Both the position numbers and the translations under genes were made by a program. From contig OZ231126.1 in NCBI GenBank assembly GCA_965153355.1, positions 10,850,001 to 10,914,000 of the forward strand: a stretch of DNA of 64,000 bases. Direction: 5' to 3'. The first letter of the stretch is position 1. The number at the start of each line of letters is the position of its first letter. This document shows positions 1-64,000 of this stretch, piece by piece. The notes under the pieces were generated by a model, which saw only the letters and a list, made by a program, of their open reading frames with translations, had not been told where the DNA came from and ran no database searches. The stretch comes from Flaccisagitta enflata. Its lineage: Eukaryota.

Positions 1-3000
1 GGGGGACGCACGAACGGACAAACAAACGAACGAAAGTCCTCCTGTGTTCTACAGGACTTCGTCCCCTTCGGGGCCGCTGCCCAAAAAGGAGAGGCACAAG
101 GCCAAAAGGCAACAAGTCATCCAAGGATCGCACATGGTCAGCGGTACCCGATGCCCTGCTTGGAGTGATCAGCTGAAGATGTTGAGTGAGAGCAGGGCAG
201 CGGCCCCAAAGGACCGATGTCCTGTAGGACACAGGGGTGAATTTCCTTACGTCCTGAGATTCCTAGGAACGTGAATTTCAGGCCTTTTGGACAATTTTCC
301 ATGATATTCAATTGGAGTTTTACATTTTTTTACAATTTTTTATCTATAATCCATGTTATTCAATGAGAATTTCATCTTTTTTTTTATTATCAATTTTCCA
401 TGTTATTCAATAGGAATTTTGCATTTTATTTTATCTTTTATCCATTTTCTATGTTATTCGATAGGAAATTTATATTTTTCTATTTTTTTTGTAAATTTTC
501 CATGTTATTCAATGGGATGTTTGCATTTTGTCATTTTCCTATGTTATTCAATGGGAATTTGAGAATTGAGAAACTTGGGGGGGGACGTATGGACGGACGT
601 ATGTACGTACTGACGGACGGACGTAAGGAAATTCACCTCTGTGTCCTACAGAACATCGGCCCTTTGGGGCCGCTGCCCAAAAAAGGAGAGGCACCAGGCC
701 AAAGGGCAACAGGTCGCCCAAGGGCAATATGTGGTCAGCGATACCCGTTGCCCTGCTTTGAGTGATTGTGAATTGGAGTGAGGGGAAGCAGGGCAGCGGC
801 CCCGAAAGGGGACGAAGTCCTGTAGAACACAGGGGGACTTTCGTTTGTCCTGCCTGAAGAAGTGGATAAGATGCTATAGAGGGCTTACTGAAGGTCTCCA
901 AGAGCCTAAACTGAGGCCTAAGAAGGCTAATATAATGCCTCAGAATGCCAATGGGAAGCTTTAGAGGGCTGACTTGAGGCTTGAGAGAGCTGGATTAAGG
1001 CTTGAAAGGTCAGAGGACTGATTTGAAGTCTGAGAGCAATAAATTGAGGCTTAGATAGCTGATTTGAGGCCTGAGATTTGTGCCTCAAGGCTGGGATTTG
1101 AGTCTCGAGCCTGGGATTTGAGCCACCAGGCTGGGATATGGTCCTCAAGGTTAGAATTTGGATCTCTGGGGTGGAACAGGAGCCTCACAGCTAGAATTTG
1201 GGCCTCAGGGCTAGATTTTGGGCCTCTGGGCTAGAATTTGGGCCATAAGGCTAGAATTTGGGCCTAAAGGTTAGAATTTGGATCTCTGGAGTGGAATATG
1301 GGCCAAACAGCCAGAATTTGGGCCGCCAAGCTGGGGGGGGGTACGGACGGAGAAGGAGGAGAAATTTCTGCATATGTGAAAGCATAGGTCATCGGCCCCT
1401 TCGGGGCCGCTGCCCAAAAAGAAAACAAGGCATCCAAGGATCGCACATGGTCAGCGGTACCCGATGCCCTGCTTGGAGTGATTAGCTGAAGAAGTGGAGT
1501 GAGAGCAGGGCAGTGGCCCCAAAGGGCCGATGTCCTGTAGGACACAGGGGTGAATTTCCATACGTCCTGAGAGGGCATATTTGGGGTAATTTTCCGTGAT
1601 ATTCATTGGGAATTTTGGTCTGAGAGGCTGGATTTAGGGTCCAAGAGGCTGGATTTGAGGCCCATGAGGCTGGATTTGAGGCCTGAGAGGCTGGATTTGA
1701 GGCCTGAGAGGCTGGTTTTGAGGCTCGAGAGGCTAGATTTGAGGCCTGAAAGGCTGGATTTGAGGCCTGGGAGGCTGGATTTGAGGCCTGAGAGGCCAGA
1801 TTTGAGGCCTTAGACGCCAGATTTGAGGCCTGAGAGGCTGGATTTGAGGCCTGAAATGCTTGAGAGGCTTCGGAGGGGGGGGACGTACGGACGTACGGAC
1901 GGATGGACGACATACGGGCGGGCGTATGGGAATTCACCCCTGTGTCCTACAGGACACTCGGCCCTTGCCAGAGCGGCTGCCCAAAGGTGGCAAAGGTATA
2001 TGTGAACCAAAAAGCGGCCCATTGCCCTGCTATGCATGATTGTGGTGCGTGTGAGGGGAAGCAGGGCAGCGGCCCCGAAGGGGACGAAGTCCAGTAGAAC
2101 ACAGGGGGACTTTTGTTCGTCCTGCCTGAAAATGTTGATGTGATGCTATAGTGGGCTGATTGAAGGCCTTCAAGAGTCTGAAGGCTTTCCCAAGGGTTAA
2201 ATGGCCATTAGGTCTGATTTGAAGCCTGAGAGCGCTACTTTGAAGCATAAGAGGCCTAATTTGAGGCCTGAGAGGGCTAATCTGGGGCCTAAGAAGCCAA
2301 ATTTAAGGCCTCAGAGGCTGGATTTGGGCCTGAGAGGCCAGATTTGAGGCATGAGAGGCCGGATTTGGGGCCTGAGAGGGTAGACTTCAGGCCTGAGAGG
2401 GCAGATTTAAGGCCTGAGAGGGCAGATTTCAGGCCTGAGAGGGCAGATTTCAGGCCTGAGAGGGCAGGGGGAATAACGAACGGACGAACGGACAAACGGA
2501 CGAACGGACGGACGAACAAAAGTCCCCCTGTGTTCTACAGGACTTCGTCCCCTTCGGGGCCGCTGCCCAAAAAGAATAGTCGCAAAAGCGTTAGATGGTC
2601 GGCGGTTCCTGTGCCCTGCTTAGGTAGGTTGTGCTTGAAGTTGAGGGAGCAGGGCAGCGGCCCCAAAGGGGTTGATGACCTATACTTTCACACATATGGA
2701 GAATTTTCTCCTTCTGGCAATTGAAATTTGGGCCTGGAGGCTGGGATTTGGGCCTCGAGGCTGGAATTTAGGCCTCGAGGTTGGGATTTAGGCCATGAGG
2801 CTGGGATTTGGGCCTCAAAGCTGGGATTTGGACCATGAGGCTGGGATTTGGGCCATGAGGCTGGGGTTTGAGCCTGGAGGATGAGGTTTGGGCCTGGAGG
2901 CTGAGATTTGGGCTTGGAGGCTAGAGTTTGGGCCTAGAGGCTGGAATTTGGGCCTTGCGGCTGGGATTTGTGCCTCAAAGCTTGGATTTGGGCCTTGAGG

Positions 3001-3730
3001 CTGAGATTTGGGCCTCGAGGCTGGGATTTTGTCCTAAAGAGTTGGGATTTGAGCCTCCAGGCTGGGATTTCGGAGCCTCAGGCTGGGTTTGGCCTGAGTT
3101 AGGATTCGGAGCCCAGGGGCTGGAGTTTTGGGAGTCGGGGGATGGACAGAGAAGAAGAAGAGAGAAGGAGAAAATTCCCCATATGTGTGAAAGCATAGGT
3201 CATTGACCCCTTCGGAGCCACTGCCCAAAAGCAGAGGAAAAAGAAGAGAACAGGTCGCCCAAGGGCAATATGTGGTCAGCGATACCCGTTGCCCTGCTTT
3301 GAGGTGTGGAATTGGTGTGAGGAAGCAGGGCAGCGGCCCCGAAGGAGAAAGAGTCTGTAGAACACAGGGGACTTTAGTTCGTCCAGAGGCCAGATTGAAA
3401 GAAGTGGATGAGATGCTATAGAGGCCTTCAAGACCCTAAACTGAGGCCAAAGAAGGCTGATGTAAGGCCTGATGCCAATCTGAGGCTTGAGAGGGCTGAC
3501 TTGAGGCAGAGAGGCTGGATTAGGCAGAAGGTCAGGACTGATTTGAAGCCTGGGAGCAATAAATTGGGAAGCATTAGCAGATTTAAAGCCTGATTTGAGG
3601 CCTGAGAGGCCAGGTTTCATCTCACAAAAGTGACTTGCCTTTTGGCAGCGGCCCCGAAAGGGGCCGAAGTCTGTAGAACACAGGGGAATCTGTCCGTCCA
3701 GCCGTGCAGGCTGTGTCGTCCCCCAGGCCA
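1..3730. mobile_element. Tandem cluster of non-autonomous Helentron-like (HINE/DINE-type) elements with internal 20-21 bp minisatellites
   Basis: Repeated ~550-700 bp units. Each has a short hairpin end (ggtcagcggtacccgatgccctgc-like), subterminal inverted repeats GGGCAGCGGCCCC...GTCCTGTAGAACACAGGGG / CCCCTGTGTTCTACAGGAC...GGGGCCGCTGCCC, a (GGAC)n patch, an internal array such as GATTTGAGGCCTGAGAGGCTG, and an A-run end. No transposase ORF. Family assignment is by architecture only. Confidence 0.7.
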
Positions 3731-4053
3731 TCCTCAGGGCTTAAATCTCCTTTAGGGCCCAAATCCAAGCAAAATGGCCCAAATCCATGCAAAATGACAC
3801 AAATCCAGGCAAAATGGGCTAATTCCCAGCCAAATAGCCCAAATAGACAGGGGATAAAAAGATAATTTTGTTTTATTTCTTATATGTATTGGTAACATGA
3901 CAGAAACTTGTCTTTGATCTAACAGAATAATTGTTGGTCCCTCGGTATCCGTTATTGCGGGGTTCATCTGCATGTAAATTGAAGGTACAAAAACTTGAAT
4001 TCCAACATCCTCTTTGTAAAGGGCGCCATCAATAGAAGCCTGATCTTATTTAG

Positions 4054-4373
4054 GTTCGCGCGGGTCAATGGGCGCGTCGATTGATCATCAACGATTGCCT
4101 GGACAGTGGAACTCAACTGCCTTTCATTCGTGCGGCTCAATCCCGCGGTTGGGCCATCCTTGTTCTCAACACTAATCAAAATGAGGCCCTCGTCCCTACT
4201 TTGAATACAAGCGGAAATCAGGATGAAGAAGAAAGGGATAAAGGAGATCGCGGTAAAAAGCGACTTTCCCCTATTCGCGGCAGTCGGAACCCGAGGGAAC
4301 ACGGTTGCTACGTATTTGAGAATGTCGTCATGGAAAGGGAAAACTTGGAGAACATCTTCGTCGTTGCGCATAG
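4054..4373 (+). CDS. FAM172A: FAM172A/ARB2A-like alpha/beta-hydrolase-fold protein, internal exon
   Basis: AG acceptor at 4052-4053 and GT donor at 4374. Translates VRAGQWARRLIINDCLDSGTQLPFIRAAQSRGWAILVLNTN...PREHGCYVF...IFVVAH(S), which I recognise as the conserved FAM172 segment. Confidence 0.9.
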
Positions 4374-4927
4374 GTTTGGTGGTATGAGTGCAGATTGCCT
4401 CGCGTTTTAGGGATTTGTTACCTTACTAAACCAGATTCTGTTCTTTCTATTCGTGAGTCATGATGATGAAAAATTGGAAGTAGGGCAAGCCGGAAGTAGG
4501 GTTAGCGGATTACCTCGAAGCAGCCCTGTACATATATAGTTTGATTGTTCTACATTCCCGCCGCCGGTGTGGGGGGGGGGGAATTAATCAAATCGTTTTG
4601 AGATGGGGAAGGAAATCTAAGGGGGAAAAAAGAAAAAAAAGAAAATTTATGGAAAATAAAACTTTGGGCAGTACCAAATCATAAAAACTGATTAGAGGTA
4701 AACACAATTTACATAATTATTTGAACCGTTAAAAACTATATAGGGAAAAAGCTATATAGGGGAGAAGAAAATCATAGATTTTGTAACGCGACGCGTCGCG
4801 TCAAGGGGAAGAAAATCAGAGGCGGGGGGGGGGGGAATTAATCAAAGGACATAGAACTAAACACACCCCTGCTTTGAGGTGCTGAATTGCCGTTTGGATC
4901 TGATTTTCATTTCCCTCTCACTCTCAG

Positions 4928-5105
4928 TTTCGGTGGCGTGGTGACGTTGGACATTGCAGCTGAGTTTTCGTCGTTTTGGCGTACGAAGGTCAAAGCTGTC
5001 GCCTTTACCGATTCCGTTCACGGAGATCAGACTGTTCGCCGCAATCAGAAACTTTCCTCTTGGTTCGCGGAAAATACCATCAATTGGGTCACTTCCGACA
5101 AACCG
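4928..5105 (+). CDS. FAM172A: FAM172A/ARB2A-like protein, next exon
   Basis: ctctcag acceptor. The phase-2 join AG|T restores AHSFGG, then KVKAVAFTDSVH...NWVTSDKP, ending at a gtaagg donor at 5106. Confidence 0.9.
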
Positions 5106-5129
5106 GTAAGGTTCATACGAGCGGAGGCT

Positions 5130-8100
5130 CGTTTGAGGCGCTCAGGAGGCCAGATTTGAGGCCTGAGAGGCCAGATTTGAGAGCCTGAGGGCCTGATGAG
5201 GGACGAGGCAGATAGACGGACAAACAGTCCCCTGTGTTCTACAAGACTTCGTCCCCTTTGAGGCCGCTGCCCAAAAAGAGAGATAGTCGCAAGCGTAAGG
5301 TGGTCAGCGGTACCGTGCCCTGCTTAAGTAGGTTGGAGGTTTAAGTTGAGGGAGCAGGGCGCGGCCGGATCGATGACCCTATCTTTCCCACATATGAAAT
5401 TTTCTCCTCCTTCTTCTCCTTCTTCTCCCGCACCCCCCTCCCCCAGCCTCAGGCCTATATCTCAGCCTGGAGGCCCATATCCCAGCCTGGAGGCCCAAAT
5501 CCCAGTCTTGAGGCTCAAATCCCATCCTCAAGGCCCAAATCTCAACCCCAAGGCCCAGATTCCAGTCATGAGGCCCAAATCCGAGAGTGGAATCTGGGCC
5601 TTGGGGTTGAGATTTGGGCAGCGAGGCAAGATTGAGCCTCAAGGCTGAACACAGCCTCAGGCAGATATAAAACACCCAGGCTGAGATATAGGCAGAGGCT
5701 GGAAAGAAGGAAGAAGGAAGGAAAAATTCCCATGTGTGAAAGCATGGAGTCATCTGACATGGGCCGCTACCCAAAAAAAGGAAAAGAGATAAAAGTAGTT
5801 TTAACAAGTCATCCAGGATCGCACATGGTCAGCGGTGCCAGTGCCCTGCTTGGAGTGATCAAGTGAAGAGAAGAAAGGTGAGAGCAGGGCAGCGCTGAGC
5901 CGATGTCTGCTAGATCAAGGTGAGCCATTACGTACGTCTGTCTGTCTGTCAAAGAGCTGATTTTGGGCCTAAGAGGCCTGATTTTAAGCCTAATGTAGCT
6001 GATTTGGAGGCCAAAGAGGGCTGAGTTTTTTCCTGAAATTTGGGCCTGGGAGGGGTGGTTTTGGGCCTGAGATTGGTGGTTTTGAGCCTGAGAGGGGTGG
6101 TTTTGGGCCTGAGAGAGGTGATTTTGGACCTAAAGAAGCCATATTGGGGCATTAGAAGACGTACGTAATGGCTCACCCCTGTGTCCTACAGGACATCGGC
6201 CCTTTGGGGCTGCTACCCAAAAAGGAAATAAAAGAAGAACAGGTCGCCCAAGGGCAATACGTGGTCAGCGATACCCGTTGCCCTGCTTTGCATGGTTGTG
6301 AATCAGAATGAGAGGCAGGGAAGCGGCCCCAAAGGGGACAAAGTCCTGTAGAACACGGGGGACTCTCAGGCCCTCTCAGGCCTGAAATCTGCCCTCTCAG
6401 GCCTAAAATTTGCCCTCTCAGGCCTGAAATCTGCCCTCTCAGGCCTTGAATCTTGGAGGGCATATTTCAGGCCTGAGAGGGCAGATTCGAGGCCTGATAG
6501 GACAAATTTCAGGTCTAAGAAGGCAGATTCAAGGCCTGAGAGGGCAGATTTCAGGCCTGAGAGGACAGATTTTAGGCCTGAGAGGGCAGATTTCAGGCCT
6601 GAGAGGGCCTGGGGGGGACAAACGAACGGACAAACAAATGACGAAAGTACCCTGTGTTCTACAGGACTACGTCCCCTTAGAACCCGCTGCCCAAAAGGAA
6701 AAAAGAAGAAGAACAGGTCATGAGCAATATGTGGTCAAAAGCGTACCCGTGCCCTGCTTTGCATGATTGTGAATTTGTGTGAGGAAGCAGGGGCAGCTGG
6801 CCCCGAGACAAAGTCCTATAGAACACAGGGAGACTTTAGTTCGTCCTGCCTGACAACATTGATGAGATGCTATAGTGCACTGATTGAAGGCCTTCAAGAG
6901 TCTGAAGGCTTTTCCAAGGCTTAAATGGCAATCAGGTCTGTTTTGAAGCCTGTCAGCGCTACTTTGAGGCCTGTGAGCCCTAATTTGAGGCCTGAGAGGG
7001 CTAATTTGTGGCCTGAGAGGGCTAGTTTGAGGCCTGAGAGGGTTAATTTGAGGCCTGAGAGGCCAGGTTTAAGGCCTTACAGGCCGTATTTGAGACCTGA
7101 GAGACCAGATTTGAGGCCTGAGAGGCTGGATTTGAGCCTGAGGGCCAGATTTGAGGCCTGAGGAGGCCGGATTTGAAACCTGAGAGGCCGGATTTGAGCC
7201 TGAGGAGGCCAGGTCCCCCAGAACCTGAGAGGCTGCAGATATGAGGTCTGAGGGGCCTGATGGGGGGGACAAGCGGACAAAAGCGGACGAACGGACGGAC
7301 GGATGAATGAACAAAAGTCCCCTGTGTTCTACAGGATGCGTCCCTTCAGGAGCCGCTGCCCAAAAAAAAAGAAAAAAAAAAAGAAAGAAAAAGAAAGAAT
7401 AGTCACCAAAAAAAGCGTTAGATGGTCAGCGGCAGAGGCATATTAGAAGGGGGTCATGGGGTAGTACTATTTCACCCCTGTTGGGCTTAGCAAAATATAA
7501 AGAAAGAGAGAAAGAGAAAAAAAGAAAGAGAGAGAGAAAGAGAGAAAAAGAAAGAAAGGGCAATGTTTTTTTCATTGTTTTAATTCTAATATATATCAAT
7601 TAATATTTTTTTAAAAGATACATAAGAATTAGGCAAATAGTTTTCATCAGGTCATAAATTTGTTGGGACACAAACTGGGGGTGGCTACCCCTAAAACTTT
7701 GGCTCCCATACGCCCCTGGTCAGCGGTACCCGTTGCCCCTATGTGAGTGTATGTTGGTGTGAGGTGGTTAGAGGGGCAGCGGCCCCAAAGGGGCCAACCC
7801 ATGCTGTTTTCATTTGAGCTTCAAGGCTGGAATTAGGGCTGGGATTTGAGCCTCGAGACTGGGATTTGAGCTTTGAGGCTTGGGTTTGAGCCTTGAGGCT
7901 GGGATTTCAGCCTCAAGGCTGAGATTTGAGCCTCGAGGCTGGGATTTGAGCTTTAAGGCTGAGATTTGAGCTTTGAGGCTCGGATTTGAGCTTTGAGGCT
8001 CGGATTTGAGCTTTGGGGCTGGGATTTAAGCCTCAAGGCTAGGATTTGGGCCTTGAGACTAGGATTAGGGCCGAGACTAGGATTTGGGTCTCAATGGGGG

Positions 8101-8716
8101 GGGAGACGGACGGAGGAGGAGAAGAACTAGTCATCCAAGGATCACACATGGTCAGCGGTACCCGATGCTCTGCTGAGTGATCCAGTGAAGAAGTGGAGTG
8201 AGAGCAGGGCAGCGGCCCCAAAGGGCCGATGTCCTGTAGAACACAGGGGGTAATTTCAAGACGTCCATCCGTCCTGAGGGGGCTCTAGATGGCTGATTTA
8301 TGCCACTGAAGGCGTATCTGAGAGTTGGAGAGGATAATTAAGGCTTGGAGAGCAGATTTGAGGTTTGGCGGGCTGGTTTTAACTTTGGAGGGCTAATTGA
8401 AGGTCTGGGGGGCAGATTTGAGGTCTGGGAGGCAGATTTAGGGCATGGGAGGGGGCTGATTTGAAGCCAAGAGGGCTTATTTTAGGCCTGGAGGGCTAAA
8501 TTGAGTCCTGGGAGGGCTGATTTGAGGCCTTGATGGTCAACGGGGGGGGGGGGGGGGGAGGGAAGGACGGAAGGACGGATGGACGGACGGACGTCTCGAA
8601 ATTCCCCCCTGTGTTCTACAGGACATCGGGCCTTTGGGGCCGCTGCCCAAAAAGGAGAAATTTCTCCTGTGTGAAAGCATAGGTCATCGGCCCCTTCGGG
8701 GCCGCTGCCCAAAAAG
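5130..8716. mobile_element. Second tandem cluster of the same Helentron-like elements (downstream of the second FAM172A exon)
   Basis: Same GGGCAGCGGCCCC subterminal inverted repeats, hairpin ends and 20/21-bp internal arrays. Several head-to-tail and rearranged copies. Confidence 0.7.
7433..7718. mobile_element. hAT-type MITE nested in a Helentron-like element
   Basis: Exact 8-bp target duplication GTCAGCGG (7425-7432 and 7719-7726). Imperfect TIRs CAGAGGCATA / TACGCCCCTG. Confidence 0.8.
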
Positions 8717-10654
8717 GAAAAAAAGAAGAAAAAGAAGAAGAAAAAAAGATATAGACCAAAGCACGTGCGACTGAGGGAATTGTGTGCAAAAACGGGCCCT
8801 TAGCTGACAATTCAAAACATTCTATTACCATTAGGCTTTTTTCTTTTTGCAAGCCATTCCCTTGGTGACTGCTGAACAGGGCAGAGTAGGAGCATCTTTC
8901 TCGTTGGATAGCAAATTGGGCTGGGGGGGGGGAGATGGGGGGGGGCCCGGATTTTTGATTGTATAGGGGCCCAGAATTCCTCTACTGGCCCCTGATCTTT
9001 CGGAATAGTTTTCGAATCTTTCGAATATTCCTAACAATCTATTCTACAGAAGTATGGTTATGACCACTTACAGGTGAAAGTTGAGTTTTGTCCTAGGTAG
9101 TAGAATCAGCTGAGTTGAAGATTTATTTGGACGTTTCTTACGCAAAAACGATTACATATAATCACGAATGATTTAACGAGACAGTCAATCGTCAATCAAA
9201 ACGTTTCATAGATTTTATGATTGAACCTACAATTTTGACAGACAATAATCATTGACACTGGAGGCACCTGGCTAAAACACTCAGGGCTAAGAGTAACGTG
9301 GAAAAGAATTTACTTTTTCACACATGCATTTTCTAAAAAAAATGAACATTCTTGTCTCGTCTATGTGAAAAAAAGCAAATGGATCTATTGAGATGATTAC
9401 AGATACAGTATATATTTTTTTTATAAGCCAACACGATTCTCGCCCTCTTCTGGTACACCGCCATGAATACTGGTGACGCTTGTAGTCACTATTTATGTTA
9501 CATACTTTGTGCTGCATGTTGCAGGCTTTTATGTTGCTCTATACAATATATCTGGGACTGCATCTCATGTTATTTTCTATGTCATAAAGCTGCTACCGAT
9601 TTTTTAAAACTAAGAGTAAACACAGACAATTTTGTGATAAAACAGTTCTAGAGATCTGTACTAGGTCGAGTCTTTTTTTTTTTCTATGACAATGTTCGTA
9701 ACGTTTTTGAAGGTGCAACCTCACATCTCTATAAGAGATGCCGTTATTCCATGAATCAGTGTGCCTTTCCACATATGTCTATTACTCTTTTACTAACAAC
9801 ATGATTATGAGACTTCTTTACTTTTACTTACTAAGTCAGATGCGTGTTTGCGTACCCAAGATGACTAAGTCCCTCTGTACATCGATCTGTCAGACATTTT
9901 TAAAGCAATATTCACTCCATCCGAAGATGTTGTAAGGACGCATCGTTGCCCGATTGGGCGTGTTGTTGTCAGATAATCATATGAAATTATTGGTCGCAAG
10001 TTGTAGCAAAAAGGAAACCCAGCGCAAATCATTTTGGATACATAAATAATTTTTGTTTGTGTGTTTGTGTTTCTTAAGATGACAAGAATGTGCTTGACAA
10101 GAGCGACAATAAGAGAGTTTTATAACTATTTTTTATTGTCTCGCTTAAGCGACGGCCGTTGTCTGCTCGGTTACTTGAGTGCTTGCCTCGGGAGCCACCT
10201 TTATCAAAATAAATGATTATAAATGAATAAATACAATATGAAGCGATTGATGAACGAAATGAAAAAAAAAAATGAATCAATCATTCAATTCAATGGATAA
10301 ATGTATTTTGTAGCATCCAAAATCTCTGACACACACTGCACCCTGTTGACATTTGTTAAGCTCTTTTCTCTTTATTGTGGAGAGACAGAAATGTTTTGAA
10401 GGTTCGAGTTGTGTCCTATGAAATCATATTTGCATAATATGTAACTTGTACATACGTGAAAAAAAAACAGTTTTACCTTATTTCCACCCTTCTTTGGCTC
10501 GTCGTCATCATCATCATCATCGGCCATACATTGGCATGGCAGCATTTCCAGAAACGCCTCCCTATATTGTGAGAAAAGGGGCCAGTTACGCAAGGCATAA
10601 TTCTTATCAGAATATTCTACTCTACCATACATTTAGATCTGGTAAAAATTTTTT

Positions 10655-11218
10655 TTTTAGTCGCGTGCTACGCGACTCTACACCCCGCTTTGTCCGTCCG
10701 TCGGTCGGTCGGTTGGTCGGTCGGTCGGTCGGTCACACTTTACTTGTTTTTATTCGTTTTATTCCCACTAACTCATTTTAAGTCAATTAGGTCATTTAAA
10801 GTCAAATTAGATCATTTTTAGTCATTTTAGGTCATTCAAAGTCAGCTTAAGTCAATTTAAGTCATTTGAGTTATTTTTATAGTTTTCATCATCTTAGTGA
10901 TTTTAGGTCAATTTAAGTCAATTTAGGTCAGTTTAGTTCAATTTTAGTCATTCTAGGTCAATTTAAGTCATTTAAAGTCATTTTAAGTCATTTTAAGTCA
11001 ATTTAAATCAATTAAACTCAATTTAGTCACTAAGTTATTTTAGTCATTTTAGGTCAATTTAAGTCAATTTAGGTCATTCTAAGTCATTTTAGGTCATTTT
11101 GAATCACTTTAAGTCATCTTATATCAATTGAATTCAATGACAATCATTTTAGTTATGTGGTTATGTAATAAAGTAATTATTCATGTCTCGCACGCGACTT
11201 ATAGGTGTTGGCCTTGTT
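10655..11218 (+). mobile_element. HINE-like element (ttttagtcgcgtg family) with internal ~10-bp TAAGTCATTT satellite
   Basis: 5' TTTTAGTCGCGTG..CGCGACT, (GGTC)n, an AT-rich 10-bp array, and a 3' end GTCTCGCACGCGACTTATAGGTGTTGGCCTTGTT shared with the copies at ~26047-26264 and ~45168-46364. Confidence 0.7.
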
Positions 11219-11280
11219 GTTTTGTAAGAGGGTAAAAAAATTGTTTTGTTTAGTAAGAGGTTTTATAAGTTGTTTTGTTT

Positions 11281-11283
<3 letters not shown>

Positions 11284-11373
<90 letters not shown>
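11284..11373. repeat. (TG)n microsatellite
   Basis: Directly visible. Confidence 0.95.
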
Positions 11374-11377
<4 letters not shown>

Positions 11378-12669
11378 AGTTAAATAGTTATTACTATGAT
11401 ACTCTTGTTCACTTTGAGATCTTAGCATCAGGGAAATCAAGCTGTAAGTAGATTCTGAGTGAGAAACTAGTCGTTACAGAAATGATACCGGTCACAGAGC
11501 CACTTTTTTTTCTTTCTCAGCATTTATTATTCAACAAGATGCGAGAAAATCTTTTGTCGGCTGATTGCGCATAATTACCGGGTTTAATGAAACTCAAGAA
11601 AGTCGCGAGATGAATGGTAAATAAGAATTGACTTTCGCAGCCAGGGACCAAAAAAAAAGTTGATCCGCTACGTTCTAGATCACGCGTTGAAAGTGTCGAA
11701 AAAGGGGCATCGGGGAGCGTGTTTTAATATCCCCGCGGTCGGACGCTCAGGCTAGAATCAATTTTATAGTCGCGTGGTACACTACACCCTGCTATGTTCA
11801 CCCACTCGTCCGTTGGTCGGTCCTTTTTTATTTTTTTCGGCGCTTATGAGCTTTTTGTAATCACCACTTCCGCCAAAATGCCCCTGCCCAACCGTGTTTC
11901 GCCTTCTAGAGATAGAATAAACAAGGTCGGATACACGGCAATCCAGTTGCGGACGGTTGGGCAGGAGCAATATTGTGAAAACCGCTCGGAATTTAGAAAT
12001 GTTACTTACCGACCAACACGGCAAGTTCTAGAGTCGCGTGTCCGCGACTAAAAACATTGTTTTTTTATGATTATATCATTTGAACCTAAATCATTTGCGT
12101 CTGACATTGGGACCTGATGCCCCGCTTATTTGCTGTTGCGGATTGTAAAAACCTTACCATGAACTAACAAGATGATGAAGACGACAATGAAGATAACGAT
12201 AAAAACGACAACGAGGACGACGTTGATGAAAACAACGCTGACGAAGACGACGCTGATAAAGAAGACGATGATGAATGGTGTTAGGAAACATTGACAAAGA
12301 CATTGGAAGACGCCAATGATGACGTAGATGACGGAGGACATCAATGTCTAAACCGGCGTGCACCAAATCACCAATGGTAAACATGGAAGTAAGTTCGGAA
12401 CCCATAGTCCGGTAAAATTTCTCTTTCAATATAGTCAAATATGCTCCTTACCATCCATGAGCGACTTTCGAGTTTAGAAATAAGTTGGAAACAATCTGAC
12501 AAAGTTACGTTACTGTTACAGACATGAGAAAATTGCTACTTGATCTAACAGAACGAAGTTCCGCGCATTCGACCAAATGCGCAAAGGTGCTTCCTTTTCC
12601 ATCTAGTTGGAGATTTCGCTTCTTCCGAGGATTGGCAACTAGCAACTGTCTCCGTGTCACCGTGTCTAA

Positions 12670-12672
<3 letters not shown>

Positions 12673-12763
<91 letters not shown>

Positions 12764-12780
12764 AAGAGAGAGACAGAGAG
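12673..12780. repeat. (AG)n microsatellite
   Basis: Directly visible. Confidence 0.95.
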
Positions 12781-13695
12781 ACACGCACACTTACACATAA
12801 AACCATACACATTAATTTACGCTATTCAAAAAAGCGTTAGAATACTTGCACACGCGCACGCACCCGGACGAATTATCACACATACTCAAAAGTAACACAC
12901 ACATATTTGTCATCAGGATCCACGTAAATGATCGCGGCGTGCGAGGACAACAGCGAAGTTATGTCATGTGGATTTTCAAACTATATGAGAACGGCGAGTA
13001 AAAAAGTTACTTAAACCGACAGACATACAGACAAGAACACACTGACCCATCCGCACAGCAAATACACACAGGTACAGCGTACAATGAAGACAACGATGAT
13101 AACGACAACGTACAGGAAGTTATGTAGCGGCTCTCTTCGTCACATGCGCTACATTGGGCAACTCTCTCGTCTACGTCGTTCACAGCGTCAAAGACACATT
13201 GGATATGACATGGATCTAACTCCGAGTTTCGATTGTTAGTTGAAGATTCGCAACACAAAAAGCTTTGTCAATCCGTTATTGTTGGTCCGTCACACTCGAG
13301 TCAAAAAGTAAAAACGTTCATTTATGAAACTCTTGTTGTGATCATCTGTGTGAAGATGAGGGGGGGGGGAGAGGATCGGGGTTGGACGCCCCTATCCACG
13401 TGTCCGCAATGTTATTGTGAGCCCGGGTCACTTGCTAAAGACATGCAACTTTTGTTTTAGCCAAATGTTACATTCGCGCAATGGGTGACTGGTGAAATTT
13501 AAGTAGGGTAAGGGGTAGCGTCAAAGTTAGGTGTTTGGTTGAAGATATGGTTGCGGTTATAGATTTCAGCCAAAGATAAAAAGGATTTTTGATGAAATAA
13601 CAATTTGATGCACACTGCATTTTTATTGCTATGGTTTCAGAAAAGCTGAAAGAAGGATGGGGCAAATTTGAGAGTTATTTTGGAGGGTTTAGGTA

Positions 13696-14294
13696 CAGTA
13701 CGATGGGAGCAATGATGACCTAGACTGGAGGATAGATTTTAGGTATCTTAATCTTATTTTCATTGTGAAATGTTTGAGGTTTAAGCTAATTAAAGATTGC
13801 TCTATTGAGTGAAAATGTTTGTGTCTCATAAACTTAAACTTGCAACTTGACCTCATCAAAACTTAATTTTTCAAATATTTAACCTATCTCAACAATTTAG
13901 CTGGAAAATTTTATATAATTTTGAAAAAAAAATCAGCTCAATCGGTTAATTTTTGTAGGTTTTATGGCCGTTTTTAGTTTTACCTAAAAACTATTTTGCA
14001 TAATTTTTGCTTAATAAATATAGCGATAAAATCTATAAAAATAGTCTGATTCAGCTGATTTTTTATTCTAACTGTATAAAATTTTTCGCCTGATCTAATG
14101 AAATGGGAAAAAACCTTAAAAAATGAAGTGTTAATGAGGTCAAGTCACAAGTTGAAATTTGAGAAACGCAAATACATTCACTCAATAGAGCAACATTTAA
14201 TTAGCGTAGATCTCAAATATTTTAAAGTAAAAATAAAATTGTGATACTTAAAATCTATCCTCCAGTCTAGGTCGCCATTGCTCCCATCGTACTG
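13696..14294. mobile_element. Tc1/mariner-type palindromic MITE
   Basis: TA on both sides (13694-13695, 14295-14296). Long TIRs CAGTACGATGGGAGCAATG..CCTAGACTGGAGGATAGATTTT, and the interior is also largely self-complementary. Confidence 0.85.
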
Positions 14295-15247
14295 TAGGCC
14301 AGAATCAAGACCGCGCGGGTAGATTCTGGTGGACGAACTGGTTGAATTACCGAAATGTGTTCCAACTCCTGCTGTACTTTTATTATTTTGATTGTGCGTA
14401 GCAGTGTCAATGTATGTTTCGCAGTCTGCATGTTGTCTAATAAGATTGTTTCATGTTCAAAGAAATACAGATAAAAAGCTTTGAATAAAGATGGTTTAAT
14501 CATTCATGATTTGTATCAATCAATAAATGCTCGGCATAAGCCCAAATTACTGTTGAATGATGTGGGCTATTAGCGATTGGTCTCTTTAGCTAGTTAGGGT
14601 AACGTTTGATAGGTTCCCGAGCATCAAGAATAGAGAGAAACTTGAAATATTTGACCATTCCATTTATCAGTAGACTTTTAGTCGATTCCGTTCAGGACAC
14701 GGTACGCGTACTTTTGTAGCTAAGCGACTTTTTTCATTGTTGACAAACCATCTCGGGAACTTACAAGCAATTTTTCCCGATAAGTGGGATTGAGCCTAAT
14801 CACACCTGGTAAGGGAGAATATATTTCTTTTTCTCTCTTAGCGAGTTTACAGCTTTATCTATTTTTTTTCTTTTACCCAATTCGCTCCCCTACATCCCTC
14901 TTTTTAGGCAATTAAAGCTTGAAAACCACTGAATTTTGATTGCTTTATAAATTGATTTTTTATCTTTAGTAGGGAACTAAACAGGGGCAAACCAGGAAGA
15001 AAAAGAGTGAAAAAAAAGATGTAATTTTTTAATCACCTTTGCTATATCAAACATGAATTAATACGATTGGTATTTGATCAGTTTTCAATCAGAATTACTT
15101 GGAAACGCATTTTTGAGTGATCCTGTGATTTTTTTACGATGAATTTTGGAAAAAAATGAAAGAGAATAAAGGAGGGCCTCAAAAATCACCTCCTGAGGTA
15201 ATATCGAGGCCAACTCGCTAAAACACGCCATACCACCTTGTACATTA

Positions 15248-15497
15248 GCTTATGGAAAATTCAAATCTGTTTTCAAAAATTATTTTCTATGTGGCGAAGG
15301 ATGGCGAGAGCCCAGACTGTGAGCCTATCTCGAGCACAATTATGAGAATCATAAATACCATCATGAAATTGGCTTATGGAAAATTCAAATCTGTTTTCAA
15401 AAATTATTTTCTATGTGGCGAAGGATGGCGAGAGCCCAGACTGTGAGCCTATCTCGAGCACAATTATGAGAATCATAAATACCATCATGAAATTGGC
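15248..15497. repeat. Direct tandem duplication of ~125 bp
   Basis: GCTTATGGAAAATTCAAATCTG...CATCATGAAATTGGC occurs twice in succession, nearly identical. Confidence 0.9.
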
Positions 15498-17324
15498 ACA
15501 TAGAACAAACGCAAACTAGCTACATGTTGCGTGTCTATGGAAACGTCTTTTTAGATGCGTCCTCGTATCACTATAATAGGCTGTGTCCATCGGTTGGTTG
15601 GTCAGTCAGTTGGTTGGTTGGTTGGTTAGTAATGCATTCAATAAAAACATCAAAATCCTGCATTTTCTCAACAGTAACATGGTTCTACCCAGTAAAAGTA
15701 TCATACATACTATCTTCCAAAAAAAAATCTTTCAACCTCCGAATTTATTTTATTCATCAACTAAAAAGCCTATATTATCTAATTGCCAAGCAATCAATTC
15801 TTAATGTGGGCTTATCTTGACCTAATTTTGGCCGCCATTTGCCGGGGAAGTGATTTTTAGGGCCTCTTGAGGCACTCTTGGAGTGACAGTATTCCATGCA
15901 TTTTGCGCAATCACATATTTTTTCCCTTTTCAATCTTTGATTGACCGTAACTTTTAAACGGCTGAACCAATTTTGTTGGTGTAAAAAAGGATAAGATGCC
16001 CATTGAAAAACTCAACATTTTGGTCACCGATTTTTTGTTGATTCATCAAAAAACAAATGAGTATTGATTGTTTGAAAAGAAACAACTACCATAAAAGAAG
16101 TCAAATCGAGAATCCTGTAAGAGGAAGTCTTTTTAATTTAAGTGAGATAACTTCTATACCAATTAGGTTAGAGGGATGCGGTTTGCATGACTAGCTCGGA
16201 AATTTGAAGGGCTTCAATTTGGTTTTTTTGAAATTGGATGAATCGTTTAAGAGTAATTGTTCAAAATGTGCTGAAAGATTTTTTTTTTGAAGATAGTATA
16301 GTGATTCATTCGAAGATAGTATAGTGATTCATTCATTGAATCATTGATTTATTCATAAGTGACATTCATTCATATAAAAACTCTGCATTCATAATAAATT
16401 AAATAAAATATTCATTAGGACAGGACGCATCGTTAGCCTGCTCGGCCTTATTTTGTTTTAAAATGGAATTAGTGCGTAGTTCATACAGTTCAGGAATTTT
16501 CAATTTTTAGTCGCGGACACGCAACTCTTCACCTTGCCAGGTCGGTCGGTAGGTCGTTCCTTTGGTCCGTTTGTCATGTTTTTAAATTTCGAGCGATTTT
16601 TGCATTACTGCTCCTGCCCAACCGTCCGCGACTAGATTGCCGTGTTCCCGGCCTTCTTCAAATTGTAGTCGGTGGAGCAAGCTAGGTCCAACTGACGTAG
16701 CCCGTAAAGTAGCTACTATATCGTTGCCCACGGTCATGGAGAAAAAAAGTTCTAGCAGGTGTGCAGAAAGATGTTCATACACGCAAATGAGCAATTGAAT
16801 ATCAATAAACAGGCATTAATTTAGTGATTCTGTTGAGCGTGCACGCCTGGCACGCTCCTCACAATTATGCATAAATAAAGTTATTTCCTCAATTTTACAT
16901 GTTTGGATCGATTCTCATGATGACAGCGGTTTCTTTTTTTGTTGTGGACACGCAACTCTAAAAGAGGCTTTGTCTATCTGTTGGTCTCTCCGTTGATTTG
17001 TTGGTCTGTTGGTCACGCTCGAGTTGTCACATGTTCAAAACGTTGGATGCCCCTGCCCACCCGTCCAAAACGATATTTTAACCCCCCCCCCCCCCGTCAC
17101 TTGTTTATAGTCGGCTGCTACGCTTGGTTGTTCCGTCACACTCTACCTGTTTCTTTTTTTTGTATTTGCGGTCTTAGGTCTCGCTGTTTCTCTCTGAATG
17201 TTTTAATTACCTAAAATGCGGCCCCTGCCCACCTGTCTATGACTGGGGTAGCCTTGTATCCAGCCTTGTTGCTAGGTTCAAATCCAACTAAGTTGTGAGT
17301 GCGGGTCATAGCCTGCCCACGTGC

Positions 17325-17383
<59 letters not shown>

Positions 17384-17785
17384 GTGCGTGTGTGTGTTGT
17401 GCGTGTGCGTGTTGTGCGTGTGCGTGCGTGTGTGTGTGTATGTATGTGTGTCTTTAGTTGTACAATCTAAAATTAAACGGAAAATGTGGTTGTTTACCAA
17501 CTTTCAAACCGATGTAAATTTCCTGGTGAAAGATGACCTATCAATATAGTCAAAAATTCTACCAACATTCAAATTTTATCAATAACGGCCGGCCTAGGTG
17601 GTGCCAGCATCACCATCAGTATCCATATTAATTGTCTGGTACCTACTAATCTCGACTCATTGCAAGACACAGTATAGCTCCATTTTCTTGGAGAAAAAAA
17701 AATTGCCAGAAATTTAGGGGCAGATACCGCTCGCTTACACTACCCCAGGCGTTATGAAATGAGTCCCAAGTGTCATTAATGGCTG

Positions 17786-17870
17786 TCATTTGTGTGACAC
17801 ATGTAAATACGAGCCATTCCATGTGCTGGAGGCCTTATTCAAACATTTCAGCTGTTTTCGTATTAGTACC
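17786..17870 (-). CDS. Tentative last coding exon of the opsin (helix 8 and C-tail)
   Basis: The phase-2 join AG|G gives NKRFR-VLIRKQLKCLNKASSTWNGSYLHVSHK*, an amphipathic helix-8-like segment with a Cys. The acceptor has a poor pyrimidine tract. Confidence 0.4.
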
Positions 17871-18222
17871 CTATCTTTAGACGTTTCATGATAATTGTAG
17901 CATTGACTGAAATATGTGAAATAGAAGATTGGTTCTTGCACCTTTGATTTTGAGGCTGGATGACTGTATGAGTGGAGGTAATCAGAATTCTGAGAATGCA
18001 ATTACATAACCTAGGTGAGTATTTCATGACATGTCAATTTTTACCATGCATGCAAATATATTATTCAGTATGTCTTCTTTTTTACTTTCTTTCTTTCTTC
18101 TTTTTTCAAGTTTTTAATTTTTTTTGTCTGTCTCATTCTTTCTGTTTGCTTGTATGTCTGTGTATGTCTGTGTATGTCTGTCTGTGTGTTTCTTCCTCTC
18201 TCTCTGTCTCTCTCTGTCTCTC

Positions 18223-18290
<68 letters not shown>

Positions 18291-18394
18291 CTTTTTCTTT
18301 TTTTTTTCTTTTTTTCTTTTCTTTCTTCCTTTTTCTTCCTTCTCTTCCTTTGGTGTCCTGATTAACTTTGGTGTCCTGACAACAGGACTTCCAT

Positions 18395-18468
<74 letters not shown>

Positions 18469-18594
18469 TGTGTGTGTGTGTGCGTGCGTGTGTGTTTGTC
18501 TTAAAAATACGGTGTGTGCATATCTGTGTGGGGGGGTCTGCGTGCGGGTGAATTTCAAAACATTCATCAACACATATTTTGCCACTTAACGCAC

Positions 18595-18760
18595 CTAAAT
18601 CTCTTGTTGGTTCCTACGTATAAGATAGGATCTAAAGTTGCTTGAGTCTTAGCAAAAATGGGAGTGAAACATTGGAAGAACATCGGAATGCTGTTCGGGT
18701 CACCGAAAGCGTTGATGAAGGCCGTCAGAGCGTAGGGCGTCCACGCCACCACGAACGCCA
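18595..18760 (-). CDS. Opsin exon, TM6-TM7 with retinal-binding lysine
   Basis: AFVVAWTPYALTAFINAFGDPNSIPMFFQCFTPIFAKTQATLDPILYVGTNKRFR. K296 equivalent in FAKT, plus DPILY and NKRFR. AG/GT boundaries. Confidence 0.93.
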
Positions 18761-18761
18761 C

Positions 18762-19212
<451 letters not shown>

Positions 19213-19278
19213 ACTTTAGGACTGGCAGACAGCGAAACTAACAAAGACAGTCACAGTAAACATCATCTTAATTCTTAC

Positions 19279-19384
19279 ATAAAAGTGCGATGCAAGTTTT
19301 CAGCATCTTCTTTTCTGCTGCCAAGTTTTTCTTTCCTTTCTCCGAATTGATGTCCCAAACACCATTACGGGCCACGTTTCGAAT
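19279..19384 (-). CDS. Opsin exon, ICL3 to start of TM6
   Basis: ttatag acceptor and gtaaga donor. IRNVARNGVWDINSEKGKKNLAAEKKMLKTCIALL. Phase 0 in and phase 1 out, matching the neighbouring exons. Confidence 0.88.
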
Positions 19385-19567
19385 CTATAAAGTTAAGAAA
19401 TGAATGAATGAATGAATGAATGAATGAATGAATGAATGAATTAATGAATGAATGAATGAATGAATGAATGAATGAATGAATGAATGAATGAACCCCCGAA
19501 GATGCGAACAAAGCAGAATCTTGCGTCAGTTTCTGCATTTTTGTCCTCATTTTCTCTACATGAATAA

Positions 19568-20526
19568 CCTTGGGGAAATAAAAAATGGCGGATTTTTAAA
19601 ACCTTTCTTCCGAACCTCAAAATAAGAAAAAAAGGTTAAAATTGGTGATGCCTGGAAAGCTCTTCGAAAGATCTTTCATTTGAGCTGTGTCTGGAATTTC
19701 TAGCCCAAATGGTTTGGAAGCTACATTGATTTGAATAAGGTTACTCATTTTCGGGTCTTCCCGTATCTCAATGAAAAGGAACTGGAAAAAAATTTAAAGT
19801 CCTTAAGCTGATAGAAGACTAAGTCCGATTGCCACAAAAATTTAAGTGGTAATTAGGTTGTCTGTCTTCTCATGCCAGTTCAATTTTTGTGTTAATCGGG
19901 TGATTTTCACTATGGCTGTCATTCTTTTTTTATTCCAGATCTCAGAAAAAAGCACTAAAATTGACATCCTTTGCTTCAGTTGCATTTATTTCACTACTGT
20001 CTTAACAAAACATTTTCTTTGATGATCCAACCTAAACATCTTTTCCAGAGCTTCAAAATCATCATGAATTTGATGTGAATTTTGTCAAATTTTCATGGTC
20101 AAAATGATTCAAAAAGAGACCGGTTGTTATCGCATAAACTCGATTTTTTCTTGAAAATTTTCAAATCTTTTTCATGATAAAAAGGATAGAAAAAATTGTC
20201 CGATTTGAATAATTTTTTAGGAGCTGTTAGATGAAGGTATGTATTGGTTTCAGTTTAAGTTTTATCCAAATCAGAGAAGGTCTACTATGGTTTTTGGATA
20301 TTTATTTTTGAGCAATCATTCTTGACATGAGGTCAGAGCAGAAAACTGGTAGTGTCATTCAATTAGCTCTAGCTTTTAAACGGTTTGAGCCAGAGTTCCC
20401 AGACACAACTCAAATGAAAGATCTTTCGAAGAGCTTTCTAAACATCACTGATTTTGATTAGTTTTTCTCAATCTAAGGTAGATAGAATTAGATTTCAAAA
20501 TTCCGCCATTTTTTATTTCCCCAAGG
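19568..20526. mobile_element. piggyBac-like MITE in an opsin intron
   Basis: TIRs CCTTGGGGAAATAAAAAATGGCGGA, flanked by ATAA and TTAA. An additional internal inverted block GAAAGCTCTTCGAAAGATCTTTCATTTGAG. Confidence 0.75.
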
Positions 20527-20588
20527 TTAAGGAATGAATGAAGGAATGGATCATTGAATGAATGAATTGCTGACGGAACCTGACATAC

Positions 20589-20725
20589 CGTTGAATAAAC
20601 GAAGTAGTAACAGAACACTGCTATAAAAAGCGGGATGACGAAGTTGAGGAGAAAGATCATGATGATGTAAGATCGATCTCCAGAGTCCCGACTGAACCAA
20701 TCGATACCACATGTTGTCATTGGGC
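20589..20725 (-). CDS. Opsin exon, ECL2-TM5
   Basis: G|GC join, then PMTTCGIDWFSRDSGDRSYIIMIFLLNFVIPLFIAVFCYYFVYST and a gtatgt donor. An alternative in-frame donor lies 9 nt further on. Confidence 0.92.
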
Positions 20726-20981
20726 CTTAAATGGATAAAACGAACGAATGAGTAGTTGTTTTATCAATTAATGAAATCCCGACTTAATAAGTCAGTACCA
20801 CATGTCTTGATTGGATCTCAAATGGATGAAGAGAATACTTCATTGGTCCTTCAATGGATAATTAGAAATTTAGAATGAAAGATTGTTGTATTCGATGGTT
20901 CCATGAATCAAGTCCTTACTAAACCAATCAATGTCATGTGTCGTCATTGGTCCTTCAAATGAAGCATCCAACAATCTAATG

Positions 20982-21024
<43 letters not shown>

Positions 21025-21067
21025 TTCTTTGCCGTGCATTTGTGTGTGGGAGGTTGAGCTTGCTTAC

Positions 21068-21250
21068 CCTCTGGAACGTATTGGTTCCACCCTAAAAATG
21101 GGAAGAAAGCGATGAGAATGGCAATTCCCCAAACAACCCCTACGCACATCTTCGCTTTGGCTTGGTTCAACTTCATCGGCGACATTGGCCGAGTGATGCA
21201 AATGTATCGATCGATCGCCACGACGGCAACGGTGTTAATTTGCACAATAC
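21068..21250 (-). CDS. Opsin exon, TM3 (DRY)-TM4-ECL2
   Basis: acacag acceptor, phase 1. (G)IVQINTVAVVAIDRYICITRPMSPMKLNQAKAKMCVGVVWGIAILIAFFPFLGWNQYVPE(G). gtaagc donor. Confidence 0.93.
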
Positions 21251-21294
21251 CTGTGTCATAAGAGTGTTGATTAGTAGGAACACCTGGTACAAAA

Positions 21295-24206
<2,912 letters not shown>

Positions 24207-27200
24207 GTACAAAATGGTGATTATAGGGAGAAATGGAGAATACTTATGAAGGTTGGACAACGTAACTTCATACTAAGCTTTCACAATAGTGTTCATTCGT
24301 CACAATAGTGTTTATTTGTTGAGATATGATTGACACAATGGCTCTAACTTTTATACTTATAGTTCTCAGGCCTCTTAATTCCGCTCCTAATTTCTATCGA
24401 GAAAAAATTTCCCCTAAACGCTGCCAACTTTAAAGGAAAGCCGCCCCACCCCCCTCAGGGACCTAATGTTAGTCACTTGTGATATCATTGGGTAGATAGA
24501 CTGTCTGTTCTCGATACAATTCAACCTGCTGAGTAGATTTTTTATACTTGCCACTTTACAGCGTTTATAGTCACTGTGATCAAATTTCCTAGCCATCATG
24601 GTAGCTCAACTTCACTTAGGATCCCCACAAACTTCAGCTTCCTTGACTAAGCTGAGTCAGGCCCCGGGGCTCTAACAGGCAATGACTGTCACCACCATAG
24701 AGTAGTAGAGTACTCATGACTCAACAACGGACACAATCTCACCACCCACGCGTTTTTTCAAATATTCATCCATCAGTAACAAGTGACACGGGGTCACAAT
24801 ATCGTTGCAGATGGGTGGGCAGGGGCAGTCAACCTGTTGTGCCGGCTTGGACGCATCCTGCTTGGCCTTGCCCTTCTTTCCTTTAGCCTTACCTCTCTCC
24901 CCGACCTCGTGTGAAGCTCACTGCTGACATTAGCCAGTGAGAGCCCTAGAGCTGCTGACAGAAGCCTGTGATAGGTGGACAGACTTACCTTTCCATGGAG
25001 CTGTTACGTCATTGGATATCATTGCTTGTTGCTGTACTTACCATTGCCTATTTATACCCGTCTCTCCCCTTTCAAGGGGCTCTTGTCATTGATGTCTTCT
25101 GATATGTCACTAGTCACTGATACTCTGGGTCATTATATACATTGATATTAAAGAGGTTATATTGGCTTATATCTGTCTTTTTTCCTTTATCACTGGGGGC
25201 TGGGTTAGTTCATAGGATTATGGATACTTCCTCCTTCCACCCCCCCCCCCATCATTATCATCCTTAGTTATCCCGGGGTCCACTCAGAGCAGAGGCAGAG
25301 CAGAGGCCCCCTTCAGTATCCAGTTACCCGAGGAGCGTCGCTTTGCTCCTTACAGTTGGCGCATCGGCCAAATTTTCTCCTGTCCCGTCAGGGGGAAGGC
25401 CTGTGCTGGGTGGCGAGAAATTATTCATGTAATCCGACGCAAATGTTTTTAGTCGCGTTCGCGACTCTACAACCTGCTTTGTTGGTCGGTCGGTCGGTTG
25501 GTCGGTCACACTTTACTTTTTTTTATGATTTTATCTCTTTGACCTCCCTGCTCCTGCCAAAATGGTCTGGTGACCTCAAATATGGCCCCTGCCCACCCGC
25601 ACGCGACTTCGGTAGCCGTGTATCCGGCCTTTTTTATTTTTGAGTGGCCGTAGCCACGATGTTAAGGGATAAGTTCACGGAGTTCCCAGTTTTTATCTCT
25701 CTGTGGGTAAATTTCGAAGTCTGGCGCCCTTAGACTCGCGGGCCAGCTATACTTTTAAGTCAATGGGTGGATGTCCATACCACATTTATTCAGCTTCTTT
25801 GATGAGGTGGCAGCTCTAGAAGTCTCCAATAGATACTTGGGATGTTTTTTTAGTAGTAGCATTCATCTTGGATACCGTTTCCGTTTACCCAAGTCCCTTC
25901 CCCTAGCAGAAAAGCGCTATCTGCAGGCTAGGAACCCAGTCTGAGTTATTTTACCCATCCTTTTCCCCCTCTTTTCCTCTATCTGTCTTCCTCTTAAGTA
26001 TTTTATTTATATGATATATGGGTATGATATCAGTTTTTTTCCTTGTTTTTAGTCGCGTGCACGCGACTCTGTCTGCTTTGTCCGTCCATCCGTCGGTTGG
26101 TCGGGTTGGTCTGTCGGTCCGTCACACTTTTACTTTTTTGATCAATTTTATTTCTTTGAGTCATTTTAAAAATTTTTAGGGTATACTAAGTTATTCTAAG
26201 TCATTCTAAGTTGTTCTAAGTCAATCTGTAAGTCTCGCACGCGACTTATAGGTGTTGGCCTTGTTATTTTTTCGTCCTGGTTGGCTAACCCAACTGGGTC
26301 TTTTTTTTATCGATTTGTAATTGAATTTTTTTTCATATATTACCCATCTCCATTTTCAATTCGTTCTATGTAGCAGCAGTCGAGGAATAGGCTTTTCAGC
26401 CCCCTCTGCACCTTAGTGTATACGGCGATGATACGTCATGATTTTGTTTACAGGTTAGCCTTAATATTCTTTTTTTTTTTTTTGTTGCTGGCTCTGTCTT
26501 GGCCGTGTTGGAAAGGCGGGCCATGTGTCACGTCTTGCCAAAGGCCTCGGGTCAGCAAGTAACTAATTTCTTTGTCCTTTTTTTTTTTTGGCCGTGTCTG
26601 TACGTTTTATTCGCGTACTGCGGGATATTTTGCATTGCTCTATCTATGCGTCGATCAAATTAATTGGCGGTCCGTCCGTTTGTATCTGTGGTACATTACT
26701 GTGGTGTTGTTGAGGTGGCGGCACCTTCCAGCGTAGAGGCGGACAGAGCACGAGTTGCTCCTGCCGGCCGTTCGCACGCACTGGATATCATTCAGAGCTT
26801 GTTTTCAATTGTGGGTTTTTTTCGACAGTTTTTTTTTCTCCCTACGATTGCAAGCCGAAATAATAGGATTCATTCTCCTTTCTTATTTTTTGTGTTTAAT
26901 GCAATCCTGAATTGCATCCCAATATCATTATCAATCTCAACTGACGCCTGCCGACAATAAAAGTGAATAAAAGTGAATTAGAAAATTCATTGATGTCGCG
27001 GTCTACAACGTAAATCGACGCTCGCTGACGGCGTGATTCAACGCTCGCTGATGGCGTAGTTCGACGCTCGATGATGGCGTAATCCAAAGCTCGCTGAAGG
27101 CGTAATCCGACGCGCGCTGACGGCACATTACTGAAGCAATTCTACAACCGCTGATGGCGTATTCCTGCTGTTGGCGTCGTCGAGTGGATCGCTCTGCTTC

Positions 27201-29070
27201 AGCTGAAGACGTGGTAAACGCTCGACGATGCCGTATTCCGGTTGTCGACCTCCTCAATCAGCCAACACTCTATTGTGAAGATTCCGACTTTGGACATCCA
27301 TCTAAACACTCAGATAAGAGTTCATGAATAATGTAATGCGAGTGAGTGTGAAATATATTCTGACTATATCCAATTTTTAATTCAAGAAGAAAAAAAATAT
27401 TTTCGGCTTTTAAGAGGACAGATATCATAGCTTAATGGCTTAATGGTGCTATTGGCTGCTTCTGGCAAACCCGACGATTGTTCTTTTTTTGATCTTTAGC
27501 CCGTGCCCTACTTTGTACGTGTTTGTTTCAAGCAAAGTTTGGTCGGTCTGTAAGTTATATACCCACTTTGCCACAATTGGGCTCATGTCAAATCTATGCC
27601 CCCCCCCCCATGCCGTGTACATTGTCCGTTGCTTTCTTTCAGTTTGCAGAAAGGGTAGAAGCATTCAGGAAGTTGACTGCGCTGCTTCAGTCTGTCCGTT
27701 TTGAATTGCATGATCATGCGCATTTTTAGGATTGAAACACGCGTGGTTTTTTTTTCCTCTAGCATCCTATGTTGTAGTTTAGACTGAATGGCAACGGATT
27801 TTCCAAAGAAATCCGATGGTGGGCAAATTTTTTGCGCCGAGAATGAATTTGAAACAGCTCTATTCCCGAGACAGACGACGAGTGTCGCCATCAAAAAAGG
27901 ACAATAATGTAAAAGCATTCAAGCAGTAAAATTTTTCATGTATCACACAGAGTCCACTTTTCTCTTCCGTTTCGAGTTTCTTTTCTTTCGCATTTTCTTT
28001 CTTTCGCTTTTGTCTGTTTTCACTGATCCCTCATAAATCCAAGTTTTTTGTTAATTGCGACATAGGGCTTTAATGTTTAGAATAGTTTTGCATCCAGTTT
28101 TTGATATTTTTTTTAAATCTTAACTTGGATCGCCAATTCCGCCCAATTCCGGTATCCCGGACCTGGATTCCGGAAGCTGCCTGACTTTTTTTTCTTTGGC
28201 GCCATGTACTCATTTCCCCCCTTATTTGGTTAAACATTAACGATTGCGAGATAGTCACAGTAAAATGGAAAAGAGTTTGTCAATTATCAATGATGGCAAT
28301 GTTTTGAAATAGTAGTAGGATGTTTTTTTCCCTCATATCTAGTCAATAGTCATTCCACAACAGGAGGAATATTTTAGGGCACCAACATGGTAAGCATTAA
28401 GCATGCTTGCAATACAGGGTGTTTCATATCAACTGGCTTTCTCCATCACGCTTCTAAAAAACAAGGCACTCGGCTTTTAAAACACTTCTGAGTGATAAGT
28501 CATAAAACAGTGGGTTTTTCCGCAGATTTGTGTGGTAAAAGAGTGCAATAACTTATCAAGAGTAAAAACAAAATCACTCCCCTAGCGCTTTTTGAGTAAT
28601 CATCAAAATAAGCAAAAAATTGGATCTATTTTCAATGCAGATTCTACTGAGGCGTGTTGACTTAATTTTTGACTCCATGTTGTTAATCGATGCAAAATTC
28701 CCTTTCATTTGATAGGTCGCACTCTATACGTTTTCAAAGAATTTAGATTTAAATTTCTTGAGTCACCGTTACAAAAAAACAACGGTGGCTCAAAATATGA
28801 AATCTTTATTTCTGCTTCAAACCATATAGTGTGACCTATCAAATGAAAGGGAATTTTGCATAGAATAACAAAATGGAATCAAAAAATGAGTTAATACAAC
28901 TCAAAAAAATCTGATCTGATTTTATTTTTGCTAGTTACATGCTCTTACACCCCAATACTACACAAAAATGCAGAAAAACCCACTGTTATATGACTTTTCA
29001 CTCAAAATTCTTTAAAAGCACAGTGCGACTAGAAGCTTTTTTTCTCTCCTGCCGCGGCTCAGGCAGGAGC

Positions 29071-29342
29071 AGTAATGTGGGTGAGCATGGGCAGAATTGC
29101 GGTTGGGCTGGGGCGGTATGTGTGAGGGCGGGGCGGTGATGTGGGCAGATGTTTAGCCGATAGTAATGTGGGTGAGCATGGGCAGTATTCCGGTTGGGCT
29201 GGGGCGGTATGTGTGAGGGCGGGGCGGTGAAGTGGGCAGATGTTTAGCCGATAGTAATGTGGGTGAGCATGGGCAGTATTCCGGTTGGGCTGGGGCGGTA
29301 TGTGTGAGGGCGGGGCGGTGAAGTGGGCAGATGTTTAGCCGA
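29071..29342. repeat. 90-bp minisatellite (3 units) inside a HINE-like element, mirrored at ~59530-59800
   Basis: AGTAATGTGGGTGAGCATGGGCAG...GATGTTTAGCCGAT x3. Confidence 0.9.
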
Positions 29343-32300
29343 TTTCACGTCGTCCAAGTTTCGCGTTCCCGACCTTTGCACCTTCCTTCCTAAAGACACA
29401 ACCTCTTATATAGTCGCAAAGCCAGCGACTAAAAAGATTCAAAGTAATGGATTTGTTGAGAGCAGCATTTATTGACAACCAACTAATCAACCGGTGGTTT
29501 AAACTAAGCCAGATACCAAGCTACCCCCGTCGCGTGCAAGTGGGCAGGGGCCATATTTGAGGTCAGTGGAGCATTCGGGCAGAAGCAGCATGGCCAAAAA
29601 CCCCATAAACGCCGAAAAAGGAAAGTGTGATGGACGGATGGATGGACCGACAGATGGACGGACAGACCAACAAAGCGGGGTGTAGAGTCACGTTGCACAT
29701 GAATTTTTTTTTTTTTTGGGGGGGGGGTCAACAAAATTCATTTATTCATTCATCATCTGCTACTCAACTAGTTTTTCCGATTTCCCTTTTTTCTCATGAG
29801 GCGTTTGAGAAAGTTGGTTAGCTTTTGGGGCCAAATGGTACTACGCATGAAATTAATAGCTAAGAAAGATCTAATTCTCCTCTTTCAGATGACGCCAAGC
29901 AGAATTCTGTGTGATCGATAGTTTAGGAGCTACAATTTTTTAAATCTTTTTTTGTTTTTTTTCGCATTTTCCCAAAAACAAGGAATCGAGGATTACAGGG
30001 TGTACCAACTCAGTTGTAATATAAAGAGGTGATGTATCTCTTAGCTTCTAAAGAAGATAATCCCATTCTGAAAAAAAGTTCCAAAGAGCTCTTAAAAAAC
30101 GATTTTTGCTCATGCTATAGCGCTAATAAAATTTTTCCGTCCAGAAAAGAATTTTACACATTCACAACCTGAAATAATGCAGCTATTTCTCAATTTGCAA
30201 TTTTAGTGACATTGCTCTCTTAGACACTTTTTCTTTAAGAGGCTCTCATTTCTAAACGGATTGAGCTAGAGACCTGAGATTGGTCCCAAATTGAAGAATT
30301 TTTGCAGTAGTTTTTGGCCCCATTAAAAAACATCCTCAAAATATTGAAGATTTTCTTTTTTCTTTCTTCAAAACCACATTTAAAAAAACAACTCAATTTT
30401 CAAAGGCATGAATTTGGCAAATATCATGCTATCTTTTCAAAAAATGTGAATTTTTCTATCTTTCACTATGCAGGATACCTTTAATTTGGGTCCAACTCTT
30501 CATGTTTTATCAAATTATTTACAGATGATACCTAAACAGGGAGTAGTTGTCATAGGAGATCAATGAAAAATGGCAAAATGGTTGCAAAAAGGCATGTACT
30601 TCCAAGCCATTTTCCATGACTGTTAATACCTTCCCATCATTTTTCCTCTTATTCTGTAAAAATCGTTTTTCAAAAGCTCTTTAGAATTTTTTTCAGAATT
30701 AGTTTATCTTATCTTTTTAGAAGCAGAGATACATCGATTCTTTATGTTACAACTGAGTTGGTACACCCTGTAGTTGAGGTCTATTTGAACTTTGAAATAT
30801 CCCAGGTGATGATTGTGCATCCTGGCATCACAGTCTTGCTCTCTTTTCAACTCAGTCCATCCATCAGTCCGTTGGGCCGTCTGTCTGTCCAAGTGGAAAA
30901 GCGGAAAACAAGCAGTCTAGATGCTTGTGAGTGGAGGTTCAGTTTTGGGTGTGGTAGGGGGTTGGATGGCTCTGTCCACCTGTCCAAAATGACATTGTAA
31001 CCCTGTTTTATTTGGAAAAAAGTCAAAGAGACTAAGTCCCTTCGGTCTTTTTGAGTCCTGCAGAGGAAAACGGATTTCCCTTTGTTTTAAGAGGCGTTTG
31101 GGCAAGGTCAGTTGATACATTTTGGGGGCAGAACGAGACTACGCATGGAATTAACAGCTAAGAAAGAGCTAATTCTCCTCTTTCAGATAACGCCAAGCAG
31201 AATTCTGTGCGATCGATAGATTTGGAACTATGATTTTTAAATCTTTTTATATTTTTTCGCATTTTTTGCATTTTCCCAAAAACGAGGAATCAAGTTGGTG
31301 GGAGTCTATTTGAATATTGAAATGTCCAAGGTGATGATAGTGTATCCTGGCAGCACAGTCTCTCTCAATTCAACTCTGGACACTATGAGAGGCTTTATCC
31401 GTCAGTCCATCCATTAGTCTGTTGGTCCGTCTGTCCGTCCGAGTGGAAAAGTGAAAAAACAAGCGGTCTGATGCTTGTGTGTGGGGGTTGAGGTTGAGAT
31501 GGGGGTTGGATGCCTCTGTCCACCTGTCCGCAACGAGTGAGAGAGACAAGAGGAGAGAGAAAATGAGAATGGGAGAGAGAAAGAGAGAGAGGAAGAGACG
31601 GGCAAACAAAGAACAAACAGACAAACACATGAGGAACAAACCAAAAAGATGCGCGGAGAATAACAAGGCCGGATACACGGCACCCCAGTCGCGGACGGTT
31701 GAGCAGCGGCAATAATGCCAAAACCACTCGCGAATCAAAAATGTTACGTGACGGACAGACCGACCGACCGACCGCCTTTATGGGTATGATTATTTTTAGT
31801 TTTGCGGAAGGGTAATTGCATAGGGACTTTCTCAAGAATGACTCGAAATTTTCGTTTTCGTCCCAAAGTTCTTCTCCAAATAAACATATTTGAAATGTAT
31901 ATCATGATAATATTCGGTTATTTCTCTGGAATTTACTCCTCTCAAAATCCCACCGGAATGGTTTAAAAAGGCAGTTGGGATTGTCTCTCATCATCGTTTC
32001 TCTGTTATGCTTTTCGATCAACGTTGAGACACAATTTCCAATTGAGTCCACGCTACTCGAGTACTCTTTTTGCGACAACGGTAAGACAACGGTTCCAATT
32101 TAGATGGTTCTAATTTAGATCGGGTTCATGTTACTCACTTGATTCGTTACAGACGGATAAACTGACGGACCAACCGATGTTTATGCAGCCTCATTGCATG
32201 CGACTAACCATTTTGCTTTTTAGTCGCGGACTAGGCTTTGTCCGTTTGTCCGTCTGTCCGTCTGTCGTTCCGTGCTAATCGAGTCAAAGAGTGGAAAAAC

Positions 32301-33085
32301 AAGCGTTCTAGATGCTTGTGTGTGGGGGGGTCGGGGTTGGGGTGTGGATGGGGGTTGAACGCCCGCGCCGTGCATCAGGCCTGATTTTAAGGCGAGCCCG
32401 CGAGCCCGATGCTCTCTATTTTGCTGTCGGGCGTTTATGTTGTGCGAGATGTGAGCCCGGGAGGCTCTCACAAATTAAGCTGCATATCGTGCTGCATATC
32501 AGCTGTTCTGTAAAAGGAACTATACGTTCTACTGCGTTGCAACTTGTGACGACCCGATCCTCAGGTCATTTCAAAAAGAAGGCAAAAAAAAATTTTACTT
32601 TTCGTTTCTTGATTTATTAATAGAGTTGTGGATTTCTTTATATAATGCTCCTCCAACATAAAATCCATCATGACAATTCAGATGAGAGAAGGTGTCAGAT
32701 GAGAGAAGGTTTGTTGCGGTAAAATAGTTGAAAATCGTCGAAAGTACTTAGATAGTTGAAAATCGTCGAAAGTACTTAGTTTAATCCACCAAATAGATTT
32801 TGATGATGGCAGAGTAGTCTCATTCAGTAATCGATAGGAAAAGTTTTTGTTTTTCGCTCAAACAAAATCTTTTCCCTCGTAACTTCAATATGCAAATTAG
32901 GGTTTTATGACGTCTTTTAACGGGCTCGCTGTTTTCCGATCGGGCTCAGTCAAATTGTGAGAAGCGAGCCCAAAAGGCTCAGTCAAAGAAATAGCTAAAA
33001 TCAGGCCTGCCCGTGCGCCCACCCTTCTGCGACAAGTTGGTAACCCTGCGTTACTTGTTTCCTCAGGCTTTTGGACAACTCTGTC

Positions 33086-33263
33086 ATGTCCGAGTACACG
33101 TATCCTCAAGTTGCTTTCCACGGCAATGACGAGGTTGAGATCCAACCGTCGCCGCTTTACGACGCCACGACGCCGTTGAACAGCGCAACGACGCCACTTA
33201 ACAGCACAACAACGCCCAAACGTGCCGAGTCTCGCACTTTATGGCGCTGCGACGACGGTGGCA

Positions 33264-33325
<62 letters not shown>

Positions 33326-35145
33326 TGAAGTGCTGCTGCCGTCTGGTCGTCGGTGCGTCTCCGGCGGCGGCGGCGGCATGTTACTAAAGACTCTAGCTTC
33401 TCAAGAAGCTAAGATAATCAAAGGATAAGCTTTTTCTAATTCTTTTAGATATCAAATCATGAATATTTTTCCAATATTCAAAATGATATGTAGCCTTTAT
33501 TGTTTAGCTTACCATATCTAAACAGTTTGAGCTACTCAGTCTATGGACATTTTGGTATTTGTAGATATGTCAGCAGTTTGGTATATTTCAACCCGTTGAA
33601 ATCTCTCATTCTGGCATATTTCAACAGGTTGAAATCTCTCATTTTGGCACATTTCAACACATTGAAATCTCTCATTCTACAAGAATAATGTCAGTAGAAT
33701 GAAAGATTTCAACCCATTGAAATATACCGGAATAAGAGATTTCAACGGGTTGACGTGCACCAAACTGCTGACATATCTACAAATACCGAAATGTCCAAAG
33801 ACTGTACTGGGACCAGATTGCACTCATTATGTTACCTATCTAGACTTCTTCCCCAACATAAGATGGCAATGACTGATAAGTCTAAAACAGATTTTGTGAC
33901 CAAGAGAGAAAAGTCAAAATAGAAAGGACCAAATATTGAAAACTTGAAATTTGACAATTTTTTTCTCAGAGGGCTGAAAATTTCAGACCAAGTGTCTTAA
34001 AACGCATAGACACCCCTTTAGTTGAGTTTACCTCTTTGCAAAATACACTCCTTAAAACTCTTAACTTTAAGAAAAAATGTTTAATTAATAATAGTGTCAT
34101 TCAAAAACCAAAAAACTGAACTGATCCTAAAAGTTACTCAATACTCATTAATGAATCCATACAATATTACCCCCATTCTCTACATGCAGGTTGGAAGATT
34201 TGGAATTCATTCTTGCTGATTACCATATTGTTGTTTGTGGTGGCTTTGAACATCCAAATCCATTTGTCTCGACCAAGGAAGACGAATGATGGTGAGCCGA
34301 CTTCTTCAGCGCGCCATGAAAACATCATGAAACATGTTCTGCATCAAATCAATGTCAGTGAAAAGGCAGAACCACCAAAGTACGAGGAAATTTTGGAGGA
34401 AACAGTCAATCTCCTAGAACGTCTGTTGCAAGGCCTGAATGATAGTTTGAGTGCATCAGTGGATGTTGCCGTTAATAATCTTAGGCGCAATGAAGAAGCC
34501 ATGACCATAAAACTCATTGAGTCTGTTGAAAAATTACTATCAAATCAGTCTGAGTCCATAAGTCAATTACAGCGAGGTACTTCAAATGAAAGACAGTTTA
34601 ACGATGCGAGAATTAAAATGATGATTGAGGCAATGGTCAATATTCAACAAAATCAGTCTGAAGCCTTGACCAGAATGCAGGAGCAAAATATAATGATGAT
34701 CAAGACTATGATTGATACACAGAACAACCAGTCTAAGTTCATCACGAAAATGCAAAAAGATGCTAAGGAGAAAAGTCAAAGTGATGAAGCAAGAAATGAA
34801 AAGCTCATCCAAACTATGAAACAAATTCAGCAAGACACGGTCAGGGACAGACAACTCAGTGACGAGAGAAAAGAAAAGATGATCGAGACCATGATCAACA
34901 TTCAACAAAATCAGTCCAGAGCTGTGACCCAAGCGCAGAAGCAGAACTTGATGATGATTAAGGCCATGATTGATTCACAAAACAACCTCTCTGAGGCACA
35001 AATGACCGCGGGGGAATAACAGGGTGATTGAGGCCATAACACTAATACACCAGGAGAACAAGGTGATGATGAAGGAAATGGTTGATACACAGCAAAATCA
35101 GTCTGAGGTCATAACACTAATACACCAGGAGAACAAGGCGATGTT
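33086..35145 (+). pseudogene. 5'-only duplicate of the lectin/SRCR receptor gene (exon 33086-33257, exon from 34190), truncated at the breakpoint
   Basis: Same sequence as 53789-55832 on the - strand. Ends abruptly in the coiled-coil region where retrotransposon sequence begins. Confidence 0.85.
33537..33804. mobile_element. Small palindromic MITE (mirrored at ~55130-55397)
   Basis: TIRs CAGTCTATGGACATTTTGGTATTTGTAGATATGTCAGCAGTTTGG / CCAAACTGCTGACATATCTACAAATACCGAAATGTCCAAAGACTG, with internal TTGAAAT..ATTTCAAC repeats. Confidence 0.75.
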
Positions 35146-38100
35146 CTGCGATCCACACCTTGTGATCAACACGCCCGTTCATCTTCACTAGGAAATGACC
35201 CATGACATCCAATCCAGTCTCTGCAAAGACAGGCGCAGGATTGGCGTTTGATGGAAGATTGTGTTTTGCTGATTTTGCGATTCTTTTGAAGTTCTACAGC
35301 ATCGACACATGTTGACGACGCTCTTGACAGCCTGAAGACCTTCTATAATCCACACAAATTGGCGTAATTGGCTCAATATATGCCTTGCACCCGCGTGAAA
35401 ATCATTGTGATGATAATGGCGATTCAATGATTTCACATTCTCGTCTTTTGGCGGCAGGATGAAGGGAAATTTAGCGTCGTGAGCGATGTCGGCGTTTTCC
35501 AATCGACTACCGACACGAATGATACCGCCATCGTCGACGCCAGGATTCAATTTCCGCATCTCTTTATTCTTTATGATGAAGTCATGACAGCTTTCTGGTT
35601 TAAAGACTTTTCCCAACACCAATTGTTCGAAAACGGCGTCTGAATAATGATGCCGCTGCATTGGCTCGACGAGCTGTTTGCACGCCTCCTCCAAAACGTC
35701 TTGCGTCACTTCCGGTTTAGGAAGGAGAGATCGCTGCTGCTCGTGTCTTAAGCCTTGGATACGCTCTCCACCTTTTGACTGCGATAAGAGCCATGCCGAT
35801 GATCCTGGCAACCATCCCATTTTCCCCGAGGAAGCTGCTGAAGTATCGCGTCAGCCACTTGTTTCTTTTCCCTACTTTCAGCCACATGCAATGCGTGACT
35901 TGTGCGAAATAGGGCACTGCATCGCGATGTTCGTCTTTGGCCATTGATCTTCGGGAAGACGCAAAAATGCAGGACCGTGATGGAATTGATGCCATTTTTC
36001 AGCTTCATGGGCCTGAATGCCTCTGCTACACAGTGGTCCACCGGGTTATTTGACGAATCACCAGCACCACTGCTGAGATCAGACCCTTTATGAATCTTGC
36101 TTGGAGAAGACGATTGGCGAAAAGCCACAGGCCTTGGTTGCGGTTCTGCAAATCATCTTCAGTACAGATTCAGAATCAGACCAAACTGGCATCAAAATTC
36201 AACTGGTCGATGGTCCTTCCGGCCGACGTTTGAGCTGCACTGCTTTCTGAATGCAATCTCGGCGCGTGGAGAGCAGCTGTTTGTGATGAGAAGCATTTGA
36301 GTTAAGTGGAATGGTAGGATTTGGAGCGATGGATGATGTGTTTTTATCTCCCATCTCTCTCGATTGATTTGGCGACATCGATATGCAACTGCTCCATATC
36401 CGCCTTTAGACCGCATATAAGATTTCAATTATTATTTCATAATGTCACTATTGTCGGCGCCGCCATTCCACCAGCGTTCAATTCAGTATTGTTGTAGAAG
36501 AGGCCAAGATGAAGTGTAGCGGAAGAAAGATTCCTGGACGCTCTCTTCCAAGGGCGAATCCCATCCCACTTCCTGTGGACGACAAAGTTGAAGATGTAGT
36601 CTGTCGATGTATGCGCTTGGGCTCCAAAATCTCAATGGATCCTGGAGTTTAACATGGAACCGTTGACAGTGAGGTGTTTTGCTCTAAGAGTTTTGAATTC
36701 CTTAGTATAGATGAAGATATGAACGTCTTCTTTGGAAACCATAGAGCATGCACCTTAGTGGCGCATCATCTTGTATCTGAGATGGGAATTGGCACGTTCG
36801 GATCATCCACATCTGTCGCGCATTACTTTTCCACTTCACAAGATCCCGTCCCGCCCCTTCAGCCGCCGCACACCATCACCTTCAACTGCGGTGTTCGTCG
36901 ACGAATCCCACCCCGCTAAATGCCGTCGGCGCGGCTGGCGAATAAGATCGTGGGAATTTGTTAAGGATATTAATGAATTGCATGGCATGCTGTCTGTGGT
37001 AAGAAAGACGTGGCGGGCAAGGCTGGATTGGCTGCCAAAGTACATCATGATAGGAACGAATTCAAGCACCTCGTAGAGTACGGTCTTTGAACCAAAGAAT
37101 CTGAACAGATCAGCGTCGTCAGGATGGGCGCGGATCTGGTGGAAGAACGCCTTTATATCACACATAAAGGCGATCTTCCACTGATACTTTTGCATGAGGA
37201 TGTCCATCAAGCTGTTCATCAGGTTTGGACCTCCGACCAGAGCAATCATTGGTGAATCCCGTCGGTGCGCCGCGTATCTGTGGCCTCTGTGAGTTTCTGC
37301 ACAATTCAACAATATGAAGCGGCAAGTACCAGTGCAGCTTCTCAATGCCGTCGTCGTCGTCGAAGTAGTCAATCTCAACCACCACTCCCGTCTTGTAAAA
37401 CTGCAAGATTTCACGGAAGACTCTTTCTTTGAAAACTGGATCACGATTGAAGCGGAAGCGTTGGTTGCCGAGCCGCTTCGCCATGAATCGGTCGTGATTT
37501 CACTCTTCTCAGAATTTCCATGATTTTGTCGTGATGAAATTTCCATGTGGCCAGAGCAAAATATTTTCCCACAATTGGGCAAAAATAAGTCTTTCCTCTA
37601 ACATTTTGCACGCTCTGATGTTTTCCAGGGAATCACCCATCTCCTCTTGAAGACGATTGACGATGCAAAGTCATGAAAGAAGATGCGGTCAATGTTGCTG
37701 TTGGGGACGCGATTGGCGAGGATGCGATTGATGCTATAGTTGAGGACGCGGTCATCCGTCGTGATAGTGATGATCGACGCAATATCTCGTCCTCTCTTGC
37801 CCGTTTTTCCGTATGCAATCCTGGCGAATAGACATCTGAAGCAAGTCAAAGATCCTGACCCTCGGCGGATTTCTTGAGCGACGGCGGCATCCGCATGCGC
37901 CGCTCCGATGATCATCATCACACCGCCTTCAACTTCTAAATTTCATACTGAGTTGGTCAGATGGAGATACATGGAGAAAGGAATGTATCGCGTTCACTCG
38001 TTAACAAATCACCCAAACGCGTATTGACATCGGCAGCGTATTCGTCGAAACCGATTGCATGGTGAATGATAGATGAAAGCGATCTTGAACCTCAACAACA

Positions 38101-41100
38101 TGACTTCCCACAGTAATCACGATCATTACCTGTTTTATTGGGATGAAGACTCTGAATAGCGCTGGTACCGGCAAATCGCGATCGGCGCCTGAGTAATCGC
38201 CGCATATCGTCTCTGCGCCGAAGAATTGTTTATGATAGTCACTGCCGGGCATTCGGACGGGACAGCAGCAATCGAATGAAGGAGCGGACGGCGGCGTTGC
38301 CGTCAGCCAGTCATGTGGCGTTAGGAGAGATGATTTCCGTTGGATCAGCTGCTTCCGTCGTCGACGGGGCTGTTGGTGCTGCTGCAGCCGCATCCTCTGA
38401 CTTTTTGAAGGCAGCCAGAGGCCCTTTATTTCCCTGCTTATTTTCTCCTTTCTTCTCTTTACTTTCTTCTTTCTTTCTTGCAGGTGCGCCCGTGGAGAAT
38501 CGGTGCGTGCCGCTTCTTGCAGGTTTGGCAAGTCAGTCTATTCGCGCATCCTTTGGCGTTGTGTCCTGGCGCGAGGCAGTGGAAACACAGGCGACGAGAC
38601 ATGATCTTTTGAACTCTCGCGTCCACTTCCAACTCTAATAGCTGATGACAGTCTTCTGTTTGATGCACATTCCACTGCAGGCGTTGCAGCGGTCCGTCGA
38701 CTGCGTCTTTGCGCCGTTGGCGATCAGCATCTTCGCGCCGCGATGATGGCGCCACCTATAACTGGCGTTGCGACTGCTGCCACTGATGCTGTTTTGCAGC
38801 TTGCGCCTCTGTTGCGCTGAATCACCGCCCATGTCTCGATCATGGCCAAATGGGTTGAATGAAAATAATTATCATTTGGGCTGCTTCATGTGTTATATTT
38901 TCCCCAGGGTATCTGCAAGATGAGGACCCTCACTGTTGAGTCTCTCCTGCAGCAGCTGCGTCACATTAACAGTATTGCGCTTCTCCACAGTCCTGCAATC
39001 TTCTTGCTTTGCAGCTCTTGCAGACAAATTGAAATGCCTTGCATGGTCGGCCGACTGGATCTTTGCCTCCGTGACGATTTCGTTGAACAGCGCCGCAATG
39101 TTTCAGCCTTGCCATAAAGGCAACGTCCATTTTTGCGAAGAGCGTGTCAATCTCTCCTCTTGCCAATAAAGCTTCAGTTGCGTCAATCGTCGCAGTTTCA
39201 ATGATCTCTTTTGCCGGACCAGCAAACCACTTAGGCAATTCCAACAAGATGTCCATTTGCGTCAAGCCTTCATGCTTCCCAGCATCTTTGAACTTCCTCT
39301 TCCACATCATGAAGTCGGTGGATGAAAGCTCCTGCAGAGGCTTCACAGGTCTTGCTCTCTCCAACGCTTTGAGGCCGACCTCCCTTGCTCTGAGATCATT
39401 ATCGTCGCTCTTCCAAAAACCTGTCACGCAGGCCGGATTGTTGGGCATCTAGGCGTGGTTCCGGTTGTGGGCTGCGATGCTCACTTGATGATAAGCTGAG
39501 GTTGTTCGGATAAGCGTATTGACCCCGACTTTTACCGATCTCATAAAACTAGTTTTCTGCCCTCCGCAACTTCCTTTTGCTGATTCATTTTATTGTGGAT
39601 CATCTTGATGGAAGTCAGGGGAGCATCAAAATCTTATGTGGGCCCATTACTGTCGCTGTTTGTTGTTCTCTTTTAGTTGTTTCTCTTGCTCTCGCTACGG
39701 CAAGAGTCAAGAAGTCTACTCTGTACAGATCTGCATCTTCAAGCTATCCACTTCCTGTTGCAAGCATTGATTCTGCTGGATGACTTCCGCTTGAGGCGTT
39801 GCTAGAGGCGCTTGCGCTACTTTCGGCTTCGGCTGCAATACATTCATTGTCGTCTTGGGAGCGACTTTTCTTCTCTCTTTATCTTTCAGCTGCACTGTGC
39901 CAGCTTCCACGTCTGTGACCTCCTGCTTCTGCCTCTGCGCATCGCCTCCGTTGCATCACCTCCGCTTCCGGCTGTGTTGAAGACCTTTTCCTCTTGATGA
40001 GGAAGACCAGTCTCCCTTCTAGAACCAATCTGCTTCTCAGATCACTTCCGGTGCGGTAGGGAGAATGGTTGCACTGCTGGGGGTTTGATGATGCTGATCA
40101 CGATGCTGTTGCTGTTACATTGAAGCCGTTCCTGCTGCCACTGTTGATGTTGAAGCTGCTGTTGCTGGTCAGGACGCTGTTGCTGTTCGTTCTGCTGCTG
40201 CAGTTGACGCTGGCGCTGGCGTTGCTGCCGCTGCTGCTCCGGCTACTGCTGCTGCTGCATCGGCTGCTTGACGGGCGTTTCCGCTGGCTGCACATGGCGT
40301 TGCTGTATGTTCGAATTAGACAATCCCAGATTGGGGCTTCTGAAGATAGATCGGCGGTCTTTTGGCGGATGCTGCGGCTGCTGCTGGTCCAGCTCAGACA
40401 GTTGTCTAAGCTTCACATCCCGCTGCTCTAAAGCTCCACCAATGCTGCCGTCGTTCAGGCTATTCCAGTGCTTTCGTTTCATTTCTGCAGCGGTGTTGAA
40501 TACTCCTGCTCTTCTATCTTCATCTGGTTGCTGCTGCTGGCGAAAGTTACACATTCTGTCGTATAACTCTTTGTCTTCTTGTGATGAGCTTCGTTCTTGG
40601 AATCCCAATGGCTTTATGATCAGCGCCTTTGGAGCTGTTGATACACCACCACATTCACCTTCAGCCATCATGCTAATTGTTCGATCTGCAAAGGCGTGCA
40701 TCTACTAACTTCTTCTGTCTCCTCACTGACGTTCATGCTTTCGACAGGATGGTCATTTGAAGCTGGAGGATTCACTACCACCGCTGGGATCGCGGCGGAA
40801 GGTTGCTGTTGCTGCTGCAGTTGCTGTTGCATATGTTCTCCTGCATCGTTTTGCCGCTGTTGTTGTTGTTCATGCGGCTGCATTGCCGTTTGATGTTGTC
40901 GCAGCTCTTGTTGTTGTTGCTGTTGCTGCTGTTGCTGCTGTTGATCGTGTTGTTGCTGTTGTTGAGCCACAGGTTGTGGCGCCGGCTGCAGGATCTGATG
41001 TTGTTGTTGATCTTGTTGACAAAATTGTTGGAGTTGCTGCAACTGCTGCTGCTGCAACAGCTCTTGCTGCTGCCGCTGAGCCGTCGTTTGCTGCTGCTCC

Positions 41101-42221
41101 TGTGGTCGGTGGAGTTGACGTTGCTGTTGGAGTTGCTGCTGCTGCATCTGCAATTGATGCTGCTGCTGTTGCTCCTGTTGCTGTCGCTGCTCCTCCTCCC
41201 GTTGTTGCTGCTGCATATCGTCAATCAGCCGACGGCCTTGTCGCATTTCCTCCTCCAACTGCCTACCCCATCTGTCTCTCTCAGCACTCCTGTTGACGAA
41301 GCGTCGCCTTGCCCTCTCCTGCGGCGTCAATCCGTTGATGATCCCGCGGCCTCTTGCGAGAGCGTCGGCGTCGTCGAGATCCGCAAGCATGTCGTCAGCT
41401 TGCTCCATCGGAGACGCACGCGCAGGTTCAATTTCCGAGACCAAATCTGATACCCATTGATTGACGGCATCTCCTCTTTGGATCGGCGGCAGATTTAAAA
41501 ATTGGCCGCCAGTTGGAGATTGCGCACCATGTCGCGGGACCGGAAGTGGTAGATACTCGGATCCGTCGGGGTTTGGCGAAGACGTTCGCATCCTTGGAGT
41601 CGGAGCGCCGGTAACATTGTCACGGGCGGCGTGAGTGTCAGTTGGGAGACTGTTCCATGAGAATTCATTGACGGGTCTTTTGCGATTCCCGATGTCGTTA
41701 TGCACTGCGTTCACGATGTCGGCGTTGGAAGGAAAACCCTCTGGATAGTTCTCACGATCAAAGAAACGCATGGAGTCCCATTCGCGCCGGATTCGACGCA
41801 AAGTAGACGCCGCGAATCGAAGAGGGTCGCCGGGCATCGAGTCGAGCGCCATTTGCCTTGCATACGATATAAAGTCGTAGACCATGTCCCGAAGGCCGTG
41901 TCGAGCGCCATCTGATTCACAGGCGGCGTCGTCGAAGTCATTCGTTCCTTCGGCGCAAGTAGAAACGGCGTCGAAAAGGCGCCGGCATCCTTCCATTTCC
42001 GCAGTGATGTCGTTCCTCATTGCGCGCAAACGATTCGACCTCGGACACTGATTCAAACCGAAGTGAGATACACGAGATGACGTTGAAGCGGTCGAGACGG
42101 TGTCGTCGTTGCGCGCGGCTGCCAGTGTCCAATTTCGTTTTCGGAGGTCGAAGACGGAAAGAGTCGAGTCGTTTTTTAAATTGTTGAAATATAAATTACG
42201 CCCACGAGTTTCAACTGGCAC
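35146..42221 (-). mobile_element. Degraded BEL/Pao LTR retrotransposon (gag-pol), 3'-truncated in the integrase
   Basis: Gag knuckles CFHCLAPGHNAKGCANRLTCQTCKKRHAPILH. RT-like GPNLMNSLMDIL..IAFMCDIKAFFHQI. Pao-typical GIIRVGSRLENA..KFPFILP. Integrase HHCC (HHNDFHAG...CRCC) and VFAETGLDVMGHFLVK..KVWIA ending at 35146. Many frameshifts. LTRs not identified. Confidence 0.9.
40668..42221 (-). CDS. N-terminal part of the retrotransposon gag, glutamine-rich (517 aa ORF, frameshifted downstream)
   Basis: Longest ORF in the window. Begins MPVETRG, same strand as and upstream of the gag knuckles, and continues into further Q-rich fragments. Confidence 0.65.
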   Translation of the reverse strand: MPVETRGRNLYFNNLKNDSTLSVFDLRKRNWTLAAARNDDTVSTASTSSRVSHFGLNQCPRSNRLRAMRNDITAEMEGCRRLFDAVSTCAEGTNDFDDAACESDGARHGLRDMVYDFISYARQMALDSMPGDPLRFAASTLRRIRREWDSMRFFDRENYPEGFPSNADIVNAVHNDIGNRKRPVNEFSWNSLPTDTHAARDNVTGAPTPRMRTSSPNPDGSEYLPLPVPRHGAQSPTGGQFLNLPPIQRGDAVNQWVSDLVSEIEPARASPMEQADDMLADLDDADALARGRGIINGLTPQERARRRFVNRSAERDRWGRQLEEEMRQGRRLIDDMQQQQREEEQRQQQEQQQQHQLQMQQQQLQQQRQLHRPQEQQQTTAQRQQQELLQQQQLQQLQQFCQQDQQQHQILQPAPQPVAQQQQQHDQQQQQQQQQQQQELRQHQTAMQPHEQQQQRQNDAGEHMQQQLQQQQQPSAAIPAVVVNPPASNDHPVESMNVSEETEEVSRCTPLQIEQLA

Positions 42222-43259
42222 TGTCTATGAGCGTCTATCTGACTGACGACTTGTGGTGAAAGAAAGTTGGCCGATTGGAAAATAGGAAGGCGATCGTCTC
42301 GTTTATTCCATAAAAATTTCAACAACTGAAGAGAGGGGGAAAAATGAAAGGGAAAGTGGGCGTTAATTGTGATCAGCAAACGCAAAAGATAACATGAAAT
42401 CGAGATAGGACACAATAAAGGACAGAAACAGCACATGACAACATGTTCATCTTCTTCAGAGCCCATGCCACCTGATAATACCTGCCCCTGCCCCGGCCCA
42501 TCCCATTAAATTCATCCATATCATCCCTATAGCAAGCTGATCGGGCAAGCGATAAAAACCATACTAAAATCCGGCGATAAAAATGCAAAAGGGCAAAAGA
42601 CAAAAATAACAGACCGGAAAACAAGATAAAAAACAATGTTAATAAAAGCAAAGACGCGTCTATAAAACTTACTTTTAGGCCCACTTTCGTTGGTTTCAGC
42701 CCACAGTCTGTCGAAGTCAAACTAACGTTAATTGTCCGTTCATAAGTTTATCTGCAATAAAAAGATGAGAGATTATTGAAATTAGTGAATTCCAAGGGCG
42801 CATTCAAACGATCACAAAAATCAATCAATCACTTTAAGAAGCAATGCCGTAAATAAATAAAATCAATCAATCCAAAAATTGGATGATACGAACGACGAGT
42901 TACGTATATTCGCCTACGTAATAAAAACAAATGGCACAAAATACAAGGCGCAACCATATGGTTACCCATCTAGCGTTCAATATAAAAAATGGCGAGAAAC
43001 AAAAGACGCGGGCATTGAATAATCGAGAAAGAGGAAAAGCCAAAAGCACGCAAAAGAGACAAGGCACACATACTTAAAAAACGGACGGACATACATTTCT
43101 AACAGTAAGAAAACAAAACAAAAAAACAAATTTGAAATATTGTTCAAGCCCGTCAGTTTGTTCCAAAAGTTACTCATCGATGATTCGTACTAATCGGCTG
43201 CTTATTTTCAGATTTTGAATACTGTAGAATATAACATCATTTAAGCAACAGATAAAAGT

Positions 43260-43479
43260 AACAAGGCCGGATACACGGCTACCCCAGTCGCGTGCGGGTG
43301 GGCAGGGGCCGTATTTGAGGTCACTTGATCAATTGGGCAGGAGCAGTGAGGCCAAAGACCGCAAAAACCCAAAAAAAGTAAAGTGTGACGGACGGATGGA
43401 CGGACGGACGGACGGACGGACGGACGGACGGACGGACCGACAAAGCTGGGTGTAGAGTCGCGTAGCACGCGACTAAAAA
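43260..43479 (-). mobile_element. Short HINE-like element (agtcgcg family). Related copies near 16506-16655, 25446-25632, 29504-29700, 44906-45063, 63087-63272
   Basis: Subterminal inverted AGTCGCGT/ACGCGACT, (GGAC)n core, 3' GCCGTGTATCCGGCCTTGTT, inserted in T-rich sites. Confidence 0.75.
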
Positions 43480-43994
43480 CAGAGAAAAATGTTTCAACAT
43501 GACATCTGGTCGGGGAGCGCACCCGATATCAAAGCCAAGCCAAGCCATCTCTATAAGAATTTCATGGGTATTTTTTATACGGTACTAGGCAGCTTCACTA
43601 AAAACCATGAAGGTAGATGTGTGACTTGTTTTACCGGAGCTACAAGCCGCTGGCTTTTCTTAACCAGTTTAATTGAAGTTGAAGTTGAAGTTGAAATTGT
43701 CCAGTCTCGTGACACGCGTTTTAGAAGAGCCCAATTATAAATTGGTAGCAACCGGGAGTGAAACGTTATTTGACAATAGAGTCAGTGTAATATGTATCAA
43801 GTAGGTCAGAACCATTAGCGGTAAACCGTTGTTGCTCTTAGCTTGGGGGTTGATCCACAGGAATTCAGAGATTTTCATGAAATATATGCCGCAGATCTTT
43901 GCAGATCATAATTTTAGTGGGTATTTTAAGCAGGATTTGGACCCGTACAAATTTTCGCTTCCGGTGGCTGTAATCAGATTTTTTTTTTTGACAG

Positions 43995-44122
43995 GTTGGC
44001 TGTTGCGGATTTGTTAATGAGTTCTGTTGGGGTTATCACTCCCTTCATCGCATCTTACAACCAAACGTGGCCTTTTGGAGAAATTGGATGCGCCTACGAT
44101 GGATTCATTCACTACGTAGTAG
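43995..44122 (+). CDS. Opsin exon TM2-ECL1-TM3, on the opposite strand to the rest of the gene
   Basis: T-rich gacag acceptor and gtaact donor. LAVADLLMSSVGVITPFIASYNQTWPFGEIGCAYDGFIHYVV(G). Ends in phase 1, complementary to the exon starting at 21250. Confidence 0.9.
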
Positions 44123-44202
44123 GTAACTCGTACACAATCATTCATTCATTCATTCATTTATTCATTCACAACGCAATCGGTTATTCCAAAACAAAGTCTT
44201 TC

Positions 44203-44703
44203 ATGAGCAAAAAAAGAACTTCTTTATGAGGCTCACATATATTTAATGGACAAGAGAGCCAGAATTTTCGACTAATACAGCTTAGACAGATCATTGGCAA
44301 GAGAAATGACAAGAAAAAAGAGAGAGAGGGACTTATAAAGGGAAAAGACAAAGGATAATCCAAAAACCATGAGAAGACCACATGATCAAGAAAGAGAGAG
44401 AGATTAACTCTCTGGGCCCCCCCCCAAACAAAACGCACGATATCCAAAAACGAGAGACCACGGAGCATACAAAGAACCACAGGGTTAAGTGTCACGAAGT
44501 TTAGATAATATAGGATCCCAAGCGTTGCTGCGTATGCATAGTTGATCATGTGGTCTTCTCATGGTTTTTGGATTATCCTTTGTCTTTTCCCTTGTCATTT
44601 CTCTTGCCAATGATCTATGGCTAAGCTGTATTAGTCGAAAATTCTGGCTCTCTTGTCCATTAAATGTATGTGAACCTCATAAAATAGTTCTTTTTTTGCT
44701 CAT
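44203..44703. mobile_element. MITE with long (~150-190 bp) TIRs
   Basis: ATGAGCAAAAAAAGAACT...CCACATGATCAA is mirrored by TTGATCATGTGG...AGTTCTTTTTTTGCTCAT. Superfamily not assigned. Confidence 0.8.
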
Positions 44704-45063
44704 TGCTACTTTCCATACATATGATGTCTCTCCGTCAACAAAAAGTCTTTCATTTTGATGAACTTACCGATCAATGATTATGAAGAGATTTTCTCAAATT
44801 TTTGAAGATCCCTTTGTTCTAGACCAGTCCAAAACTGACTGACAGGCCTCTTGATTCTGGAACAGCAAGTTCCGCTTCTCGGAAAGTCGCGGAAGACGAA
44901 AAAGAACAAGGTCGGATACACGGCAATCCAGTTGCGGACGGTTGGGCAGGAGCAGTAATGCAAAAACCGCTCGGAATCTAAAAATGTGACGGACCTACCG
45001 ATCTACCGACCTACCGACATACCGACCGACACGGCAAGGTGTAGAGTCGCGTGTCCCCGACTA

Positions 45064-46807
45064 CCCCGTGTTCAATCTCAAAGTGGGAAAAGCAAAAAGC
45101 TTATATTCCTAAACGCAACCAGTCAGTGATTTCAAATTATTTTTCTCTTGTAGTATTATGTTTGATGTTTTTAGTCGCGTGGACGCGACTCTATACCCCG
45201 CTTTGTCCGTCCGTTGGTCGGTCGGTCGGTCAGTCGGTCGGTCGGTCGGTCCCCATTTTACTTTTTTTATTCGTTTTATTCCTATTAAGTCATTTTAAGT
45301 CAATAAAGTGATTTTGAGTCAAATTAGATCATTTTAAATCATTTTAAGTCATTTTAACTCACTTTAAGTCAAATTAAGTCATTTGAGTCATTATTGAATT
45401 TTAGTCAATTTAAGTCAATCTAGGTCATTTTAAGTCATTTTAAGTAAATTCAAGTCAATTTAGGTCAGTTTAACTCAGTATAAGTCAATTTAAGGCAGTA
45501 TAAGTTAATTCAAGTCATTTTATGTCAAATTTAAGTCAAATTAAGTCATTTGAGTCATTATTGAATTTTAGTCATTTTAAGTCATTTTAAGTAAATTCAA
45601 GTCAATTTAAGTCAGTTCAACTCAGTATCAGTCAATTTAAGGCAGTATAAGTCAATTTTCATTTACATAATTATAGGTAATTATAGGTCATAATGCAATT
45701 TTGGGTAATCATAGGTAATTATAGGTCATTATAGGTCATTATGCAATTACAGGTAATCAAAGGTCATTATAGGTAATCATAAGTCATTATAGGTAATTAT
45801 AGGTTATTATTCAATTATAGGTCATTATAGGTAATTGTAGGTAATTATAGGTAATAATAGGTTATTATGCAATTATAGGTTATTATGCAATTATAGGTCA
45901 TTATGGGTAATTATAGGTTATTATAGGTAATTATAGGTTATTATGCAATTATAGGTCATTATTGGTCAGTATGTAATCATAGGTAATTTTAGGAAATTAT
46001 AGGCCATTATAGGTAATTATAGGTCATTATGTAATTATAGGTGTTTATAGGTCATAATAGGTAATTATAGGTCATTATGCAATTATAGGTCATTATTGGC
46101 AATTATAGGTCATTATGTAATTATAGATAATTATAGGTAATTATAGGTAATCTTAGGTCATTTAGTAATTATAGGTAATTTTAGGTCATTATAGGTAATT
46201 ATTGGTAATTGAAGGTCTTTATGCAATTATGGGTAATTATAGGTAATCAAAGGACATTAAAGGCAATTATAGGTCATTATGTAATTATAAGTAATAATAG
46301 GTAATTATAGGTTATTAATGGTAATTAAGTAAGTCTCGCACGCGACTTATAGGTGTTGGCCTTGTTTGTATAAAAATTTCATTGGTCTAGCCTTAATAGT
46401 TTGTCCACAACATTAATTTGAAGTAAAAAAAGTATGTAAAGTTTGAACTAAAAAACCCTCATTTTAATCATGATAGTTTTTCTTAAAATTACTCTAATTT
46501 CTAAACGGTTTGAGCTAAAAATGCCAGATTGGTCTCAAATGAAGTATATTTTGAAAATGCTTACATCTGAGACCAATCAAAATATTGAAAAACAGTGTTG
46601 ATAAAACTATACGTTTTTGAGCCTCAACTGTAAACACTTATTTTACTTCAAATTGATGTTGTGGATTAACTATTCAAGCTAGACCAATGAAAATTGTACA
46701 CAAAAAACGTCAAATATATAACTACAAGAAAAAACTGGTTTGAAGTCACTAAGTGCGTTTAGAAATGTAAGCTTTTTACTTTTCCCACTTTGAGATTGAA
46801 CACCCTG
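45064..46807. mobile_element. Tc1/mariner-type MITE interrupted by a satellite-bearing HINE (~45168-46364)
   Basis: TA flanks. TIR GTGTTCAATCTCAAAGTGGGAAAAG at both ends. The nested element carries TAAGTCAATT and ATTATAGGT arrays. Confidence 0.75.
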
Positions 46808-47647
46808 TAAAAAGAAGTAAAAGAAGAAAAAAGAAAAAGAAATGATGAAGAAGAAATAAGAAGAAAAAGAAGATGAAGAAAAAGAAGAAGAAGAAGAAGA
46901 AGAAGAAAAAGAAGAAGAAGAAGGTGAAGAAGAAGAAGAAGAAAGAGAACGAAGAGGGAAGGGCGGAGAAAGAAAAGCGACAGAAATCAGCATTAACATC
47001 CTCATTTGCATAGTGCAGTTTTATGAAGACTGCTGCATAACAGATCGATGATTTGTAATACAGTTAATTTGAGAAGAAACTGGAACGTAATATCTTAATC
47101 ATTATTCATTGGGATGTAAGAAGAGAAACTGTTTGCGCCTTTAAAACGTTATTTACTTTTTATTGTTTTTCATGTAACCTTCTGCGAATCAGATTTTTAG
47201 CTGCGGTCACGCAACTCCATAAGGGGTTTTGTCTGTCCAGTGTTTAGTCCGTCCGTCAATATGTCAAGGTGATGGAGTTGAAAAGTGGAAAAATGAGCGT
47301 TTTGGATAATTTTTGTGTATGTTTGTGAATGGAGTGAGGTTTATGGTGTATATGGGGTTTCGATGCCCCTGCCCACCCGTTCACAACGATATTGTGACCC
47401 CGCGTCACCTGTTCTGCACTTTTGAGGTCATTCTGTGCCATTAGCCGATGGCCTTGCACCCAAAATGAATATCCCACCTTAGAACTATACCAATGAGGGC
47501 GGTTCTTGCCGTAGGAAAAAAGTCTTAAATGTTGGGTTTGGAATTGTTTGTGATTCTGTTTTGTCTGTCTGTCTATCTGTCAGTGTGTGTCTCTGTCTCG
47601 CTGTGTCTCTGTCAGTGTGTTTCTCTGTCTCTCTGTCTCTCTGTCTC

Positions 47648-47703
<56 letters not shown>

Positions 47704-47755
47704 ATTCTCTGACAGATAGACAGACAGACAGAAAGAGGAAGAGAGAGAGAGAGTT

Positions 47756-47839
<84 letters not shown>

Positions 47840-47976
47840 AGAGAGAGAGAGAAAAAGAGAGAGGGTGAAAAAGAAAGAGAAAGTAAGATAGATAGGCAAA
47901 CAAATAGATAGACAAAGACAGACAGACAAAAAAAGAATAGGCAGAGAATGCTAGGAAAAGAGAGACAGTCAAACAG

Positions 47977-48054
<78 letters not shown>

Positions 48055-48997
48055 CAGACAGACATTGGATTTGTTGCCAGCAAGCGCAATTATCATTAAG
48101 GACAATTAAAAGTTCAAAAAGACTTTAACTAACTAAATTTCTCATTTTTGTGATAAGTGCAAAAATGCGAAAAAATACAAAAAGATTAAAAAAATCATAA
48201 CTCAAAAATTATTGATCCCACAGACAGGCGTGCATTTTCTTCTTTCCTTCCGAGTAGCTTATTTTTTCCCATTGAATATTCCGACTTGTCTATCATATTC
48301 TTGTCAAAAAGGCTAGTTACCGTGAGCGGTGCAATATCGAATATGAGTTTTATATTACTTCAGTCGTTTTTGCAACAGGATATTTAACGTGGAAACAATT
48401 TAAGCTCTGGTCAATATTTGAAAAAGAAAATTAGGCGCAAACTGAAATTTGTGACACGTATATTGGACTATTTGTAACGGTTCTCAAATAATGCAAGCCA
48501 GTTGTTGATCTTTAAACCGCGCACTGACAAGAATATGCCAAAAAAAATATGCATTTGCCATACCCTGAGTGACAAGATGACCATGATCCCTCCATATCTC
48601 AAAAGCGATATGAGGAGCTAATTTGCATATTGCAGTAGCAAGACTTCCGGATTACCTTCTGGGGGCATTTTCAGATGGCGGGGGATCTATCCCGCCCAAA
48701 AACTATTGGTGATGGCTTAGTGGGTAAATATGAAAGCCTGGAGGATCTACAAAAGTCACAGAAGCTGAAGGGAGTAAAGAGTCAAAGACTGAGCGAGTGA
48801 AACGGGATGGAAGTAGATGCTATAAACCTTGTTCCCGATTGTTTACTCTATCTTCTTCACTATCTTTTTTTCTTCTTCTTCCTCTTCTCTTTCTCTTTTT
48901 CTTTTTCTCTTCCTTTTTCTTTTTCTTTTTCTTTTTCTTCTTCGATCTTCCGAGATGCGCCCATATCATTCCGAGTGGCGGCGCTACCCGCTACTCC

Positions 48998-50433
48998 ATA
49001 ATAGTCGCAAAAGCGTTAGATGGTCAGCGGTACCCGTTGCCCCTATGTGAGTGTATGTTGGTGAGAGGTGGTTAGAGGGGCAGCGGCCCCGAAGGAGCCG
49101 ATGACCTATGCTGTTTTTATCTAAGCTTTAAGGCTGGAATTAGGGCCTGGAGGCTGGGATATGAGCCTTGCGGCTGGGATTTGAGCCTAGGAGCTGGATT
49201 TAGAGTCTCGAGCTGATATTTGAGCCACAAGGCTGGGATTTGAGCCTCAAGACTGGGATTTGAGCCTTGAGGCTAGGATTTGGGCCTTGAGGATGGGATT
49301 TAAGCCTTGAGGCTGGAATTTGAGCCTTTAGGCTGGGATTTGAGCCTATAGACTGGGATTTGAGCCTCGAGATTGGGATTTGAGCTTTGAGGCTTGGGTT
49401 TGTGAGATTTCAGCCTCGAGGCTGGATTTGAGCTTTGAGGCTGAGATTTGAGCTTTGAGGCTGGGATTTGAGCTTTGAGGCTGGAATTTGAACTTTGAGG
49501 CTAGGATTTGAGCCTCAAGGCTAGGATTTGGGCCTTGAGACTACGATTAGGGCCTCGAGACTAGGATTTTGGTCTCGACAGGGGGGGGGGGGACGTGGGA
49601 GAAGAAGGAGGAGGAGGAGAAGGAGGAGAAATTTCTCCTGTGTGAAAGCATAGGTCATCGGCCCCTTCGGGGCCGCTGCCCAAAAAGCACCCCTGCCCAC
49701 AGAATTCTGCTTGGCGCCATCTGAAAGAGAAAAATTAGTTCTTTCTCAGCTATCAATTTCATGCGTAGTCCCAATCGGCCCCCAAAACTTACCACCATTC
49801 CCGAACGCCCCACAAGAAATAGTCGCAAAAGCGTTACATGGTCAGCGGTGCCCGATGCCCCTAAGTTAGTGTATGTGGGAATGAGATTATGAGAGGGGCA
49901 GCGGCCCCGGAGGGGCCGATGACCTATGATTCCACATAGGACAATTTTCTGCGGTTTGAGAAGCTGGTTTGGAGGGCTGAGAGGCCTGATTTTGGCTGTG
50001 AAAGGTCTGATTTAGGTTGTGAGAGGCGTGGTTTGGGGTCTGAGAGGCTTGATTTGGGGTCTGAAAGGCGTTATTTGGATCTGAGGGGTCTAATTTGGGG
50101 TCTGAAAATCCTGACATGGGGTCTGAGGCTTGATTTTGATCTGAAAGGCCTAATTTGGGGTCTGAGAAGCCTGATCTGGGGTCTGGGAGGCCTGATTTGG
50201 GTTTTAAGAGGCCTGATTTGGGGTCTGGGAGGCCTGATTTGAGGTCTAAGAAGCCTGATTTGGGGTCAGAAAGGTCTTATTTGGAGTCGAAAAGGCCTGA
50301 TTTGGGGTCTGAGAGGCTTGATCTGAGGCTTGGGGGAGGGGAGGGGACGGACGGACGGACGGACGGAAACCGGAGAAAATTGCCCTATGTGGAATCATAG
50401 GTCATCGGCCCCTCCGGGGCCGCTGCCCAAAAA
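48998..50433. mobile_element. Two further GGGCAGCGGCCCC-family Helentron-like copies (~48998-49686, ~49818-50433)
   Basis: Same ends as the 1-8716 clusters, with 20-bp GGCTGGGATTTGAGCCT.. and 21-bp GGCCTGATTTGGGGTCTGAGA arrays. Confidence 0.75.
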
Positions 50434-50668
50434 GGAAAATCAATTTCCGTAGGTCTCAAAAAATTTGTAAAAAACAACATTCCTAAGCCATAAATGATTC
50501 TATTGCCTGAAAATATATGAATTTTGGAACAGTGGGCCTTGTTTTGTCACCAAATGCCCATTTATGGGTTTCTACCGATGAAGAATTGTAAGTCTAAAAG
50601 CTAAAACTTCATACCAAATTTTGTACGGTTTTTAAAGTTTTATATTTTCTCAACATTATAGTGTGGAG

Positions 50669-50848
50669 GCCGTTTTTTTCTGTGACTTCACATCACCATT
50701 GAAAAATGTCCCTCCTATCCAATATTTCTCAGTTCGATTTACATTAGTCATGCCTATCAACTCGGCATTTTCCTTTGGACCAAATATCTCAGCCAAAACA
50801 CCCCCAAGTGCCAAGTGCCGGTTTTTTCTGTGACTTCGCATCATCATT
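50669..50848. other. ~117-bp copy of lectin-domain sequence inserted between ~32-bp direct repeats
   Basis: 50696-50812 matches 52172-52288. Flanks are GCCGTTTTTTTCTGTGACTTCACATCACCATT and GCCGGTTTTTTCTGTGACTTCGCATCATCATT. Confidence 0.85.
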
Positions 50849-51109
50849 ATCGCAGTATGACTAATGAGCTCGCCGCTGACTAACATCTTTTAGTCTCTAC
50901 TTTCTACTAGGAGAAGTTTTTGTTTGGTGCGCCTCTATAACACCCTACAGGACTGTTTAAAAGACAAGGCAAAAGAATTCATAGACACTATACAATTTTT
51001 CAAACAAGAAATGGTGTTGATCAAAGCAACATCAATATTTACATGTTAACTCTCAAAGAAGCGAAAGCAAAAAATTAATTGTGTTCTTTTCCAGACTAGT
51101 AGAAAATTG

Positions 51110-54100
51110 ATCAATACAAAATGAAATTGTTTTGAAAGAGAGCACCACATGGAAACGAATCTTTCCAGGGCACCAGCTTGATTTCATATATATGTGTATG
51201 GGTCCCATTTGAAATGAGAGAATTTGTTATTCAGTTTTGGCACTGAAGATCAAATTCGATGAATCAATTTTCGACTGTGATTTCATCTTGGTTTTGGCAA
51301 ATGAACCATGATGGGTTTTCATTTACACGGTTCTGCTCGTTCATTTGTGAACTCGTGAAACTCACTGCATTTCCCTTAAAAGCTGAGTTACAACGAACTC
51401 CTGCAGCTTCTGAATTACCACAATCATGCTTCTTAATGTGAGTGCAATCTATCAATCGCATTTCGGATCCTGCACAATCAACATCATCCATGGCAAAATC
51501 AGCTCCTAAACCCGTGCCAAATGATGAACTTGAGGTATATGTTGCTCCAGCAACTGGAAATCCTAATTCTCTGCAAACTACTCGTGCATCAGTGTTATCC
51601 CATCCATCATCGCAGACGGGCTTCCCATGAATGACGACGTTGCCTTCCCACGGATAAGAACCGCCGTACAATCTTAGGTCGCGGCCATAATTTGGTATGC
51701 GACCTGATTGGGTCATCCAGGTTCCCGATGCAATAATCTTCCTTGCCTGTTGCGCAAAAAATGTCACGTTCAATTTCAGCTGGTTTCCATCCGCTAATGT
51801 CCCATTGAACTCCTGGGAGCAAAATCTTCGAGCTTCCTCTCTTGATTTCTGAGCCGTAATGAAATTAAAGCATTTTTGCGTCAGAATAATTTGATGTCGG
51901 GATTCACGATTAGTATTTGTCAAATTTACGCAAGCGGGCGTCGAAATGTGATCCAACCACTCAATCTGTCGGTAGGAATCCTTTTCAGTGGGTTTGAAGA
52001 TCTCACATATAAATTTTCTCCATTAGAAACAAGGCGTTGATAGCCAGTGGTGCATTGTCACTGGGGGTAAACTGCAAACATTTATTCTCGCGAGAAGCGA
52101 TTGTTCTGTCATAATCCCAATCTGAGTAATGATCGCTGATCAAAGTGGAACTGTTTCCCCACATCCACGAGCCATTGAAAAATGTCCCTCCTATCCAATA
52201 TTTCTCAGTTCGATTTACATTAGTCACGCCTATCAACTCGGCATTTTCCTTTGGACCAGATATCTCAGCCAAAACACCCCCGAGTGCCGCGCATGTCGCT
52301 TGCGCCAGGATCCATGGCGCTGGATACATGGAACTTCTGTAGCACGATGGTAGATAGTCGGGACAAACAGGCTCGGTCATCAGGATATTGGAAGTTTCCG
52401 ATGCCTCTTCTTGATAATGCAATGACTTGGTTTCACAAATGAACCAATGTTTGGTGTCGCAGTCGATCGTTTTCCATCTTTTCTGGCTGACATCGAAGAC
52501 AGCGCAGGAGGACTCAAACTATTCATTCAAGATCCAATTGGCAGCCATTGGATGGGCTTGCCTCATTTCCTCGACTTCATTCTCGTTCTCACCATCCCAG
52601 AACCATCAACCATCTGATCTTGGCTGTGTTTGTTTGGCGCCAATCCAGAAGGTGGCTTTAGTAGGCGATATTTGACTAAGTAAAAAATCCACCTCACTAT
52701 TATCTCTGATTGTTACTAGTTTACCATCAAGCTGCGTGCAAAACTCTTGGGCTCTAACACGGGACATGGGTGTTAGCGTCTGATCAATATAGTAGCATTT
52801 GTCGCTTTGTCCTTTTGGGCCCAAATGTGTGTATTTTTTGGGCAAATGATTCGGACAAGCATAATGAAGACTGAGCAAAGGGTCAGTATGTAAAATGGCA
52901 TCCAGCTTTGTTTCTATAACTGATTGATTATGTTGCGAAAGAGTCCCTGATTGTAATGCCTGAGAATGGTTCTGTTTTAGTGATGTAATAACTTCCGCTA
53001 AATGGCGCAAGTCAAAAGCTGGCGTTTGTTCTATGGCCTCTATCAACTCTGCGGACAAATTAACCTGCATCCGCATTATTTGTCCAAATCTAGCATCCAC
53101 TGTGACATCATGAGTTTGCAATGCTCAGCATTGTCTTTGTACCACGGCATCAAGTAAAACTTCAGATTGATTGTTATGAATTTGAGCCAAGGATTTCAAC
53201 ATTTTCTCAATCCTAGAACTGTCTGTGACGCACATTTTATTCAGCGTGTTCTCTTGTAATTGATTCAAGCCTTCCATGAAATCATTGGATTGATTCTGTT
53301 GCATTTTGGACATGATCTCAACTATTTCTAAAATTTTAGCTGTTATGATTGGCGTTTGCTCTTCAAATGAATCTCGTTTCATTTGTGCCATTGTTTCAAA
53401 CATCACGATTGACTGATTGTGTTGTGTTTTGATCAAATTGTTAATCAAATTTTCATTTTGTGCATGCAGGAGATTCCTTTCTTTTAGCGCCTTGTTCTCT
53501 ATTGTGGTTATGGCTTGTGACTGATTCTGCATTATATCAATAAAGATATTAATCATCCTTTCATTTCGGTCATCCATAAGCTGCCTTACCCTGCGAACCT
53601 CCTGCTTGGTTACTTCACTTCTTGCGGTAGCGAGTTGGTTTTCTTTAAGTATATTCGCCTGCATTATTGCTACAGCCTCGGACTGGTTTTGCTGTGTATC
53701 AACCATTGCCTTCAACATCGCCTTGTTCTCCCGCTGTATTATTTTTATGGCCTTAGACTGGTTTTGCTGTGTATCAACCATTGTCTTCAACATCGCCTTG
53801 TTCTCCTGGTGTATTAGTGTTATGACCTCAGACTGATTTTGCTGTGTATCAACCATTTCCTTCATCATCACCTTGTTCTCCTGGTGTATTAGTGTTATGG
53901 CCTCAATCACCCTGTTATTCCCCCGCGGTCATTTGTGCCTCAGAGAGGTTGTTTTGTGAATCAATCATGGCCTTAATCATCATCAAGTTCTGCTTCTGCG
54001 CTTGGGTCACAGCTCTGGACTGATTTTGTTGAATGTTGATCATGGTCTCGATCATCTTTTCTTTTCTCTCGTCACTGAGTTGTCTGTCCCTGACCGTGTC

Positions 54101-55556
54101 TTGCTGAATTTGTTTCATAGTTTGGATGAGCTTTTCATTTCTTGCTTCATCACTTTGACTTTTCTCCTTAGCATCTTTTTGCATTTTCGTGATGAACTTA
54201 GACTGGTTGTTCTGTGTATCAATCATAGTCTTGATCATCATTATATTTTGCTCCTGCATTCTGGTCAAGGCTTCAGACTGATTTTGTTGAATATTGACCA
54301 TTGCCTCAATCATCATTTTAATTCTCGCATCGTTAAACTGTCTTTCATTTGAAGTACCTCGCTGTAATTGACTTATGGACTCAGACTGATTTGATAGTAA
54401 TTTTTCAACAGACTCAATGAGTTTTATGGTCATGGCTTCTTCATTGCGCCTAAGATTATTAACGGCAACATCCACTGATGCACTCAAACTATCATTCAGG
54501 CCTTGCAACAGACGTTCTAGGAGATTGACTGTTTCCTCCAAAATTTCCTCGTACTTTGGTGGTTCTGCCTTTTCACTGACATTGATTTGATGCAGAACAT
54601 GTTTCATGATGTTTTCATGGCGCGCTGAAGAAGTCGGCTCACCATCATTCGTCTTCCTTGGTCGAGACAAATGGATTTGGATGTTCAAAGCCACCACAAA
54701 CAACAATATGGTAATCAGCAAGAATGAATTCCAAATCTTCCAACCTGCATGTAGAGAATGGGGGTAATATTGTATGGATTCATTAATGAGTATTGAGTAA
54801 CTTTTAGGATCAGTTCAGTTTTTTGGTTTTTGAATGACACTATTATTAATTAAACATTTTTTCTTAAAGTTAAGAGTTTTAAGGAGTGTATTTTGCAAAG
54901 AGGTAAACTCAACTAAAGGGGTGTCTATGCGTTTTAAGACACTTGGTCTGAAATTTTCAGCCCTCTGAGAAAAAAATTGTCAAATTTCAAGTTTTCAATA
55001 TTTGGTCCTTTCTATTTTGACTTTTCTCTCTTGGTCACAAAATCTGTTTTAGACTTATCAGTCATTGCCATCTTATGTTGGGGAAGAAGTCTAGATAGGT
55101 AACATAATGAGTGCAATCTGGTCCCAGTACAGTCTTTGGACATTTCGGTATTTGTAGATATGTCAGCAGTTTGGTGCACGTCAACCCGTTGAAATCTCTT
55201 ATTCCGGTATATTTCAATGGGTTGAAATCTTTCATTCTACTGATATTAATCTTGTAGAATGAGAGATTTCAATGTGTTGAAATGTGCCAAAATGAGAGAT
55301 TTCAACCCGTTGAAATATGCCAGAATAAAAAATTTCAACAGGTTGAAATATACCAGACTGCTGACATATCTACAAATACCAAAATGTCCATAGACTGAGT
55401 AGCTCAAACTGTTTAGATATGGTAAGCTAAACAATAAAGGCTACATATCATTTTGAATATTGGAAAAATATTCATGATTTGATATCTAAAAGAATTAGAA
55501 AAAGCTTATCCTTTGATTATCTTAGCTTCTTGAGAAGCTAGAGTCTTTAGTAACAT

Positions 55557-55654
<98 letters not shown>

Positions 55655-55832
55655 TGCCACCGTCGTCGCAGCGCCATAAAGTGCGAGACTCGGCACGTTT
55701 GGGCGTTGTTGTGCTGTTAAGTGGCGTCGTTGCGCTGTTCAACGGCGTCGTGGCGTCGTAAAGCGGCGACGGTTGGATCTCAACCTCGTCATTGCCGTGG
55801 AAAGCAACTTGAGGATACGTGTACTCGGACAT
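51110..55832 (-). pseudogene. Type II membrane receptor pseudogene: cytoplasmic tail, TM anchor, long coiled coil, at least 3 C-type lectin domains and one SRCR domain
   Basis: Exon 55661-55832 (MSEYTYPQV...RCDD) splices in phase 1 to a large exon starting at 54744 (WKIWNSFLLITILLFVVAL). QNQS-repeat coiled coil. CTLD motifs KCYY..AQEFC..FWIG..WFICE and AQATC..YWIG. SRCR LRLYGG..EGNV..VCDDGWDNTDARVVCRELG..AAGVRC. Lesions: frameshift at 53920-53924, stops at 53125, 52606, 52519, a frameshift and stop near 52030-52050, and more below 51266. Confidence 0.85.
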
Positions 55833-58800
55833 GACAGAGTTGTCCAAAAGCCTGAGGAAACAAGTAACGCAGGGTTACCAACTTGTCGCAGAAGGGTGGG
55901 CGCACGGGCAGGCCTGATTTTAGCTATTTCTTTGACTGAGCCTTTTGGGCTCACTTCTCACAATTTGACTGAGCCCGATCGGAAAACAGCGAGCCCGTTT
56001 AAAGACGTCATAAAACCCTAATTTGCATATTGAAGTTACGAGGAAAAAGATTTTGTTTGAGCGGAAAACAAACACTTTTCCTATCGATTACTGAATGAGA
56101 CTATTCTGCCATCATCAAAATCTATTTGGTGGATTAAACTAAGTACTTTCGACGATTTTCAACTATTTTGCCGCAACAAACCTTCTCTCATCTGAATTGT
56201 CATGATGGATTTTATGTTGGAGGAGCATTATATAAAGAAATCCACAACTCTATTAATAAATCAAGAAACGAAAAGTAAAATTTTTTTTTGCCTTCTTTTT
56301 GAAATGACCTGAGGATCGGGTCGTCACAAGTTGCAACGCAGTAGAACGTATAGTTCCTTTTACAGAACAGCTGATATGCAGCACGATATGCAGCTTAATT
56401 TGTGAGAGCCTCCCGGGCTCACATCTCGCACAACATAAACGCCCGACAGCAAAATAGAGAGCATCGGGCTCGCGGGCTCGCCTTAAAATCAGGCCTGATG
56501 CACGGCGCGGGCGTTCAACCCCCATCCACACCCCAACCCCGACCCCCCCACACACAAGCATCTAGAACGCTTGTTTTTCCACTCTTTGACTCGATTAGCA
56601 CGGAACGACAGACGGACAGACGGACAAACGGACAAAGCCTAGTCCGCGACTAAAAAGCAAAATGGTTAGTCGCATGCAATGAGGCTGCATAAACATCGGT
56701 TGGTCCGTCAGTTTATCCGTCTGTAACGAATCAAGTGAGTAACATGAACCCGATCTAAATTAGAACCATCTAAATTGGAACCGTTGTCTTACCGTTGTCG
56801 CAAAAAGAGTACTCGAGTAGCGTGGACTCAATTGGAAATTGTGTCTCAACGTTGATCGAAAAGCATAACAGAGAAACGATGATGAGAGACAATCCCAACT
56901 GCCTTTTTAAACCATTCCGGTGGGATTTTGAGAGGAGTAAATTCCAGAGAAATAACCGAATATTATCATGATATACATTTCAAATATGTTTATTTGGAGA
57001 AGAACTTTGGGACGAAAACGAAAATTTCGAGTCATTCTTGAGAAAGTCCCTATGCAATTACCCTTCCGCAAAACTAAAAATAATCATACCCATAAAGGCG
57101 GCTCTCGCCGTAGGAAAAAAGTCATAAGTGCGAGGTTTTGGAATTTCTTGTGATTGTGTTTTGTCTAGTTGTTTGCCTTTTTTTTTCTCTGGGCATCTTT
57201 TTGGTTTGTTCTTTTCTCTACATGTGTTTCTCTGTTTGTTCTTTGTTTGCCCGTCTCTTCCTCTCTTTCTCTCTCCCATTCTCATTTTCTCTCTCCCCTT
57301 TTCTCTCTCTCTCCCCTTCTCTCATGTAACACGGTGTTACAATAAAGTTGCGGACAGGTGGACAGAGGCATCCACACCCCAACCTCAACCTCAACCCCCA
57401 CACACAAGCATCAGACCGCTTGTTTTTCCACTTTTTCACTTGGACGGACAGACAGACCAACAGACCAATGGATGGACTGACGGATAAAGCCTCTCATAGT
57501 GTCCAGAGTTGAATTGAGAGAGACTGTGCTGCCAGGATACACTATCATCACCTTGGACATTTCAATATTCAAATAGACTTCAACTAACTTGATTCCTCGT
57601 TTTTGGGAAAAATGCAAAAAAAGCAAAAAAATATAAAAAGATTTAAAAAATCATAGTTCCAAAACTATCAATCGCACAGAATTCTGCTTGGCGTCATCTG
57701 AAAGAGGAGAATTAGCTCTTTCTTAGCTATTAATTTCATGCGTAGTCCCATTCTGCCCGAAAAATGCATCAACTTGCCCAAACGCCTCTTAAAACAAAGG
57801 GAAATCCGTTTTCCTCTGCAGGACTCAAAAAGACCGAAGGGACTTAGTCTCTTTGACTTTTTTCCAAATAAAACAGGGTTACAATGTCATTTTGGACAGG
57901 TGGACAGAGCCATCCAACCCCCTACCACACCCCAAACTGAACCCCCACACACAAGCATCTAGACCGCTTGTTTTTCCGCTTTTCCACTTGGACAGACAGA
58001 CGGCCCAACGGACTGATGGATGGACTGAGTTGAAAAGAGAGCAAGACTGTGATGCCAGGATGCACAATCATCACCTGGGATATTTCAAAGTTCAAATAGA
58101 CCTCAACTACAGGGTGTACCAACTCAGTTGTAACATAAAGAATCGATGTATCTCTGCTTCTAAAAAAGATAAACTAATTCTGAAAAAAATTCTAAAGAGC
58201 TTTTGAAAAACGATTTTTGCTGAATAAGAGGAAAATGATGGGAAGGTATTAACAGTCATGGAAAAATGGCTTGGAAGTACATGCCTTTTTGCAACCATTT
58301 TGCCATTTTTCATTGATCTCCTATGACAACTACTCCCTGTTTAGGTATCATCTGTAAATAATTTGATAAAACATGAAGAGTTGGACCCAAATTAAAGGTA
58401 TCCTGCATAGTGAAAGATAGAAAAATTCACATTTTTTGGAAAGATAGCATGATATTTGCCAAATTCATGCCTTTGAAAATCGAGTTGTTTTTTTTTAAAT
58501 GTGGTTTTGAAGAAAGAAAAAAGAAAATCTTCAATATTTTGAGGATGTTTTTTAATGGGGCCAAAAACTACTGCAAAAATTCTTCAATTTGGGACCAATC
58601 TCAGGTCTCTAGCTCAATCCGTTTAGAAATGAGAGCCTCTTAAAGAAAAAGTGTCTATGAGCAATGTCAGCCAAAATTGCAAATTGAGAAATAGCTGCAT
58701 TATTTCAGGTTGTGAATGTGTAAAATTCTTTTCTGGACGGAAAAATTTTATTAGCGCTATAGCATGAGCAAAAATCGTTTTTTAAGAGCTCTTTGGAACT

Positions 58801-60615
58801 TTTTTTCAGAATGGGATTATCTTCTTTAGAAGCAGAGATACATCGATTCTTTATGTTACAACTGAGTTGGTACACCCTGTAACTCGATTCCTTGTTTTTG
58901 GGAAAAATGCGAAAAAACAAAAAAAGATTTAAAAAATTGTAGCTCCTAAACTATCGATCACACAGAATTCTGCTTGGCGTCATCTGAAAGAGGAGAATTA
59001 GATCTTTCTTAGCTATTAATTTCATGCGTAGTACCATTTGGCCCCAAAAGCTTACCAACTTTCTCAAACGCCTCATGAGAAAAAAGGGAAATCGGAAAAA
59101 CTAGTTGAGTAGCAGATGATGAATGAATAAATGAATTTTGTTGACCCCCCCCCCCAAAAAAAAAAAATTCGCGTGCAACGTGACTCTACACCCCGCTTTG
59201 TTGGTCTGTCCGTCCATCTGTCGGTCCATCCATCCGTCCATCACACTTTCCTTTTTCGGCGTTTATGGGGTTTTTGGCCATGCTGCTTCTGCCCGAATGC
59301 TCCACTGACCTCAAATATGGCCCCTGCCCACTTGCACGCGACGGGGGTAGCTTGGTATCTGGCTTAGTTTAAACCACCGGTTGATTAGTTGGTTGTCAAT
59401 AAATGCTGCTCTCAACAAATCCATTACTTTGAATCTTTTTAGTCGCTGGCTTTGCGACTATATAAGAGGTTGTGTCTTTAGGAAGGAAGGTGCAAAGGTC
59501 GGGAACGCGAAACTTGGACGACGTGAAATCGGCTAAACATCTGCCCACTTCACCGCCCCGCCCTCACACATACCGCCCCAGCCCAACCGGAATACTGCCC
59601 ATGCTCACCCACATTACTATCGGCTAAACATCTGCCCACTTCACCGCCCCGCCCTCACACATACCGCCCCAGCCCAACCGGAATACTGCCCATGCTCACC
59701 CACATTACTATCGGCTAAACATCTGCCCACATCACCGCCCCGCCCTCACACATACCGCCCCAGCCCAACCGCAATTCTGCCCATGCTCACCCACATTACT
59801 GCTCCTGCCCACCCACTAGCGACTACTTATTGGCCGTCACTGTGCTTTTAATAGAATTTTGAGTGAAAAGTCATATAACTGCGGGTTTTTCTGCATTTTT
59901 GTGTAGTATTGGGGTGTAAGAGCATGTAACTAGCAAAAATAAAATCAGATCAGATTTTTTTGAGTTGTATTAACTCATTTTTTGATTCCATGTTGTTATT
60001 CTATGCAAAATTCCCTTTCATTTGATAGGTCACACTATATGGTTTGAAGCAGAAATAAAGATTTCATATTTTGAGCCACCGTTGTTTTTTTGTAACGGTG
60101 ACTCAAGAAATTTAAATCTAAATTCTTTGAAAACGTATAGAGTGCGACCTATCAAATGAAAGGGAATTTTGCATCGATTAACAACATGGAGTCAAAAATT
60201 AAGTCAACACGCCTCAGTAGAATCTGCATTGAAAATAGATCCAATTTTTTGCTTATTTTGATGATTACTCAAAAAGCGCTAGGGGAGTGATTTTGTTTTT
60301 ACTCTTGATAAGTTATTGCACTCTTTTACCACACAAATCTGCGGAAAAACCCACTGTTTTATGACTTATCACTCAGAAGTGTTTTAAAAGCCGAGTGCCT
60401 TGTTTTTTAGAAGCGTGATGGAGAAAGCCAGTTGATATGAAACACCCTGTATTGCAAGCATGCTTAATGCTTACCATGTTGGTGCCCTAAAATATTCCTC
60501 CTGTTGTGGAATGACTATTGACTAGATATGAGGGAAAAAAACATCCTACTACTATTTCAAAACATTGCCATCATTGATAATTGACAAACTCTTTTCCATT
60601 TTACTGTGACTATCT
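53789..60615 (-). repeat. Right arm of the ~6.9 kb inverted duplication
   Basis: Reverse complement of 28249-35145. This arm is continuous with the rest of the lectin gene. Confidence 0.97.
55557..55654. repeat. (GCC)n trinucleotide tract (interrupted counterpart at 33263-33377)
   Basis: Directly visible. Confidence 0.95.
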
Positions 60616-60913
60616 TTTTTCAGAAAGCGATACATCTCATTCGTTATTCAACATTTCAAGAAATTTATCAGTAACACAATAATTCAGATTCATGTTTCAA
60701 TGACGTGGGGGGGGGGGGGATTCAAGAGAATCAGTGCGGGTGTGCGGGTGAAAAAACCGAAATCCACACCACTCTTATTTATATCGAGCTTGTAGTTATA
60801 TCAAGCTTATGTTTCACCAGAGGTGCCGATTTTGTGTAGCACGGTAGGAACGCTACGCGGCAGGAGAGCAAAGTGCGGCAGACACGGCCGGCCTAGGATT
60901 CAGGAGGATACAG

Positions 60914-60915
60914 GA

Positions 60916-60995
<80 letters not shown>

Positions 60996-61066
60996 AAAAA
61001 ATAAGAAAGAAAGAAAGAGAGAAAGAGAGAAAGAAAGAAAGAAAGAATGAAAGAAAGAAAGAAAAT

Positions 61067-61146
<80 letters not shown>

Positions 61147-61147
61147 A
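60914..61147. repeat. (AAAG)n microsatellite
   Basis: Directly visible. Confidence 0.95.
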
Positions 61148-62585
61148 GGATCCTCCAATGTGTAAATTTGATGAAGTCTGCGTAGGTGATTCATTCGTCA
61201 GTGGATCTAATCCTCATTTGCATATTGGAGTTTTTTTTATTTCTTACGATACATAACATTCTTTACCAAGAAAAAAAGTTATTTGTTATCGTCGATTTAT
61301 GATCTATTTTAACGACTGTAAAAAGCCCCGTGACAACGAAAATAAGCAAGCATGATTGATTTAATTCTAGAATCTCTTTTCTTTCAACTATCATTGAGTT
61401 TTGTTTGAAAGGAAAGATAGTCTAAAAAAATTACTTTTCTTCCGTAGAATCGTCCTTTGTGTTTTGCCTTTAAAACACTGCAAAAGCAAAAACAGTTGAT
61501 TGGGAGTTTGGGACTGTTACTGCTTGGATAGAAAATGGATATCCCCCGCCCGCTTAAAGGTGGTTGTATCCTATGGTGCTAACTGTGGGTGACTGAAACT
61601 CGCCAGAATTAGTTAGAATATTTCATTAAGTAGTTAGAAAATTAGTTAGTTGTGATAACATATGTATGAACATGAAAATAGTATAAGAATTGTTGATTAG
61701 ACCAAAGATAAGAGAATATGTATGCATAGGGAAGGTTCAGGCTTTCTTTTCTGTGTGGAGGGATAAGATGTGACGATAAGAGCCTTTTCAAGCTGGGGCT
61801 GAAAAAAAAAAAAATAAAACTAACTAGTTTAAAAACAAATGAACTAACTGATAGACATGCACTCTTTCATGCATTAGTTTATGCATCTTTAGAACAAATA
61901 GTCTGCAGTCTACAGTTTATGTATCTTTAGTCTTAGAACAAATAGTCTGCAACAATCTTGTAAAAGCTTAATAACAGGACAAAAAATTGTCAAAATATAT
62001 GCCAGCTGTGACTGTAAAATTGAGAACGTATAATCAAATCTAAAAGAAAAAATTAGGAAAAAAAAAACAGGAAAAAATAGCTAGAATATCATAATGCTTA
62101 TCAAAAATAACTAAAATTAGCTAAAAATTGCATGATTAGCTAGACTTTTTTTCAAACTTTGCCAGAATTAGCTAGGTATAGCTAGATTAGTCAGATGAAT
62201 TATTAAAATTTCCTGGAATTAGCTCGATTTAGCTAGTTTAGCTAGGTCTTTCTCAAAAAAGATAATTAGTTAGATAATTAGCTAGTAGCAAGATCCCCAA
62301 ATTCTGTAGCAAAGAGGCTTTCAAATTCGCTAGGAAAAGCTACAAAATCGCTAAATTAGCAGCAGAGGTCGTATCAATAGTGTTGCTCATAATTATGAGG
62401 GACCTGTAGCGCTAAAGCGTGACTGGTTTCAATTGCAGGCGAAAGAAAGAGTTAAATGTTGTCATGTTTCAAAAATGTTCGTAAACAACAAGATGAGTCT
62501 GCTGCATATAACTTTGAAAATTTTCATGCATTAAGATATTCGTTAACCATCTTTTTGTCTGTCTGTCTGTCTCTTTCTCACTGTC

Positions 62586-62656
<71 letters not shown>

Positions 62657-63430
62657 TTTCAGACTACCATTCCAATTAAAGAACTCAACATTTTTTTTTG
62701 CCCCACTGTTATACCTTTCTTTAATGCTTAATGTTATACCTTTCTTTAATGCCAATTCTTAGTTACCCTTTGCCTGAGTTTGTGGATTTCTATTTTTCGA
62801 CTGTTTAAAAAACTTGAAATTTAGTTTGACACTTTTCTTGCGTCCGTCACAACTTCCCTCATGTCCATCTGCTTATGCAATCAATCAGTTAATCAATCAG
62901 TCTGCCTGTCCATAAGTCAATACTGCAAAAGTATGTGTGTGTGCCATAGATGCGCTCTCCCTGGCTTGAGCTGTTTATGAGAAAGCTTACAAGCATATCT
63001 GTCTGAGCTTGGGGTTATGCTACCACTTTTAAACAAGCACTTGGCTTTACTAAATTATGAAGTTTGTCTCTGAAAAGAGAAAAATAACAAGGCCGGATAC
63101 ACGGCCAATACCAGTTGCGGACGGGTGGGCAGGGGCGGAAATGCGCGTTTTCACACTTTCCAACTCGATCACCACGGACCAACGGACGGACCAACGGACG
63201 GACCAACGGACGGACCGACTGACTGACGGACGAACAAAGCCTCTTATGGAGTAGCGTGTCCGCAACTAAAAATACCAAATATTTGCCATTTATCTGATGG
63301 AGTGATATTCTTAGTTGCGGACACGCAACTCTATAAGAGGCTTTGTCCGTCCGTCCGTCCATCCGTCCGTTCGTCGGTTCTTTGGTCCGTTCGTCCGTGT
63401 GCACGAGTCAAAAAGTGGGAAAACGAGAGC

Positions 63431-63975
63431 TTTTTGGGCAGCGGCCCCAAAGGGCCGATGTCCTGTAGAACACAGGGGGGAATTTCAAGATGTCCGTCCT
63501 TCCGTCCGTCCGTCCGTTCCCCCCCCCCCGTTGACCATCAAGGCTTCAGATTAGCCCTCCCAGACGTCAGATTAGCCCTCCCAGACCTCAATTTAGCCCT
63601 CCAGGCCTCAAATCAGCCCTCATGGCTTCAAATCAGCCCCCCCCATGCCTCAAAACTGCCCTCCAGACCTCAAATCTGCCCTCCAGACCTTCAATCAGCT
63701 CTCCAAGCATGAAACCAGCCCTCCAAACCTCAAATCAGCACTCTGTGCCTTAATCATGCCCTCCGGCCCTCAAATATGCCTTCAGTGGCCTATATCAACC
63801 ATCTAGAGCCCCTTCAGGATAGACGGAAGGACGGATGTCTCGAAATTCCCCCCTGTGTTCTACAGGACATCGGCCCTTTGGAGCCACTGCCCTGCTCTCA
63901 CTCCACTTCTTCACTGGATCACTCCCAGCAGGGCATCGGGTACCGCTGACCATGTGCGATCCTTGGATGACTAGT
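63431..63975. mobile_element. GGGCAGCGGCCCC-family Helentron-like element inserted into an agtcgcg/agttgcg-family element
   Basis: TTTTGGGCAGCGGCCCC start, 21-bp array, inverted CCCCTGTGTTCTACAGGAC, and hairpin end GGGCATCGGGTACCGCTGACCATGTGCGATCC. Confidence 0.75.
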
Positions 63976-64000
63976 TATGTATGTATCTGTGTTGGGTGGG

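Follow-up and report, generated by a model that had tools for sequence, protein, structure and literature searches.

A xenopsin exon reversed between inverted repeats in the Flaccisagitta enflata assembly: a tentative case for an assembly mis-join

In the genome assembly of the arrow worm Flaccisagitta enflata, one exon of an opsin gene lies on the strand opposite to the other exons, inside a segment bounded by long inverted repeats. A preliminary description read this locus as a gene switch with two interconvertible states, opsin broken and opsin intact. Is it such a switch, a rearrangement private to one haplotype, or a product of the assembly? We analysed the whole stretch of 64,000 nt (the window). 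Both the flipped exon and the inverted repeat depend on a single non-native junction, 35145/35146, and other DNA and RNA data from the same species point to a mis-join or a private rearrangement, not to a gene switch. Our preferred reading, to which we give a probability of about 0.45, is that the flipped exon 2 and the inverted repeat are an assembly mis-join at 35145/35146.

The opsin gene and its reversed exon

Exons 3-8 all lie on the minus strand, from 21250 down to 10145: exon 3 (21068-21250; TM3 with DRY, and TM4), exon 4 (20589-20725; the Cys of the second extracellular loop, and TM5), exon 5 (19279-19384; third intracellular loop), exon 6 (18595-18760; TM6-TM7 with the retinal lysine, DPILY and NKR), exon 7 (10477-10561; acidic C-terminal tail) and exon 8 (10145-10198; the coding end including the stop codon). 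Exon 2 alone (43995-44122; TM2 to the start of TM3) is on the plus strand, with an AG acceptor and a GT donor. Splice sites are regular throughout exons 2-8 (acceptors AG in 7 of 7, internal donors GT in 6 of 6), and the Gly codon at the join of exons 2 and 3 is made of the final G of exon 2 and the GT that opens exon 3. Joined by coordinates, exons 2-8 give a single open frame of 285 codons plus stop. Exon mapping and splice sites thus bear out what had been described: TM3-TM7 exons on the minus strand, an intact TM2-TM3 exon on the plus strand, the composite Gly, and no stop or frameshift in any opsin exon. As to the extent of the opsin, the exons of 18595-21250 stood, and the minus-strand gene runs beyond them to 10145 through exons 7 and 8. 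The start of exon 4 at 20725 was missing from the preliminary description.

The joined frame is identical to a chaetognath xenopsin (P0001, residues 87-371) at 251 of 285 residues (88%), and to the Spadella cephaloptera xenopsin (P0004) at 219 of 278 aligned residues. Exon 2 (88%) and exon 3 (92%) are similarly close to the same relative, P0001. Pfam 7tm_1 was matched in all 4 exons scanned, with E from 3.1e-11 to 1.2e-4, exon 3 alone (43.7 bits) passing the curated cut-off, and the matched ranges are consecutive (26-67, 71-128, 136-179 and 211-260). Because the range of exon 2 (26-67) adjoins that of exon 3 (71-128), exon 2 is the missing piece of the minus-strand gene. The translation contains the retinal lysine of TM7 and the DRY that closes TM3, and both are conserved in P0001-P0004; we take their positions to be those of bovine K296 and E134. 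Together with the 7tm_1 domain, DPILY and NKR, they are all shared with chaetognath xenopsins, of which DPILY and NKR are unusual motif variants according to the relevant part of PMC10952353. The nearest named relatives of the gene are xenopsins, and on its sequence it is classed as a chaetognath xenopsin. All four exon-2 variants listed are synonymous. Rfam gave 0 matches.

Unlike P0001-P0004, the gene has exon 2 on the other strand in the assembly, and about its first 86 codons, the coding part for the N-terminus and TM1, are absent from the window. This exon 1 was not found on either strand of the window; the best profile match had E 0.33 among 3053 six-frame pieces, in the same scan in which the full-length profile recovered all 7 other exons. 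Exon 1 may lie outside the window. A TM1 candidate at 39946-40053 (tblastn, E about 1) was rejected as low-complexity sequence. Moreover, tblastn with 4 chaetognath xenopsins (with matches given for 2 of them) and a 4-sequence profile detected no second exon 2 on either strand of the 64-kb window, and the copy at 43995-44122 stands as the only TM2-TM3 exon there, as had been claimed.

These searches bear on the idea that two xenopsin paralogues lie here, a plus-strand gene owning exon 2 and a minus-strand gene with an exon 2 of its own outside the window, which the preliminary description had named as an outcome that would overturn its proposal. Two xenopsin copies are known in two chaetognath species, as far as the consulted portion of PMC10952353 goes. 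Within the 64 kb, however, the plus strand has neither exon 1 nor exons 3-8 and the minus strand has no exon 2, paralogues would need introns of >19.9 kb and >42.7 kb, as well as an exon 1 that lies >44 kb upstream across the other gene, and the like distances of exons 2 and 3 from P0001 also speak against them. We hold paralogy to be the least probable of the readings weighed here. When 35146-53788 is reversed, one gene becomes collinear by its coordinates, with an intron 2 of 23,561 nt, the ordinary intron of about 23.5 kb that had been foreseen. The best reading of the gene is that of an ordinary minus-strand chaetognath xenopsin gene with long repeat-filled introns.

The arms, the segment and the junction

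The inverted repeat is far beyond chance. Its left arm (28249-35145, 6897 nt) and right arm (53789-60615, 6827 nt) are tiled by 9 of the 16 inverted pairs found, and these pairs and the alignment confirm the limits first given. Aligned with MAFFT, the arms fill 6954 columns with 130 substitutions and 184 indel columns, single indels reaching 28 nt. Divergence is 0% over the outermost 623 nt (28249-28871) and the innermost 1455 nt (33691-35145), and about 2% in the middle. No match to a 35-nt arm end was found among JGI metagenome contigs. Between the arms, the segment (35146-53788, 18,643 nt) consists mostly of very high-copy repeats, its unique islands being exon 2 and 50676-53788.

Across the border of segment and right arm lies a neighbouring lectin/SRCR gene (51267-54814, minus strand; Pfam Lectin_C twice and SRCR), with its membrane anchor and coiled-coil repeats in the right arm and its 2 C-type lectin domains and SRCR in the segment; its reading frame is continuous over 53788/53789. 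A 5' copy of the same gene (34120-35145, plus strand) sits in the left arm, identical to the right-arm copy and cut off at 35145. Hence what the arms copy is part of a host gene, the 5' part of the lectin/SRCR gene; they are neither a mobile element nor a recombinase site. Pfam detected no recombinase family in 16 ORFs in and around arms and segment; the matches in these ORFs were Lectin_C, SRCR and one truncated retroelement integrase zinc domain. The latter belongs to an integrase fragment with the zinc-binding domain only (35191-35850, minus strand; Integrase_H2C2, E 2.4e-6). The arm continues natively into the segment at the right arm only. At 35145/35146 the coiled-coil region of the lectin/SRCR gene runs directly into the interior of a high-copy retroelement fragment, whose high-copy sequence begins exactly at 35146 and reaches a depth of about 1e5 in run X1 (DNA contigs, described below). 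The 61-codon frame crossing this junction had no candidate in a protein search. The window contains 0 N letters, and there is no gap at the junction.

A mis-join would account for this anatomy as follows. Part of a single locus, or of its two haplotypes, would have entered the assembly two times, once in each direction. In the animal itself, the left flank would be followed by the arm and then by 53788 to 35146 in descending order, which would put exon 2 in line with the other exons, give an intron 2 of 23.6 kb, and leave exon 1 outside the window on the upstream side. That only the right arm continues natively, and that high-copy retroelement sequence starts exactly at 35146, both favour this reading, the start of a high-copy repeat being a typical spot for a wrong contig path. 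So does a gene that behaves as functional in the species, with its open 285-codon frame, synonymous exon-2 variants and exon borders in RNA. False duplications and haplotype mis-joins occur in long-read assemblies of heterozygous genomes, usually at gaps or contig ends. The locus is like them in its duplicated stretch with single-copy depth in X1, its junction at a high-copy repeat and its very high heterozygosity, and unlike the usual cases in its seamless join and in copies that differ by 130 substitutions. Indeed, substitutions and indels of up to 28 nt show that the two arms were not both built from one set of reads, and no N gap marks the junction. Moreover, a mis-join requires at least one chimeric junction, a haplotype switch and, where the arm meets its outer flank, a large indel between alleles. 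The right flank showed no reverse-complement likeness to the left one and is not its allele; all that it shares with other parts of the window is dispersed short repeats. If the mis-join is correct, the locus needs correction before opsins are annotated or counted in this genome, since gene finders would give a truncated xenopsin and a spurious extra lectin-gene fragment.

Several of these same features suit a real, haplotype-private (polymorphic) inversion of about 25 kb, arm plus segment, that broke this opsin allele. It could have come about in one event, in which staggered breaks duplicated a 6.9-kb stretch in inverted form at both ends, or by an inverted duplication first and recombination between the arms afterwards. 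In the portion of Ranz et al. 2007 (PMC1885836) that we draw on, inverted duplications of unique, often genic sequence stand at the breakpoints of 17 of 29 Drosophila inversions, and the topology here is exactly theirs: inverted copies of non-repetitive, partly genic sequence at both ends, with one native and one new junction. A clean junction without N, true substitutions between the arms and opsin exons without damage, as for a young or recessive null allele, are in line with it. However, unlike in staggered-break inversions, the ancestral junction is not rebuildable. The integrase fragment is cut at 35146 with no continuation at 28248 or at 60616, where a simple two-break inversion puts its other half (the retroelement-continuity test detected no integrase core from 60616 onward or below 28248). 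The arms are also unevenly diverged, and identical ends around a diverged middle demand extra exchange events; the event itself may exist in the assembly only. We regard a private inversion as the main rival of the mis-join, possible if doubtful. It would provide a clean natural knock-out allele of an eye opsin, and a non-insect case of an inversion born with an inverted breakpoint duplication.

Depth and junctions in same-species DNA

X1 is a single run of DNA contigs from the same species and study; of the two arms, its comparison with the assembly took in inner-end stretches of 1145 nt and 212 nt. Record 2 (1220 nt, 0 differences) leads from 53290-53788 straight into the arm (matched to 35145-34425) and is unbroken at the arm end. 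Depth at the inner end of the arm was 76.6 (record 1) and 85 (record 2), compared with 83.8-91.9 in the adjacent unique contigs (records 5-7) and 78-98 for each of the alleles kept side by side (92.6 of 171.1 at place 51460). The ratio of arm to unique depth is therefore about 1:1, where the assembly predicts 2:1 because the inner 1455 nt are identical between the arms. De Bruijn (Logan) contigs are expected to break at a branch when a second junction has similar coverage. Over the inner 1.1 kb, X1 leaves the second arm unsupported: depth is single-copy, the native junction is the only one, and the contig is unbranched.

Between X1 and the assembly there were 0 differences over 3317 nt (records 1, 2, 5, 6 and 7), which suggests that X1 comes from the assembled specimen or carries its haplotype. 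The locus is very heterozygous in X1; the other allele, where visible, differs by 6 letters in 63-77 nt. Of the sampled words, 0.67 were present in X1. X1 joints such as 43279 to 44934 could place exon 2 inside a mobile element, an idea that we did not accept, as their sides measure 20-26 letters beside simple repeats.

The unbroken record 2, the 1:1 depth and the identity of haplotypes each argue for the mis-join. While the anatomy of the locus, the single-copy depth and the unbranched contig were observed, we infer the way in which the mis-join would have arisen. Weighing on the other side, the identity of X1 with the assembled specimen is unproven, with only 0.67 of the sampled words present; contigs show presence, not absence, and one carrying 35145/35146 could sit among 137,678 unlisted pieces and 1295 loose ends; the evidence spans the 1145 and 212 nt named above; and the breaking of Logan contigs at branches is an expectation. 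For a private inversion, X1 and wild RNA would simply show the standard allele, in which the gene is collinear and a single arm is present, and a host-gene stretch that is single-copy in X1 is what the standard arrangement predicts. Yet identity over 3317 nt is unexpected for another wild individual of a very diverse species, and a 1:1 depth would contradict a real duplication, should X1 come from the assembled specimen itself.

The same depth bears on the proposed switch, in which a standing inverted repeat would let the segment flip by recombination between the arms, the opsin changing between intact and broken within the population or the animal. Recurrent inversions arise by non-allelic homologous recombination between inverted segmental duplications, without new junctions. 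The locus resembles such places in its long near-identical inverted arms around a segment of tens of kb: 6.9-kb arms with identical ends and 18.6 kb between them are well suited to homologous recombination, reversal restores a normal gene, and no new junction sequence is made, so short contigs cannot exclude flipping. It differs from them in the second arm, which X1 DNA does not support; both the depth and the unbranched contig of X1 speak against a second arm junction. Moreover, of the parts of a programmed invertible switch, the assembly has the inverted repeats that bound the segment but no dedicated recombinase or site at the arms: the 16 ORFs hold no recombinase family, and the arms are an accidental partial gene copy. 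No evidence for both orientations came from the data, which were short contigs. Thus the claim of two interconvertible states found no support, and the fallback options offered with it, a polymorphic event or an assembly mis-orientation, fit better. We consider recurrent flipping improbable; if true, intact and broken alleles of an arrow worm's main visual opsin would be segregating.

Exon 2 in transcripts and environmental sequences

Contigs in two metatranscriptomes end exactly at both borders of exon 2 and go on with 185 and 181 unlike letters. Since they stop at both borders, splicing of exon 2 takes place in wild animals. Of the 185 or 181 letters past exon 2, 180 would be those of exon 3, a match judged by length only.

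Such splicing would also be seen if the inversion were real and fixed and the mRNA were rebuilt by trans-splicing with an antisense-strand transcript carrying exon 2, a bypass raised in the preliminary description. A spliced leader is present on nearly half of the genes in one chaetognath, in the section of PMC12460157 that we consulted, and C. elegans eri-6/7 is a precedent for trans-splicing that rescues inverted 5' exons, the inversion being polymorphic among wild strains; the collinear gene is ancestral there, and both arrangements occur within the species (PMC11414722, in the passages concerned). The xenopsin locus is like eri-6/7 in having 5' coding exon sequence on the strand opposite the rest of the gene, with repeats on both sides. 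However, the eri-6/7 repeats are direct, about 930 bp long and derived from Polinton terminal repeats, whereas the arms here are inverted 6.9-kb copies of a host-gene 5' part; and in eri-6/7 the trans-spliced mRNA has been demonstrated, whereas here the opposite strand is known from DNA order, and only an internal exon is flipped. An upstream unit of the eri-6/7 type, running from the first exon onward on the opposite strand, is lacking, since no plus-strand exon 1 lies upstream of exon 2 in 44 kb. Two separate trans-splicing steps would therefore be needed, which makes this bypass unlikely. X1, in addition, argues against a fixed repeat; RNA run X12 has no reads on exon 2, and what follows this exon in the RNA contigs is known by its length only. 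Trans-splicing of a fixed inversion is thus very improbable in our judgement. There is a small chance that the exon-2 cassette flips recurrently in part of the population, or that an inverted allele is rescued by trans-splicing in the manner of eri-6/7, in a phylum rich in spliced-leader trans-splicing, and only there would the locus be of wider interest.

A protein search with exon 2 retrieved 3 short genomic metagenome fragments, P0005 and P0006 at 98% and P0007 at 90%, with the same intron flanks; they confirm exon 2 in the wild and are uninformative on its orientation. For exon 3, JGI metagenome contigs gave 595 pattern matches, 0 of them confirmed. In about 6/100 of run X12 there were 0 reads on exon 2 or the lectin gene, which has no bearing on expression. 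A pile of X12 reads at 45205-45251 corresponds to a (GGTC)n microsatellite.

A xenopsin gene with one exon assembled on the opposite strand

Exons were placed by tblastn with four chaetognath xenopsins (rows printed for two) and by a profile built from those four, and both methods confirmed that exon 2 (43995-44122) lies on the + strand, exons 3-8 lie on the - strand, and exon 2 has a single copy, no second one being found by either method in the window. Exon 3 (60 codons) was placed at 21250-21068, exon 4 at 20725-20589, exon 5 at 19384-19279, exon 6 at 18760-18595, exon 7 at 10561-10477 and exon 8 at 10198-10145, with AG at all seven acceptors and GT at all six internal donors. Joined by coordinates, exons 2-8 give 285 codons plus a stop, and this frame aligns gap-free with residues 87-371 of P0001, an unnamed relative of 371 residues, 251 of 285 positions being identical (92% identity for exon 3). 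The source organism is a chaetognath or very near to that phylum. Pfam 7tm_1 matches fall in exons 2, 3, 4 and 6 with consecutive profile ranges, and the translation holds the DRY motif, the retinal lysine and the DPILY and NKR variants. The preliminary description had correctly counted 24 residues from Cys to the D of DRY, an interval which we take to be C110 to E134 in bovine rhodopsin numbering. DPILY and NKR are variants known from chaetognath xenopsins, according to an excerpt of PMC10952353.

The search for exon 1 gave no match on either strand of the window (N-terminal profile, best E 0.33 among 3053 six-frame pieces), while the full-length profile, as a control in the same window, recovered the other seven exons with E from 7.7e-38 to 0.0043. 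Two xenopsin paralogues, instead of one gene, would require very long introns in each and exons absent from the window, and we hold this to be the least credible reading. As the preliminary description proposed, reversing 35146-53788 restores the gene geometrically, with a computed intron 2 of 23,561 nt.

Intron 3 carries, directly upstream of the true exon 4 and on the - strand, a degenerate tandem pair of copies of that exon's first part. The one at 20956-20912 has 73% identity over 15 residues (E 0.004) and the one at 20814-20776 has E 1.9; both resemble local duplications that have decayed rather than usable alternative exons. (CATT)n microsatellites stand in the introns beside exons 2, 5 and 6 (18762-19490, -; 44128-44172, +), always sense relative to the adjoining exon, and intron 5 carries long (GT)n/(CT)n tracts at about 19000-19240.

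Inverted arms and a lectin/SRCR gene

The inverted repeat noticed around the exon 2 segment is real within the assembly, and the window contains 0 N. Its arms, 28249-35145 and 53789-60615, are tiled by 9 of the 16 inverted pairs detected and enclose a segment of 18,643 nt. Their alignment of 6954 columns contains 130 substitutions and 184 columns with indels; the outermost 623 nt and the innermost 1455 nt show zero differences. We rejected the arms as a transposon or recombination site, since they carry the 5′ part of a lectin/SRCR gene (51267-54814, -). Its product resembles a type II membrane protein and combines long coiled-coil repeats, whose units end in QQNQS, with a pair of C-type lectin domains and one SRCR domain. 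The open frame for the membrane anchor and coiled-coil repeats (54814-53918 and 53928-53128, -) begins inside the right arm and continues past the arm border into the lectin and SRCR domains in the segment (53124-51267, -). Thus, the junction 53788|53789 is native. In the left arm, an identical copy of the 5′ part stops at 35145, mid coiled-coil repeat, and abuts a retroelement integrase fragment (35850-35191, -) with the zinc-binding domain only. Pfam matched no recombinase in any of the 16 ORFs examined across both arms, the segment and the left flank.

DNA and RNA evidence for the arrangement

Independent same-species and marine meta-omic runs were compared with 34001-54000: X1 (DNA contigs), X8 and X9 (metatranscriptome contigs) and X12 (raw RNA reads, about 6 in 100 of the run read). 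Neither exon 2 nor the lectin/SRCR gene had any X12 read in that portion, which for exon 2 has no bearing either way. An X8 contig (record 13, 334 nt) matched the window solely at 43995-44125 before 185 unlike letters, and an X9 contig (record 17, 265 nt) matched up to 44125 only, followed by 181 unlike letters; the three matched letters past the exon end are common to the intron and exon 3. These ends at the exon borders mean that wild animals splice exon 2 where predicted, and from their length alone the tails would be the remaining 180 letters of exon 3. None of the four exon 2 variants listed in X8 and X1 changes an amino acid. Rescue of the exon 2 mRNA by trans-splicing seems very improbable: within the window, the + strand upstream of exon 2 lacks exon 1, so two trans-splicing steps would be required. 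The precedent of eri-6/7 was reportedly first described in 2008. It comes from C. elegans (in part of PMC11414722), and spliced leaders are widely used in chaetognaths (in part of PMC12460157).

Very high-copy repeat, with X1 depth of 1e4 to 1e6, makes up most of the segment (35146-43890 and 44128-50675), leaving exon 2 and 50676-54000 as unique islands. One X1 contig (record 2, 1220 nt, 0 differences) extends from 53290-53788 on into the arm and is unbroken at the arm end. Two identical 1455-nt copies, as assembled, predict double depth and a branch; in the 1.1 kb covered at the inner end of one arm, X1 has neither, with depth 76.6-85 there against 83.8-91.9 in adjoining unique contigs and 78-98 for each of two side-by-side alleles. 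Overall, the data favour a normal, collinear xenopsin gene in this species, with the inverted exon and repeat as an assembly mis-join or one-off rearranged allele, not the gene switch by arm recombination put forward in the preliminary description. A standing repeat that flips recurrently is compatible with short contigs, because a flip makes no new junction, but geometry is its sole positive point and we judge it improbable.

At 43828-43890 and 51460-51536, X1 holds a second sequence at the same depth, with 6 mismatched letters over 63-77 nt, which points to very high heterozygosity at the locus, about 8% locally. Across 3317 nt, X1 contigs and the assembly have 0 differences, whereas the other allele, where seen, is ∼8% off; this speaks for one and the same specimen or haplotype. 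If X1 is from the assembled specimen, the second arm copy and the junction 35145|35146 would be absent from the animal, and the flipped exon would arise from a mis-join at the high-copy repeat. We tentatively prefer this explanation (probability about 0.45), against which stand the seamless join at 35145|35146, the true substitutions and indels between the arms, left and right flanks that are not allelic, the coverage by X1 of just one inner arm end, and the fact that absence is not provable from contigs. Its main rival, somewhat doubtful yet serious, is a real inversion that only the assembled haplotype carries, X1 then representing the standard arrangement. The topology matches exactly that of inversions which arise with unique sequence duplicated in inverted orientation at the breakpoints, as carried by 17 of 29 Drosophila inversions according to a section of PMC1885836; however, the integrase fragment is cut at 35146 without continuation at 60616, and an identical haplotype in different wild individuals would be unexpected. 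Junction searches in JGI contigs and a protein collection gave no match.

Repeats within the segment

A 518-codon open frame (40671-42224, -) without any Pfam match lies within the very high-copy part (X1 depth about 5e5), adjoins long CAG/CTG-like low-complexity tracts, and probably belongs to an uncharacterised mobile element. A 500-nt hairpin-forming element (44203-44703) starts 80 nt downstream of the exon 2 donor; its arms (44203-44389 and 44542-44703) are 93-100% complementary, and its X1 depth of 460-600 suggests a small, MITE-like repeat family.
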